From positions 186,001-250,000 of the forward strand of contig JAPDFW010000061.1 of the NCBI GenBank assembly GCA_028826165.1: a stretch of 64,000 nt of DNA. The letters run 5' to 3'. Below, one piece after another: positions 1 through 64,000 of this stretch (its first letter is position 1; every line of letters starts with the position of its first letter). Position numbers and translations under genes: made by a program. Origin of the DNA: Anaeramoeba ignava BMAN (taxonomy: Eukaryota > Protista > Anaeramoebae). The notes under the pieces are model-generated. The model did no database searches. It was not told where the DNA came from and saw only the letters and a program-made list of their open reading frames with translations.

Positions 1-1634
1 ATTCACTATAATCTGTAACTTTATTAGATTTATCTTCAGTTACAGATAAAAACATTCCTCGATATAATTCACTTCTCATTATTAATATTAATTTATGAAA
101 TTTGTATTGTTTTTCTTTTCTTTCAATTATAAAATCTTTTTCATTTTCATTTTCATTTAAATAAATTCTTTTCATTGTTTCTTCAATTTTTTCATTTGAA
201 TTTATAATTTCTTTAATTTCAGAATATAATTTTGGATTTATTTTTGAATTGTTTGAATAAATCATTTCAAATATTTGATTTGATTCTTTAATTGATTTTT
301 TTGAAATAATTTCTTTAAGTTTTTCAATTTGATTTTGATTTTGATTTAATCTATATTTCAATATTAATTTATGAGCTTCAATTATTTCTCTATTTTCTGT
401 TTTAAATGAAATATCACAAAATTCTTTTCTTCTAAATAATTTTATCAAATCTTCTTCAAGATTGGAAAAAGGAGAAAGAGAAGGAGAATAATAAAGAAAT
501 GATTTGTTAAATCCACAAGAAAGATGATAATTGTAAATATTTTCATTAAATCTTAATTTAGGAAGTTCAATTTGAATTGGAATTAATTGATTATTTGTAT
601 CTCCAGTTCCTAATTGACCATGTTCATTATTCCCAAATATTATTAATTTTGAATTGGATGTTAAAATCAAATTATGCTCATTTCCAACAGAAAAATCAAG
701 AATATTTTCATTTTCAAATAAAGATGATTTGATTTCAGTAAATTCATTAGTATCTTCATCTTCACCTTTGCCAAGTCCATTATATCTCCAATCTCCACAT
801 GAATAAAATTTTCTTTTTGGATTTTCATCTTCATCTTCATCTTCATTTTCATTTTCAATCAACATGATTGAATGATTAAATCCACCTTGAATATCAATTA
901 TTTTGCCTTTTGGAATATTTTTGAATTTGGTTAATTTGTAAACTTTTGCTTCTGTTTTTGATTTTTGTAGTCCAAGTTGACCATGATAATTATATCCGCA
1001 TCCAAATAATTCTTGATTTGAATTTAAAAGAAAAATACAATCTGAAGAATTTCCTGAAAATATTTTAGAAATATTTTTCATCATTGAAATTGGTTTTTCT
1101 GTTTTATTAAGTGTATCATGACTAAAACCAAGTTGACCCCAACCATTTGAACCAATTCCATAAACATTTATGATTTGAAGTTAATAAGTAAATTGAACTG
1201 TATCCAGAAACAATATCTTGAATTATTCTATCATTTGTATCTTCAATTAATGATGAAATATTGATAAATTCATTTGGATTATTTGGATTAATATTTCTTC
1301 CTTTGGCAAATAAATTTCCTTCTATTGTTAAAATAGCTTCATTAAAATAACCAACAGTTACTTTTTGAATATTTTCAATTTGAATTTTTGAAGGATTTTG
1401 TTTTGAATATCTTGAATATTCTATTGCTTTTCCATTTTTGAAAAGGAAAATTGTTGAAAAATTTCCTGATGAAATTTGTTTAATTTGATTTTCATTTTCA
1501 TTTTCATTTTCATTTTCATTTTCATTTTCATTTTCATTTTCAAATTTAAATTGAATTGGTTTTTTTATTTCTTTTGGTTCATTTTTGATAAGAGTTGGAT
1601 ATTCATTTAAACCAAAAAATAAACAATCATTCAT
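1..1634 (-). pseudogene. RCC1-repeat + BTB protein, frameshifted copy, 3' end outside window
   Basis: Close paralogue of 2072-3853. ORF 1122..1634 matches its N-terminus, then shifts by +1 near 1168 (LTSNHK/CLW instead of LTSNQNAYG). Homologous sequence continues to position 1. May be a sequencing indel rather than a true pseudogene. Confidence 0.75.
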
Positions 1635-1671
1635 TTTTAAAAAATGAAAAAAATGAAAAATGATTTTTGGA

Positions 1672-2071
1672 ATTTTAATTTTTATTTTAATTTTAATTTT
1701 AATTTTAATTTTTATTTTAATTTTAATTTTAATTTTAATTTTAATTTTAATTTTAATTTTAATTTTAATTTTGATTTTAATTTTAATTTTAATTTTAATT
1801 TTAATTTTAATTTGAATTTTAATTTGAATTTTAATTTTAATTTTAATTTTAATTATGATTTTAATTTTAATTTTAATTTTAATTTTAATTTTAATTTTAA
1901 TTTTAATTTTAATTTTAATTTTAATTTTAATTTTGATTTTAATTTTGATTTTAATTTTAATTTTAATTTTGATTTTAATTTTAATTTTGATTTTAATTTT
2001 AATTTTAATTTAAATTTTAATTTTGAATTTTAGTTTTAATTTTAATTTTAATTTTAATTTTAATTTTGATT
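1672..2071. repeat. (TTTTAA)n / (TTTTGA)n hexamer microsatellite
   Basis: Direct reading; fills the spacer between the two RCC1-BTB genes. Confidence 0.95.
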
Positions 2072-3853
2072 TTAATTTTGATTATTAAATTTGTTAATTA
2101 ATAAATCAAATAAATTTGGATTTGTTTGATTTAATTGAAAATAATCAATTCCAGTTTCTAATTCATCAATTATTTCTTGAGTAATTTGAATTTCATCTTT
2201 AATTTGATTTGAATAAATCCAATATTCAAATATTTGAAATGATTTATTACTTAATTCACTATAATCTGTAACTTTATTAGATTTATCTTCTGTAACAGAT
2301 AAAAACATTCCTCGATATAATTCACTTCTCATTATTAATATTAATTTAGGAAATTTATATTGTTTTTCTTTTCTTTCAATAATAAAATCTTTTTCATTTT
2401 CATTTAAATAAATTCTTTTCATTGTTTCTTCTATTTTTTCATTTAAATTTATAATTTCTTTAATTTCAGAATATAATTTTGGATTTATAATTCTGTTTGA
2501 ATAAATCATTTCAAATATTTGATTTGATTCTTGAATTGATTTTTTTGAAATAATTTCTTTAAGTTTTTCAATTTGATTTTGATTTTGATTTAATCTATAT
2601 TTCAATATTAATTTATGAGCTTCAATTATTTCTCCATTTTTGGTTTTAAATGAAATATTACAAAATCCTTTTCTTCTAAGTAGTTTTATCAAATCTTCTT
2701 CAAGATTGGAAAAAGGAGAAAGAGAAGGAGAATAATAAAGAAATGATTTGTTAAATCCACAAGAAATATGATAATTAGAAATATTTTCATTAAATCTTAA
2801 TTTAGGGAGTTCAATTTGAATTGGAATAAATTGATTATTTGTATCTCCAGTTCCTAATTGACCAAATTCATTATCTCCAAATATTATTAATTTTGAATTG
2901 GAAGTTAAAATCAAATTATGAGTATTTCCAACAGAAAAATCAAGAATATCATCATCATTTTCAAATAAAGATGATTTGATTTCAGTAAATTCATGAGTAT
3001 CTTCATGTTTGCCAAGTCCATTATATTGATAATCTCCACATGAATAAAGTTTTCTTTTTGGATTTTCATTTTGATCTTCATTTTCAATCAACATGATTGA
3101 ATGATTAAATCCACCTTGAATATCAATTATTTTACCTTTTGGAATATTTTGGATTTTGGTTAATTTTTGGATTTCTGTTTCTTTTATTGATTCTCCTAAT
3201 CCAAGTTGACCAGAATAATTATATCCGCATCCAAATAATTCTTGATTTGAATTTAAAAGAAAAATGCAATTTGAAGAATTTCCTGAAAATATTTTAGAAA
3301 CATTTTTCATCATTAAAATTGGTTTTTCTGTTTTTGGAAGTGTTTCAGAATCAAAACCAAGTTGACCAAAATAATTATCACCAATTCCATAAGCATTTTG
3401 ATTTGAAGTTAATAAGTAAATTGAACTATATATAGAAACAACATCTCGGACTATTCTATCATTTTTATCTTCAATTAATGATGAAATATTGATAAATTCA
3501 TTTGGATTTCTTGGATTAATATCATATCCTTTTGCAAATACATTTCCTTCTGTTGTTAAAATAGTTTCATTTGAAAAACCAACAGTTACTTTTTGAATAT
3601 CTTCTTCAATTTGGATTTTTTCAGGATTTTGATTTGAATCATTTTCTTTTAAATATTCTATTGCTTTTCCATTTTCAAAAAGGAAAATTGTTGAAAATAA
3701 ACCTGAAGAAATTTGTTTAATTTGTTTTTCATTTTCATTTTCATTTTCATTTTCATTTTCAAATTTAAATTGAATTGGTTTTGTTATTTCATCTGGTTCA
3801 TTTTTTAAAAATTTTGGATATTGATTTCTTCCAAAAAATATACTTTCATTCAT
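2072..3853 (-). CDS. RCC1/BLIP-II repeat protein with C-terminal BTB/POZ-like region (593 aa)
   Basis: RCC1 motifs (GDNYFGQLG, CGYNYSGQLGLG, GGFNHS, GDNEFGQLGTGD). BTB-like motifs (CNISF..IEAHKLIL; DFII..FPKLILIMRSELYRGMF..FEYWIYSN). Single uninterrupted ORF. Confidence 0.9.
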   Translation of the reverse strand: MNESIFFGRNQYPKFLKNEPDEITKPIQFKFENENENENENEKQIKQISSGLFSTIFLFENGKAIEYLKENDSNQNPEKIQIEEDIQKVTVGFSNETILTTEGNVFAKGYDINPRNPNEFINISSLIEDKNDRIVRDVVSIYSSIYLLTSNQNAYGIGDNYFGQLGFDSETLPKTEKPILMMKNVSKIFSGNSSNCIFLLNSNQELFGCGYNYSGQLGLGESIKETEIQKLTKIQNIPKGKIIDIQGGFNHSIMLIENEDQNENPKRKLYSCGDYQYNGLGKHEDTHEFTEIKSSLFENDDDILDFSVGNTHNLILTSNSKLIIFGDNEFGQLGTGDTNNQFIPIQIELPKLRFNENISNYHISCGFNKSFLYYSPSLSPFSNLEEDLIKLLRRKGFCNISFKTKNGEIIEAHKLILKYRLNQNQNQIEKLKEIISKKSIQESNQIFEMIYSNRIINPKLYSEIKEIINLNEKIEETMKRIYLNENEKDFIIERKEKQYKFPKLILIMRSELYRGMFLSVTEDKSNKVTDYSELSNKSFQIFEYWIYSNQIKDEIQITQEIIDELETGIDYFQLNQTNPNLFDLLINKFNNQN

Positions 3854-3990
3854 TTTTGAAATGAAAAAAATGAAAAAAAATGATTTTTGGAATTTTAATT
3901 TTTATTGTCTTGTTAATGAAAAAAAACAAAAATCCTTTTTTTCCTTTTTCCTTTTTTTTTTTCATTTTTTTTTCCTTTTTTTTTAACAAA

Positions 3991-6949
3991 ATGAGTTTTT
4001 GTTCATTTTGCAAAAAACAACAAACAAACGGACATTATTGCTCACAAAATGGTCCATTTATTTGTTTTAAATGTCTTATTGCAACAAATACAAGCAATAA
4101 AAACTTTTCTTGTCCAATTTGCAAAAAACTAATAAACCTTACTTCTCTTATTGAAAATGTAAAAACAAAAGCAAAAAACAAAATAACAAAATAACACTTT
4201 TTTTTTGAATAATTTCTCTTTCTTTCTTTCTTTTTATTAAATCCAAATTCAAATTAAAAAATAAAATTAAAATCAAAATCAAAATTAAAATTAAAATTAA
4301 AATTAAAATTAAAATTAAAATTAAAATTCAAATTAAAATCAAAATTAAAAATTAAAATTAAAATCAAAATTTAAATTAAAATCAAAATTAAAAATCAAAA
4401 TCAAAATCAAAATTAAAATTAAAATTAAAATCAAAAATTAAAATTAAAATTAAAATTAAAATTAAAATTAAAATTAAAATTAAAATTAAAATCAAAATTA
4501 AAATTAAAATTAAAATTAAAATTAAAATTAAAATCAAAATTAAAATCAAAATTAAAATTAAAATTAATATTAAAATTAAATTTAAAATTAAAATTAAAAT
4601 TAAAATTAAAAATTAAAATCAAAATCAAAATTAAAATCAAAATTAAAATTAAAATTAATATTAAAATTAAAATCAAAAATTAAAATCAAAACCAAAATTA
4701 AAATCAAAATTAAAATCAAAATTAAAATTAAAATTAAAATTAAAATTAAAATTAAAATTAAAAATTAAAATTAAAATTAAATAAATAGCAACAAAATGAG
4801 GATTCAAGAATGTGTTCTTTTTTACAAAAAGGATGGTGTAATTCTTTTCAACATTATAAAGCAAGTGATAAAACACAGCATCCACCAGATCGGATAGTAT
4901 GTCCTAAATTTTATAAAGGGGAATCATGTTATTTATCTAATTGTCCATATGCTCATCCAAGAGCTGAAGATTTTTTGGAATGGAGAAATAAAATTTTAAG
5001 TCAAAATCTTGGTGTTAGAGATGAGAAAAAAACTAATTGTTTTTTCCTTGATCAAAGAAAACAAACCCAGAGCAAAAGTAAGAAAAATCAAAATTAAAAA
5101 TTAAAATCAAAATTAAAATTAAAATCAATATCAAAATTTAATTCAAAATAAAATTTCAATTCAAAATTTAATTCAAAATTCAAAATTCAAAATTAAAATT
5201 CAAAATCAAAAATTAAAATTAAAATTAAAATCAAAATCAAAAATCAAAATCAAAATCAAAATCAAAATCAAATTAAAATTCAAAAAAACTAAAAATTAAA
5301 ATAAAAATCAAAATTAAAATTAAAATAAAAATCAAAATATAAAAAATCAAAATCCAAAATTTTTTTATTAAAAATAGAATGCAAAAATGATACTTCTTTC
5401 ACTTATATTTCTTCCAAACGTTGTGAAGATAAAATGTGTCCATATGAACATAAAAATTTTCCTTTTGAACTAAAATCAAAAATGGATGATTATATTATTA
5501 AATATTTAAATCCCAATCAAAACGATTCAAATCAAAATGATCAATATTTTAGTCAATTTTCTAATAAAAATCAAAAACCAAAACAAAATTTATTTTCTCA
5601 AGGAGATCAAATTTCCAATCAATATATCTTTCAAGATCAAAGCACAAATCAAATGTCAAATCAAATGTCAAATCAAAATCATAAACCAAGAGTATCACTC
5701 GATAAAGATTTATTTATTCAACCAAGATCAAGAAGTTCAAAAGATTTAATTCAAAAAAATCTGGTTTATGGTGCAAAACAATATCGGAAACAATTTCAAG
5801 AAAATATTTCCACTCATTTTCAAAGCAATAATCAACAAAATTTCAATTCAAAACTCTATTCAAATCTAAATTCAAATCTCTATCCAAATATGAATTCAAA
5901 TTCAAATCAAATTCAAATTCAAAATCAAAATCAAAATCAAAACTCAAATCGATATCAAATGAAAATTGAAAATTCAACAAAAAATAGAAATCAAAATCAA
6001 AATCCAATTCAAAATCAAAATCAAAATCAAAATCCAAATCAAAATCCAAAATCAAAATTCAAATCAAGCACAAATGTATTCAAAATCCACATCTGAATCT
6101 GAATCTGACACAGATTCAAAAAAAAATCGAATTCCAATTCAAAATCAAAATCCACATTCAAATTCACAGTCAGATTCAGATTCGGATTCAGACTCAGATT
6201 CAGATTCAGATTCAGATTCAGATTCAGATCCAGATTCAGATCCAAATTCAAATTCAGATCCAAATTCAAATTCAAAATTAAATTCAAAATCAAAATCAAA
6301 TTCAAATTCAAAACCACAATCATATCCAAAGCCTCATTCAAAATCACCCTTAAATTCAAAACAAAATCCAATTCAAAATCCAATTCAAAATCCAATTCAA
6401 AATCCAATTCAAAATTCAATTCAAAATCCAATTCAAAATCAAAACCAAAATCCAATTCAAAATCAAATTCAAAATTCAACTTCTTATTCATTTAAACAAG
6501 CAACCGAAATTGAAGAATTATTCATTCGGCATTTATGGGAACAAAACACAAACATGCAATCAAAACAAATCATCTTAATTCAAATTATTGAAAATCGTGA
6601 GTTTAAATACAAATCTTTAGCAAAAATTGAGAAAATTAAAAAAACAGAAAAATTTCAAACGAATCTTTTTGGATTTTATGGAGCAAAATCAAACGAAATT
6701 AAAGAAATTTGCGAAAATGGATTTTCTTTTCAAAAAAAAAACCCAAAAAAAAATTTGCATTTTTATTTGAATTCTTCTTCTTCTATCAAAAATTGTGATA
6801 ATTCAAAAACTGTTGTTTTATGCCAATTATCTGTTTTTCAGAATGATTTACCATCTATTTCAACTTCTCATCACATTTCAACTTCTCATCACATTTCCGT
6901 TTCAAATCCTTTCAAACTTCGTCCTTTAGGTTTAATTACTTTTAATTAA
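3991..6949 (+). CDS. ZF-array gene 1: RING-like + CCHH/CCCH zinc fingers + low-complexity linker + degenerate PARP-like domain
   Basis: Exons 3991-4158, 4789-5077, 5378-6949 with GT-AG introns (phase 0, phase 1) joining in frame. One +1 shift near 6046-6051. C-terminus has FGFYGAKSNEIKEICENGF..LHFYLNSS..VVLCQL..LRPLGLITF. Confidence 0.8.
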
Positions 6950-7170
6950 AATTTTCTTTTATTTTTTTTTTTAATTTCAATTCAAACAAGAAAAAGAAAA
7001 AATAAAAGAATTAAAAAGAATTAAAAAGAATTAAAAAAAGAAATAAAAAAAAGAAAAAGAAATAAAAAAAAGAAAAAGAAATAAAAAAAGGAAAAAGGAG
7101 ACACTTTTTTTAATAATTTTTTTTTCCTTTTTTTTTTCCTTTCATTTTTTATTTTTATTTTTATTTTTAA

Positions 7171-9280
7171 ATGTTTCAACGATTTAAGCCACCTCAACCA
7201 AATCGAAATCAAAATAGAGACAGGAGACGATCAATTCAAAACAATCAAAATCAAAACAATCAAATTAGAAAACAAGATTTTGGCTTTCAAGAAGTTCAAT
7301 TTTTTGATTCTCTTTATTCAAGTTGGGAAACATATTATGGTTTTGAAAATGCTCAAATTACACTTTATATACAAAGATCTGAAATGAAAATTGAATGCAA
7401 AACAGAAACTGTAATTTAATTTAATTTAATTTAATTTTTCCCCTTTTTCTAATTTCAAAAAATAAAAGCAACAAAATCCTTTAAATTTCACAATTAAAAG
7501 CGGAACTACTCATGAATTAAATGGAATAAGATATTCAGGACAACCTTCTTATGTTGAATGGAATGATGGAAATGATAAATTTCGAATTAAATTTCATGAT
7601 TATTTTTATGCCAAATCACTTGATGATGAAATTGAACATTTAGGAAATCAAAGAAGAAGACAAACAATTGAAATGTCACAAATTGATATAACAAGGATGA
7701 TTTTAATTGATTCGATGAAAGGAAGATATTTACTTAATGGAAAGGAAAAAATTGCCCAAGCAAGAATTTTGGGAGAAAACCTTATAATAACTATTCTTCA
7801 TGTAGCTCAACAAACTAAATTTACATTTACTGGAGATCAAATGATTGAAATTGCTGATAATCATATTAGTTTCGAAGATGGAACACATTTTAATTTTTCT
7901 GAAAAAAATGAAGATTTTAAAATTTCGGTTCGAAATTCATGTTCCAAACAATCAGAAGAAAACGAAACCAAAAATATGACTATTGAATTTTTAAAAGTAG
8001 GATGTGATTATAATGATTTTGAACTTGAAGAGCAGTTTGAGATGGATTCTTTCCATATTTACTCAGAAAAAGATGTTGGATTTACAATCAATGAAACAAA
8101 TTATTTTCCACCTATTGGATGGATAAGATTGAAAATGAGAAATCAAGGAAATAAGGATGTGAGTAAATGGTCGTATGGATATCATGGAACAAAACACCAA
8201 AACACGAAATCAATTGTGCAAAATGGGTTAGTTATTCCTGGAAATAAAACACAAGATGGAACAATTGTTGAAATTGTAAAAGGACATATTCCAAATCAAA
8301 AGCATATTTATGCCTCTCAATCGTATCTTTATGCTTCTCATCCAATTTATGCTTTACCTGTGCTCTTTGAATACAACGATAAAACCTATTATGTTCGAGT
8401 AATGTTTCAAATAAGAGTTGATAAAGTGAATATAACTCAAGAACAAACAATAGGATGGCCAGATAATGTCCCTCTTGATACTCAAGTCCCGAATGATTCC
8501 CTTGAATGGATTATTTTCTCTTCAGATCAAATTGTTCCTTATGGATTGCTCATCAAATTTGATGAAGAAAATCCCGATGAAATTTTCCAAAAAATCAAGG
8601 AAAATCGGTTGGAAAAACACAATTGGAGCCATAGAACAACAGTAAAGGAAACTGAAGAGAATATTAATTTGAATAAAGAAGCGCCAAAAGAGCAAAAAAA
8701 GAAAATTCTTTGGGTTGATGACGAACCCGAAAATAATGAAGGTATAATTGAAGTGGCAAGAAAAGTAGGATTAGAAATCACAACCGTTATTGATACAAAC
8801 ACAGCAATTTTAAAGTATCAAAGAAATCCAGCAAAATGGTTTCTGATCATCAGCGACATGCGCAGATTCGAAGTTAGATCGGGACATCCCAATGAAAAAA
8901 GAGAATACATAACTGCAGGATTAACACTTACTGAATTAATCAGAAAAATCAATAAAGATGTTCCCATTTGGATTTATTCACAATACACTCGAGCTCATCC
9001 CCATTATCATTCTATTTGCTTCCACAAAGGTGTTTCAGAAGTCGTTAATGTTTCCAGAATTTTGACACATTTTTTCCCTTATGACCCCATTTATCAAAGC
9101 AATGATTATCCCTCAGTTCAAGGTTTAGAGGATTTCCAAGATTCTTCAAATGAATTTTTAGATGTTGAATATGGTCAAATTTTCAAAGTTATTATTCCTT
9201 TCGAAAATTCGTGTTTTGTTGCTGATAATGATAATAAAACAACTGGATTTGTTCTAAATAAATTAATTCAGCTCTTATAA
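7171..9280 (+). CDS. ADP-ribosyltransferase (PARP/NEURL4-like) + response-regulator receiver + SH3-like protein (~683 aa)
   Basis: Exons 7171-7410 and 7469-9280 (58-nt GT-AG intron, in frame). ART motifs YHGT..SIVQNGL..IYASQSYLYA..FQIRV..LEWI..IVPYGLLI (~8100-8560). Receiver ILWVDDEPENN..IISDMRR..AGLTL..PIWIYS (~8700-9060). SH3-like GLEDFQ..FLDVEYGQIF..GFVL (~9105-9277). Confidence 0.85.
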
Positions 9281-9424
9281 TCAAAAAAAAAACCAATTCA
9301 AAACAAATTCCACTTTTCAATTTAATTTTCCAATTTCAAAAAAGAAAAGAAACTTTTTTTAATTTTAAGAAAATAAAGTGGAATTTTTATTTTTCCTTTT
9401 TTATTTTTCATTTTTTTTTCAAAA

Positions 9425-12093
9425 ATGGTTGATGTTAAAGAAGCTTTAAAAAGTTTAGAAAAAACCAAAGAATTTGTGAAAAAATATCAAGTTGATTATG
9501 CATTACCTGTATATTAAAAAAAAACACACAAAAAAACAATTTTTTTATTTAAATTAGCAAATTATTTAAATAGGATGTAAATTAAGAATTTTTTTTCCTC
9601 TTTTTTATTAATTGGATTTATTTATTTTCTCTTTAGGATCCATCTCCTCTTTATCAAGCAATAAGCGATTCAGACCATTATGAACAGAAAAAAGAAATTA
9701 TTAAATACCTTCTCAAGAAACATGCAAACGTTAATTTTATACATGTATAAAAACTATTTTAAAAATAAGAAATCAATTAATTTTTAACAAAATATTAACA
9801 AAATAAAAAAATTTATAATTTTAGTCCGATGTAGTTATTTAGATTTTTAAATAATGTTTAAAAGTGAATTGTTAATTGTTAATTTTTAATTCTTTTTCAT
9901 TTACATTTTTTTAGTCTGTATTTTTGCTTAAATAAAATCTTTTTTTTTTAATGATTTGATTCAAAAAAATTCAAAATATCGAATATATTTCATTTATTTA
10001 ATTAAAATAGAAAGATACACCTTTGCATTTAGCAGTTGAAGATCAAAATGAGGAATTGGTTGATTTACTTTTACAATACAACCCAGATCCAACTATTAGA
10101 AATGTATAAATTATTGAATTAAATTATTGAATTAAGTTATTGAATTAAATTTTTGAATTAAATAGCAAGTAAAAATAAATATAAAGTTAAATTCAAAGAA
10201 AATTCAAACAATTAATTATTTTGATATTAATTTTTATAGGATGGTCAAATTCCACTCCATTTAGCAGATGAAAATTATTTCATTTTCAAAAAATTAATAA
10301 GATATATGCTCAAAAATCACAAAGAGGCAATATACACTAAAGATGTATTTAATCAACCAAAAATATTTGAAAAACAAATTTCAGTTTAATCGATAAATCA
10401 AAAAAAATATTTTAGAATGTAAATTTTTTACTTAATTAATTGATTAATTAATGATTAAATTTTTTTATATAAATTGAAATTATAGGATGTAAATTTTGTT
10501 TCCATTTTAAAAAAACATTTTGATTTTAAATTCCTTTATACTTTAAATCATTTTAGGATGAAACACCTTTTTATAATTTAGAAAAAAATCAGAAAAAAGA
10601 AATTGAAGAAATAATAAAACGTAAATTAATTAATTTCAATACCTAATTTTTTTCTATTAAACGGTAACTAAATTTTTATTTTATTTATTTAGAAGAGGAA
10701 AGTAAATCAAAAGATAATAAAAAAGATTCTGGAAACAAAAAATTTATTCCAAAATCAATAACAGAATCAACAGCAGAATCAACAACAGAATCAACAACAG
10801 AATCAACAACAGAATCAACAACAGAATCAACATCAAGTGATACAGATCAAAAAGAAAAAGCAAAACAAAAAGAAAAAGCAAAACAAAAAGAAAAAGCAAA
10901 ACAAAAAGAAAAATCAGATTCAAATTCAGATTCAGATTCAGATTCAGAATTAGATCAAAATCAAAATCAAAATCAAAATCAAAATCGAAACCAAATTCAA
11001 AATCAAGATTCAAATTCAAAAATTCAACAAATTATAAACCAAAATCAAAAAGAAAATCAAAATAAAATATTTGAAGGATATAAATCTCTTTTAAATTCAA
11101 ATACTTTTTATGATTTTAAAATTATAATTGATTCTAATAATACAGAAATTAAATGTCATAAAGCAATTCTTTATTCTCAACTTCAATTCTTCAAAAATTA
11201 TTTTAAAGAACAAAATTCAAATGAATTTCATTTTGAAATAGAAAATGAAAAAGATGTGAAAGAAGTTATCAATTTTATTTATACAAATCAAATTAATTTA
11301 AATTTAAATAATCTAATTGAAATTTGGTTTATTTCACAAAAATTAGAATATGAATTATTAATTAATTTAACTGAAAAAATCATTTTAAATCAAATTAATG
11401 AAAATTTAATTTTAGAAAGTTTAATCAAAAGTGAAAAACTTCAAAGAAACAAAATTAACAAAAATTTTAAAGAATTTATTCAAAAAAACTTTCAAAAAAT
11501 AATTTTAAGTGATAAAATATTTGAATTATCAATTCATAAAATTGAAGAATTAATTGAAATTGGAATTGAAAATCAACAACCAACATTTGAATTACTTTCT
11601 TTATTAACAAATTTTTCAAATAGATATGAAAATTTCCAAATACAAAAACAAAATCAAAATCAAAATCAAAATCAAATTCAAAATCAAAATCAAAATCAAA
11701 AATCAAAATAAAAAGAAAACAAAAATCAAAATTCAAAATCAAAATCAAAATCAAATTTCAAAAGAATTACCAATTTTAAATCAATTTAGTTCTTTTTTGA
11801 CAAATATTGAAAATATATTATCAATCCAACAAAAACAAGAACTCAAAAATTCACCAAATAAATTCATTAATTTTATTTCCCAAACACATCAAGAAGTTGA
11901 AAAATCAAAACAAACAACAATTTCCACAATTTTATCAAAATCAAAACGAAAATCAAAATCAAATTCAAATTCAAAATCAAAACCACAATCAAAATCAAAA
12001 CCACAATCAAAGTCAAATTCAAAGTCAAATTCAAATTCCGTTTCAAATTCAAATTCAGATTCAGATTCAGATTCAGATTCAGATTCAGATTAA
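9425..12093 (+). CDS. Ankyrin-repeat + BTB protein, 12 predicted exons including six micro-exons
   Basis: Exons 9425-9508, 9574-9576, 9637-9744, 9825-9830, 9915-9917, 10011-10103, 10166-10168, 10240-10344, 10416-10418, 10486-10488, 10557-10620, 10693-~12093. Ankyrin motifs SPLYQA, TPLHLA, IPLHLA, TPFY. BTB motif DFKII..IKCHKAILYSQ..VINFIYT. One +1 shift near 11700. Confidence 0.8.
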
Positions 12094-12451
12094 GATTAAG
12101 ATTAAGATTAAGATTAAGATCCAAAACCCAAATCAAATTCAAAATATAAATCAAAAGCAAAAGCAAAATCAAAATCAAAATCAAAATCAAAATCAAAATC
12201 AAAATCAAAATCAAAATCAAAATCAAAATCAAAATTAAAATCAAAATCAAAATCAAAATCAAAATCAAAATCAGAAACAGAAACAGATTAAACTTCAACC
12301 ACAACTTCAGATTAATTTTCATTTTAATTCTCAATTTAATAAAAAGAATAAAAAGTGGAATTTTCTTGTTTTTGTTTTTTTCCTTTTTTTTTTTAATTTT
12401 CTTTATTCATTTTTATTTTTTTTTCTTTCATTTTTTTCCGTTTTTTCAAGA

Positions 12452-15014
12452 ATGGATTGTTTTATATGCAAAAAAAAAACAAAAAAAGGTTATTCTTGTA
12501 AAAAATTTGGCACATTTTATTGTCTTAAATGTCTTCGTATGTTGAATACAGGAGCAAAAGAGGTCAAATGTCCATCTTGTGGTAGAAAAAAAAAATTAAT
12601 TCAACCAAATAAAGTTCAAGTAAACAAATTAATTAAAATCAAATTCAAAATATAAATCAAAATCAAAACCAAAATCAAAGTCAAAATCAAAATCAAAATC
12701 AAAATTAAAATCAAAATCAAAATCAAAATCAAAATCAAAATTAAAATCAAATTCAGAATCAAAATCAAATTCAAATTCAAAATCAAAATTAAAATCAAAA
12801 TCAAAATCAAATTCAATATCAAAATCAAAATCAAAATCAAAGTCAAAATCTAAATTAAAATCAAAATCAAAATTAAAATCAAAATTAAAATCAAAATCAA
12901 AATTAAAATCAAAATTAAAATCAAATTCAAATTCAAATTCAAAATCAAATTCAGAATCAAATTCAAATTCAAATTCAAAATCAAAATCAAAATCAAAATT
13001 AAAATCAAAATCAAAATCAAAATCAAAATCAAAATCAAAATCTAAATCAATATCAAAATCAGAATCAATATCAAAATCAAAGTCAAAATCACTTTCAAAG
13101 TCAAAATCACTTTCAATTCCAAAGTCAAAATCCAAATCACTTTCACTTTCAAAGTCAAAATCACTTTCAATTTCAAAGCCAAAATCAAAATAAACCGAAA
13201 ACAAATTATGATTCGCAAATGTGTTCTTTTTTACAACAAGGATGGTGTAATTCATATCAACATTTTAAAAAAAATGATCCAATAGAACATCCACCAAGTA
13301 AAATAGTATGTCCTAGTTTTTATAAAGGAGAATCATGTTATTCATATAATTGTCCATATACTCATCCAAGAGCTGAAGATTTTTTGGAATGGAGAAATAA
13401 AATTTTAAGTCAAAATCCAAATGTTGAAGATATTAAAAAAACTAATTGTTTTTTCCTTGATCAAAGACCAAAAACTCATAGCATAAGTAAGAAAAATCAA
13501 AATCAAAATTAAAATTAAAATTAAAATCTAAATCAAAATCAAAATCTAAATATAAATACAAATCTAAATCAAAATTAAAATCAAAATCAAATTCAAAATC
13601 AAATTCAAATTCAAAATTAAATCCAATATAAATCAAAATCAAAATTAAAATTAAAATTAAAATCTAAATCAAAATTAAAATTAAAATCTAAATTAAAATC
13701 TAAATCTAAATATAAATCAAAATGAAAATGAAAATCAAAATTCAAATTTAAAATCAAAATCAATATCAAATTCAAAATATAAATCAAAATCAAAATCAAA
13801 ATCAATATCAAAATCAAAATCAAAATCAAAATCAAAATCAAAATCAAAATCAATATCAAAATCAAAACCAAAATCAAAATCAAAACCAAAATCAAAATCA
13901 AAATCAAAATCAATTTCAATTTCAATTTCAATTTCAAAATCAATTTCAATTTCAAAATCAAATTAAAAATTAAAATCAATTTCAAAATCAAAATAATTCA
14001 ATATCAAATTAAAAATTGAAAATTAAAATTAAAATTAAAATCAAATTCAAAACTAAAATCATAATTAAAATCAAAATCAAAATCAAAATTAATTCCAAAA
14101 TTAAAATTAAAATTAAAATCAAATTCAAAACTAAAATCATAATTAAAATCAAAATCAAAATCAAAATTAATTCCAAAATTAAAATAAAAATTCAAATCAA
14201 AATCGGAAAAAAATTTTTAAACATTTTTTTGAATTTTAAATAGAATGTCGAAATGAACAATTAAGTTATGATCATTATGGTAATCCTTACGCTTATTCAA
14301 GTCGTTCAAATCACTGCACAAATAAAATGTGTCCTTATGAACATCCTAAATTTCCATATGATTTAAAATCAAAATTTAAATACGATAATTTCAAATATCA
14401 AAATAAAAATCAAAATCAAAATCATCATCATTATCATTCCCATCAAAGTCAAAGTTATTACCATCAAAGTCAAAAGGAAAAAGAAAATGAAAATGAAATC
14501 AAAGATAAATTTAAAACTCCATTTCAAAATTATCTTCAAAATTCAAATCAAATTCAGCTTCAAAATCCAAATCAATTTCAAAATAATTCAAAATCAAAAT
14601 CAAAATCAATTTCAAAATAATCAAAATCCAAATCAATTTCAAGATGATTCAAATCAATTTCAAAATAATGAAAATCAAAATCAATTTCAATTTCAAGATG
14701 ATTCAAATCAATTTCAAGATGAAAAAAAGAAACACAAAAAGAAAGATAAAAAAGATAAGAAAGATAAGAAAGATAAAAAAAAGAAAAAGAAAGAAAAAAA
14801 AGAAAAACAAAAATCCAAAAACAAAAAGAAACACAAACATAAAAAAGAGAATCAAATCCAAACTCAGAATCAAGATTCAAATCAAAATCAAAATCAAAAT
14901 GAAAATCAAAAAATCAAAATTAAAATTAAACATAAACATAAACATAAACATAAAAAAGAAAAGAAAAAATCAAATGAAAATGATAATGAAAATGATAATG
15001 ATAATCAAAACTAA
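12452..15014 (+). CDS. ZF-array gene 2: RING-like + CCCH block + Lys/His-rich tail
   Basis: Exon 1 12452-12619. Exon 2 ends 13486 (acceptor uncertain, possibly 13063; core starts 13219). Exon 3 starts 14244. Frame change near 14600. Confidence 0.75.
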
Positions 15015-15316
15015 AATAAATTTCGAAATCAAAATCAAAATTAAAAAAGAAAAGAAAAATTCACTTTTTTTTTGGATCGTTTTTTTTTAAAAGAAAAATT
15101 TAAATTTCCAAATAAAAATTCAAAAATTCCAAAAGAAAAAAATTTCATTCCATTTTTTTCCCAGATTTTATTGAGGATTTTTTTGAAAAGAATTTGAATG
15201 AAAAAAGAAAATTGAAAAAAAAGGAAAAAGAAAAAAAAGGAAAAAGAAAAAAAAAGATTTTAATTTATTTTATTTTTATTTTTCATTTTTTGCTTTTTTT
15301 TATTATTTTTATTAAA

Positions 15317-18310
15317 ATGATGAATTATTGTTTTATGTGTCAAGCGCCAACATCAATAGGTCATAAATGTCCAGCAAATGGATTCTTTTATTGCCCTCAA
15401 TGTTCTATTAAAATCAGTAACAATTCTAAATGTCCGCATTGTGGTGAAAAAATTGATTTTCCTCAAGAAATGATTCAAGTTCAACAACAATTTATTGTAT
15501 TCTTTTTAATTCTTTTTTTTTCTAAATCACATTCAAATTCAAATTAAAATTAAAATCAAAAATCAAAATCTAAATCAAATTTAAAATTAAAATCAAAATT
15601 CAAATTCAAATTTAAATTTAAATATAAATCAAAATCAAAATCAAAATTTAAATCAAAATCAAAATCAAAATCAAAATCAAAATCAAATTTAAAATTAAAA
15701 TCAAAATTCAAATTCAAATTTAAATTTAAATTCAAATTCAAAATCAAAATCAAAATCAAAATCAAAATCAAAATCAAAATCAAATTCAAATTCAAAATTA
15801 AAATTAAAATTAAAATTAAAATATCAAAATTAAAAATCAAAATCAAAATCAAAATCAAATCAAAAAAAATCAAAATGACAAAATCAAATCAAAAAAATCA
15901 AAAATAAAAAAAATCAAAAATCAAAATCAAAAATCAAAAAATCAAAATCAAAATCAAAATCAAAATTAAAATCAAAATCAAATTCAAATCAAAATTCAAA
16001 ATAAAATCAAAATCAAATTCAAAAATCAAAATCAAAATCTAAATCAAAATCAAAATCAAAATCAAAATCAAAATTAAAATCAAAATCAAAATCAAAATCA
16101 AAATTAAATTCAAAATCAAATACAAATTCAAAATCAAAATCAAAATCAAAATCAAAATCAAAATCAAATTCAAAATCAAAATCAATATCAAAATCAAAAT
16201 CAAAATTTAAAATTAAAATTAAAATCAAAATTCAAAATTAAAATTAAAATCAAAATTCAAATCAAATTCAAAATCAAAATTCAAATTAAAATCAAAATTA
16301 AAATCAAAATCAAAATCAAAATCAAAATCAAAATCAAAATCAAAATTCAAAATTAAAATAAATAGCCACAAGATGATTCAAGAATGTGTCCTTATTTACA
16401 ACAAGGATGGTGTCATGATTATCAACATTACAAAACAAATGATCAGGAAATACATCCAACAAATAGGATAGTATGTCCTAAATTTTATAAAGGAAAATCA
16501 TGTAAATCATCTAATTGTCCATATAATCATCCAAGAGTTGAAGATTTTTTGGAATGGAGAAATAAAATTTTAAGTCAAAATCCAAATGTTGAAGATATTA
16601 AAAAAACTAATTGTTTTTTCCTTGATCAAAGACCAAAAACTCATAAAACAAGTAAGAAAAATCAAATTCAAATTCAAATTTTAAAATCAAAAATAAAAAT
16701 CAAATTAAAATCAAAATCAAAATCAAAATCAAAATCAAAATCAAAATCAAAATTAAAATCAAAAATAAAAATCAAATTCAAAATTCAAATTCAAAATCAA
16801 AATCAAAATTCAAAATTAAAATTAAAATTAATAAACATTCTCTTGAATTTTAAATAGAATGTCGAAATGAAAAATCATCACATTTTAGTCATTTCGAAAA
16901 AAGTTGTGAAGTTAAAATGTGTGGATATGAACATCCTAACTTTCCATCTAAATTAAAATCAAAAATGGATGATTATAATCCAACTTATAAAAATCAAAAT
17001 CCAAATAAAAATAAAAATAAAAATAAAAATAATGCTCAGAATAAATTTACAACTCCATTTCAAAATCAACTTCAAAATCAAAATTTAAATACAAATCAAT
17101 TTCCAAATCAAAATCAAAATCAATTTCCAAATCAAAATCAATTTCAAAATCAAAATCAACTTCAAAATCAAAATCAAAATCAAATTCAACTTCAAAATCA
17201 AAATTTAAATATAAATCAAAATCAAAATCAATTTCCAAATCAAATTCAAAATCAAAATCAATTTCCAAATCAAAATCAATTCCCAAATCAAAATCAAAAT
17301 CAAAATCAAAATCAAAATCAAAATCAAAATCAATTTCCAAATCAAAATTTAAATATAAATCAACTTCCAAATCAAAATCAAAATCAAAATCAATTTCCAA
17401 ATCAAAATCAATTTCAAAATCAATTTCAAAATCAAGAACAAAACATGGATTACAAACAAAAACATAAGCATAAACACAAGCATAAACATAAAAAAGAAAA
17501 GATGAATTCTGATCAAAATCAAAATCAAGAACAAAATCAAAATCAATTTCCAAATCAAAATCAAAATCAATTTCAAAATCAATTTCAAATATAAATCAAC
17601 TTCCAAATCAAAATCAAAATCAAAATCAATTTCAAAATCAAAATCAATTTCAAAATCAATTTCCAAATCAAAATCAAGAACAAAACATGGATTACAAACA
17701 AAAGCATAAGCATAAACACAAGCATAAACATAAAAAAGAAAAGATGAATTCTGATCAAAATCAAAATCAAAATCAAAATCAAAATCAATTTCCAAATCAA
17801 AATCAAGAACAAAACATGGATTACAAACAAAAACATGAGAAAAAACATAAACATAAAAAAGAAAAGAATAAATTAGATCAAAATCAAGAACAAAATCAAA
17901 ATCAATTTCCAAATCAAAATCAATTTCCAAATCAAAATCAATTTCCAAATCAAAATCAAAATCTAAATCAATTTCAAAATCAATTTCAAAATCAAGAACA
18001 AAACATGGATTACAAACAAAAACATGAGAAAAAACATAAACATAAAAAAGAAAAGATTAAATTAGATCAAAATCAAGAACAAAATCAAAATCAATTTCCA
18101 AATCAAAATCAAGAACAAAACATGGATTACAAACAAAAGCATAAACATAAACACAAGCATAAACATAAAAAAGAAAAGATGAATTTTGATCAAAATCAAA
18201 ATCAATTTCAATTTCAATTTCAAAATCAAGAACAAATTCAAAATCAAAAAAACACAAAATCAAAATCAAATTCAAAATCAAAAAAACACAAAAACAAACA
18301 AGATAATTAA
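15317..18310 (+). CDS. ZF-array gene 3: RING-like + CCCH block + NQ/HK repeat tail
   Basis: Exon 1 from 15317 (donor 15479 or 15497), exon 2 16366-16651, exon 3 from 16858. Frame change near 17590. Tail has five EQNMDYKQKH.. repeats. Confidence 0.78.
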
Positions 18311-18464
18311 ATTCCACTTTTTCAACTTTCAAAAAAGAAAATTAAAAAACAAAATAAAAATAAAGAAAAAAGAAGAATTTTTATTTTTCGTTTTTTAATT
18401 TTCCGAATTTTCCTTTTTTTTTCATTTTTCTTTTTCATTTTTTTTTCCTTTTTTATTTTAAAAG

Positions 18465-21400
18465 ATGAATACTTGTACATTTTGTAAACAAGAAACGCAA
18501 ATAGTTCATCATTGCAAACTAATTAAAGCTAATCTTTGTTTTCAATGTTTTGTGCAAAAGTATCCAAGTTCAATATGTGGAGTTTGTCATGAAAATGTTA
18601 ACATTCCTGGATATATACCAAAACAAGTAAAATAAAAAAGCAAAAAACAAATTAAATTTTTTTTCCTTTTTTTTTTCTATTTCAATCAAAATTTAAATTA
18701 AATTCAAAATTCAAAATTAAAATCAAAATTAAAAATTCAAATTAAAATTAAATTCAAAATTTAAATTAAAATCTAAATCAAAATTTGAATTAAAATTCAA
18801 AATCAAAATTAAAATCTAAATCAAAATTTGAATTAAAATTAAAATTAAAATTAAAATCAAAATTAATGAACATAGCTCAAAAATTTACAGAAGAATAATT
18901 TTGTTATTATTCTGTAAATTTTGAATGGGAATCTCTTTTAAAAACTCTTTTTTTTAAGTTCACAGAATAATAATAAAAATTATTCTTCTGTGGAATCAAA
19001 AAATTCGTAAAAATTCGTCAAAATTGAAACCCAAATTTCTTAAAAATTGAGAAAAATTTTCCCTAATTCCTAAATTCATAAAATTCAAAATCATCATTTT
19101 TCCCAACTTTTGGGTTTTTCAGTTCATTAAATATAAATTAAATTTAAATTCAAATTCAAATTTTTCAAAAATATTTTTCACTCGCGTCGTTACACTCCGC
19201 TCGTGAAAAACAAATTAAAATCACTCGAAAAAGATTTTAAAAATTTTTAGAAAATAATAATTTTCTTATTATCGTGTTAAAAATTATTAAAATCAAAAAT
19301 CAAAATTCAAAATCAAAATCAAAATTAAAATCAATTTCAAAATCAAAATCAAAATCAAAATCAAAAATTAAATTTAAAATCAAAATTAAAATCAAATTCA
19401 AAATCAAATTCAAAATTTAAATCAAAATTAAAATTCAAATTTAAATTCAAATTTAAATTCAAATTCAAATTCAAAATTAAAACCAAAAATAATATTTAAA
19501 TTCAAAATTCAAATCAAAATCAAAATCAAAATCAAATTCAAAATCAAAATCAAAATTAAATTCAAATTCAAAATCAAAATCAAAATCAAAATCAAAATCA
19601 AAATCAAATTCAAAATCAAAATCAAAATCAAAATTAAAATTAAAATTAAAATTAAAATTAAAATCAAAATCAAAATCAAATTCAAATTCAAAATTAAAAT
19701 CAAATTCAAATTCAAATTCAAAATCAAAATCAAAATCAAATTCAAATCAAAAATCAAAATCAAAATCAAATTCAAAATTAAAATCAAATTCAAATTCAAA
19801 ATCAAATTCAAATTCAAATTCAAAATTTAATTAAAATACAAAACTAAAATCAAAATCAAATTAAAATTCAAACCAGAATCCAATGCAAACAGGAGGCAAT
19901 GATCATTCAGGAATGTGTTCTTTTTTACAAAAAGGATGGTGTAATTCATATCAACATTTTAAAGCAAAGGATCAAACAGAACATCCACCAGATCGGATAG
20001 TATGCCCTAAATTTTATAAAGGAGAATCATGCTATTCATATGATTGCCCATATGCTCATCCAAGAGCTGAAGATTTTTTGGAATGGAGAGGTCAACTTTT
20101 AAGTCAAAATCCTGGTATTCAAGATATTAAAAAAACTAATTGTTTTTTCCTTGATCAAAGACCAAAAACTCACAAACACAGTAAGAAAAATCAAATTCAA
20201 AATCAAAATTAAATTCAAAATCAAATCCAATTTCAAAATAATCAAAATCAAAATCAAATCAAAATTAAATTCAAAATTAAAATTAAAATTAAAATCAAAA
20301 TTAAAATCAAAATTAAAATCAAAATCAAAATCAAAATCAAAATCAAAATCAAAATCAAAATCAAAATCAAATTCAAATTGAAATTGAAATTGAAATTGAA
20401 ATTAAATTCAAAATCAAAATTAAATTCAAATTGAAATTGAAATTGAAATTGAAATTAAATTCAAAATCAAAATTAAATTCAAAATTAAAATCAATTTCAA
20501 AATCTTAATTTATCATCATTTTAATAATTTGAAATAGAATGCCGAAATGAATCATCTGGATATTATTATTCTTACGGATATTCGGGTTATTCAATTCATT
20601 CAAAACGTTGTAAAGATAAAATGTGTCCATATGAACATCATAACTTTCCATATAAATTAAAATCAAAAATGGATGATTTTATTCCAAAATATTCTAATAC
20701 AAATGATTTTAATCCAAATTCAACACACAGTGGAGTTGCTAATAAATTTCAAACACCATTTCAAAATACCATCCCAATGCCAAATTCAATGCAAAACCAA
20801 AACCCAATGCCAAATTCAATGCCAAATCAAAACCCAATGCCAAATTCAATGCCAAATCAAAACCCAATGCCAAATTCAATGCCAAATTCAATGCAAAATC
20901 AAAATCAAAATCAAAATCCAAATCAAAATCAAAATCCAAAATCAATTCCCCAAACACAAAGAAAATCACATCCAAGATCAAAAAAATCAACTACAAAATC
21001 AAAAAAATCCTATTCAAATTCAAAATCAAATTCAAAATCAAATTCAAATTCATATTCATATTCATATTCAGATTCATATTCATATTCAGATTCATATTCA
21101 GATTCAGATTCAAATTCAAATTCCAATCCAGATTCAAAATCAAAAACCAAATCAAAATCAAATTCAAAACAAATTCCTGATTCAAAATCAAATTCAAAAC
21201 AAATTCATTCAAAAAAAAAAGGAAAGGAATCAAAACAAAAAGGAAAGGAATCAAAACAAAAAGGAGAAAAATCAACAAAAGGAAAGGAATCAAAACAATC
21301 CAAGAAAAATCCACAAAACGCACAATCAAAATTAGAATCAACTGATTCTGAAATTGATACAATAAATAAAAACCCAAAATCAAAACCCAAGCCAAAAACA

Positions 21401-22858
21401 AAAACAGAATCAAAAAAACAACCCAAACATAATAAGGATAAACATCATCAACAAGATTCGTTTAACCAAATAAATCAAATTCAATATGCAAATCAAAATC
21501 AAATGAACCAAGTTAGCGATCAATATCAAAATCAATTTCCAAATCAAGAAAAAGGAAAGCATAAAAATAAATCAAATCAAAATCAAAATCAAAATCAAAA
21601 TCAAAGTCAAAGTCAAAGTCAAAATCAAAATGATAAAGAAAATGAGAATGAAACAAACTCAAAAAAAAAACATGGACATAAACATAAACATAAACATAAA
21701 CATGAGAACAAAGATATAAACGAACAAATTTCAAATCAAAATCAAAATCAAATCCAACAAAAAGAAAGCAATAAAAACAAAAAGCCGAAAAAAAGCAAAA
21801 ATCAAAATCAAAATCAAAATCAAAATCAAAATCAAAATCAAATTCAAAATCAAAGTGAAAGTCAAAGTCAAAGTCAAAGTCAAAGTGATAATGAGAATGA
21901 AACAAACCTAAAAAAAGAACATAGGCATAAACATAAACATAAACATAAACATAAACATGGACACAAAAAAAAACAGAATAATATGCAAGATTCAAATCAA
22001 GATCCAACTCAATTTCAAGATCAAAATCAAAATCAAAGTGAAAGTCAAAGTCAAAGTCAAAGTGATAATGAGAATGAAACAAACCTAAAAAAAGAACATA
22101 GGCATAAACATAAACATAAACATAAACATGGACACAAAAACAAACAGAATAATATGCAAGATTCAAATCAAGATCCAACTCAATTTCAAGATCAAAATCA
22201 AATTCAAGATCAAGAACAAAACATGGATTACAAACAACATGAGAAAAAACATAAACATAAAAAAGAAAGGAATAAATTAGATCAAAATCAAAATCAAAGT
22301 GAAAGTCAAAGTCAAAGTCAAAGTGATAATGAGAATGAAACAAACTTAGAAAACAAGGATGGACATAAACATGGACATAAACATAAACATAAACATAAAC
22401 ATAAACATAAACATGAGGACAAAGATCTAAACGAACAAATTTCAAATCAAAATCAAAATGAAATTTCAAATCAAAATAAAAATCAAATCCAACAAAAAGA
22501 AAGCAATAAAAACAAAAAGCCGAAAAAAAGCAAAAATCAAAATCAAATTCAAAATCAAATTCAAAATCAAAGTCAAAGTCAAAGTGAAAGTGAAAATCAA
22601 AGTCAAGGTGATAATGAGAATGAGAATGAAACAAACCCAAAAAAAAAACATGATAAAAAACATAAACATAAACATAAACATGAGAACAAAGATATAAACG
22701 AAAAAATTCAAAATCAAAAAAAAGAACAAAAAAATGATAAAAAACATAAACATAAAAAAGAAAAGAATAAATTAGATAAAAATCAAGAACAAAATCAAAA
22801 TCAATCGAAAACAAAAAGAAAACATGGAAAAAAACATGGAAACAAAAAACATAATTAA
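18465..22858 (+). CDS. ZF-array gene 4 (apparently intact): RING-like + CCCH block + long S/K/H/N/Q tail
   Basis: Exons 18465-18626 (MNTCTFC..HHC..CFQC..CGVC, below the ORF-track cutoff), 19877-20180, 20538-22858; all in frame. Confidence 0.85.
18863..19280. mobile_element. Putative non-autonomous insertion in intron 1 of gene 4
   Basis: Unique sequence interrupting hexamer repeat. TTAATGAAC (18863-18871) is inverted to GTTCATTAA (19122-19130). Internal palindromes and a GC-rich hairpin at 19174-19210. Absent from paralogous introns. Confidence 0.5.
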
Positions 22859-23035
22859 ATTCCACTTTTTCAATTTTCAAAAAAGAAAAGAAATTAAGCA
22901 ATTTATTTTACTTTTTTTATTCAAAAATCAATTTATCTTTTTTCAATTCCCAAAAAAAAGGAAAAATGAAATAATTTTAATTTCTTTTTATTTTCAAAAA
23001 ATTAAAAAATAAAAAAAAAGAAGAAAGTGGAATTT
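22857..23035. promoter_or_regulatory. Intergenic spacer bounded by inverted 12-mer AAATTCCACTTT...AAAGTGGAATTT (representative copy)
   Basis: Same inverted pair at 9305/9375, 27195/27362 and 35107/35273; partly degenerate pairs at 40953/41107 and 47404/47639. Function inferred only. Confidence 0.45.
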
Positions 23036-23110
23036 TAATTTAAAAAAAAAAGAAAAAAGAGGAAAAAATTTTTTTCATTTTTCATTTTTTTTCCTTTTTC
23101 TTTTCAAAGG

Positions 23111-26100
23111 ATGGATCGTTGTTCAATTTGTCGCCAAACAAAACAAATATCACACAAATGCCCAAAAACTGGTTTTCTTTTTTGTGAAAAATGTTTTGGG
23201 AATTTAGCTCCAGATTTGATATGTCCATTTTGTCACCCAAAACCTGACCAAAATAATAAAAAAAAAGAAAATCAAGTAAAATAACAAAAAACAAAATCAA
23301 TTTCTTTTTTTCTCCAATTCTCATTAAAAATCAAAATCAAAATCAAAATCAAAATCAAAATCAAAATCAAAATCTAAATCAAAACTAAATTCAAATTCAA
23401 ATTCAATATCAAATTCAAAATCAAAATCAAATTCAAAATCAAAATTAAAATCAAATCCAATATAAATCCAAAATCAAAATCAAAATCAAAATCAAAATCA
23501 AAATCAAAATCAAAATCAAAATCAAAATCAAAATCAAAATCAAAATTAAAATCTAAATCTAAATCAAAATCAAAATCAAATTCAAAATCAAATTCAAAAT
23601 TAAAATTAAAATCAAAATCAAAATTAAAATTAAAATCAAAATCAAAATCAAAATCAAAATCAAAATCAAAATCAAAATCAAAATCAAAATCAAAATCTAA
23701 ATCTAAATCAAAATCAAAACCAAAATCAAATTCAAATTCAAATTTAAAATCAAAATCAAAATCAAAATCAAAATCAAAATCAAAATCAAATCAAAATCAA
23801 AATCAAAATCAAAATCTAAATCAAATTCAAATTCAAATTCAAAATCAATTTCAAAATCAAAATAATTCAATATCAAATTAAAAATTGAAAATTAAAATTA
23901 AAATTAAAATCAAATCCAATATAAATCCAAAATCAATATCAAAATCAAAATCAAAATCAAAATCAAATTCAAATTCAAATTCAAAATTCAAAATTCAAAA
24001 TTAAATTTGAAATCAAAATCAAAATCAAAATCAATATCAAAATTAAAATCAAAATCAAATTCAAAATCAAAATCAAAATCAAATTAAAATTCAAAATCAA
24101 AATTAAAATCAAAATTAAAATCAAAATTAAAATCAAAATTGAAATCAAATTCAAATTCAAAATCAAAATCAAAATCAAATTCAAAATCAAATTCAAAATC
24201 AAATTCAAAATCAAATTCAGAAACAAAAAAGAGAATATGATGATTCCAAAATGTGCTCTTTGTTAGAAAAAGGATGGTGTAATTCTTTTGAGCATTATAA
24301 AGAAAATGATAAAACAAAACATCCACCAAGTAAAATAGTATGCCCTAAATTTTATAAAGGGGAATCATGTAATTCATCTAATTGTCCATATGTTCATCCA
24401 AGAGCTGAAGATTTTTTGGAATGGAGAAATAAAATTTTAAGTCAAGATCCAAATGTTCAAGATATTAAAAAAACTAATTGTTTTTTCCTTGATCAAAGAA
24501 AAAAGCGTGATAAAAAAGGTAAGAAAAATCAAATTAAATTTTTCCTTCAATTTTAAAAATTCAAAATTGGAAAAAAACAATTTTAATAATTTTTTTATTT
24601 TAAATAGAATGTCGAAATCACAAATCGGGTTTTCTTAAAGGTTTGAGAATTTGTGAAAATAAAATGTGTGCATTTGAACATAAAAAATTTCCACCTAAAT
24701 TAAAATCAAAAATGAATGATTATCTTAAAAAAGATTCCAATAAAACTGATTTTGATCAAAATTCAAATCAAGAATTAACTGATGATGCAATTAACCAAAA
24801 TCAAAATCAAAATCAAAATCAAAATCAAAACCAAAATCAAAATAAAAATCAAAATCCAAATTCAATGCAAAATTCAATTCAAAATTCAATTCAAAATTCA
24901 ATTCAAAGTCAATATAAATATGAATATCAAAATGAATCAAATAGAAAAAAACCGAAAAAAAATTCAACTTCAACTCCAACTTCAAATTCAACTTCAACTT
25001 CAACTTCCGACCGTACAATATCTTCACCAATAGATTCAGATTCAGATTCAGATTCAGATTCAGATTCAGATTTAGATTCGGAATTAGATCAAAATCAAAA
25101 TCAAAATCAATTTCAAAATCAAAATCAAAATTCAGATTCAAATTCCGACCGTACAATATCTTCACCAATAGATTCAGATTCAGATTCAGATTCAGATTCG
25201 GATTCGGAATTAGATCAAAATCAAAATCAAATTCAAATTCAAAATCAAAATCAAAATCAAAATCAAAATCAAAATCAAAATCAAAATCAAAATCAAAATC
25301 AAAATCAAAATCAAGATTCAAATTTAAAAATCCAGCAAATTATAAACCAAAATCAAATTCAAAATCAAAATAAAATATTTGAAGGATATAAATCTCTTTT
25401 AAATTCAAATACTTTTTATGATTTCAAAATTATAATTGATTCTAATAATACAGAAATTAAATGTCATAAAGCAATTCTTTATTCTCAACTTCAATTCTTC
25501 AAAAATTATTTTAAAGAACAAAATTCAAATGAATTTCATTTTGAAACAGAAAATGAAAAAGATGTGAAAGAAGTTATCAATTTTATTTATACAAATCAAA
25601 TTAATTTAAATTTAAATAATTTAATTGAAATTTGGTTTATTTCACAAAAATTAGAATATGAATTATTAATTAATTTAACTGAAAAAATAATTCTAAATCA
25701 AATTAATGAAAATTTAATTTTAGAAAGTTTAATCAAAAGTGAAAAACTTCAAAGAAACAAAATTAACAAAAATTTTAAAGAATTTATTCAAAAAAACTTT
25801 CAAAAAATAATTTTAAATGATAAAATATTTGAATTATCAATTCATAAAATTGAAGAAATAATTGAAATTGGAATTGAAAATCAACAACCAACATTTGAAT
25901 TACTTTCTTTATTAACAAATTTTTCAAATAGATATCAAAATTTCCAAATACAAAAACAAATTCAAAATCAAAATCAAAATCAAATTCAAATTCAAAATCA
26001 AATTTCAAAAAAACATAAAACAATTCCAAAAGAATTACCAATTTTAAATCAATTTAGTTCTTTTTTGACAAATATTGAAAATATGTTCTCAATCCAACAA

Positions 26101-27192
26101 AAACAACAACTTCAAAATTTACCAAATCAATTCATTAATTTTATTTCCCAAACACATCAAGATTATCAAAAATCAAAACAAACAACAATTTCAAATCTAT
26201 TATCAATATCAAAATCAAAATCAAAACCAAAATCAAATTCAAAACCAAAATCAAATTCAAAACCAAAACCAAAACCAAATTCAAAACCATCAAAATTGGA
26301 TCAAATAACCCAACAAAATCAAATTCAAAATCAAAATCAAAATCAAAATCAAAATCAAAATCAAAATCAAAATCAAAATCAAAGTGAAAGTCAAAGTCAA
26401 AGTCAAAGTGATAATGAGAATGAGAATGAAACAAACTCAGAAAAAAAACATAAACATAAACATAAACATAAACATGAGAACAAAGATATAAACGAACAAA
26501 TTTCAAATCAAAATGAAAATGAAATTTCAAATCAAAATCAAAATCAAATCCAACAAAAAGAAAGCAATAAAAACAAAAAGCCGAAAAAAAGCAAAAATCA
26601 AAATCAAAATCAAAATCAAAATCAAAATCAAAATCAAAATCTAAATCAAAATTAAAATCAAAATCAAAATAAAAGTCAAAGTCAAAGTCAAAGTGATAAT
26701 GAGAATGAAAATGAGAATGAAACAAACCCAAAAAAAAAACATGGGCATAAACATAAACATAAACATAAACATGAGAACAAAGATCTAAACGAACAAATTT
26801 CAAATCAAAATCAAAATGAAATTTCAAATCAAAATAAAAATCAAATCCAACAAAAAGAAAGCAATAAAAACAAAAAGCCGAAAAAAAGCAAAAATCAAAA
26901 TCAAAATCAAAATCAAAATCAAAATCAAAGTGAAAGTGAAAATCAAAGTGATAATGAAAATGAGAATGAAACAAACCCAAAAAAAAAACATGGGCATAAA
27001 CATAAACATAAACATAAACATGAGAACAAAGATATAAACGAAAAAATTCCAAATCAAAATCAATATCAAGAACAAAAAAATGATAAAAAATATAAACATA
27101 AAAAAGAAAAGAATAAATTAGATCAAAATCAAAATCAAAATCAAACGAAAACAAAAAAACATGGAAAAAAACATGGAAACAAAAAAAAATAA
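23111..27192 (+). CDS. ZF-array gene 5: RING-like + CCCH block + BTB + HK tail
   Basis: Exons 23111-23275, 24221-24518, 24608-26655. BTB at ~25400-25800. In-frame TAA at 26653-26655 inside an NQ repeat; the same frame continues with homologous tail to TAA at 27190-27192. Confidence 0.82.
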
Positions 27193-27448
27193 TTAAATTC
27201 CACTTTTTCAATTTTCAAAAAAGAAAAGAAATTAAGCAATTTATTTTACTTTTTTTATTCAAAAATCAATTTTTCTTTTTTCAATTTCTAAAAAAAAGGA
27301 AAAATGAAATAATTTTAATTTCTTTTTATTTTCAAAAAATTAAAAAATAAAAAAAAAGAAGAAAGTGGAATTTTAATTTAAAAAAAAAAGAAAAAAGAGG
27401 AAAAAATTTTTTTCATTTTTCATTTTTTTTCCTTTTTCTTTTCAAAAG

Positions 27449-29018
27449 ATGAACCAATGTTCAATTTGTCACCAAACAAAACAAATATCACACAAATGCC
27501 CAAAAACTGGTTTTCTTTTTTGTGAAAAATGTTTTGGGGATTTAGCTCCAGATTTGATATGTCCATTTTGTCATCCAAAACCTGACCAAAATAATAAAAA
27601 AAAAGAAAATCAAGTAAATAACAAAAAAACAAAATCAATTTCTTTTTTTCTCCAATTCTCATTAAAAATCAAAATCAAAATCAAAATCAAAATTAAAATC
27701 AAAATCAAAATCAAAATCAAAATCAAAATCTAAATCAAAATCAAAATCAAAATCAAAATCAAAATCAAAATCAAAATCAAAATCAAAATCAAAATCAAAA
27801 TCAAAATCAAAATCAAAACCAAAATCAAAATCAAAGTCAAATTCAAATTCAAAATCAAATTCAAAATCAAAATCAAGATTCAAATTCAAAAATACAGCAA
27901 ATTATAAACCAAAATCAAATTCAAAATCAAAATAAAATATTTGAAGGATATAAATCTCTTTTAAATTCAAATACTTTTTATGATTTCAAAATTATAATTG
28001 ATTCTAATAATACAGAAATTAAATGTCATAAAGCAATTCTTTATTCTCAACTTCAATTCTTCAAAAATTATTTTAAAGAACAAAATTCAAATGAATTTCA
28101 TTTTGAAACAGAAAATGAAGAAAATGTGAAAGAAGTTATCAATTTTATTTACACAAATCAAATTAATTTAAATTTAAATAATTTGATTGAAATTTGGTTT
28201 ATTTCACAAAAATTAGAATATGAATTATTAATTAATTTAACTGAAAAAATAATTCTAAATCAAATTAATGAAAATTTAATTTTAGAAAGTTTAATCAAAA
28301 GTGAAAAACTTCAAAGAAACAAAATTAACAAAAATTTTAAAGAATTTATTCAAAAAAACTTTCAAAAAATAATTTTAAATGATAAAATATTTGAATTATC
28401 AATTCATAAAATTGAAGAATTAATTGAAATTGGAATTGAAAATCAACAACCAACATTTGAATTACTTTCTTTATTAACAAATTTTTCAAATAGATATCAA
28501 AATTTCCAAATACAAAAACAAATTGAAAATCAAAATCAAAATCAAATTCAAATTCAAAATCAAATTTCAAAAAAACATAAAACAATTCCAAAAGAATTAC
28601 CAATTTTAAATCAATTTAGTTCTTTTTTGACAAATATTGAAAATATGTTCTCAATCCGACAAAAACAACAATTCAAAAATTTACCAAATCAATTCATTAA
28701 TTTTATTTCCCAAACACATCAAGAAGTTGAAAAATCAAAACAAACAACAATTTCAAATCTATTATCAACACCACAAACAATTCAAAACACAAAAAATCAA
28801 TCAAATTCAAATTCAAATTCAAATTTAAAATCAAAATCAAAATCAAATTCAAAAAAAGAGCAAAATCAATTTCGTAAAAACAAAATTCCCAAAAGCAGAT
28901 TCAGATTCAGATCCAGATCAGATCCATTTAGAAAATCGATGATTAAACAAAAATAGAATCAAAATCTAAATCTAAATCTAAATCCGATATAGATTCACAA
29001 AAAGATCAAAACAATTAA
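27449..29018 (+). CDS. ZF-array gene 6: RING-like joined directly to BTB (no CCCH block)
   Basis: Exon 1 27449-27613, nearly identical to that of gene 5. Candidate in-frame acceptor CAG ending 27897. BTB ORF to 28956; the conserved end DIDSQKDQNN* at 29018 suggests a late frameshift. Confidence 0.7.
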
Positions 29019-29089
29019 AATTTAATCCAAAAAAAAGGAATTTCCTTTTAATTTCCTTTTAATTTTCAAAAAAGAAAAATGAGAAAAAA

Positions 29090-31200
29090 ATAAACAATAA
29101 AATTAATTAAAATATTTTATTTATTAATTTATTTAATTTTTAATTATAACTAATTTATCATTTTGCAATAAAATTAATTAAGAAAGGATTTTAAAAAATA
29201 ATTTATTATTAATATTAAATTAAAATTATTAAAAATAATGAAATAAAATTAATTAAAATATTTTATTTATTATTTTGTTTAATTTTTAATTATAATTAAT
29301 TTAATATTTTGCAATAAAATTAATCAAAAAGGATTTTAAAAAGAATTTATTATTAATATTAAATTAAAATTATTAAAAATAAAGAAATAAAATTAATTAA
29401 AATATTTTATTTATTATTTTATTTAATTTTTAATTATAATTAATTTATTATTTTGCAATAAAATTAATTAAAAATGATTTTAAAAAGAATTTATTATTAA
29501 TATTAAATTAAAGTTATTAAAAATAAACAACAAAATTAATTAAAATATTTTATTTATTATTTTATTTAATTTTTAATTATAATTAATTTATTATTTTGCA
29601 ATAAAATTAATTAAGAAAGGATTTAAAAAGATTTATTATTAATATTAAATTAAAATTATTAAAAATAAAGAAATAAAATTAATTAAAATATTTTATTTAT
29701 TATTTTATTTAATTTTTAATTATAATTAATTTATTATTTTGAAATAAAATTAATTAAAAATGATTTTTAAAAAGAATTTATTATTAATATTAAATTAAAG
29801 TTATTAAAAATAATGAAATAAAATTAATTAAAATATTTTATTTATTAATTTATTTAATTTTTAATTATAATTAATTTATTATTTTGCAATAAAATTAATC
29901 AAGAAAGGATTTAAAAAGAATTTGTTATTAATATTAAATTAATATTATTAAAAATAAAAGAAATAAAATTAATTAAAATATTTTATTTATTAATTTATTT
30001 AATTTTTAATTATAATTTATTTATCATTTTGCAATAAAATTAATCAAGAAATGATTTAAAAAGAATTTATTATTAATATTAAATTAAAATTATTAAAAAT
30101 AAAGAAATAAAATTAATTAAAATATTTTATTTATTATTTTATTTAATTTTTAATTATAAGTAATTTATTATTTTGCAATAAAATTAATCAAGAAATGATT
30201 TAAAAAGAATTTATTATTAATATTAAATTAAAATTATTAAAAATAAACAAAAATTAATTAAAATATTTTATTTATTATTTTATTTAATTTTTAATTATAA
30301 TTAATTTATTATTTTGCAATAAAATTAATCAAAAAGGATTTAAAAAGAATTTATTATTAATATTAAATTAATATTATTAAAAATAAATAAACAAAATTAA
30401 TTAAAATATTTTATTTATTAATTTACTTAATTTTTAATTATAATTAATTTACAATTTTGCAATAAAATTAATCAAAAAGGATTTAAAAAGAATTTATTAT
30501 TAATATTAAATTAAAATTATTAAAAATAAACAAAAATTAATTAAAATATTTTATTTATTATTTTATTTAATTTTTAATTATAATTAATTTATTATTTTGC
30601 AATAAAATTAATTAAGAAATGATTTTAAAAATAATTTATTATTAATATTAAATTAAAATTATTAAAAATAATGAAATAAAATTAATTAAAATATTTTATT
30701 TATTAATTTACTTAATTTTTAATTATAATTAATTTACAATTTTGCAATAAAATTAATCAAAAAGGATTTAAAAATAATTTATTATTAATATTAAATTAAA
30801 ATTATTAAAAATAAACAAAAATTAATTAAAATATTTTATTTATTATTTTATTTAATTTTTAATTATAATTAATTTATTATTTTGCAATAAAATTAATTAA
30901 AAATGATTTAAAAAGAATTTATTATTAATATTAAATTAATATTATTAAAAATAATGAAATAAAATTAATTAAAATATTTTATTTATTATTTTATTTAATT
31001 TTTAATTATAATTAATTTATTATTTTGCAATAAAATTAATCAAAAATGATTTTAAAAAAGGATTTATTATTAATATTAAATTAAAATTATTAAAAATAAT
31101 GAAATAAAATTAATTAAAATATTTTATTTATTATTTTACTTAATTTTTAATTATAATTAATTTACTATTTTGCAATAAAATTAATTAAGAAAGGATTTAA
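29090..31200. repeat. ~143-bp extremely AT-rich tandem repeat, 15 copies
   Basis: Unit anchor AAAATTAATTAAAATATTTTATTTATT..TTTTGCAATAAAATTAAT recurs at ~29098, 29245, 29389, 29532, 29675, 29820, 29965, 30109, 30250, 30393, 30533, 30678, 30818, 30961, 31106. Confidence 0.95.
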
Positions 31201-32097
31201 AAACTTTTTTTATTTTTTTTTTTTTGTTTTTTTTTTAAATTAAAAATAAGAAAGAAAAAAATTCAATAAAAATTTCAAAAACAAAAATATAAAAAAAAAT
31301 AAAAAGAAAATGTTAATTAAAATGTAAAATAATTTATTTACATAATTTATAAAAAGATTTTATTATCTAAATTAATTCAAAAATGATTTAAAAATAAATA
31401 TAAATTTAATTCCAAAAAAATTCAAATTTAAATTAATTTTATTTCCAAAAATTTAAATAAAATTAAATAATAATATTTAATTAAATTTAAATTAAAAATG
31501 ATTTTGAAATAAATTAATAATATAAAATATAATTTTATTATTTATTTTCCTTATCAAATAATTTAATCAATTTTAATCTAAATTTAATCAAAAAATTAAA
31601 TAATAAAAATTAAAATTAAAATATAAAATAATTTATTCAGATAATTTATAAAAATATTTTATTATCTAAATTAATTCAAAATTGATTTAAAAATGAATAT
31701 AAATTTAAATCAAAAAAAAACAAAATTTAAATTTAATTTTATAAAAAGAAAATTAAAGAATAAGAAAGATTTAAAGAATAAAAATCAATTTATTCCAAAA
31801 TGAAAATAAAAATTTAAAAAGAATCTATAAATAAAAATTAATTAAAAAATAAATAAAACAAAATCAATTTTTGATAAAGATTTAAATTTAAAATGAATTA
31901 TTTCTAATTTATCAATTATTTTATAAAAATCAAAAACAAAATCAAAATAAAATAAAACAATTTTTGATTTGGATTTAAATTTTCCTTTTTTGATTTTTTA
32001 AAAAAAAGAAAAAACGGAAAAATAAAAATAATAAAAAATCAAATTTTCCATTTTTTTCCATTTTTTTATTTTCATTTTTTTCCTTTTATATTTATAA

Positions 32098-35000
32098 ATG
32101 GAAACTACACAAATTATTTGTCCAATTTGTTTTGAAAATTATTCAAAAGAAAGAAAACCAATGATAATATGCAAAAAAGATCATTCAATTTGTGAGATAT
32201 GTTTAAAAAATGTGAATGAATGTCCACTTTGTAGAACTTCTTTTAAAAATTTTAAACCAATTCGAAATCGAAGTTTATTAGAAGTTGTAGAAAAAATTAA
32301 AAAAAAATCCAATTTTTCATTTTCTCCACTTATTCCTTTATCCCAACTTAAAATTGAACAAGAACCTTTTGCTTATGGAGGATCAGCTGATATTTATAAA
32401 GCTAAATGGGGAATTAATCAAATTGTTGTTAAGAAATTCAGAATACAAAATGATTCAAAACTCAAAAATCAATTACAAAATGAACTTCAATTAGCTATTA
32501 AATTAAATCATTCAAATATCATTCGAATTTATGGAGTTGTTGAATTTAAAAATACATTTGGAATTGTAATGGAATATGCAGAACAAGGAAATTTATCACA
32601 AAAAATACCAAATTTAACATTTCAAGAACAAATTGAATATTCTTTACAAATTATTGAAGGAATCAAATATCTTCATAAAAATTCAATTATTCATCGAGAT
32701 TTGAAACCTGAAAATATTTTAATATCAAATAATAAACCAAAAATAAGTGATTTTGGAATTTCAAAACTTCATGAACATACAAGAAAAAATACAACAGTTA
32801 TGGTTTCATTTGCTTATTCAGCTCCAGAATTATATCAAGAAGGAAGTATTTATGATAGTTCTTGTGATATTTTCAGTTTATCAATTATTTTATTTGAAAT
32901 TTTTTCAAAAAAAAAAGCATTTGAAAATGGAAATTTGATGATGAAAACTAAGAAAATTGTTCAAGGAGAAAGACCACAATTTCCTAATGATTTTCCAAAA
33001 CAATTAATTGAAGTAATCCAAAAAGGATGGAAAGAAAATCCAAAAGATAGATGTTCATTGGATTTATTTAGTCAGAAGTTAAATGAGATGAAACTAATAA
33101 GTAATTCATTTTCTTTTTTCTTAAAACAAAAAAAATCCAATTTAATTTTAATTTTTAATTCTAAAATAAAATCAAATTCAAAATCAAATTCAAATTCAAA
33201 ATCAGAACGAAAAAAAAATCAAAATCAAAATCAAAATCAAGATTTGTTTAATCAAATAAACCAAATTCAATATCCAAATTCGAATGAAATGAAGCAAGTG
33301 ATCAATCAATATCAAAATCAATTTCCAAATCAAAGTCAAATTCAAGAAAAAGGAAATCATAAACACAAAAATCAAATTCAAATTCAAATTCAAAATCAAA
33401 TTCAAAATCAAATTCAAAGTGAAATTGATAGTGGCAATGAGAATGAAACAAAATCAAATTTAGAATCAAAATCAAATTTAGAATCAAAATCAAAATCAAA
33501 TTCAAATTCAAATTCAAAATCAAAATCAAAATCAAAATCAAATTCAAATTCAAAATCAAAATCAAAATCAAAATCAAATTCAAATTCAAAATCAAAATCA
33601 AAATCAAAATCAAATTCAAATTCAAATTCAAAATCAAAATCAAAATCAAAATCAAAATCAAAATCAAAACTCAAAATCAAAACCAAAATCAAAATCAAAA
33701 TCAAATTCAAAATCAAAATCAAAATCAAAATCAAAATCAAAATCAAAATCAGAACGAAAAAAAAATCAAATCCAAAATCAAAATCAAGATTTGTTTAATC
33801 AAATAAACCAAATTCAATATCCAAATTCGAATGAAATGAAGCAAGTGATCAATCAATATCAAAATCAATTTCCAAATCAAAGTCAAATTCAAGAAAAAGG
33901 AAATCATAAACACAAAAATCAAATTCAAATTCAAATTCAAAATCAAAATCAAAATCAAAATGATAAAGAAAATGAAAATGAAACAAACTCAAAAAAAAAA
34001 CATGATAAAAAACATAAACATAAACATAAACATGAGAACAAAGATATAAACGAAAAAATTCAAAATCAAAAAAAAGAACAAAAAAATGATAAAAAACATA
34101 AACATAAAAAAGAAAAGAATAAATTAGATAAAAATCAAAATCAAAATCAAAATCAAAATCAAAATCAAAATAAAAATCAAAATCAAAATCAAAATCAAAA
34201 TAAAAATCAAAATCAAAATCAAAATCAAAGTCAAAATGATAAAGAAAATGAGAATGAAACAAAATCAAAAAAAAAACATGATAAAAAACAAAAACATAAA
34301 CATAAACATGAGAACAAAGATATAAACGAAAAAATTCCAAATCAAAATCAAAATCAAAATCAAGAACAAAAAAATGATAAAAAACATAAACATAAAAAAG
34401 AAAAGAATAAATTAGATCAAATTCAAAATCAAAATCAAAATCAAAATCAAAATCAAAATCAAAGTCAAAATGATAAAGAAAATGAGAATGAAACAAACTC
34501 AAAAAAAAAACATGATAAAAAACATAAACATAAACATAAACATGAGAACAAAGATATAAACGAAAAAATTCAAAATCAAAAAAAAGAACAAAAAAATGAT
34601 AAAAAACATAAACATAAAAAAGAAAAGAATAAATTAGATAAAAATCAAAATCAAAATCAAAATCAAAATCAAAATCAAAATAAAAATCAAAATCAAAATC
34701 AAAATCAAAATAAAAATCAAAATCAAAATCAAAATCAAAGTCAAAATGATAAAGAAAATGAGAATGAAACAAAATCAAAAAAAAAACATGATAAAAAACA
34801 AAAACATAAACATAAACATGAGAACAAAGATCTAAACGAAAAAATTCCAAATCAAAATCAAAATCAAAATCAAGAACAAAAAAATGATAAAAAACATAAA
34901 CATAAAAAAGAAAAGAATAAATTAGATAAAAATCAAAATCAAAATCAAAATCAAAATCAAAATCAAAATCAAGAACAAAAAAATGATAAAAAACATAAAC

Positions 35001-35104
35001 ATAAAAAAGAAAAGATGAATTCTGATCAAAATCAAAATCAAATTCAAAATCAATCGAAAACAAAAAGAAAACATGGAAAAAAACATGGAAACAAAAAAAA
35101 ATAA
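32098..35104 (+). CDS. RING-finger (C3HC4) Ser/Thr or TKL-type protein kinase with low-complexity HK/NQ tail
   Basis: RING CPICFE..CKKDHSICEIC..CPLCR. Kinase motifs AYGGSADIY, VVKK, HRDLKPENIL, SDFG, SAPE, DIFS. Possible intron from GT 33101. Tail (ORF 33791..35104) is homologous to those of genes 4 and 5; the junction is uncertain. Confidence 0.85.
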
Positions 35105-35360
35105 TTAAATTCCACTTTTTCAATTTTCAAAAAAGAAAAGAAATTAAACAATTTATTTTACTTTTTTTATTCAAAAATCAATTTATCTTTTTTCAATTCC
35201 CAAAAAAAGGAAAAATGAAATAATTTTAATTTCTTTTTATTTTCAAAAAATTAAAAAATAAAAAAAAAGAAGAAAGTGGAATTTTAATTTAAAAAAAAAA
35301 AGAAAAAAGAGGAAAAAATTTTTTTCATTTTTCATTTTTTTTCCTTTTTCTTTTCAAAAG

Positions 35361-38300
35361 ATGAACCAATGTTCAATTTGTCGCCAAATAAAACAAATAT
35401 CACACAAATGCCCAAAATCTGGTTTCCTTTTTTGTGAAAAATGTTTTGGGAATTTAGCTCCAGATTTGATATGTCCTCATTGTCACTATCAAATTCAAAT
35501 TGTTTCAAGAAAAGAAAATCAAGTAAAATAACAAAAAACAAAACAAAATTTCATTTTTTATTTTCCGTTTTTATTTATTTTTAAAAAGATGGATCGTTGT
35601 CTCCTTTGTCAAAAAACAAAAAAAATAATCCACAAATGCCCAAAATCTGACATTAGTTACTGTCTAAGTTGTTTTTTGAAAATGTCTCAAAATTCTGTAT
35701 GTCAACATTGTCTTGAAAAAGTGGAAATTGTTTCAATAAAAGAAAATCAAGTAAAATACAAAAAACAAAACAAAATTTCATTTTTATTTTCATTTTTTTC
35801 ATTTTTTTCCTTTTTTTATTTATTCTTAAAAAGATGGATTATTGTTCAATGTGTCGTCAATTAAAACAAATAGTTCACAAATGCCCAAAATCTGGCTTAG
35901 CTTTTTGTTCTGGCTGTTTCCAAACATTCGCTCCAGATTCTAAATGCCCACTTTGTCACCCAAAACCTGACCAAAATAATAAAAGAAAAGAAAATCAAGT
36001 AAAATAACAAAAAACAAAACAATTTCATTATTTATTTTCCGTTTTTATTTATTCTTAAAAAGATGGATTATTGTTCAGGATGCAAAAAAAAAAAACAAAT
36101 AGTTCATAAATGTTCAACTGGCGAGGTTTTTTGTGAAAAATGTTTTGGGAATTTAGCTCCAGATTTGATATGTCCACTTTGTCACCCAAAACCTCAACAA
36201 AATCATAAAAAAAAAGAAAATCAAGTAAACCACGAAAAACAAAATCAATTTCTTTTTTTCTCCAATTCTCATTTAAAATCAAAATCAAAATCAAAATCAA
36301 AATCAAAATCAAAATCAAAATTAAAATCAAAATCAAAATTAAAATTAAAATTCAAAATTAAAATCAAAATCAAAATCAAAATCAAAATCAAAATCAAAAT
36401 CAAAATTAAAATCAAATTCAAAATCAAAATCAAAATCAAAATCTAAATCAAAATAATCAAAATCAAAATCAAAATCAAAATCAAAATCAAAATCAAAATC
36501 AAAATCAAAATCAAAATCAAAATTTAAATCAAAATCAAAATCAAAATTAAAATTTAAATCAAAATCAAAATCAAAATCAAAATCAAAATCAAAATCAAAA
36601 TCAAAATCAAAATCAAATTCAAAATCAAAATCAAAATCAAAATCAAAATCAAAATCAAAATCAAAATCAAAATTAAAATTAAAATCAAAATCAAAATCAA
36701 AATCAAATTCAAAATCAAAATCAAAATCAAAATCAAAATTTAAATCAAAATCAAAATCAAAATTAAAATCAAAATCAAAATCAAAATCAAAATCAAAATC
36801 AAAATCAAAATCAAAATCAAAATCAAAATCAAAATCAAAATCAAAATCAAAATCAAAATTAAAATCAAAATCAAAATCAAAATCAAAATCAAAATCAAAA
36901 TTAAAATCAAAATCAAAATCAAAATCAAAATCAAAATCAAAATCAAATTCAGAATCAAAATCAAAATCAAAATTCAAATTCAAAATTAAAATTAAAATTC
37001 AAAATCAAAATCAAAATCAAAATTAAAATTCAAAATCAAAATCAAAATCAAAATCAAAATCAAAATTCAAAGCCAAATTCAAATTCAAAATCAAATTCAG
37101 AAACAAAAAAGAGAATATGATGATTCCAAAATGTGTTCTTTTTTACAACAAGGATGGTGTAATTCATATCAACATTTTAAAAAAAATGATCCAATAGAAC
37201 ATCCACCAAGTAAAATAGTATGCCCTAAATTTTATAAAGGAGAATCATGTAAATCATCTAATTGTCCATATACTCATCCAAGAGCTGAAGATTTTTTGGA
37301 ATGGAGAAATAAAATTTTAAGTCAAAATCCAAATGTTGAAGATATTAAAAAAACTAATTGTTATTTTCTTGATCGAAGAAAAAAAACTCATAGAAAGGTA
37401 AGAAAAATCAAATTAAATTTTTCCTTCAATTTTATTTTAAAAATTCAAAATTGGAAAAAAACAATTTTAATAATTTTAATTTGAAATAGAATGTCGAAAT
37501 GAATTCTCTGGTATTATATTTGGTATTTGGAGTGAGAAATGTGAAAATAAAATGTGTAGATATGAACATCCTAATTTTCCATCTAAATTAAAATCAAAAA
37601 TGAATGATTATCTTAAAAAAGATTCCAATAAAACTGATTTTAATAAAGATAAAATTCGAGACCCAATTAAAAATAAATTTCAATCTCCGTTTCAAAAAAC
37701 TTTCCAAAATCAAAATCAAGATAATGATAATGATAATGATAATGACAATGATTTAAATCAGAATGAATATGAATATAAATTTCAAAATTCAAATCAATTT
37801 AAGTTCCAAAATCAAAATCAAATTCAAATGCAAAATTCAATTCAAAAATTAAATCAAATTCAAATTCAAATGCAAAATCAAATTCAAAATCAAATTCAAA
37901 ATCCAAATCCAATGCAAAATTCAATTCAAAATTCAATTCAAAGTCAATATAAATATGAATATCAAAATGAATCAAATAGAAAAAAACCGAAAAAAAATTC
38001 AACTTCAACTTCAGATTCAACTTCAGATTCAGATTCATTTCAAACAGCAAAAGTTAAACATCATAAAAAACCAAAATCGAATTTGAAAAATAAATCAAAA
38101 CGATTTTCTAAAGCAAAAAAAAATACCAACTCAAATAAAAATAATAAAAAAGGAAACACCAGTTTAAAGAAAAACAAAATCAAAAAAGAATTCAAATCAA
38201 TCAAAAAGGAAATCACATAAAAAACAAAACAAAAAAAATAATTCAAAAAAAATATATAAATCAAAGCAAATATCTCGAACATTACCTAATCCAAATAAGC

Positions 38301-40954
38301 AAATTAATATGCAAAATACAAATCAATTAAACAAATCAATAAAAAATTTAAATTCAAACAAACCAAAATCAAATTCACAATCAGAATCAGAATCAGAAAC
38401 AGAATCAATTCCAAATTCAAATTCTCAACACAATTTAATAAATCAAAATCAAAATCACCAATCAAAATCAAAAATGAAACCAAAAGTATATCAAAATCAA
38501 TTTCAAAATCAAGAAGAAAACCAAAATCAATTTCAAAATTCCAATTCAAGAACACAAAAATCGAAAAAGAATTCAAATCAATCAAAAAGGAAATCACATA
38601 AAAAACAAAACAAAAAAAATAATTCAAAAAATACAAATGATTCAAAACAAAGAACTCAAACATTACCTAACCCAAATAAGCAAATTAATATGCAAAATAC
38701 AAATCAATTAAATAAATCAATGAAAAATTTAAATTCAACCAAATCAAAATCAAATTCACAATCAGAATCAGAATCAAATTCAGATTCAAATTCAAATTCA
38801 GATTCAACTTCAGATTCAAATGATTCTCAAAACAATTTAATAAATCAAATACCTAATACAAATAATGAAATTAATATACAAAATACAAATCAATTAAACA
38901 AATCAATGAAAAATTTAAATTCAAACAAATCAAATTCACAATCAGAATCAGAATCAGAATCAGAATCAAATTCAAATTCAAATTCAAATTCAGATTCAAC
39001 TTCAGAATCAGATTCAAATTTAGATTCAAATGATTCTCAAAACAATTTAATAAATCAAAATCAAAATCAAAATCAAAATCAAAATCAAAATCAAAATCAA
39101 AATCAAAATCAAAATCAAAATCAAAATCAAAATCAAAATCAAAATCAAAATCAAAATCAAAATCAAAATCAAAATCAAAATCAAAATCAAAATCAAGAAG
39201 AAAACCAAAATCAATTTCAAAATTCCAATTCAAGAACACAAAAAAAATCAAAAAAGAATCCAAATCAATCAAAAAGGAAATCACATAAAAAACAAAACAA
39301 AAAAAATAATTCAAAAAATACAAATGATTCAAAACAAAGAACTCAAACATTACCTAACCCAAATAAGCAAATTAATATGCAAAATACAAATCAATTAAAT
39401 AAATCAATAAAAAATTTAAATTCAAACAAATCAAAATCAAATTCACAATCAGAATCAGAATCAAAATCAGAATCAACTTCAAATTCAGATTCAAATTTAG
39501 ATTCAAATTCAGATTCAAATTCAGATTCAAATGATTCTCAAAGCAATTTAATAAATCAAATACCTAATCAAAATAACGAAATTAATATACAAAATACAAA
39601 TCAATTAAACAAATCAATGAAAAATTTAAATTCAAACAAATCAAATTCACAATCAGAATCAGAATCAGAATCAGAATCAGAATCAACTTCAGAATCAGAA
39701 TCAAATTCAAATTTAGATTCAAATGATTCTCAAAACAATTTAATAAATCAAAATCAAAATCAAAATCAAAATCAAAATCAAAATCAAAATCAAAATCAAA
39801 ATCAAAATCAAAATCAAAATCAAAACAAAAATCAAAACAAAAATCAAAACAAAAATCAAAATCAAAATCAAAATCAAAATCAAAACAAAAATCAAAACAA
39901 AAATCAAAATCAAAATCAAAATCAAGAAGAAAACCAAAATCAATTTCAAAATTCCAATTCAAGAACACAAAAAAAATCGAAAAAGAATCCAAATCAATCA
40001 AAAAGGAAATCACATAAAAAACAAAACAAAAAAAATAATTCAAAAAATACAAATGATTCAAAACAAAGAACTAAAACATTACCTAACCCAAATAAGCAAA
40101 TTAATATGCAAAATACAAATCAATTAAACAAATCAATGAAAAATTTAAATTCAAACAAACCAAAATCAAAATCACAATCAGAATCAGATTCAACTTCAGA
40201 ATCAGATTCAAATTTAGATTCAAATTCAAATTCAAATTCAGATTCAAATGATTCTCAAAGCAATTTAATAAATCAAATACCTAATCAAAATAACGAAATT
40301 AATATACAAAATACAAATCAATTAAACAAATCAATGAAAAATTTAAATTCAAACAAATCAAAATCAAATTCACAATCAGAAACAGAATCAAATTCAGAAT
40401 CAGAAACAGAATCAACTTCAAATTCAGATTCAAATGATTCTCAAAACAATTTAATAAATCAAAATCAAAATCAAAATCAAAATCAAAACCAAAATCCAAA
40501 ATCAAAACCAAAACCAAAATCAAAATCAAAATCAAAATCAAAATCAAAATCAAATCAAAATCAAAATCAAAATCAAAATCAAAATCAAAATCAAATTCAA
40601 AATGATCCAAATTTTGTAAAAGAAAACCATAAAATGGGAAAGCACAAGAAAAAATATCAAAATAACAACCAATTTGAAAATCAAAATCAAAATCAAAATC
40701 AAAATCAAAACCAAAACCAAAATCAAAATCAAAATCAAAATCAAAATCAAAATCAAAATCAAAATCAAAATCAAAATCAAAATCAAAATCAAAATCAAAA
40801 TAAACATAAACACAAACACAAACACAAACATCAAAACAATGATATAAAAGAACAAATTCCTAATGAAAATCAAAATAAATTTAAATCAAAATCAAAATCA
40901 AAATCAAAATCAAATTCGAATTCGAAAAAACACAAAAACAAACAAGATAATTAA
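35361..40954 (+). CDS. ZF-array gene 7: four tandem RING-like exons + CCCH block + very long repeat tail
   Basis: RING exons 35361-35522, 35589-35750, 35834-35998, 36063-36224. CCCH exon 37101-37397 is one base short of paralogues in an A-run. Exon 3 from 37490; frame change near 38170; stop at 40954. Confidence 0.75.
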
Positions 40955-41183
40955 GTTCTACTTTTTCAATTTAATTTTTCAATTTAAAAAAAAAACAATT
41001 TATTTTACTTTTTTTAATCAAAAATCAATTTATCTTTTTTTTTTCCTTTTCTTTTTTCAATTTCAAAAAAGGGAAAAAAAGAAATAAAAAATTTAAAAAA
41101 AAAAAGAAAGTGGAATTTTAATTAATTTTTTTTTTCCGAATTTTTTTTCATTTTTTTTTTCCTTTTTCATTTTTTTTTAAACA

Positions 41184-44100
41184 ATGGATTATTGCACAAT
41201 TTGTCGCCAAAAAGTAAAAGTAGTTCATAAATGCACGACATCTGGTTATGTTTTTTGTGTTGACTGTTTTTCGAATATATCTCCAAATTTAAAATGTCCG
41301 TATTGCTTTCAAAAAGTGCAAATTCCTCTAACAAAAGTAAATAACAAAAAAACAAAACAATTTCATTTTATTTTTATATTTTTTCTTCAATTCTCATTTA
41401 AAATCAAAAACAAACAAACAAACAAACAAAAGCAACAACAAGAAGAACAAAATAAACTCAAAAAACAAAAACAAGAAGAAGAACAAAAGAAACAAAAAAA
41501 GCAACAAGAACAAGAACAAAAAAAACAAAATAAACTCAAACAAAAACAAGAAGAAGAACAAAAGAAACTAAAAAAACAACAAGAACAAGAGGAAAAGAAA
41601 CTAAAAAATAATCAAAATCCAAATTCAAATCAAAATCAAAATCAAAATCAAATTCAAAATCAAAATCAAATTCAAATTCAAAATCAAGACTTAACTGATG
41701 ATGCAAATACAAATCAAAATCAAAATCAAAATCAAAATCAAAATCAAAATCAAAATCAAAAGTCAAAATCAAAATCAAAATCAAAATCAAAATCAAAATT
41801 AAAATCCACAAATCAAAATCAAAATCAAAATCAAAATCAAAATCAAATTCAAATTCAAAATCAAAATCAAGATCCAAATCAAAATCAAAACCAAAATCAA
41901 AATCAAGATCAAGATCAAGATCCAAATTTAAATCCAGATCAAAATGAAAATGAAAATGAAAATGAAAATGATGAAGAAAAGAAACTCAAAAAACAACAAG
42001 AAAAACAAGAAAAGGAACAAAATAAACTCAAAAAACAACAAGAAAAACAAGAAAAGGAACAAAAGAAACTCAAAGAAAAACAAGAAAAGGAACAAAAGAA
42101 ACTCAAAGAAAAACAAGAAAAGGAACAAAAGAAACTCAAAGAAAAACAAGAAAAGGAACAAAAAAAGAAACAAAAAAAAAATCCAAATCCAAATTCAAAT
42201 CCAAATTCAAATACAAATACAAATTCAAATACAAATAAAAACTCAAATCAAGACTTAACTGATGATGCAATTAACCAAAATCTAAATCAAAATCTAAATC
42301 AAAATCTAAATCTAAATCAAATTGAAGATCAAAATCAAAATCAAAATCAAATTGAAGATCAAAACGAAAATCAAAATCAAAAATCAAAACGAAAATCAAA
42401 ATCAAAATCGAAATCAAAATCAAAATCTAAATCAAAATCAAAATCAAAACGAAAATCAAAATCAAAATCAAAACGAAAATCAAAATCAAAATCAAAATCA
42501 AAATCAAAATCAAAATCAAAATCAAAATCAAAATCAAAATCAAAATCAAAATCAAAATCAAAATCAAATTCAAAATCAAAATCAAAATCAAAATCAAAAT
42601 TCAAAATCAAATTCAGATCAAAATAATCAAATAAATAATGATGATTCCAAAATATGTTCTTTGTTAAAAAAAGGATGGTGTAATTCTTTTGAGCATTATA
42701 TGTCAAATGATAAAACAGAACATCCACCAAGTCGGATAGTATGCCCTAAATTTTATAAAGGAGAATCATGTAATTCATCTAATTGTCCATATGTTCATCC
42801 AAGAGCTGAAGATTTTTTGGAATGGAGAAATAAAATTTTAAGTCAAAATCCAAATGTTGAAGATATTAAAAAAACTAATTGTTTTTTCCTTGATCAAAGA
42901 ACAGAAACTTATAAAAAAAGTAAGAAAAATCAAATTAAATTTTTCCTTCAATTTTATTTTAAAAATTCAAAATTGGAAAAAAACAATTTTAATAATTTTT
43001 TTATTTTAAATAGAATGTCGAAATCACAAATCGGGTTTTCTTAAAAGTTCCAGTAAAATTTGTGAAAATAAAATGTGCGCATTTGAACATAAAAAATTTC
43101 CATCTAAATTAAAATCAAAAATGAATGATTATCTTAAAAAAGATTCCAATAAAATTGATTTTGATCAAAATTCAAATCAAGAATTAACTGATGATGCAAT
43201 TAACCAAAGTCAAAATCAAAATCTAAATCAAAATCAAAATCAAAATCTAGATCTAGATCAAAATCGAAATAAAAATGAAACTAAAAATAAGAAACAAAAA
43301 AAACGAAATCAAAATCAACTAAAAAATTCAAAATCAAAAATCAAAACGAAAATCAAAATCAAAATCGAAATCAAAATCAAAATCAAAATCAAAATCAAAA
43401 TCAAAACGAAAATCAAAATCAAAACCAAAATCAAAATCCAAGACTCAAAATCAAAATCAAAATCAAAATAAGAAACAAAATCAAAATCAAAATCAAAATC
43501 AAAATCAAAATCAAAATCAAAATCAAGATCAAGATTCAAAATCAAAATCAAATTCAAATTCAAAATCAAATTCAAAATCAAATTCAAAATAATCAAATAA
43601 ATAGTGATGATTCCAAAATATGTTCTTTGTTAGAAAAAGGATGGTGTAATTCTTTTGAGCATTATAAAGAAAATGATAAAACAAAACATCCACCAAGTCG
43701 GATAGTATGCCCTAAATTTTATAAAGGAGAATCATGTAATTCATCTAATTGTCCATATGTTCATCCAAGAGCTGAAGATTTTTTGGAATGGAGAAATAAA
43801 ATTTTAAGTCAAGATCCAAATGTTCAAGATATTAAAAAAACTAATTGTTTTTTCCTTGATCAAAGAACAGAAACTTATAAAAAAAGTAAGAAAAATCAAA
43901 TTAAATTTTTCCTTCAATTTTATTTTAAAAATTCAAAATTGGAAAAAAACAATTTTAATAATTTTTTTATTTTGAATAGAATGTCGAAATCACAAATCGG
44001 GTTTTCTTAAAGGTTTGAGAATTTGTGAAAATAAAATGTGTGCATTTGAACATAAAAAATTTCCACCTAAATTAAAATCAAAAATGAATGATTATCTTAA

Positions 44101-47100
44101 AAAAGATTCCAATAAAACTGATTTTGATCAAAATTCAAATCCAAATTCAGATTCAGATTTAGATCAAGATCAAAATATTCCTCGGAATGAATATCAATAT
44201 AAATTCCAAGATCCGAAAATTCAATTTCCAAAATCCTAATCAGAATCCAAATCAAAATCCTAATCAGAATCCAAAATTTTCAATTTCCAAAATCAAAATC
44301 AGAATCCAAATCCAAATTTAATTCAAAATCAAAATCAAAATCAAAATCAAAATCAAATTCAAAATCAAAATCAAATTCAAAATACAATTCAAAATCAAAA
44401 TACAAATTCAGATTCAGATTCAGATTCAGATTCAGATTCAGATTCAGATTCAGATTCAGATTCAGATTCAGATTCAGATTCAGATTCAAATTCAGATTCA
44501 GATTCAGATTCAAATCAAGATCAAAATATTCCTCAGAATGAACATCAATATAAATTTCAACATTCAGAATTCAATTTCAATATTACTAATCCAAATCCAA
44601 ATCCAAATCAAATTCACAATCAAATTCAAAATTTAATGAAAAATCAATATAATTATGAATATTCAAATCCAAATGAAAATTCAATTTCAATTCTAAATTC
44701 AAATTCAAATTCAAATTCAGATTCAGATTCAGATTCAGATTCAGATTCAGATTCAAGTGATTCTGGAAAGGATTCACAAAATCAACTTCGAAATAATCTA
44801 AATTCAAAACCAAAAGGAAAATCAAAATCAAAAGGAAAAAAACATCAAAATAAAAATAAACATCAAAATAAAAATAAAATGCAAAACAACCATTTAAATA
44901 AACAACAAAAGAAATCAACACAAAAAAATCAAAGAAGAAGACATCATTCAAAAAAGGGAATTGAAAAAGCACAAATATCTCAAATATCATCTAATCAAAC
45001 TGATGAAGGAAATATAAAAAGTCTAAATCAAATTCAAAATGATCAAAATCTAATTCAAAATACAATTCAAAATCAAAATTCAAAATCAAAATCAAAATCA
45101 AAATCAAAATTAAAATCAAAATCAAAATTAAATTCGAAATCAAATCAAAGCCATAATCAAAATCAAATTCCTAAATCAAAATCAAAAATCAAAATCAAAA
45201 TCAAAATCAAAATCAAAAGGATATCAAAACCAAAATAAAAATGAAATCACAAAACCAATAAAAAATATAAATTCAAATTCAAATTCAACTTCAACTTCAA
45301 CTTCAAATTCAAATTCAGATTCAAGTGATTCTGAACCCAATTTAACCAATAGCAATCAAAATCAAAATCAAAATCGCAATCAAAATCAAAATCAAAATCA
45401 AAATCAAAATAATCAAAATCAAAATAATCAAAATCAAAAAAGGAAATCAACACAAAATCGAAATCAAAGAAGAAAACATTCAAAAAATAAAAAAGAATCA
45501 AAACAAATACCTCCAATAACACCTAAAAAAAATAATGAAAGAATTATGCGAAATCCAAACAAAATAAAATTAACTTCAACTTCAACTTCAAATTCAAATT
45601 CAAATTCAGATTCAGATTCAACTTCATATTCAAATTCAAATTCAAATTCAGATTCAGATTCAAATTCAGATTCAAATTCAGATTCAGATTCAAATCCAAA
45701 TGATACTCAACGCAATTTAAAACATCAAAATAACAATAAAAACCAAAACCAGAACCAGAACAAAAACCAAAACCGAAACTCAAACCAAAATCAAAATCAA
45801 AATCAAAAAATGAAATCAAGACAACAAAATCAAAATCTAAATCAAAATCTAAATCAAAATCAAAATCAAAATCAAAATCTAAATCAAAATCAAAATCAAA
45901 ATAAAAATCAAAATCAAAATCAATCAAAAACAACAAAACATCAACACAAACACAAAAGAAAACCTAAACAAGAAAATTATAATCATAATCAAAATCAAAT
46001 TCAAAATCAAAATCAAAATCAAAATCAAAATAAAAATCAAAATCTAAATCAAAATCAAAATCAAAATCAAATTCAAATTCAAAACCAAATTCAATCAAAA
46101 ACAACAAAACATCAACACAAACACAAAAGAAAACCTAAACAAGAAAATTATAATCATAATCAAAATCAAAATCAAAATCAAAATCAAAATCAAAATCAAA
46201 ATCAAAATCAAAATCAAAATCAAAATCAAAATAAAAATCAAAATCAAATTCAAATTCAAAACCAAATTCAATCAAAAACAACAAAACATCAACACAAACA
46301 CAAAAGAAAACCTAAACAAGAAAATTATAATCATAATCAAAATCAAATTCAAAATCAAAATCAAAATCAAAATAAAAATCAAAATTCAAAATCAAAATCA
46401 AAATCAAAATCAAAAGGATATCAAAACCAAAATAAAAATGAAATCACAAAACCAATAAAAAATATAAATTCAAATTCAAATTCAAATTCAGATTCAAATT
46501 CAACTTCATATTCAGATTCAAATTCAGATTCAGATTCAGATTCAGATTCAAATCCAGATTCAAATTCAGATCCAAATTCAGATTCAGATTCAGATTCAGA
46601 TTCAAGTGATTCTGAACCCAATTTAACCAATAACAATCAAAATCAAAATCAAAATCAAAATCAAAATCAAAATCAAAATCAAAATCAAAATCAAATTCAA
46701 ATTCAAAATAATCAAAATCAAAAAAGGAAATCAACACAAAATCGAAATCAAAGAAGAAAACATTCAAAAAATAAAAAAGAATCAAAACAAATACCTCCAA
46801 TAACACCTAAAAAAAATAATGAAAGAATTATGCGAAATCCAAACAAAATAAAATTAACTTCAACTTCAACTTCAAATTCAAATTCAAATTCAGATTCAGA
46901 TTCAACTTCATATTCAAATTCAAATTCAAATTCAGATTCAAATTCAGATTCAAATTCAGATTCAGATTCAAATCCAAATGATACTCAACGCAATTTAAAA
47001 CATCAAAATAACAATAAAAACCAAAACCAGAACCAGAACAAAAACCAAAAACGAAACTCAAACCAAAATCAAAATCAAAATCAAAAAACGAAATCAAGAC

Positions 47101-47342
47101 AACAAAATCAAAATCTAAATCAAAATCTAAATCAAAATCAAAATCAAAATCAAAATCTAAATCAAAATCAAAATCAAAATCAAAATCAAAATAAAAATCA
47201 AAATCAATCAAAAACAACAAAACATCAACACAAACACAAAAGAAAACCTAAAAAAGAAAATTATAATCAAAATCAAAATCAAAATAAAAATCAAATTCAA
47301 TCAAAAACAACAAAACATCACAAACACAAAGAAAAAAATTAA
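41184..47342 (+). CDS. ZF-array gene 8: RING-like + K/Q/E coiled-coil-like region + two CCCH blocks + long tail
   Basis: Exon 1 41184-41336, intron 41337-41432. CCCH block A ~42655-42919 / 43014-; block B ~43621-43885 / 43980-. Several frame changes within hexamer repeats. Confidence 0.7.
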
Positions 47343-47764
47343 AATCAAAATCAAAATCAAAATCAAAAAAAAAAACATCAAAAGAAAATCAAAAAACATA
47401 ATTAAATTCCCTTTTCCAATTTAATTTCCAATTTAAAAAAGAAAAGAAAATTTTTAATCGACTTGTTTTAATTAAGAATCAATTTATCTTTTTCTTTTCA
47501 ATTTCTAAAAAAGGAAAAAAGAAATAATTTTAATTTTAATTTTAATTTTAATTTTAATTTTAATTTTAATTTTAATTTTAATTTCTTTTCCAAAATTTAA
47601 TTTAAAAAAAATAAAAAAACAAAAGAAAAATAAAAGAGAAAGTGGAATTTTTATTTTAAACAAAAAAAGAGAAAGAGGAAGATTTTGTTTTAATTATTTT
47701 TTTTTCTTATTTTTCCTTTTTTTTATTTTTCCTTTTTTTCATTTTTTTTTTCTTTTTTAATAAA

Positions 47765-50700
47765 ATGAATTATTGCACTGTTTGCAATAAACACAAACCA
47801 AAAGGACACCATTGCAAAATCACTGGAAAATTTGTTTGTTTTCAATGTATTATTACCGTAAGTACAAACAAACCCGGATTTAATTGTCCATCTTGTGGCG
47901 GAGAGATAAATTTAATTCCAGAAATTGATCCAGTAAATAAAAAAACTAAAACACAAAAAACAACAACTTTTTTTCAATTATTTTGCTTTTTTTATTCCAT
48001 TTCCTTCCATTCAAAATTAAAATTCAATATCAAAAAATAATTTAAATTCAAAATAAAATCAATATCAAAATCAAAATCAAAATTAAAATTAAAATTAAAA
48101 TTAAAATCAAAATCAAAATTAAAATTCAATATCAAAATCAAAATCAAAATCAATATCAATCAAAATCAAAATCAAAATCAAAATCAAAATCAATCAAAAT
48201 CAAAATCAAAATCAAAATCAAAAAATAAAATCAATATCAAAATCAATCAAAATCAAAATCAAATTTAAATTTAAATGAAAATCCAAATTCAAAATCAAAA
48301 TCAAAATCGATATCAATATCAAAATCAAAATCAAATTCAAATTCAAATTCAAATTAAAATCAAAATTAAAATCAAAATTCAAATTCAAATTAAAATCAAA
48401 ATTAAAATTAAAATTAAAATCAAAATTAAAATAAAATTCAAAATCAAAATCAAAATCAAAATCAAATTCAAAATCAAAATCAAAATACAAAATCAAAATC
48501 AAAATTAAAATCAAAATCAAAATCAAAATCAAAATCAAAATCAAAATCAAAATCAAATTCAAAATCAAATTCAGAATCAAAAGATAAAAAGTCAAATGTG
48601 CGATTTTTTAAAAAAAGGATGGTGTCATTCTTATCAACATGTTTTAGCAAATGATCCAGAAGAACATCCACCAAATCGGATAGTATGTCCTAACTTTTAT
48701 AAAGGAGAATCATGTCATAATCCTAATTGTCCATATACTCATCCAAGAGCTGAAGATTTTTTGGAATGGAGAAACAAAATTTTAAAACAAAAATCCAAAT
48801 GTTGAAGATATTAAAAAAACTAATTGTTATTTTTCCTTGATCAAAGAAAAAAGAGTGATAAAAAAGGTAAGAAAACCAAAATCAATTTCAATTTCAATTC
48901 TATTTTCAAAACAAAATTAAAATTTAAATCAAAAATTAAAATTAAATTCAATTTTAAATAAAGACTCAAATCTAAGATCAATTTCATTTCAAAACAAATT
49001 TAAATCAATTTAATTAAAATATAAATTAAAATTTAAATCAAAAATCAAAATCAAAATCAAAATCAAAAATCAAAATTAACCAAAAATATTTATATCATTT
49101 TCATTTATATTTACACTTAAAATAGATTGTCAAAATGAAATTGATGTTTATAGTACTGGAGACTGGGATTATATAAGTGCTCATCCTAACCCTAATGATA
49201 ATTCTGGATATTATGATAATTTGGGAAAATTTTATCCATACCCAGATCATTCAAGTCATTCAAAACGTTGTCAATATAAAATGTGCAAATATGAACATAA
49301 AAAATTTCCATCTGAATTAAAAACAGAATTGAACGATTTATTTCCTCAACAAAATCAAGATAATCGTTCAGGTTATAATGATGATTTCATACCAATTAAT
49401 TCTTTGAATTTTAAACATTATTATGCAATTGATGATTCATATAAATCCGAAAAACAACCCAAAGCAAAAGAAAAAAAAAACATGGAAAGAAGAAAAGAAA
49501 AAAGAAATCCAAAAAGCAAAAGAAAAAAAAAACATGACTGGCAACACAATCAGCGGAAATTGACTGACAACACCAAAACTCACCAAATTGAACTAGACAA
49601 ACATAAAATTAGCAAAAATCAAAATCAAAAATCAAAATCAACCGGTCGTTCAGGGAAATCCACAAATTAAAATCAAAATCAAAATAAAAATAAAAATAAA
49701 AATAAAAATCAAAATCAAAATCAAAATCAAAATCAAAATCAAAATCAAAATCAAAATCAAAATCAAAATCAAAATCAAAATCAAAATCAAAATAAAAATC
49801 AAAATCAAAATAAAAATAAAAAATCAAAATCAAAATCAAAATCAAAATCAAGATCAAGATCAAGATCAAAATCAAAATCAAAATCAAAATAAAAATAAAA
49901 ATAAAAATAAAAATAAAAATAAAAATAATTCAGAGTCAGAATCAAGTGATTCTGACAGCACAAAATCCTCAACATCAGATTCAGATTCAGATTCAGATTC
50001 AGATTCAGATTCAGATTCAGATTCAGATTCAGATTCAAACTCAGAGAAACAAAATCAAGATGAAAATTTGCAAAATAATCAAAATGGAAAAAAGAAAGAT
50101 TCAATTTTAGATCAAACAGCACAACAAAATCAAAAGGAAAACAAGAATACAAATCAGAAAACAAAAAAACAACAATCAAAATCAGATTCAAATCCAAATT
50201 CAAAATCAAATACAAATACAAATTCAAATTTAGATCAAACAAACGATCAAAATCAAAACAAAGGAAACCAAAAATCACAACAAAAACTAAAACCAATATC
50301 AAATTCAAATCCAAATCCAAAATCAAAATCAAATCCAAAACCAAATTCAAATTTAAATTCAAAATCAAAATTAAAATCAGAAATCAGAATTAAACCAAAT
50401 TCAAATTCAAATCCAAATCAGAAAACAAAAAAACAACAATCAAATTCAAAATCAAATTCAAATCCAAATCCAAAATCAAATTCAAATACAAATCCAAAAA
50501 TTAGATCAAACAAACGATCAAACAAACGATCAAAATCAAAACAAAATAAAAGAAAAGAAAATGAAACAAGAAGAAAAACAAAATAAAAAAGAAAAAAAAA
50601 GTAAATTTAAATTAATTCCTAAATCAAATTCCAAAAAATCTACAGATTCAGACAACGATTCAGATGAAGATGAATCTTCTCAAGAAGAGCCAAACTCATC

Positions 50701-53700
50701 AACACAATCTGAACAAGAAAATGAAAATAAAAATCGAAAAGAAAAATGAAAATAATAAAATTAAATCAGAATCAATTCCAAACCCAAAATCAAAACCAAA
50801 ATCAAAATCAAATTCAAAAAAAGATGAAAATGAAAATAAAAATCAAAAAAAGAAGAACGATAAAGAAAATGATCAAAATGCAAACCCAAATCCCAAAAAC
50901 AATCAAAAAGATAAAAAGAGAAAAGATAAAAATCAAAAAGATAATCAAAAAGATAAAAATCAAAAAGATGAAAATAAAGGAATTGAACAGAAATCAAACG
51001 AAGATAAAGATAATGAAAAAAACTCAAATCCAACAAATTCAAAATCAAAATCAAAATCAAAATCAAAACAATCAAAATCAAAAAAAGAGAAAGAAAATGA
51101 AAAGAAGAAAGAAAATAAAGAAATTGAATCAAAACAAAATCAAAAATCAAAAGAAAAGAAGGAAGATGAACAAAATGGAAATCTAAATAACGAATCAAAT
51201 TCAAAATCAAAATCAAATTCAAAATCAAATTCAAATTCAAAATCAAATTCAAATTCAAAAAAAGAGAAAGAAATTGAAGAAATTGAAGTTGAGAAGAAGG
51301 GAAATGAATCAAATAATAGTGATTCAAAATCAAAACAAAATTCAAATTTAAAAAAAGAGAAAAAAAGCAAAAAGAAGAAAGAAAATGAAAAGAAAAATGA
51401 AAAGAAAAATGAAAAGAATAAAATTAAATCAGAATCAATTCCAAACTCAAAACCAAAACCAAATTCAAAATCAAATTCAAAATCAAATTCAAAAAAAGAT
51501 GAAAATGAAAATAAAAATCAAAAAAAGAAGAACGATAAAGAAAATGATCAAAATGCAAACCCAAATACCAAAAACAATCAAAATGATGAAAATAAAAAAG
51601 ATAAAAAGAAAAAAGATGAAAATAAAAATGATGAAAATAAAAAAGATAAAAATAAAAAAATTGAACAGAAATCAAAAGAAAATCAAGATGATGAAAAATA
51701 CTCAAATTCACAAATTGTTTCAAAACCAGAATCAAAATCAAAATCAAAATCAAAATCAAAATCAAAATCAAAATCAAAATCAAAATCAAAATCAAATCAA
51801 TAGAATCAGAATCAGAATCAAAATCAAAATCAAAATCAAATTCAAAATCAAAATCAAAATCAAAATCAAAATCAAAATCAAAATCAAAATCAAAATCAAA
51901 TTCAAATTCAAAATCAAAATCAAAATCAAAATCAAATCACAATCAAAATCACAATCAAATTCAAAATCACAATCAAAATCACAATCACAATCAAAATCAC
52001 AATCAAAATCAAAATCAAAATCAAAATCAAAATCAAAATCAAAATCAAAATCAAAATCAAAATCAAAATCAAAATCAAAATCAAAATCAAAATCAAAATC
52101 AAAATCAAAATCAAAATCAAAATCAAAATCAAAAAAAAAGAAAGAAAATGAAAAATCAAAATCAAAATCAAAATCAATTCAAAAAAATCAAAATCAAAAT
52201 CAGAATCAAAATCAGAATCAGAATCAGAATCAAAATCAAAATCAAAATCAAAATCAAATTCAAAATCAAATTCAAAATCAAATTCAAAATCAAATTCAAA
52301 AAAAGATGAAAATGAAAATAAAAATCAAAAAAAGAAGAACGATAAAGAAAATGATCAAAATGCAAACCCAAATACCAAAAACAATCAAAAAGATGAAAAT
52401 AAAAATGATGGAAATAAAAAAGATAAAAAGAAAAAATATGAAAATAAAGAAATTGAAAAGAAATCAAAAGAAAATCAAGATAATGAAAAAGACTCAAATT
52501 CACAAATTGTTTCAAAATCAAAATCAAAACCAAAATCAAAATCAAAATCAAAAAAGAAAAATGAAGATTCCAAATCAAAACAAGAAAACAAGCCAAATAA
52601 ACAACAAAATAAAAAAAATAGTAAAAAAAAGGGAAAGAATGAAAGTGAAACCAAACATGAAACAACTGAAAAAAAAGATCAAAATACAGAAATAGTTGAA
52701 GATCCAAAATCAAAATCAAAATCACAATCAAAAGAAGAGAAAGAAAATGAAGAAATTGAATCAAAACAAAAATCAAATTCAAATTCAATTTCAATTTCAA
52801 ATTCAAAATCAGAATCAGAATCAGAATCAAATTCACAATCACAATCACAATCACAATCACAATCACAATCACAATCAAATTCAAATTCAAAATCAAATTC
52901 AAAATCAATTTCAAAATCAAATTCAAAATCAAAATCAAAATCAAATTCAAATTCAAAATCAAAATCAAAATCAAAATCAAATTCAATTTCAAAATCAATT
53001 TCAAAATCAAATTCAAAATCTAAATCAAAATCAAAATCAAATTCAAATTCAAAATCAAAATCAAAATCAAAATCAAAACCAAATTCAAAATCTAAATCAA
53101 AATCAAAATCAAAATCAATTTCAAAATCAAATCCATTTGATGAATCAGATTCAGATTCAGATTCAAATCCATTTGAAGAATCAGTTGATGAAACAAAAAA
53201 AGAGAAAAGTCACAATAAAGAAGATAAAACAAATCAAGAAATAAAAGAATCAAAATCAAAATCAAAATCAAAGTCAAAATCAAAATCAAAATCAAAATCA
53301 AAATCAAAATCAAAATCAAAATCAAAATCAAAATCAAAATCAAAATCAAAATCAAAACCAAATTCAAAATCTAAATCAAAATCAAAATCAAAATCAATTT
53401 CAAAATCAAATCCATTTGATGAATCAGATTCAGATTCAGATTCAAATCCATTTGAAGAATCAGTTGATGAAACAAAAAAAGAGAAAAGTCGCAATAAAGA
53501 AGATAAAACAAATCAAGAAATAAAAGAATCAAAATCAAATTCAAAATCAAAATCAAAATCAAAATCAAAATCAAATTCAAATTCAAAATCAAAATTAAAA
53601 TCAAAATCAATTTCAAAATCAAAATCACATTCAAATTCAAAATCAAAATCAAAATCAAAATCAAAATCAAATTCAAAACAAAAATCAAAATCAAAATCAA

Positions 53701-53780
53701 AGTCAAAATCAAAATCAAAGTCAAAATCTAAATCTAAATCTAAATCCAATATAGATCCACAAAAAGATCAAAACAATTAA
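47765..53780 (+). CDS. ZF-array gene 9: RING-like + CCCH block with 46-aa loop + long K/E/N/S tail (multiple frame disruptions)
   Basis: Exons 47765-47932, 48575-48866 (two small indels), and 49126 onward. First stop at 49670, but coding-like low-complexity sequence runs to [10 protein letters not shown] at 53780. 3' structure uncertain. Confidence 0.6.
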
Positions 53781-53909
53781 AATTTAATCCAAAAAAAAAG
53801 GAATTTTCATTTAATTTTCATTTAATTTCCTTTTAATTTCCTTTTAATTTCCTTTTAATTTTCATTTTAATTTCCTTTTAATTTCCAAAAAAAAAAATGA
53901 GAAAAAAAT

Positions 53910-54585
53910 AAAGAAATAAAATTAATTAAAATATTTTATTTATTAATTTATTTAATTTTTAATAATAATTAATTTAATATTTTGCAATAAAATTAATCAA
54001 GAAAGGATTTAAAAAATAATTTATTATTAATATTAAATTAAAATTATTAAAAATAAAGAAATAAAATTAATTAAAATATTTTATTCATTATTTTACTTAA
54101 TTTTTAATTATAATTAATTTAATATTTTGCAATAAAATTAATCAAAAAAGGATTTAAAAAAGAATTTATTATTAATATTAAATTAAAATTATTAAAAATA
54201 AACAAAAATTAATTAAAATATTTTATTTATTATTTTATTTAATTTTTAATTATAATTAATTTATTATTTTGCAATAAAATTAATTAAAAATGATTTTAAA
54301 AAGAATTTATTATTAATATTAAATTAAAATTATTAAAAATAAAGCAAAATTAATTAAAATATTTTATTTATTATTTTGTTTAATTTTTAATTATAATTAA
54401 TTTATTATTTTGCAATAAAATTAATCAAAAATGATTTTAAAAAAATTTATTATTAATATTAAATTAAAATTATTAAAAATAAAGAAAAAATTAATTAAAA
54501 TATTTTATTTATTATTTTATTTAATTTTTAATTATAATTAATTTATTATTTTGCAATAAAATTAATCAAGAAAAGGATTTAAAAA
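53910..54585. repeat. ~143-bp AT-rich tandem repeat, 5 copies (same family as 29090-31200)
   Basis: Units at ~53918, 54063, 54205, 54346, 54488. Confidence 0.93.
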
Positions 54586-55496
54586 CTTTTTAATTTTTAT
54601 TTTTGTTTTTAAATTAAAAATAAGAAAGAAAAATTCAATAAAAATTTCAAAAACAAAAATATAAAAATAAAAAGAAAATGTTAATTAAAATGTAAAATAA
54701 TTTATTTAGATAATTTATAAAAAGATTTTATTATCTAAATTAATTCAAAATTGATTTAAAAATGAATATAAATTTAATTCCAAAAATAAAATTTAAATTA
54801 ATTTTATTTCCAAAAATTTAAATAATTTTAAATAATAATATTTAATTAAATTTAAATTAAAAATGATTTTGAAATAAATTAATAATATAAAATATAATTT
54901 TATTATTTATTTTCCTTATCAAATAATTTAATCAATTTTAATCTAAATTTAATCAAAAAATTAAATAATAAAAATTAAATTAAAATATAAAATAATTTAT
55001 TTAGATAATTTATAAAAAGATTTTATTATCTAAATTAATTCAAAATTGATTTAAAAATGAATATAAATTTAAATCCAAAAAAAATTCAAATTTAAATTTA
55101 ATTTTATAAAAAGAAAATTAAAGAATAAGAAAGATTTAAAGAATAAAAATCAATTTATTCCAAAATGAAAATAAAAATTTAAAAAGAATCTATAAATAAA
55201 AATTGATTAAAAAATAAACAAACAAAATCAATTTTTGATAAAGATTTAAATTTAAAATGAATTATTTCTAATTTATCAATTATTTTATAAAAATCAAAAA
55301 CAAAATCAATATAATATAAAATAATTTTTGATTTGGATTTAAATTTTCCTTTTTTGATTTTTAAAAAAAAAGAAAAAACGGAAAAATAAAAATAATTAAA
55401 AAATCAAATTTTCCATTTTTTTCTTTTTCCATTTTCCATTTATTTTTAAATTTATTTTTAATTTTTTTTCCTTTTTTGTTTAAAAATAAAAAAATA

Positions 55497-58400
55497 ATGA
55501 ATAATTGCACTATTTGTAATAAACAAAAACCAAAAGGATATCAATGCAAAAAATGCCAACAATTTGCTTGTTTTCAATGTATTATTGCAAAAAGTACAAA
55601 TCAAAAAGTTTTTGAATGTCCATTTTGTCGTTCTCCAATCAACATTATTAGGCAAATGAGAAAAGTAAAAAAATCAAAATTCAAATTAGAATATCAATAT
55701 AAATATCAATATCAATATCAAAATCAATATCAAAATCAAATTCAATATCAATATCAAAATCAATATCAAAACCAAAATCAAAATCAAAATCAATATCAAA
55801 ATCAAAATCAAAATCAAAATCAAAATCAAAATCAATATCCAAATCAAAATCAAAATTAAAATTAAAATCAAAATCAATATCAAAATCAAATCAATATCAA
55901 TATCAAAATCAATATCAATATCAATATCAATATCAATATCAAAATCAATATCAAAATCAATATCAAAATCAATATCAATATCAAAATCAAAATCAAAATT
56001 AAAATCAAAATCAAAATCAAAATCAAAATCAAAATTAAAATCAATATCAAAATTAAAATCAAATTTAAAATCAATATCAAAATCAAATTCAAAATCAAAT
56101 TCAAAATCAAAATCAATATCAAAATCAATATCAATATCAATATCAATATCAAAATCAAAATTAAAATTAAAATTAAAAAATTTAAAATCAATATCAAAAT
56201 CAAAATCAATTTCAAAATCAAAATCAAAATCAAAATCAAAATTCAAAATTAAAATTAAAATTAAAATCAATAACAAAATCAAAATCAAATTCAAAATTAA
56301 AATCAAAATCAAAATCAAAATCAAAATCAAAATTAAAATTAAAATCAAAATCAATATCAAAATCAATTTCAATATCAAAATCAAAATCAAAATCAAAATC
56401 AAAATCAAAATCAAAATCAAAATTAAAATCAAATTCAAAATCAAAATTAAATTCAAAATCAAAATTAAAATTTAAAATTAAAATCAATATCAAATTCAAA
56501 ATATAAATCAAAATCAAAATCAATATCAATATCAAAATCAAAATCAAAATCAAAATCAATATCAAAATTAAAATCAAAATCAAAATTAAAAATAAAATTA
56601 AAATTAAAATCAAAATTAAATTCAAAATCAAAATTAAAATTAAAATCAATATTAAAATCAATTCCAAATTAAAATTAAAATTAAAATTAAAATTAAAATC
56701 AAAATCAAAATCAAAATCAATATCAATATCAATATCAAAATCAAAATTAAAAATAAAATTAAAATCAAATTCAAAATCAAAATCAAAATCAAAATCAAAA
56801 ATAAAATTAAAATCAAAATCAAAATCAAAATCAAAATTAAAATCAAATTCAAAATCAAAATTAAAAATAAAAATAAAATTAAAATTAAAATCAAAATTAA
56901 AATCAAAATCAAAATTAAAATTAAAATCAATATTAAAATTAAAATCAAAATCAATATCAAAATCAAAATCAATTTCAATATCAAAATCAAAATAAAAATT
57001 AAAATTTAAAATTAAAATCAATATTAAAATTAAAATTAAAATCAAAATCAAAATCAAAATCAAAATTAAAATTAAAATTAAAATCAAAATCAAAATCAAT
57101 ATCAAAATCAAAATCAATATTAAAATCAAAATTAAAATCAAAATCAATATCAAATTTAAAAATGAAATTAAAGGGAAATAGAGTCATGTGTCGTTTTTTA
57201 AAAAGAGGATGGTGCAATTCTTATCAACATTTTAAAGCAAATGATATCAATTCTCATCCATCAAAAAAAATAGTATGTCCAAATTTTTATAAAGGAGAAT
57301 CATGTAATTCATCTGATTGTCCATATACTCATCCAAGATTTGAAGATTTTTTGGAATGGAGAGGTCAAATTTTAAGTCAAAGTCCTAATATTCACGAGCA
57401 AAAAAAAATTAATTGTTTCTTTCTTGATCAAAGAAGGAAAAGATCAAGAAAAAGTAAGAAAAATAAATCATATCAAGTTTCTTTATTTAATTTATTTTTT
57501 ATTCTCAAAAAATTTTTTTAAATAGCCTGTCCAAATGAAAAGGCAACATTATACTTTTTTAACCAGAAGCATTGCGATAAGAAAAACTGTAAATATCAAC
57601 ATAAAAGATTTTCATCTGATTTAAAAGAGCAAATGGATTTTTTTGTCTTAAAATACCAATATCCAGATCAATATCAAATCCAAAATCAAATTCAATATCA
57701 AAATCAAATTCAAAATCAAATTCAATATCAAATCCAAAATCAATATCAATATCAATATCAAAATCAAATTCCAAATCCAAATCCAAATCCAAATCAATAT
57801 CAAAATCAATATCAAAATCAAAATCAAAATCAAAATCAATTTCAAAATCAAAATCAAAATCAAAATCAAAATCAAAATCAAAATTCAAATCAATATCCAA
57901 ATCAAAATTCAAATCAAAATCCATATTCAAATCAAAATCAAAACCAAAATCCAAATCCAAATCAAAATCAAAACCAAAATCCAAATCCAAATCAAAATCA
58001 AAATCAATATCAAAATCCAAATCCAAATCAATATCAAAATCCAAAATCCAAATCAATATCAAAATCCAAATCAAAATCAATATCAAAATCAAAATCTAAA
58101 TCCAAATCAATATCCAAATCAAAATCAAAATCAAAATCAAAATCATTCAAAATCAAAATCAAAATCAAAATCAAAATCAAAATCAAAAATCAAAATCCAA
58201 AATCAAAATCAAAATTCAAATCAATATCCAAATCCAAATCAATATCAAAATTCAAATCAAAATCAAAATCAAAATCCAAATCTAAATTCAAACCAATATC
58301 AAAATCAAAATCAATATCAAAATCAAAATCAATATCAAAATCCAAATCCAAATCAATTTCAAAATCAAAATCTAACTCAATCTCAATATCCAAGCCAATA

Positions 58401-59085
58401 TCAAATTCAATATCCGAACCAATATACAATTCAAAATCAATTCCAAAATCAAGACGAATTGAGTTCAGAAACAGGATCCGAATCAGAGTCAGAGTCAGAA
58501 TCAGAGTCAGAGTCAGAATCAGAATCAGAATCAGAATCAGAATCAAAATCAAAATCAAAATCAAAATCAAATTCAAAATCAAAATCAAAATCAAATTCAA
58601 AATCAAAATCAAAATCAGATTCAAAATCAGATTCAAAATCAAACAAATCTGATTCAAAAAAATCTGAATCAAAAAAATCTGAATCAAAAAAATCTGATTC
58701 AAAAAAATCTGATTCAAAAAAATCTGATTCAAAAAAATCAGAATCAAAATCAAAATCAAAATCAAAATCAAATTCAATATCAAAATCAAATTCAAAATCA
58801 AAAAAATCTGATTCAAAAAAATCTGATTCAAAATCTGAATCAAAAAAATTTGATTCAAAAAAATCTGAATCAAAAAAATCTGATTCAAAAAAATCTGAAT
58901 CAAAAAAATCAAAAACAAAATCTGATTCAAAAAAATCTGATTCAAAAAAATTTGATTCAAAATCTGATTCAAAAAAATTTGATTCAAAATCTGATTCAAA
59001 AAAATCAAAAACAAAATCAAAAACAAAATCAAACAAATCTGATTCAAAAAAATCCAAAAAATCCAATTCAAAAAAATCAAATTGA
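55497..59085 (+). CDS. ZF-array gene 10: C4C4 RING-like + CCCH block + SDSKK-repeat tail
   Basis: Exons 55497-55664 (CTIC..CKKC..CFQC..CPFCR), ~57174-57453, and 57526 onward. Frame changes in the tail; stop at 59085. Confidence 0.75.
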
Positions 59086-59233
59086 AACAAATTCAATTCA
59101 TAAAAATCAAATTTTTAAAAAGGATTTTTATTCATTTTCTTCTTCTCAAAAAAAATAAATAAAAATAAATAAAAAATTGTCCGATTTTTGTTTTCATTTT
59201 TTTTTCCATTTTTAATTTTATATTGTTGAAATA

Positions 59234-62200
59234 ATGAATTATGTTTGCTATTTAAAATTAAAATTTAAAACCAAATTTCAAATTATTTAATTGATATTAT
59301 TTATTTGGATTAAAAATAAAAAAAGTACAATAATTCAGGAATGTGTGTTTATTTACAAAATGGATGGTGTAATTCTTATAAGCATTATAAAGCAAATAAT
59401 AAAACAGAACATCCACCCGATATGATAGTATGCCCAAAATTTTATAAAGGAGAATCATGTCATAACCTTAATTGTCCATATACTCATCCAAGAGCTAAAG
59501 ATTTTTTGAAATGGAGAGGTCAAATTTTATGTCAAAATATCAATGTTAGAGAAATTAAAAAAACTCATTGTTTTTTTCTTGATCAAAGACAAAAAATTTG
59601 TAAAAAACGTAAGAAAAATAACACCAAAATAATATCAACTCAATCAATACTCAAAATATTCAAAATATCCAAAATATTTAAAATAAATATTCAAAATATT
59701 TAAAATAAATATTCAAAATATTTAAAATAAATATTCAAAATATTTAAAATAAATATTCAAAATATTTAAAATAAATATTCAAATTATTTAAAATAAATAT
59801 TTAAAATAAATATTCAAAATAAATATTTAAAAATATTTAAAATAAATATTTAAAATAAATATTCAAAATAAATATTTAAAATAAATATTCAAAATATCCG
59901 AAATATCCAAAATAAATATTCAAAATAAATATTTAAAATAAATATCCAAAATAAATATTCAAAAATAAATATTTAAAAATAAATACCTAAAAATAATCAA
60001 AATAAATATTTAAAATAAATATTCAAAATATCCAAAATAAATATCCAAAATAAATATTCAAAATAAATATTCAAATTAAATATCCAAAATAAATATCCAA
60101 AATAAATATTCAAAATATTCAAAATAAATATTCAAAAATATTCAAAATAAATATTCAAAAATATTTAAAATAAACCAAAATAAATATTCAAAATATCCAA
60201 AATAAATATTCAAAATAAATATTCAAATTATTTAAAATAAATATTTAAAATAAATATTTAAAATAAATATTCAAAATAAATATTCAAAATAAATATTTAA
60301 AATAAATATTTAAAATAAATATTTAAAATAAATATTTAAAATAAATATTTAAAATAAATATTTAAAATAAATATTTAAAATAAATATTTAAAATAAATAT
60401 TTAAAATAAATATTTAAAATAAATATCCAAAATAAATATCCAAAATATTTAAAATAAATATTCAAAATATTTAAAATAAATATTCAAAATATTTAAAATA
60501 AATATCCAAAATAAATATTTAAAATATCCAAAATAAATATTTAAAATAAATATTTAAAATAAATAATCAAAATAAATATTTAAAATATCCAAAATATTCA
60601 AAATAAATATTTAAAATAAATATTCAAAATAAATATTTAAAATAAATATTCAAATTAAATATTTAAAATAAATATTTAAAATATCCAAAATAAATATTTA
60701 AAATACCTAAAATATTCATAAAAAATTTTTTTAAATTTATAAATTGTCAAAGCATGCAAAAAAGAAAAAACAATCCGTGAACGTTTTCGACATTGTAAAG
60801 TTGAGATGTGTCCATATGAACATCCTAGGTTTCCATCAGCATTAAAATCAAAGATGGATAATTATGTTTGGAAATATCTTCCTCAAAATCAAAATCAAAT
60901 TCAAATTCAAATTCCAATTCCAATTCCAAATCCAAATCAAAATCCAAATCTAAATCCAAATCTAAATCCAAATCCAAATCTAGATCCAAATCTAATTCTA
61001 ATTCAAAATCAAAATCAAATTCAATTTCAAAATCAAAATCCAAATCAAAATCAAAATCAAAATCCATATCCAATTCAAAATCCATATCCAATTCAAAATC
61101 CATATCCAATTCCAATTCAAAATCAAAATCCATATCCAATTCCAATTCAAAATCAAAATCAATTTCAAAATCAAGATTCCCATTCAGATTCAAAACATCA
61201 TCGTTCATATTCAAAACATCATCATTCAGATTCAAAACATCATCATTCAGATTCAAGATCAAATTCAAAACATCGTTCAGATTCAAAACATCATCATTCA
61301 GATTCAAGATCAAATTCAAAAAATCATCGTTCAGATTCAAAACATCATCATTCAGATTCAAGATCAAATTCAAAACATCGTTCAGATTCAAAACATCATC
61401 ATTCAGATTCAAAAAATCATCATTCAGATTCAAGATCAAATTCAAAACATCGTTCAGATTCAAAACATCATCATTCAGATTCAAGATCAAATTCAAAACC
61501 GAAACTGAAACCGAAACCAAGATCAAATTCAAATTCAAAACATCATTCAGATTCAAATTCAAAATCAAATCCAAATTCAAGATCAAATTCAAAACCAAGA
61601 TCAAAATCAAATTCCAGATCAAATCCAAATCCAAATTCAAAAAAAGAACAAACAAAGGAAGAAATTCTAAGTTCTCAATCACCATTAATATATACTCTTT
61701 CAAAATCAAAATCAAAATTTAAATCAAAATCAAAATTTAAATCAAAATCAAAATCAAAATCAAAATCAAAATCAAAATCAAAATCAAATTCAAAATTTAA
61801 ATTAAAATTAAAATTAAAATCAAAATCAAAATCAAAATCAAAATCAAAATCAAAATCAAAATCAGAATCAGAATCAGAATCAGAATCAGAATCAAAATCA
61901 AATTCAAAATCAAATTCAAAATCAAAATTTAAATTAAAATTAAAATTAAAATCAAAATCAAAATCAAAATCAAAATCAAATTCAAAATCAAAATCAAAAT
62001 CAAAATCAAAATCAAAATCAAAATCAAAATCAAAATCAAAATCAAAATCAAAATCAAAATCAAAATCAAAATCAAAATCAGAATCAGAATCAGAATCAAA
62101 ATCAAAATCAAAATCAAAATCAAAATCAAAATCAAATTCAAAATCAAAATCAAAACCAAATTCAAATTCAAAATCAAAATCAAAATCAAAATCAAAATTT

Positions 62201-62341
62201 AAATCAAAATCAAAATCAAAATCAAAATCAAAATCAAATTCAGACTCTCAAAAAATAAACTTTACAAGGAAAAATGTTAAGACAATACCAACAGTACAAC
62301 CATCTCATGAAATAATCATTCCATCAGGAAATTCAGATTGA
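59234..62341 (+). CDS. ZF-array gene 11: RING-less CCCH protein with SDSKHHH and SK repeats
   Basis: Predicted exons 59234-59242 (MNY), 59326-59608, 60753-62341, all in frame. Could alternatively start at ATG 59341. Confidence 0.75.
59650..60715. repeat. ~13-bp minisatellite (AAAATAAATATTT/AAAATAAATATTC with 9-bp variants) in intron 2 of gene 11
   Basis: Direct reading; purest at 60290-60420. Confidence 0.9.
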
Positions 62342-62622
62342 AATTCAGATTGAAATTAAAATTAAAATTAAAATTAAAATTAAAATTAAAATTTAAATTA
62401 AAATTAAAATTGAAATTAAAATTAAAATTAGAATTAAAATTAATTTATAAAATTAAAATTTGGAAAAAAATTCCTTTTTTGATTGAAAAAAGTAAAAAAG
62501 AAAATCAAGAATTTCCACTTTATTTTTCTCCTTTTTTTTTTTTCCTTTTTTATTTTTTTTTTTCCTTTTTTTATTTTTCATTTTTTTCCTTTTTTTTTAT
62601 TTGAAATTATTATTTAAAAATA

Positions 62623-64000
62623 ATGAATGTTTGTGATATAAAATTTAAATTAAAACGACAAAACAAACAAAAAAAAACTAAGATAAATTAAAATTTTTTT
62701 TATAAAAAAACAAAATAAATAAAAAATAAAACAAAAACAGTCAAACAATGATCCAATGATGTGTTCTTATTTAGGACAAGGATGGTGTAATTCTTATGAT
62801 CATTATAAAACAAATGATACCAATTTACATCCACCGAATAGAATAGTATGCCCTAATTTTTATCAAGGTAAACAATGCAATACATCTGATTGTCCTTATG
62901 TTCATCCAAGGTTTGAGGATTTTTTGGAATGGAGAAATGAAATTTTAAGTCAAAATCAGGAAGTTAAAGATATTAAAAAAATTAATTGTTTTTTTCTTGA
63001 TCAAAGAGAAAAAGCATCTACAAAAAGTAAAATCAAAAAATCAAATTCAATTCCAATATTAAAATCAATATCTAAATCAAAATCAATATTAAAATTAAAA
63101 TCAAATTCAATTTCAATATTAAAATCAAAATTAAAATAAAAATCAATTTCAATATTAAAATCAAAACCAAAATCAAAATAAAAATCAATATCAAAATCAA
63201 TATTAAAATTAAAATCAAAATAAAAATCTAAATTCAAATTCAAATCAAAATAAAAATCAAAATAAAATCAATATCTAAATTCAATATCAAATTCAAATTC
63301 AAATTAAAATTCAAATTAAAATTCAAAATCAAAATAAAAATCAATATCAAAATCAAAATCAAAATCAAAATCAAAATCAAAATCAAAATTTAAATCAATA
63401 TCAAAATCAAAATCAAAATTAATATAAAAATCAATATCTAAATCAAAATCTAAATTCAAAATCAAAATCAAAATCAAAAATCAAAACCAAAATCTAAATT
63501 CAAATTAAAATCAATATCAAAATTAAAATAAAAATCAAATTCAAATTCAAATTCAAATTCAAATTCAAATTCAAATTCAAAATAAAAATTAAAATCAAAA
63601 CCAAAATCAAAATCAATATTAAAATCAAAATCGAAATTAAAATTAAAATCAAAACCAAAATCAAAATCAAAATCAAAACCAAAATCAAAATCAAAATCAA
63701 AACCAAAATCAAAATCAAAATAAAAATCAAAATCAAAATTAAAATTCAAAAATATTATTTATAAATTCAAAATAGAATGTCCAAATGAAAAATCAAAATT
63801 TTTTGGTTTTTTTGAAAAACATTGTGACACGAAAATGTGCAAATATGAGCATAATAATTTTCCATCTAAATTAAAATCAAAACTTGGAGATGCAATTTTG
63901 AATTATAAAACATCGAAAAAATCCAAACCACCAAATCCAAATCAGAATCAAAATCAAAATTCAAATCAAACTCAATTTCAGTTTCCAAATCCAAATCAAA
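62623..64000 (+). CDS. ZF-array gene 12: RING-less CCCH protein, 3' end outside window
   Basis: Predicted exons 62623-62628 (MN), 62741-63026, 63776-64000+ (CPNEKSKFFGFFEKHCDTKMCKYEH). Confidence 0.75.

Follow-up and report, generated by a model that had tools for sequence, protein, structure and literature searches.

A head-to-tail array of about 11–13 transcription units, rather than a clean set of 12, occupies the + strand of the 64,000-nucleotide stretch of Anaeramoeba ignava (Metamonada) DNA analysed here (the window). The array is best explained as a young, lineage-specific tandem expansion of units that join a RING-like domain to a three-finger module, the products being putative RNA-guided ubiquitin-ligase adaptors (probability about 0.6). 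The basic unit would run from a RING-like exon 1 through an exon 2 encoding a CCHH-like finger, a CCCH finger and a helix, to an exon 3 encoding finger 3, followed by a long disordered tail that is N/Q- and His/Lys-rich. In units 5 and 6 a BTB domain takes the place of this tail or comes after it, as a dead PARP-like domain probably does in unit 1.

Organization of the array

The conserved CCCH exon occurs 12 times on the + strand of the window (finger-2 Cys at 4900, 13309, 16474, 20003, 24341, 37221, 42742, 43708, 48686, 57276, 59431 and 62849), and a motif scan revealed no true copy on the − strand. The 12 blocks align without gaps at 66–92% identity with 29 invariant columns; a 13th copy is located just beyond the window end, such that 13 copies span about 62 kb. 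RING-like first exons number 13, with ATGs at 3991, 12452, 15317, 18465, 23111, 27449, 35361, 35589, 35834, 36063, 41184, 47765 and 55497. All 13 retain the ATG, seven Cys and a phase-0 donor, which was identified by script as GTAA in 12 cases and by eye as GTACAA in exon 15317. The 12 third-finger exons are entered via a phase-1 intron with a GTAAGA-type donor. Intron phases are uniform across the array (0 after exon 1, 1 after exon 2), exon-2 donors are intact in 12 of 12 copies, as are all exon-3 fingers, and the recount agrees with the 12 CCCH blocks, 13 RING-like exons and constant intron phases of the original prediction. A RING-like exon is missing from three CCCH copies, the RING-like exon at 27449 stands without a CCCH exon, and one CCCH exon (unit 7) is preceded by four RING-like exons. 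Satellite blocks lie within the array, and the unit tails are of the (AAAATC)n low-complexity type, where exon/intron structure is unreadable.

All features described below are on the + strand. Exon 1 of unit 1 (3991–4158; seven Cys and a His, ATG, GTAA donor in phase 0 at 4159) is of a long-loop RING-like subtype and matches the profile from its own genome at 4.7e-15. It is followed by the exon 2 core (4810–5077, donor G at 5078, phase 1), comprising the CCHH-like finger, the C-x8-C-x4-C-x3-H finger and the helix, and by the third CCCH finger of exon 3 (5380–5463). Unit 2 (12452–15011) consists of a RING-like exon (12452–12619), a CCCH core (13219–13486), a finger 3 with a 22-residue loop (14246–14356) and a low-complexity tail. 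Unit 3 (15317–18307) has a RING-like exon from 15317, a CCCH core (16384–16651), finger 3 (16860–16946) and an N/Q- and His/Lys-rich tail with a shared terminal motif at 18281. In unit 4 (18465–22855), the RING-like exon (18465–18626) and CCCH core (19913–20180) precede a finger 3 (20540–20650) that resides within a 776-codon ORF (20528–22855) of low complexity with His/Lys repeats, to which the Pfam search assigned no family.

Unit 5 (23111–26652) carries a RING-like exon (23111–23275), a CCCH core (24251–24518) and an ORF (24604–26652) encoding both finger 3 and a BTB domain (45.7 bits, residues 263–365). In unit 6 (27449–28953), the CCCH exons are deleted and the RING-like exon (27449–27613) leads directly into a BTB ORF (27697–28953; 43.9 bits), with 93% DNA identity between 27668–28854 and 25088–26286. 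Unit 7 opens with a cassette of four RING-like exons (35361–36224; exons at 35361–35522, 35589–35750, 35834–35998 and 36063–36224), each with its own ATG and phase-0 donor and separated by gaps of 64–83 nt, which the public model P0001 strings together in series. The unit continues at 37131–40951 with a CCCH core (37131–37397), finger 3 (37492–37581) and a low-complexity ORF of 928 codons (38168–40951) with internal 0.7-kb repeats.

Unit 8 (41184–43468) has a RING-like exon from 41184, a CCCH core (42652–42919) and finger 3 (43016–43102). Unit 9 (43618–47339; CCCH core 43618–43885, finger 3 43982–44065, N/Q/S-rich tail) is a recent 0.97-kb duplicate of exons 2 and 3 of unit 8 (95% protein identity); it lacks its own RING-like exon and may be part of unit 8. 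Unit 10 (47765–49667) comprises a long-loop RING-like exon (47765–47932), a CCCH core (48596–48866) and a finger 3 (49128–49310) with a 46-residue loop. Its CCCH copy (48686) bears +1 and +2 indels that scramble 17 codons; both fall within homopolymer stretches and together add up to +3, so errors of assembly may account for them. Unit 11 (55497–58649) has a RING-like exon (55497–55664) in which the His is replaced by Tyr, a CCCH core (57186–57453), finger 3 (57528–57614) and a low-complexity tail. No RING-like exon was found in units 12 and 13, where the CCCH cores (59341–59608 and 62759–63026) have their own ATG start: unit 12 (59341–62338) continues with finger 3 (60755–60835) and a His/Ser/Lys-rich tail, and unit 13 (62759–64000) with finger 3 (63778–63864) before the window end is reached.

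A RING-like domain and a three-finger module

Exon 1 is predicted to encode a RING-type, two-zinc domain. Its profile matches RNF4 (1.8e-5, or 3e-10 for a tandem construct), TRIM37 (2.6e-5 over positions 3–47) and MDM4/MDM2 (5e-4), as well as Not4 at E 0.05, and the AF2 model (pLDDT 79) has beta-beta-alpha topology, with a Foldseek top list made up nearly entirely of RING domains at E above 0.3. The exon does not reach the cut-off of any Pfam RING model (21 bits at best versus 27), its zinc ligands are shifted (H-x-C rather than the usual C-x-H), seven residues precede the next Cys pair compared with 2–3 in RINGs, and two copies have Tyr in place of His.

Together, exons 2 and 3 are modelled as a compact module of three fingers (AF2 pLDDT 84, pTM 0.79), the first being C-x7-C-x4-H-x8-H and the second a canonical C-x8-C-x4-C-x3-H, while the first loop of the third ranges from 12 to 46 residues across copies. 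The module profile weakly matches the fingers of CPSF30, Nab2 and MBNL (E 0.002–0.04), Pfam CCCH matches are sub-threshold, and no structural match to the fold was found in the PDB or ESM Atlas. Neither in sequence nor in fold was a specific likeness to the RNA-binding domain of ZAP found.

Accessory domains and interspersed genes

Three BTB domains in the window exceed the Pfam cut-off of 20.5 bits, at 44–46 bits (10668–11708, 24604–26652 and 27697–28953). They belong to a cassette with 85–93% DNA identity that stands behind three different N-termini, and a BACK match is weak in a related BTB cassette. The PARP-like segment at 6440–6946, in which the NAD-binding His is replaced by Tyr, is probably the C-terminus of unit 1 and is predicted to be catalytically dead; its junction with exon 3 of unit 1 requires a weak intron or a frameshift. 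The Pfam search of the window itself returned no PARP match. Language-model features nevertheless gave a lead to PARP, and the segment belongs to a 16-member family in the genome, of which 11 of 12 aligned members match PF00644 (Pfam PARP). Against solved structures the family profile finds the ZAP PARP-like domain best (3.3e-13), followed by PARP12 (2e-8), such that the evidence for a PARP-like identity of the segment comes from its family alone. The analysis found no WWE domain.

The swapping of accessory domains that had been proposed holds firmly for BTB and probably for PARP, whereas the kinase and ankyrin genes are of separate families interspersed in the array and do not supply accessory domains to the RING-CCCH proteins. 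The ankyrin gene (9420–11708; Ank 31.7 bits at 10011–10106, BTB 46.2 bits within 10668–11708) shares the BTB cassette, with 85–86% DNA identity to the cassettes of units 5 and 6. The kinase gene (32098–33795) is a single ORF that combines a canonical RING (RING motif; RING models 2.6e-5 to 1e-3) with a protein kinase domain (Pkinase 2.2e-50). An ORF of 604 codons (7466–9277) is unassigned to a family and has three paralogues on contig C24; a weak receiver-like part scores E 0.011–0.025, and language-model features alone point to a possible ADP-ribosyltransferase-like middle, for which sequence searches gave no PARP support.

Young copies under constraint

The copies are young (mean dS 0.20) with an omega of about 0.76, which is high for functional domains. 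The array copies are not decaying: exon 2 contains no stop codon in 11 copies, where 14–21 would be expected (P 1e-6 to 5e-10), and its eight zinc-ligand codons are all invariant (P 3e-9). Residues between the finger-2 ligands are variable. Per-site rates among paralogues, proposed as a check, placed no site convincingly above neutral, and the pattern fits a constrained core with neutral drift. DNA identity of 75–93% extends through the introns. Exon 1 is far more diverged across copies than exon 2, and units 2 and 7 are near-identical in exon 2 but strongly different in exon 1. Recent duplication (dS ~0.2), exon shuffling and one unit without CCCH exons bear out the suggested birth-and-death turnover.

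Relatives of the array

As originally supposed, the family is undescribed: the block is contained in public models for two units only, both annotated "hypothetical protein", and CCCH, RING, PARP, BTB and ubiquitin all go unmentioned in the paper on the Anaeramoeba genome. Profile searching across 1.84 billion proteins, as had been recommended for the exon-2 block, indicates that the family is lineage-restricted, yielding outside A. ignava only a few weak metagenomic matches, some of them low-complexity noise. Among transcriptome-derived peptides of 50–159 or 206–656 residues, none containing the block was found, and the RNA runs shared only 5–6% of words.

Within the genome, the CCCH module heads the PARP-domain proteins P0005, P0008 and P0010, as it does in one metagenomic eukaryote, and in P0012 and P0013 it comes after a canonical RING. 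The predicted connection between CCCH and PARP is thereby substantiated. At least 26 PARP loci are present, several in tandem arrays and some led by the CCCH module. Diverged pairs of RING-like and CCCH domains on C131, C1:733-735k and C62:494-495k argue that this architecture is older than the array. One relative, P0015 (C62:485-495k), is matched in part by the transcriptome-derived protein P0011 and has a C4C4-like ligand pattern that recalls the Not4 RING.

Possible function

We suggest that the three-finger module, like the fingers of CPSF30, Nab2 and MBNL, binds single-stranded RNA, and that the RING-like domain or BTB brings in ubiquitin-conjugating machinery (an E2, or Cullin-3). Coupling the two would make the proteins RNA-guided ubiquitin-ligase adaptors whose specificity may differ from copy to copy, with the cell's own mRNAs and transposon, viral or symbiont-derived RNAs as candidate targets. 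Unequal crossing-over, gene conversion and the loss of exons would make the array grow and change. Selection would hold the frame and zinc ligands, with some half of the remaining residues drifting near the neutral rate.

It is possible, though on balance doubtful, that the proteins are ordinary post-transcriptional regulators of the cell's own mRNAs (decay, translation, granules), like CNOT4, Makorin, Roquin and Unkempt, with the array having arisen neutrally as unequal crossing-over acted on a region rich in repeats, and the copies being partly redundant. RING and CCCH pairing is typical of such regulators, and granule-forming RNA-binding proteins often have disordered tails that are N/Q- and His/Lys-rich. 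The closest sequence matches of the module, the presence of Not4 among the RING matches, the near-neutral rate of variable sites and the older, dispersed single-copy relatives of like architecture, one with a transcriptome-derived match, all point this way. However, 13 young copies with a hypervariable loop and with ends that vary between BTB, PARP-like and none would be unusual for housekeeping regulators, and outside the genome no homologue was detected other than a few weak matches from metagenomes. That the array is mostly dead DNA, a recent amplification in which all but perhaps one or two copies are non-functional (untranscribed, or pseudogenes in decay), is quite improbable. The omega value, the frameshifted copy 48686, the missing CCCH or RING-like exons, the interrupting satellites and the scarcity of public models and transcriptome-derived peptides would fit such decay, but the stop-free exon 2, its invariant ligand codons, and the retained first-exon features, exon-2 donors and exon-3 fingers oppose it, and the homopolymer indels of copy 48686 (net +3) may not be biological.

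The original prediction favoured an innate-defence repertoire, in which CCCH modules would sense viral, transposon or symbiont RNA and the RING-like, BTB or PARP-like ends would direct ubiquitination or ADP-ribosylation-linked restriction, by analogy with ZAP/PARP12 and TRIM proteins. We consider this unlikely, and a set of receptors aimed at foreign RNA or at the control of symbionts speculative. In very AT-rich genomes, genes rich in low complexity often expand in tandem with no part in defence. Moreover, no site evolves convincingly beyond neutral expectation, the fingers do not specifically resemble the RNA-binding domain of ZAP, WWE was not found, and the literature searched yielded no Anaeramoeba virus. 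Consistent with defence are the young mosaic array that gains and loses domains, the hypervariable finger-3 loop (12–46 residues) and varying finger-2 inter-ligand residues, the proximity of the PARP-like family to ZAP and then PARP12 among solved structures, and the abundance of PARP loci, some CCCH-headed and several in tandem. In addition, PARP genes of the ZAP/PARP12 clade are outlined as rapidly evolving in animal host-virus conflicts (PMC4038475), and the Anaeramoeba host is described as carrying bacterial symbionts (PMC11550330).

Comparison with known systems

ZAP (ZC3HAV1/PARP13), PARP12 and PARP7 are animal CCCH-WWE-PARP proteins of PARP clade 3E. The array resembles them in placing CCCH fingers ahead of a PARP-type domain, an arrangement that its module also adopts at the head of intact PARP-domain proteins of A. 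ignava, and its PARP-like copy shares the Tyr for the NAD-binding His with ZAP. Unlike ZAP and PARP12, the array proteins have no WWE and no specifically ZAP-like fingers, carry a RING-like N-terminus, and end in a PARP-like domain in only one of about 13 units, via a candidate junction. Because clade 3E is reported to be animal-only (PMC2964712), the resemblance would reflect convergence or an unrecognised older origin, orthology not being shown.

Makorin, Roquin, Unkempt, CNOT4 and RNF113 likewise combine RING-type and CCCH domains in one protein, and the likely shared logic would be RNA recognition coupled to ubiquitination; the C4C4-like pattern of P0015 adds a likeness to CNOT4. The array proteins are related to these ligases only by generic RING and CCCH similarity, and differ in having the RING-like domain first, then a compact three-finger module with unusual ligand spacing, in the absence of ROQ, RRM and KH domains, and in belonging to a tandemly amplified family of one genome and a few metagenomic sequences. 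TRIM and other expanded RING families share the RING-type N-terminus, variable recognition part, tandem arrangement, recent duplication and gain or loss of domains. In the array, however, searches for B-box, coiled coil and SPRY were negative, a zinc-finger module rather than SPRY forms the recognition part, and positive selection is not demonstrated. With CPSF30, Nab2 and Muscleblind, the best matches of the module profile, the array shares tandem fingers and conserved aromatics; the matches are weak, finger 1 is C-x7-C-x4-H-x8-H, finger 3 has a long variable first loop, and the predicted compact fold is without a solved look-alike. The BTB domains of units 5 and 6 resemble those of Cullin-3 adaptors and may recruit Cullin-3, but are joined to CCCH or RING-like domains rather than to Kelch, MATH or C2H2.

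Organization of the array

The window corresponds to C62:186001–250000 of a 42.8-Mb assembly comprising 147 contigs; its G+C content is about 20%, its standard-code ORFs are rich in N, Q, K and S, and its contig bears the locus tags M0811_06344 and M0811_06354. We find that it harbors a young, mosaic tandem gene family in which reading frames and zinc ligands are maintained. A motif scan recovers the 12 co-oriented CCCH copies of the original prediction, all on the + strand, and these blocks can be aligned without gaps at 66–92% identity with 29 invariant columns. The predicted 13 RING-like exons are likewise present, each being a Cys-rich exon 1 of ~55 residues (n = 13) that has an ATG, conserves seven Cys and carries a GTAA-type donor in phase 0, and a whole-genome profile search returns exactly these 13 in the array. 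The intron phases are constant, as had been proposed, with phase 0 after exon 1 and phase 1 after exon 2, such that exon 2 of every copy ends with a single base of the split codon followed by a GTAAGA-type donor. Exon 3 encodes an additional CCCH finger and is conserved (n = 12), while a thirteenth exon-2/exon-3 pair is located 1.5 kb beyond the end of the window and corresponds to the public protein model P0002.

The observation as a whole is thus borne out and its counts are right, although the units differ in their makeup. Unit 7 carries four RING-like exons ahead of one CCCH exon, all four of which are placed in series by the public model P0001, and such serial use is plausible because the exons are separated by gaps of only 64–83 nt and an AG immediately precedes (5') each ATG. 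In unit 6, a BTB domain follows the RING-like exon and the CCCH exons are deleted. The CCCH copies of units 9, 12 and 13 (finger-2 Cys at positions 43708, 59431 and 62849, respectively) have no RING-like exon, and two of the three begin at an ATG shortly before finger 1. The CCCH copy of unit 10 (finger-2 Cys at 48686; 48740–48870) contains +1 and +2 insertions in A- and T-runs, which jointly restore the frame and leave the 17 intervening codons scrambled, with stops among them. This copy is either a pseudogene with a real disabling mutation or reflects an assembly error at long-read homopolymers.

Recent duplication and maintenance of the copies

For exon 2, pairwise comparisons yield a mean dS of 0.20, a dN of 0.15 and a median omega of 0.78, and counting on the tree gives an omega of 0.76. 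Moreover, DNA identity of 75–93% continues through the introns and flanks. The copies are young, with recency accounting for much of the apparent conservation. They are not decaying, since 14–21 stops would be expected among the 188 inferred substitutions and none is observed (P 1e-6 to 5e-10), and since the eight zinc-ligand codons remain unchanged throughout (P 3e-9). Non-synonymous changes concentrate at approximately half of the sites, among them the inter-ligand positions of finger 2. In a site-wise counting analysis of exon 2 on a FastTree tree, individual sites accumulate up to eight non-synonymous changes, which fits the neutral Poisson expectation, with no site convincingly above it.

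Exon 1 is much more diverged, with dN reaching 0.7 and omega exceeding 1 for some pairs, which is not significant over 43 codons. Units 2 and 7 are nearly identical in exon 2 and very different in exon 1, a contrast suggestive of gene conversion or exon shuffling. Most unit tails are N/Q-rich and His/Lys- or Ser/Lys-rich and contain no known domain. We note that the tails of units 3 (18281–18307) and 7 (40925–40951) share a ten-residue His/Lys-rich terminal motif and that alternating Lys/His repeats are common to several tails, which suggests that the low-complexity tails are coding and related, beyond simple-sequence noise.

The RING-like first exon

RING domains employ eight zinc ligands in the cross-brace order C-x2-C...C-x-H-x2-3-C-x2-C...C-x2-C. 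The ligands of exon 1 follow the pattern C-x2-C-x7-H-x-C-x7-C-x2-C-x9-12-C-x2-C, where the pair formed by ligands three and four is shifted and inverted with respect to the RING order. Seven Cys are invariant or nearly so, and the His is present in 11 of the 13 copies and replaced by Tyr in the other two. Single copies remain under the Pfam RING cut-offs (zf-C3HC4_3, 17–21 bits versus a 27-bit cut-off). A profile built from all 13 copies matches solved RING E3 domains among PDB sequences, namely RNF4 (1.8e-5) and TRIM37 (2.6e-5, nearly full length), followed more weakly by MDM4 (5e-4) and then MDM2. An AlphaFold model of exon 1 adopts a beta-beta-alpha arrangement (pLDDT 79), and its Foldseek neighbors are nearly all RINGs, none of them significant (E >0.3). 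The hydrophobic residue following the first Cys is mostly retained, and the position after the last Cys, a linchpin site in many RINGs, varies. Based on the profile matches and the predicted fold, we call exon 1 RING-like, with a shifted third/fourth ligand pair, and suggest that the domain may have E3 activity.

The array differs from the TRIM family (RING-B-box-coiled coil) in that its exons contain no B-box above cut-off; the only B-box matches are confined to two first exons and lie at chance level below cut-off, namely PF00643 (E 0.65) and the ANCHR-like B-box PF22586 (E 0.038). In addition, Pfam-type searches of the window ORFs detect no coiled-coil or SPRY family in any ORF.

A three-finger CCCH module

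CCCH fingers conform to C-x7-8-C-x4-5-C-x3-H. Finger 2 has the canonical pattern in 12 of 12 copies (C-x8-C-x4-C-x3-H), finger 3 reads C-x12-46-C-x4-C-x3-H, and finger 1 is non-canonical (C-x7-C-x4-H-x8-H). The exons were searched singly, with P0002 taking their place whenever exons 2 and 3 had to be considered jointly. PF00642 matches the block with E 0.07–0.14 (12.6–13.6 bits), under its 20.5-bit cut-off, and among solved proteins the module profile weakly recovers the fingers of CPSF30, Nab2 and Muscleblind (E 0.002–0.04; CPSF30 0.0017). Several CCCH models match the relatives P0006 and P0012 weakly and mostly under cut-off, with P0006 exceeding the cut-offs of PF10650 (zf-C3H1) and PF21803 (Nab2-zf4). 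Structure prediction for residues 1–135 of P0002, based on 20 aligned relatives, yields a compact and confident model (pLDDT 84, pTM 0.79). Foldseek on the PDB, VIA-align wide and the ESM Atlas returned no usable fold neighbors of the module, which proves neither a new fold nor absent kinship. The ZAP-type N-terminal CCCH RNA-binding domain (PF22628) is matched only at chance level (E 0.18), and ZAP chains are absent from both the PDB sequence matches and the fold matches of the module.

The module appears to be a private version of tandem CCCH fingers of the RNA type, bearing no specific tie to the RNA-binding domain of ZAP. The first loop of finger 3 spans 12–46 residues in the array versus 4–7 in distant relatives, and is the most plausible candidate for a specificity element.

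BTB, PARP-like and other accessory parts

In addition to RING-type and CCCH-type domains, two units of the family hold BTB domains, and a PARP-type relative is present at one place. Of the mixed accessory modules originally predicted, the BTB domains stand, whereas the kinase and ankyrin modules belong to genes of other families lying in the array. BTB/POZ (PF00651) is matched at 46.2, 45.7 and 43.9 bits, exceeding the 20.5-bit cut-off. These represent one BTB cassette with 85–93% DNA identity, which is found behind the ankyrin gene (9420–11708), unit 5 and unit 6, and the BTB of unit 5 lies within the same 683-codon ORF as finger 3. The kinase gene encodes a canonical RING and a Pkinase domain in one 566-codon ORF (32098–33795, + strand); a His/N/Q-rich ORF follows, the whole stretch spanning 32098–35104 (+).

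The original prediction had also placed PARP modules in the array. Pfam PARP finds no match in the window, including when 6440–6946 is searched alone, and hhalign against a three-sequence PARP profile aligns just the HGT...GF motif, with a probability <2%. However, 6440–6946 has 15 genomic paralogues, and 11 of the 12 aligned members match Pfam PARP (best 6e-16). When compared with solved structures, the profile of this family identifies the PARP-like domain of ZAP (3.3e-13), then PARP12, 14, 15 and 10. A PARP relative is therefore recognized at 6440–6946 only, and through its own family profile rather than from the window sequence by itself. Here, a Tyr replaces the NAD-binding His of the family, as is also the case for ZAP in the same alignment, and the PARP-like domain is probably inactive. 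The junction with exon 3 of unit 1 falls in low-complexity sequence and requires a weak intron or a frameshift, so that a RING-like/CCCH/PARP-like fusion in unit 1 is a plausible candidate.

Neither the unit 1 ORFs nor the relatives with CCCH-PARP architecture (P0005, P0008 and P0010) show a WWE domain, and we therefore do not place these genes in the CCCH-WWE-PARP clade, which has been reported as confined to animals (PMC2964712). With respect to ZAP, PARP12 and PARP7 (PARP clade 3E), the 6440–6946 family may hold a counterpart of their C-terminal mono-ART-type PARP domain; WWE is absent from the sequences just named, and the CCCH module is not of the ZAP type. The genome contains 28 Pfam PARP matches and at least 26 PARP loci, several in arrays. 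PARP loci are located, for example, on C78:56–87 kb (a nine-copy tandem array), C14:56–66 kb (three CCCH-PARP genes), C35:139–141 kb (a pair) and C93:109–114 kb, and several genomic PARP genes begin with the CCCH module of the window array.

The 604-codon ORF at 7466–9277 (+) has three tandem paralogues (L014–L016) on C24:749–760 kb with 69–74% identity. Its middle part contains an HGT...GL motif and gives a language-model lead to PARP clusters, and its residues 414–509 weakly match a receiver domain (E 0.011–0.03). Sequence profiles provide no support for PARP in this ORF, leaving the language-model lead as the sole indication of an ADP-ribosyltransferase.

Distribution and relatives

The exon-2 profile obtains 14 matches among 1.84 billion representative proteins, of which the two strong ones are both from the array and the weaker ones are mostly other A. 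ignava proteins, together with three sequences from metagenome or run assemblies. Two matches, to tick and coral proteins, resemble low-complexity noise. No matches from A. flamelloides or A. pumila are present in this search, which is suggestive only. The original prediction did not recognize a described family, and we found no description of it in the literature: CCCH, RING, PARP, zinc finger, BTB and ubiquitin all go unmentioned in the paper on the Anaeramoeba genome and symbiosome, and the A. pumila preprint is silent on CCCH, zinc finger, PARP and ubiquitin.

Among the weak matches to the exon-2 profile, the module resides N-terminal to a PARP catalytic domain in P0005, P0008 and the metagenomic P0010, and after a canonical RING in P0012 and P0013; the finger module is thus reused by PARP-domain proteins elsewhere in the genome. 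P0010 (622 residues), whose 2-kb contigs lack introns and have an ordinary base composition (L020 and L021, from JGI samples 3300030740 and 3300030629), combines the three-finger module with a PARP domain that is intact (H-Y present), indicating that the module and its link to PARP also occur outside Anaeramoeba ignava.

Within the genome, the block matches 33 places, comprising the array, a close copy standing apart on C106, and diverged copies on C1, C14, C24, C62:485–494k, C78, C93, C103, C109 and C131. Diverged RING-like exons adjoin diverged CCCH blocks on C131, C1:733–735k and C62:494–495k. In P0015 (C62:485–495k), an older form, the RING-like domain, an N/Q-rich linker and the three fingers are combined in one protein, the C-terminus of which is matched by a transcriptome-derived sequence. 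On the basis of P0015 and the diverged pairs, the architecture is older than the array, which represents a recent burst of one branch.

A possible role in RNA surveillance

The array family is a variation on known kinds of architecture, namely RING + CCCH, CCCH + PARP and BTB adaptors, and both RING + CCCH and CCCH + PARP proteins are central in animal RNA surveillance and antiviral defence. We infer that the fingers would bind RNA, that the RING-like and BTB parts would recruit the ubiquitin machinery and that specificities would differ between copies. A role in defence is attractive by analogy, given the abundance of PARP loci, several of them arrayed, and given that animal PARPs of this clade are reported to be in conflict with viruses (PMC4038475).

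The most far-reaching proposal, to which we assign a probability of roughly one in six, is that a metamonad independently built an animal-like intracellular surveillance of nucleic acids. A diversifying set of RNA sensors, each with three CCCH fingers and a hypervariable loop in finger 3, would be coupled to effector ends of the RING-like, BTB or (dead) PARP type. Backed by the CCCH-PARP arrays elsewhere, the system would police viral, transposon or symbiont RNA in a protist for which contact with bacteria is obligate. A deep-branching anaerobic protist has an unannotated, fast-duplicating family with a private CCCH module and RING-like, BTB and PARP-like ends, such that RNA-guided ubiquitin/ADP-ribose architectures have either been assembled repeatedly or are older than thought. 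The array provides concrete candidates for how Anaeramoeba handles foreign or symbiont RNA, and shows that a sizeable gene family is for the most part absent from this genome's public annotation.

Transcript data and neighbourhood of the array

In the RNA sequencing runs, word shares are just 5–6%, with one run of unknown kind at 0.33. Transcript-derived peptides of 50–159 and 206–656 residues, the lengths covered, include none with the block, a weak negative.

A satellite with a unit of ~143 bp and a G+C content of 6–12% occurs twice inside the array, at 29086–31203 (14.8 copies, 93% match) and 53904–54585 (4.8 copies), where it marks two breaks, ahead of the RING-kinase gene and of unit 11, respectively. 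At 2–3901 on the (-) strand, immediately upstream of the array, are two tandem RCC1-repeat + BTB genes that share 88% DNA identity over 1.7 kb.

Follow-up and report, generated by a model that had tools for sequence, protein, structure and literature searches.

The window analysed, a 64,000-nucleotide stretch of the genome of the anaerobic amoeba Anaeramoeba ignava, holds 12 members of a zinc-finger gene family that comprises 13 genes in a tandem row and one unlinked copy. The 14 copies considered here are the 12 window genes and two outside the window, i.e. gene 13, which lies just beyond it, and the unlinked copy on contig C106. The family shares a tri-zinc-finger module in the order CCHH-CCCH-CCCH, of which finger 1 (C-x7-C-x4-H-x8-H) and finger 2 (C-x8-C-x4-C-x3-H, followed by a helical linker) are both encoded in exon 2. 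The variable loop lies in finger 3 (C-xn-C-x4-C-x3-H), where it forms the spacer between Cys1 and Cys2; the module is nearly fixed across the array, whereas this loop differs between most copies (Table 1).

RING-like exons in the array have the spacing C2-H-C-C2-C2; none was found for genes 8, 11 and 12. After finger 3 most array members carry low-complexity tails alone; the downstream region is N/Q-rich, and AAAATC/N-Q repeats dominate the rest of these exons. A BTB domain follows in gene 5 (Pfam E 8e-12), and a BTB-like domain is present in the C106 copy, the closest relative of gene 12. One of the 14 copies, gene 1, has a PARP-like domain, which is degenerate (the conserved His is Tyr) and lies in a frame different from that of exon 3 in the assembly (owing to an intron or to a shift near 6050); the tail of gene 1 gave no significant pairwise BLAST match to the one PARP compared, whereas it did match the family PARP profile. 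A literature search found no paper on Anaeramoeba zinc-finger families, and word-index homologue searches, whose blanks are length-limited, matched only P0001 and P0002, or nothing, with no transcript-derived sequence of a window gene.

Table 1. Positions, within the window, of the features of the zinc-finger array
Feature	Position	Strand	Remarks
Gene 1 exon 1, RING-like Cys-rich exon	3991..4158	+	Pfam RING-family below cut-off, E 0.002-0.2; end is the likely donor, inferred
RING-like exons like that of gene 1	12452, 15320, 18465, 23111, 35361/35589/35834/36063, 41184, 47765, 55497
Gene 1 exon 2 core, M-C codon to donor	4810..5077	+	fingers 1 and 2, helical linker
Exon 2 core starts, other copies	13219, 16384, 19913, 24251, 37131, 42652, 43618, 48596, 57186, 59341, 62759
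Gene 1 spacer, 13 aa	5383..5421	+	whole finger 3, 5380-5451
Gene 1 PARP-like domain, downstream	6482..6946	+	family PARP profile E 3e-18
Gene 2 spacer, 22 aa, Tyr-rich	14249..14314	+	single DNA match in genome
Gene 3 spacer, 14 aa	16863..16904	+
Gene 4 spacer, 22 aa, Tyr/Gly/Ser-rich	20543..20608	+	short internal duplications; single DNA match in genome
Gene 5 spacer, 13 aa	24613..24651	+	exon 3 runs on in frame into BTB domain
Gene 6 spacer, 15 aa	37495..37539	+
Gene 7 spacer, 14 aa	43019..43060	+
Gene 8 spacer, 13 aa	43985..44023	+	identical to gene 5 spacer
Gene 9 spacer, 46 aa	49131..49268	+
Gene 10 spacer, 14 aa	57531..57572	+
Gene 11 spacer, 12 aa, basic	60758..60793	+	AAG acceptor
Gene 12 spacer, 14 aa	63781..63822	+

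Splice sites and reading frame

Genes 1-5, 7, 8, 10, 11 and 12 all have their GT donor 268 nt downstream of the M/I-C codon, which extends to further genes the constant exon 2 length reported in the first-pass annotation. In gene 6 the distance is 267 nt and in gene 9 it is 271 nt; these two genes are frameshifted in exon 2 in the assembly: exon 2 of gene 6 is 1 nt short, leaving exon 3 out of frame in the public model (P0002), and that of gene 9 carries +1 and +2 insertions with three stops between them. The A. ignava assembly is nanopore-based (PMC11550330) and short indels in A/T runs may therefore be errors. An alternative genetic code was considered and rejected, not being needed to read these genes.

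In every gene the first Cys codon of finger 3 stands exactly 2 nt after the acceptor of a phase-1 intron. In 11 of the 12 genes the acceptor is TAG, and no earlier YAG follows the donor in introns of 72-757 nt; in gene 11 it is AAG, and no YAG occurs anywhere from the donor to Cys2. A Cys near the end of exon 2 was rejected as the first ligand, its position being occupied by Ser or another residue in most distant paralogues. Five to six distant paralogues have C-x8-C-x4-C-x3-H after the same phase-1 intron and two have an x5 spacer there, and in one distant paralogue the splice junction is confirmed by the transcriptome-derived P0003.

The finger-3 Cys/His ligands, in the order C-xn-C-x4/5-C-x3-H, are invariant in the 12 window copies and the two others. 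All 12 window loops lie where the first-pass annotation placed them, with the sequences and lengths that it gave; across the array the spacer ranges over 9-46 aa, and all frame-preserving indels of the module fall within it. The frame is kept in 14 of 14 copies, with seven distinct lengths implying at least six indel events; such preservation has a chance probability of about 0.001, but is ordinary for coding DNA under purifying selection.

Loop composition and the CCCH scaffold

The loops are indeed rich in aromatic residues when set against the N/Q-rich region downstream (F/Y/W 17% vs 7%, p=3e-6); they are not when set against the genome's other CCCH Cys1-Cys2 spacers (17% vs 15%, p=0.51; for Tyr alone, p=0.77), and in this second comparison Gly+Ser is modestly raised (22% vs 14%, p=0.01). 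The loops are, as previously noted, not N/Q repeat (N+Q 10% vs 37% in the rest of the exons). The short loops are Phe/Lys/Ser-rich and basic, Tyr-richness (18% Tyr) being confined to the three long loops (22, 22 and 46 residues); net charge spans +4 to -4, most loops being basic and the 46-residue loop acidic.

A zinc knuckle was rejected as the scaffold, the loop being the Cys1-Cys2 spacer of a CCCH (C3H1) finger; of the earlier proposal of a specificity-determining loop on a zinc-finger scaffold, the localised, exposed, hypervariable segment is supported, and a role for it as a specificity determinant is plausible. The CCCH fingers of MBNL1/2, Nab2, TIS11d and ZC3H12 share the C-xn-C-x4-C-x3-H ligand pattern, with aromatic/Gly residues in the Cys1-Cys2 spacer, and in Nab2 and ZC3H12 the aromatic residues of this spacer stack RNA bases (PMC8136824). 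The solved sequences nearest to the module are the CCCH fingers of MBNL1/2 and Nab2 (E 1e-4 to 1e-2); array finger 2 matches MBNL/Nab2 chains and, weakly, zf-CCCH, with Pfam scores below cut-off. Finger 3 of distant paralogues that share the intron has the C-x8-C-x4-C-x3-H pattern and weakly matches zf-C3H1, so that the finger in this place is homologous to genuine CCCH fingers.

The canonical CCCH Cys1-Cys2 spacing is C-x6-14, with up to 15 in plants (PMC2267713); 11 of the 14 copies fit (9-15), whereas genes 2 and 4 (22) and 9 (46) exceed the known range. Unlike in usual CCCH proteins, the array spacer differs between close paralogues and finger 1 is CCHH-like. Among 16 database homologues finger-3 spacers are of 5 or 8 residues only, and homologues in other protists, like the distant paralogues that keep the intron, have the canonical 8 (or 5). 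The ancestral finger-3 spacer was of 8 (or 5) residues and has lengthened to as many as 46 in the array. The finger-2 spacer varies from 5 to 17 or more in distant homologues; such spacers therefore tolerate insertion generally.

Sequence searches were made exon by exon, and gene 9 was described by scripted analysis of its sequence. Structure prediction used P0001, the database model of gene 13, and gave a pLDDT of 81 for this paralogue. An isolated finger with a 22-residue loop was modelled at low confidence (pLDDT 56, loop <50), so that zinc binding with spacers of 22-46 residues is putative. Fold searches gave no significant match: Foldseek placed ZAP first but with E 2-6 and TM 0.16-0.21, VIA-align returned none, and Atlas matches had TM <0.4.

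Divergence, selection and possible roles of the loop

The loop of gene 6 differs from those of genes 5, 7 and 8 at 18-21 positions in 39-42 nt (46-50%), compared with 2-3 in about 90 (2-3%) in intron 2 (p<1e-8). Informative sites lie in mosaic blocks among genes 5/7/8 and gene 6, and the copies are mosaics, as gene conversion or unequal crossover would produce. The loop behaves as an island of divergence amid gene conversion, one that can stay very different between near-identical flanks. The dN/dS ratio, suggested earlier as a gauge of loop diversification, is about 0.45 in the loop (profile interval about 0.2-1.0, an estimate based on nine short, recombining loops whose alignment is ambiguous), i.e. 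above that of the flanks (0.12-0.15) but not >1. Simple NG86 counts put pN and pS close together in exon 2, but this reflects A+T bias and was discounted, codon models yielding a ratio of 0.15. Between gene 12 and the C106 copy, loop pN (0.11) is below flank pS (0.32-0.48). Because its dN/dS exceeds that of the flanks and yet the gene 12/C106 loop pN is below flank pS, the loop is variable yet constrained.

The account that we favour, to which we give not quite an even chance, is that the finger-3 spacer is a specificity-tuning loop on an RNA-binding-type finger. The module would bind RNA in the manner of MBNL/Nab2/ZAP-type CCCH fingers, with the spacer facing the ligand, and selection would keep different spacers in different copies such that the array covers different RNA targets; each copy may bind a different RNA or partner. 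The RING, BTB or degenerate PARP-like domains would provide ubiquitin/ADP-ribose-pathway outputs, possibly in defence, and diversification would proceed by germline paralogue evolution with no somatic mechanism. In favour of this account are the RNA-binding fingers among the nearest solved sequences, the divergent loop of gene 6 between similar flanks, the variable yet constrained loop and the union of the module with PARP in paralogues and homologues. Weighing against it are a loop dN/dS that does not exceed 1, the lack of significance of the fold matches, the low-confidence model of a long loop, the low-complexity tails of most members, the broken frames of genes 6 and 9 and the insertions accepted by finger-2 spacers.

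A possible alternative, though a distinctly less probable one, is that the spacer is an insertion-tolerant surface loop under relaxed constraint: finger 3 keeps its zinc ligands while the length of the spacer drifts by slippage, and the spacer, once divergent, escapes conversion for lack of pairing, with no copy-specific function. It accords with the dN/dS below 1, the low pLDDT of the long-loop model, the spacers of 12-17 in other fingers of the family, the short internal duplications in the loops of genes 4, 6, 9 and 12, and tree lengths that show greater synonymous divergence, too, around finger 3 than across exon 2. Against it, the AAAATC/N-Q repeats have not filled the loops, the gene 12/C106 loop is under purifying selection, and gene 6 keeps a 45-nt patch that is 46-50% different amid near-identical flanks.

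It is unlikely that the loop instead binds proteins, picking substrates (host, symbiont or viral) for RING/BTB ubiquitin modules in an array of E3 substrate receptors, with the finger as a structural scaffold. Most copies do have a RING-like exon upstream, gene 5 and the C106 copy have BTB downstream, and the loops vary in net charge, the acidic 46-residue loop being a poor fit to RNA; however, the nearest solved relatives are RNA-binding fingers, most loops are basic, and the RING matches are below the Pfam cut-off. RING domains and CCCH fingers are combined in the RNA-binding E3 ligases Makorin, Roquin, Unkempt and RNF113, from which the array genes differ in domain order and finger spacing; the likeness is one of domain content.

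That the array is decaying, with many copies pseudogenes and the loop variation a relic, is very unlikely: the exon 2 frameshifts of genes 6 and 9, the change of frame that precedes the PARP-like domain of gene 1, the RING exons missing in some copies and the mostly low-complexity tails would fit, but dN/dS is 0.12-0.15 in exon 2 and the post-loop region, the Cys/His ligands are all invariant, and the A/T-run indels may be nanopore errors.

The first-pass annotation likened the loops to antibody CDR-H3, and the likeness to this and other variable immune receptor loops extends to a length-variable, aromatic-containing and partly Tyr/Gly/Ser-rich loop on a conserved scaffold. It fails in that the aromatic content is typical of the spacer, average dN/dS is <1, and the array consists of germline paralogues on a cytoplasmic zinc-finger scaffold, with no immunoglobulin fold, rearrangement signals or donor cassettes; its dynamics more nearly resemble those of tandem R-gene or MHC arrays whose variable patches resist conversion. 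Programmed or somatic diversification (rearrangement, templated cassette conversion or hypermutation) is highly improbable despite length variation at one site, the Tyr/Gly/Ser-rich long loops and patchy mosaicism, given that every finger-3 exon detected in the genome has an exon 2 of its own, leaving no orphan donor segments, that the gene 2 and 4 loops match only themselves in the genome (a search that is no proof of rarity), that no heptamer/nonamer lies near the loops, that genes 5 and 8 have an identical loop, and that the gene 12/C106 loop is conserved.

Relation to ZAP-like systems and implications

Tandem CCCH fingers joined to PARP or PARP-like domains, the architecture of antiviral ZAP/PARP13 and PARP12, occur in paralogues of the module, in gene 1 and in homologues from other eukaryotes, other relatives having RING or BTB. 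The array module differs in having three fingers, not four, and its match to the ZAP RNA-binding domain is not significant; Pfam scans of the window ORFs, paralogues and homologues gave no match to a WWE domain. The CCCH domain of ZAP is conserved, without positive selection (PMC2213710), and the variable finger of the array is the reverse of this pattern. With the spacer read as a specificity-tuning loop, a bolder and rather doubtful extension is that the array supplies this protist with a set of sensors for RNA (or protein): an extended CCCH-finger loop of as many as 46 residues would determine the target of each, conflict with viruses, mobile elements or symbionts would maintain loop diversity, and RING/BTB/PARP domains would give the outputs. 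Such a ZAP-like system would diversify the recognition finger instead of the PARP domain.

Should the loop be no more than tolerant, the array would amount to a lineage-specific expansion of an ordinary kind. CCCH fingers are as a rule conserved and compact readers of RNA, and 13 distinct spacers (9-46 aa) on one near-fixed module would constitute a natural test of the role of the spacer in RNA specificity; the same series would probe how long a spacer can become while zinc is still bound, and would make the array a candidate system of innate recognition in a metamonad that lives free.

Array architecture, exon 2 and splice sites

A six-frame scan of the window (G000:C62:186001-250000) gave 24 C-x4-C-x3-H motifs. 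They lie exclusively on the + strand and form 12 pairs, each with one motif in exon 2 and its partner where exon 3 begins. The first-pass annotation's loops for genes 1-12 were reproduced as given, in sequence and in length. The exon 2 length of 268 nt that it stated is found, from the M/I-C codon to the donor, in ten genes; the distance is 267 nt in gene 6 and 271 nt in gene 9. Of the copies in the searched genome (42.8 Mb), 13 stand in the C62 row and one on C106; at least 26 further matches are more distant. Two database proteins encoded in the array are labelled Anaeramoeba ignava. Nanopore reads underlie the published, polished assembly (PMC11550330), and indels of short length within A/T runs may therefore be errors. 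Gene 9 is broken in the assembly, and its 46-residue loop, the longest, would carry weight only with read support. Genes 7 and 8 may be a single gene carrying two modules.

The first Cys codon of finger 3 lies 2 nt past the acceptor in every window gene, an offset that matches the phase-1 donor. The acceptor is TAG, the first YAG downstream of the donor, in 11 of the 12 genes; gene 11 has AAG, with no YAG from donor to Cys2, and the public model of gene 13, the next gene of the array (P0001), likewise has AAG at the homologous place. YAG also occurs within the loops of genes 3, 7, 9 and 10, where splicing would result in loss of Cys1. P0003, a transcriptome-derived protein of one distant paralogue, is spliced at this junction in the predicted manner.

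Locations of features in the window and at other loci (L handles) of the same genome
Feature	Location	Remarks
AAG acceptor, gene 11	window:60750-60752	homologous intron, non-canonical
AAG acceptor, gene 13	L001:3658-3660	homologous intron, non-canonical
AAG acceptor, distant paralogue	L009:5163-5165	minus strand; homologous intron, non-canonical
Exon 3 start C-x8-C-x4-C-x3-H	L008, L009 (twice), L010, L013, L020	
Exon 3 start C-x5	L004, L007	L004 is the nearest outgroup
Finger-3 spacer x9	gene 13	outside window
Finger-3 spacer x14	C106 copy	outside window
Gene 7-gene 8 junction	window:43016-43620	gene 7 exon 3 continues via repeats up to gene 8 exon 2, in another frame, without intervening RING exon
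Four tandem RING-like exons	window:35361-36257	upstream of gene 6; all spliced consecutively in its public model, P0002
Three near-identical BTB cassettes	window:10668-11708, 24604-26652, 27697-28953	one after gene 5 finger 3; another after a RING exon (27449) without fingers
ORF with ADP-ribosyltransferase-like HGT motif	window:7466-9277	weak response-regulator receiver match (E 0.011)
RING plus protein kinase gene	window:32098-33795	mid-array
Tandem array, at least nine genes	L015-L018 (G000:C78:50001-90000)	three fingers plus PARP-like; spacers constant at 8 residues; additional FYVE domain in one ORF
More arrays	L011, L012, L005, L014	multi-finger proteins alternating x8 and x12-14 CCCH fingers, some with terminal PARP

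The loop as a CCCH finger spacer

In distant paralogues the intron position and phase are conserved, and exon 3 then opens with a CCCH finger of canonical type. Profile searching across 1.84 billion proteins recovered the three-finger module also in Gocevia, Gefionella and environmental assemblies (no A. flamelloides label among 30 matches checked), with a finger-3 spacer of 5 or 8 residues in 16 database homologues carrying the module. The short spacers of paralogues and homologues show the loop to be an expanded Cys1-Cys2 spacer of a CCCH finger, the expansion being specific to the array. In P0022, P0014 and P0069, from other eukaryotes, the long spacer is that of finger 2, not finger 3 (15-17 residues; ~25-28 in P0022).

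PDB sequence matches to the module are MBNL1/2 and Nab2 fingers, and the AlphaFold model of the gene 13 module (pLDDT 81) has a helix after finger 3. Structure searches are uninformative on the module's fold: ZAP ranked top, but with E 2-6, VIA-align returned zero matches and Atlas gave TM below 0.4. Most array copies have a RING-like first exon. Past finger 3, a degenerate PARP-like domain (E 3e-18) follows in gene 1 and a BTB domain in gene 5; the C106 copy has, by inspection, a BTB-like stretch, and the remainder have low-complexity tails. Pfam PARP occurs in paralogues on C78, C14 and C93 and in one environmental homologue. The joining of CCCH fingers to PARP or PARP-like domains resembles ZAP/PARP12, but departs from that family in finger number, fold match and WWE alike; in ZAP itself, moreover, the fingers form a conserved domain (PMC2213710).

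Variation of the loop and its flanks

Spacer lengths in the array are 9, 12, 13 (three times), 14 (five times), 15, 22 (twice) and 46, while the remaining inter-ligand spacings and the linker are constant, except for frameshifting indels in genes 6 and 9. CCCH spacers canonically have 6-14 residues, and 15 are known from rice (PMC2267713); by this measure 11 copies fall inside the range or at its limit, and three lie well beyond it. Several loops contain short internal duplications, suggesting slippage as one source of length.

The proposed hypervariability stands: column entropy is 2.6-3.0 bits mid-loop, 1.0 after Cys2 and 0.6 in exon 2. By codon models the dN/dS of the loop is ~0.45 (interval roughly 0.2-1.0; nine alignable short loops), compared with 0.15 for exon 2 and 0.12 for the region after Cys2, estimates limited by alignment uncertainty and recombination. 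The loops of genes 5 and 8 are identical, and that of gene 12 is conserved in the unlinked C106 copy (loop pN 0.11, flank pS 0.32-0.48). Together these data do not establish positive selection, nor do they favour neutrality.

Against genes 5, 7 and 8, the gene 6 loop has 18-21 differences in 39-42 positions, compared with 2-3/~90 in the intron and 9-10/105 after Cys2 (loop contrast p<1e-8). Gene 6 is a mosaic: the first 84 nt of its exon 2 are identical to gene 2, its intron 2 is near those of genes 5/7/8 and the region just past Cys2 is nearest gene 3. The nearest partner of genes 5, 7 and 8 also switches block by block. Such mosaic blocks are what gene conversion or unequal crossover produces, the finger-3 patch having stayed divergent. 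Each finger-3 exon found in the genome has a partner exon 2, neither the gene 2 loop nor the gene 4 loop matches anything but itself in the genome search, and no recombination-signal-like sites were found flanking the loops. The hypervariability of this CCCH finger spacer is real and localised, and it has arisen between germline paralogues.

Composition and possible roles of the loop

Aromatic residues (F/Y/W) make up 17% of the loops, 7% of downstream sequence, 11% of globular controls and 15% of 68 other CCCH spacers of the same genome (p=0.51); Gly+Ser is 22% versus 14% in the latter (p=0.01), these p-values being rough since loop residues are non-independent. Short loops are basic and Phe-rich, whereas long loops are 18% Tyr. 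In Nab2 and ZC3H12, RNA bases stack on aromatic and Gly residues of the spacer (PMC8136824), so such content is to be expected. The likeness to antibody CDRs drawn initially is consequently retained for genes 2, 4 and 9 only.

The main rival to a role in binding, somewhat improbable in our view, is a tolerant loop with no copy-specific function: spacers of 12-14 occur in the family's other fingers, and distant homologues have finger-2 spacers as long as 13-17 residues or more, implying that insertions are tolerated at this position throughout the family. The likeliest of these readings is that the loop tunes the ligand of each copy of the array: RNA is our tentative preference for that ligand, and protein is quite unlikely.
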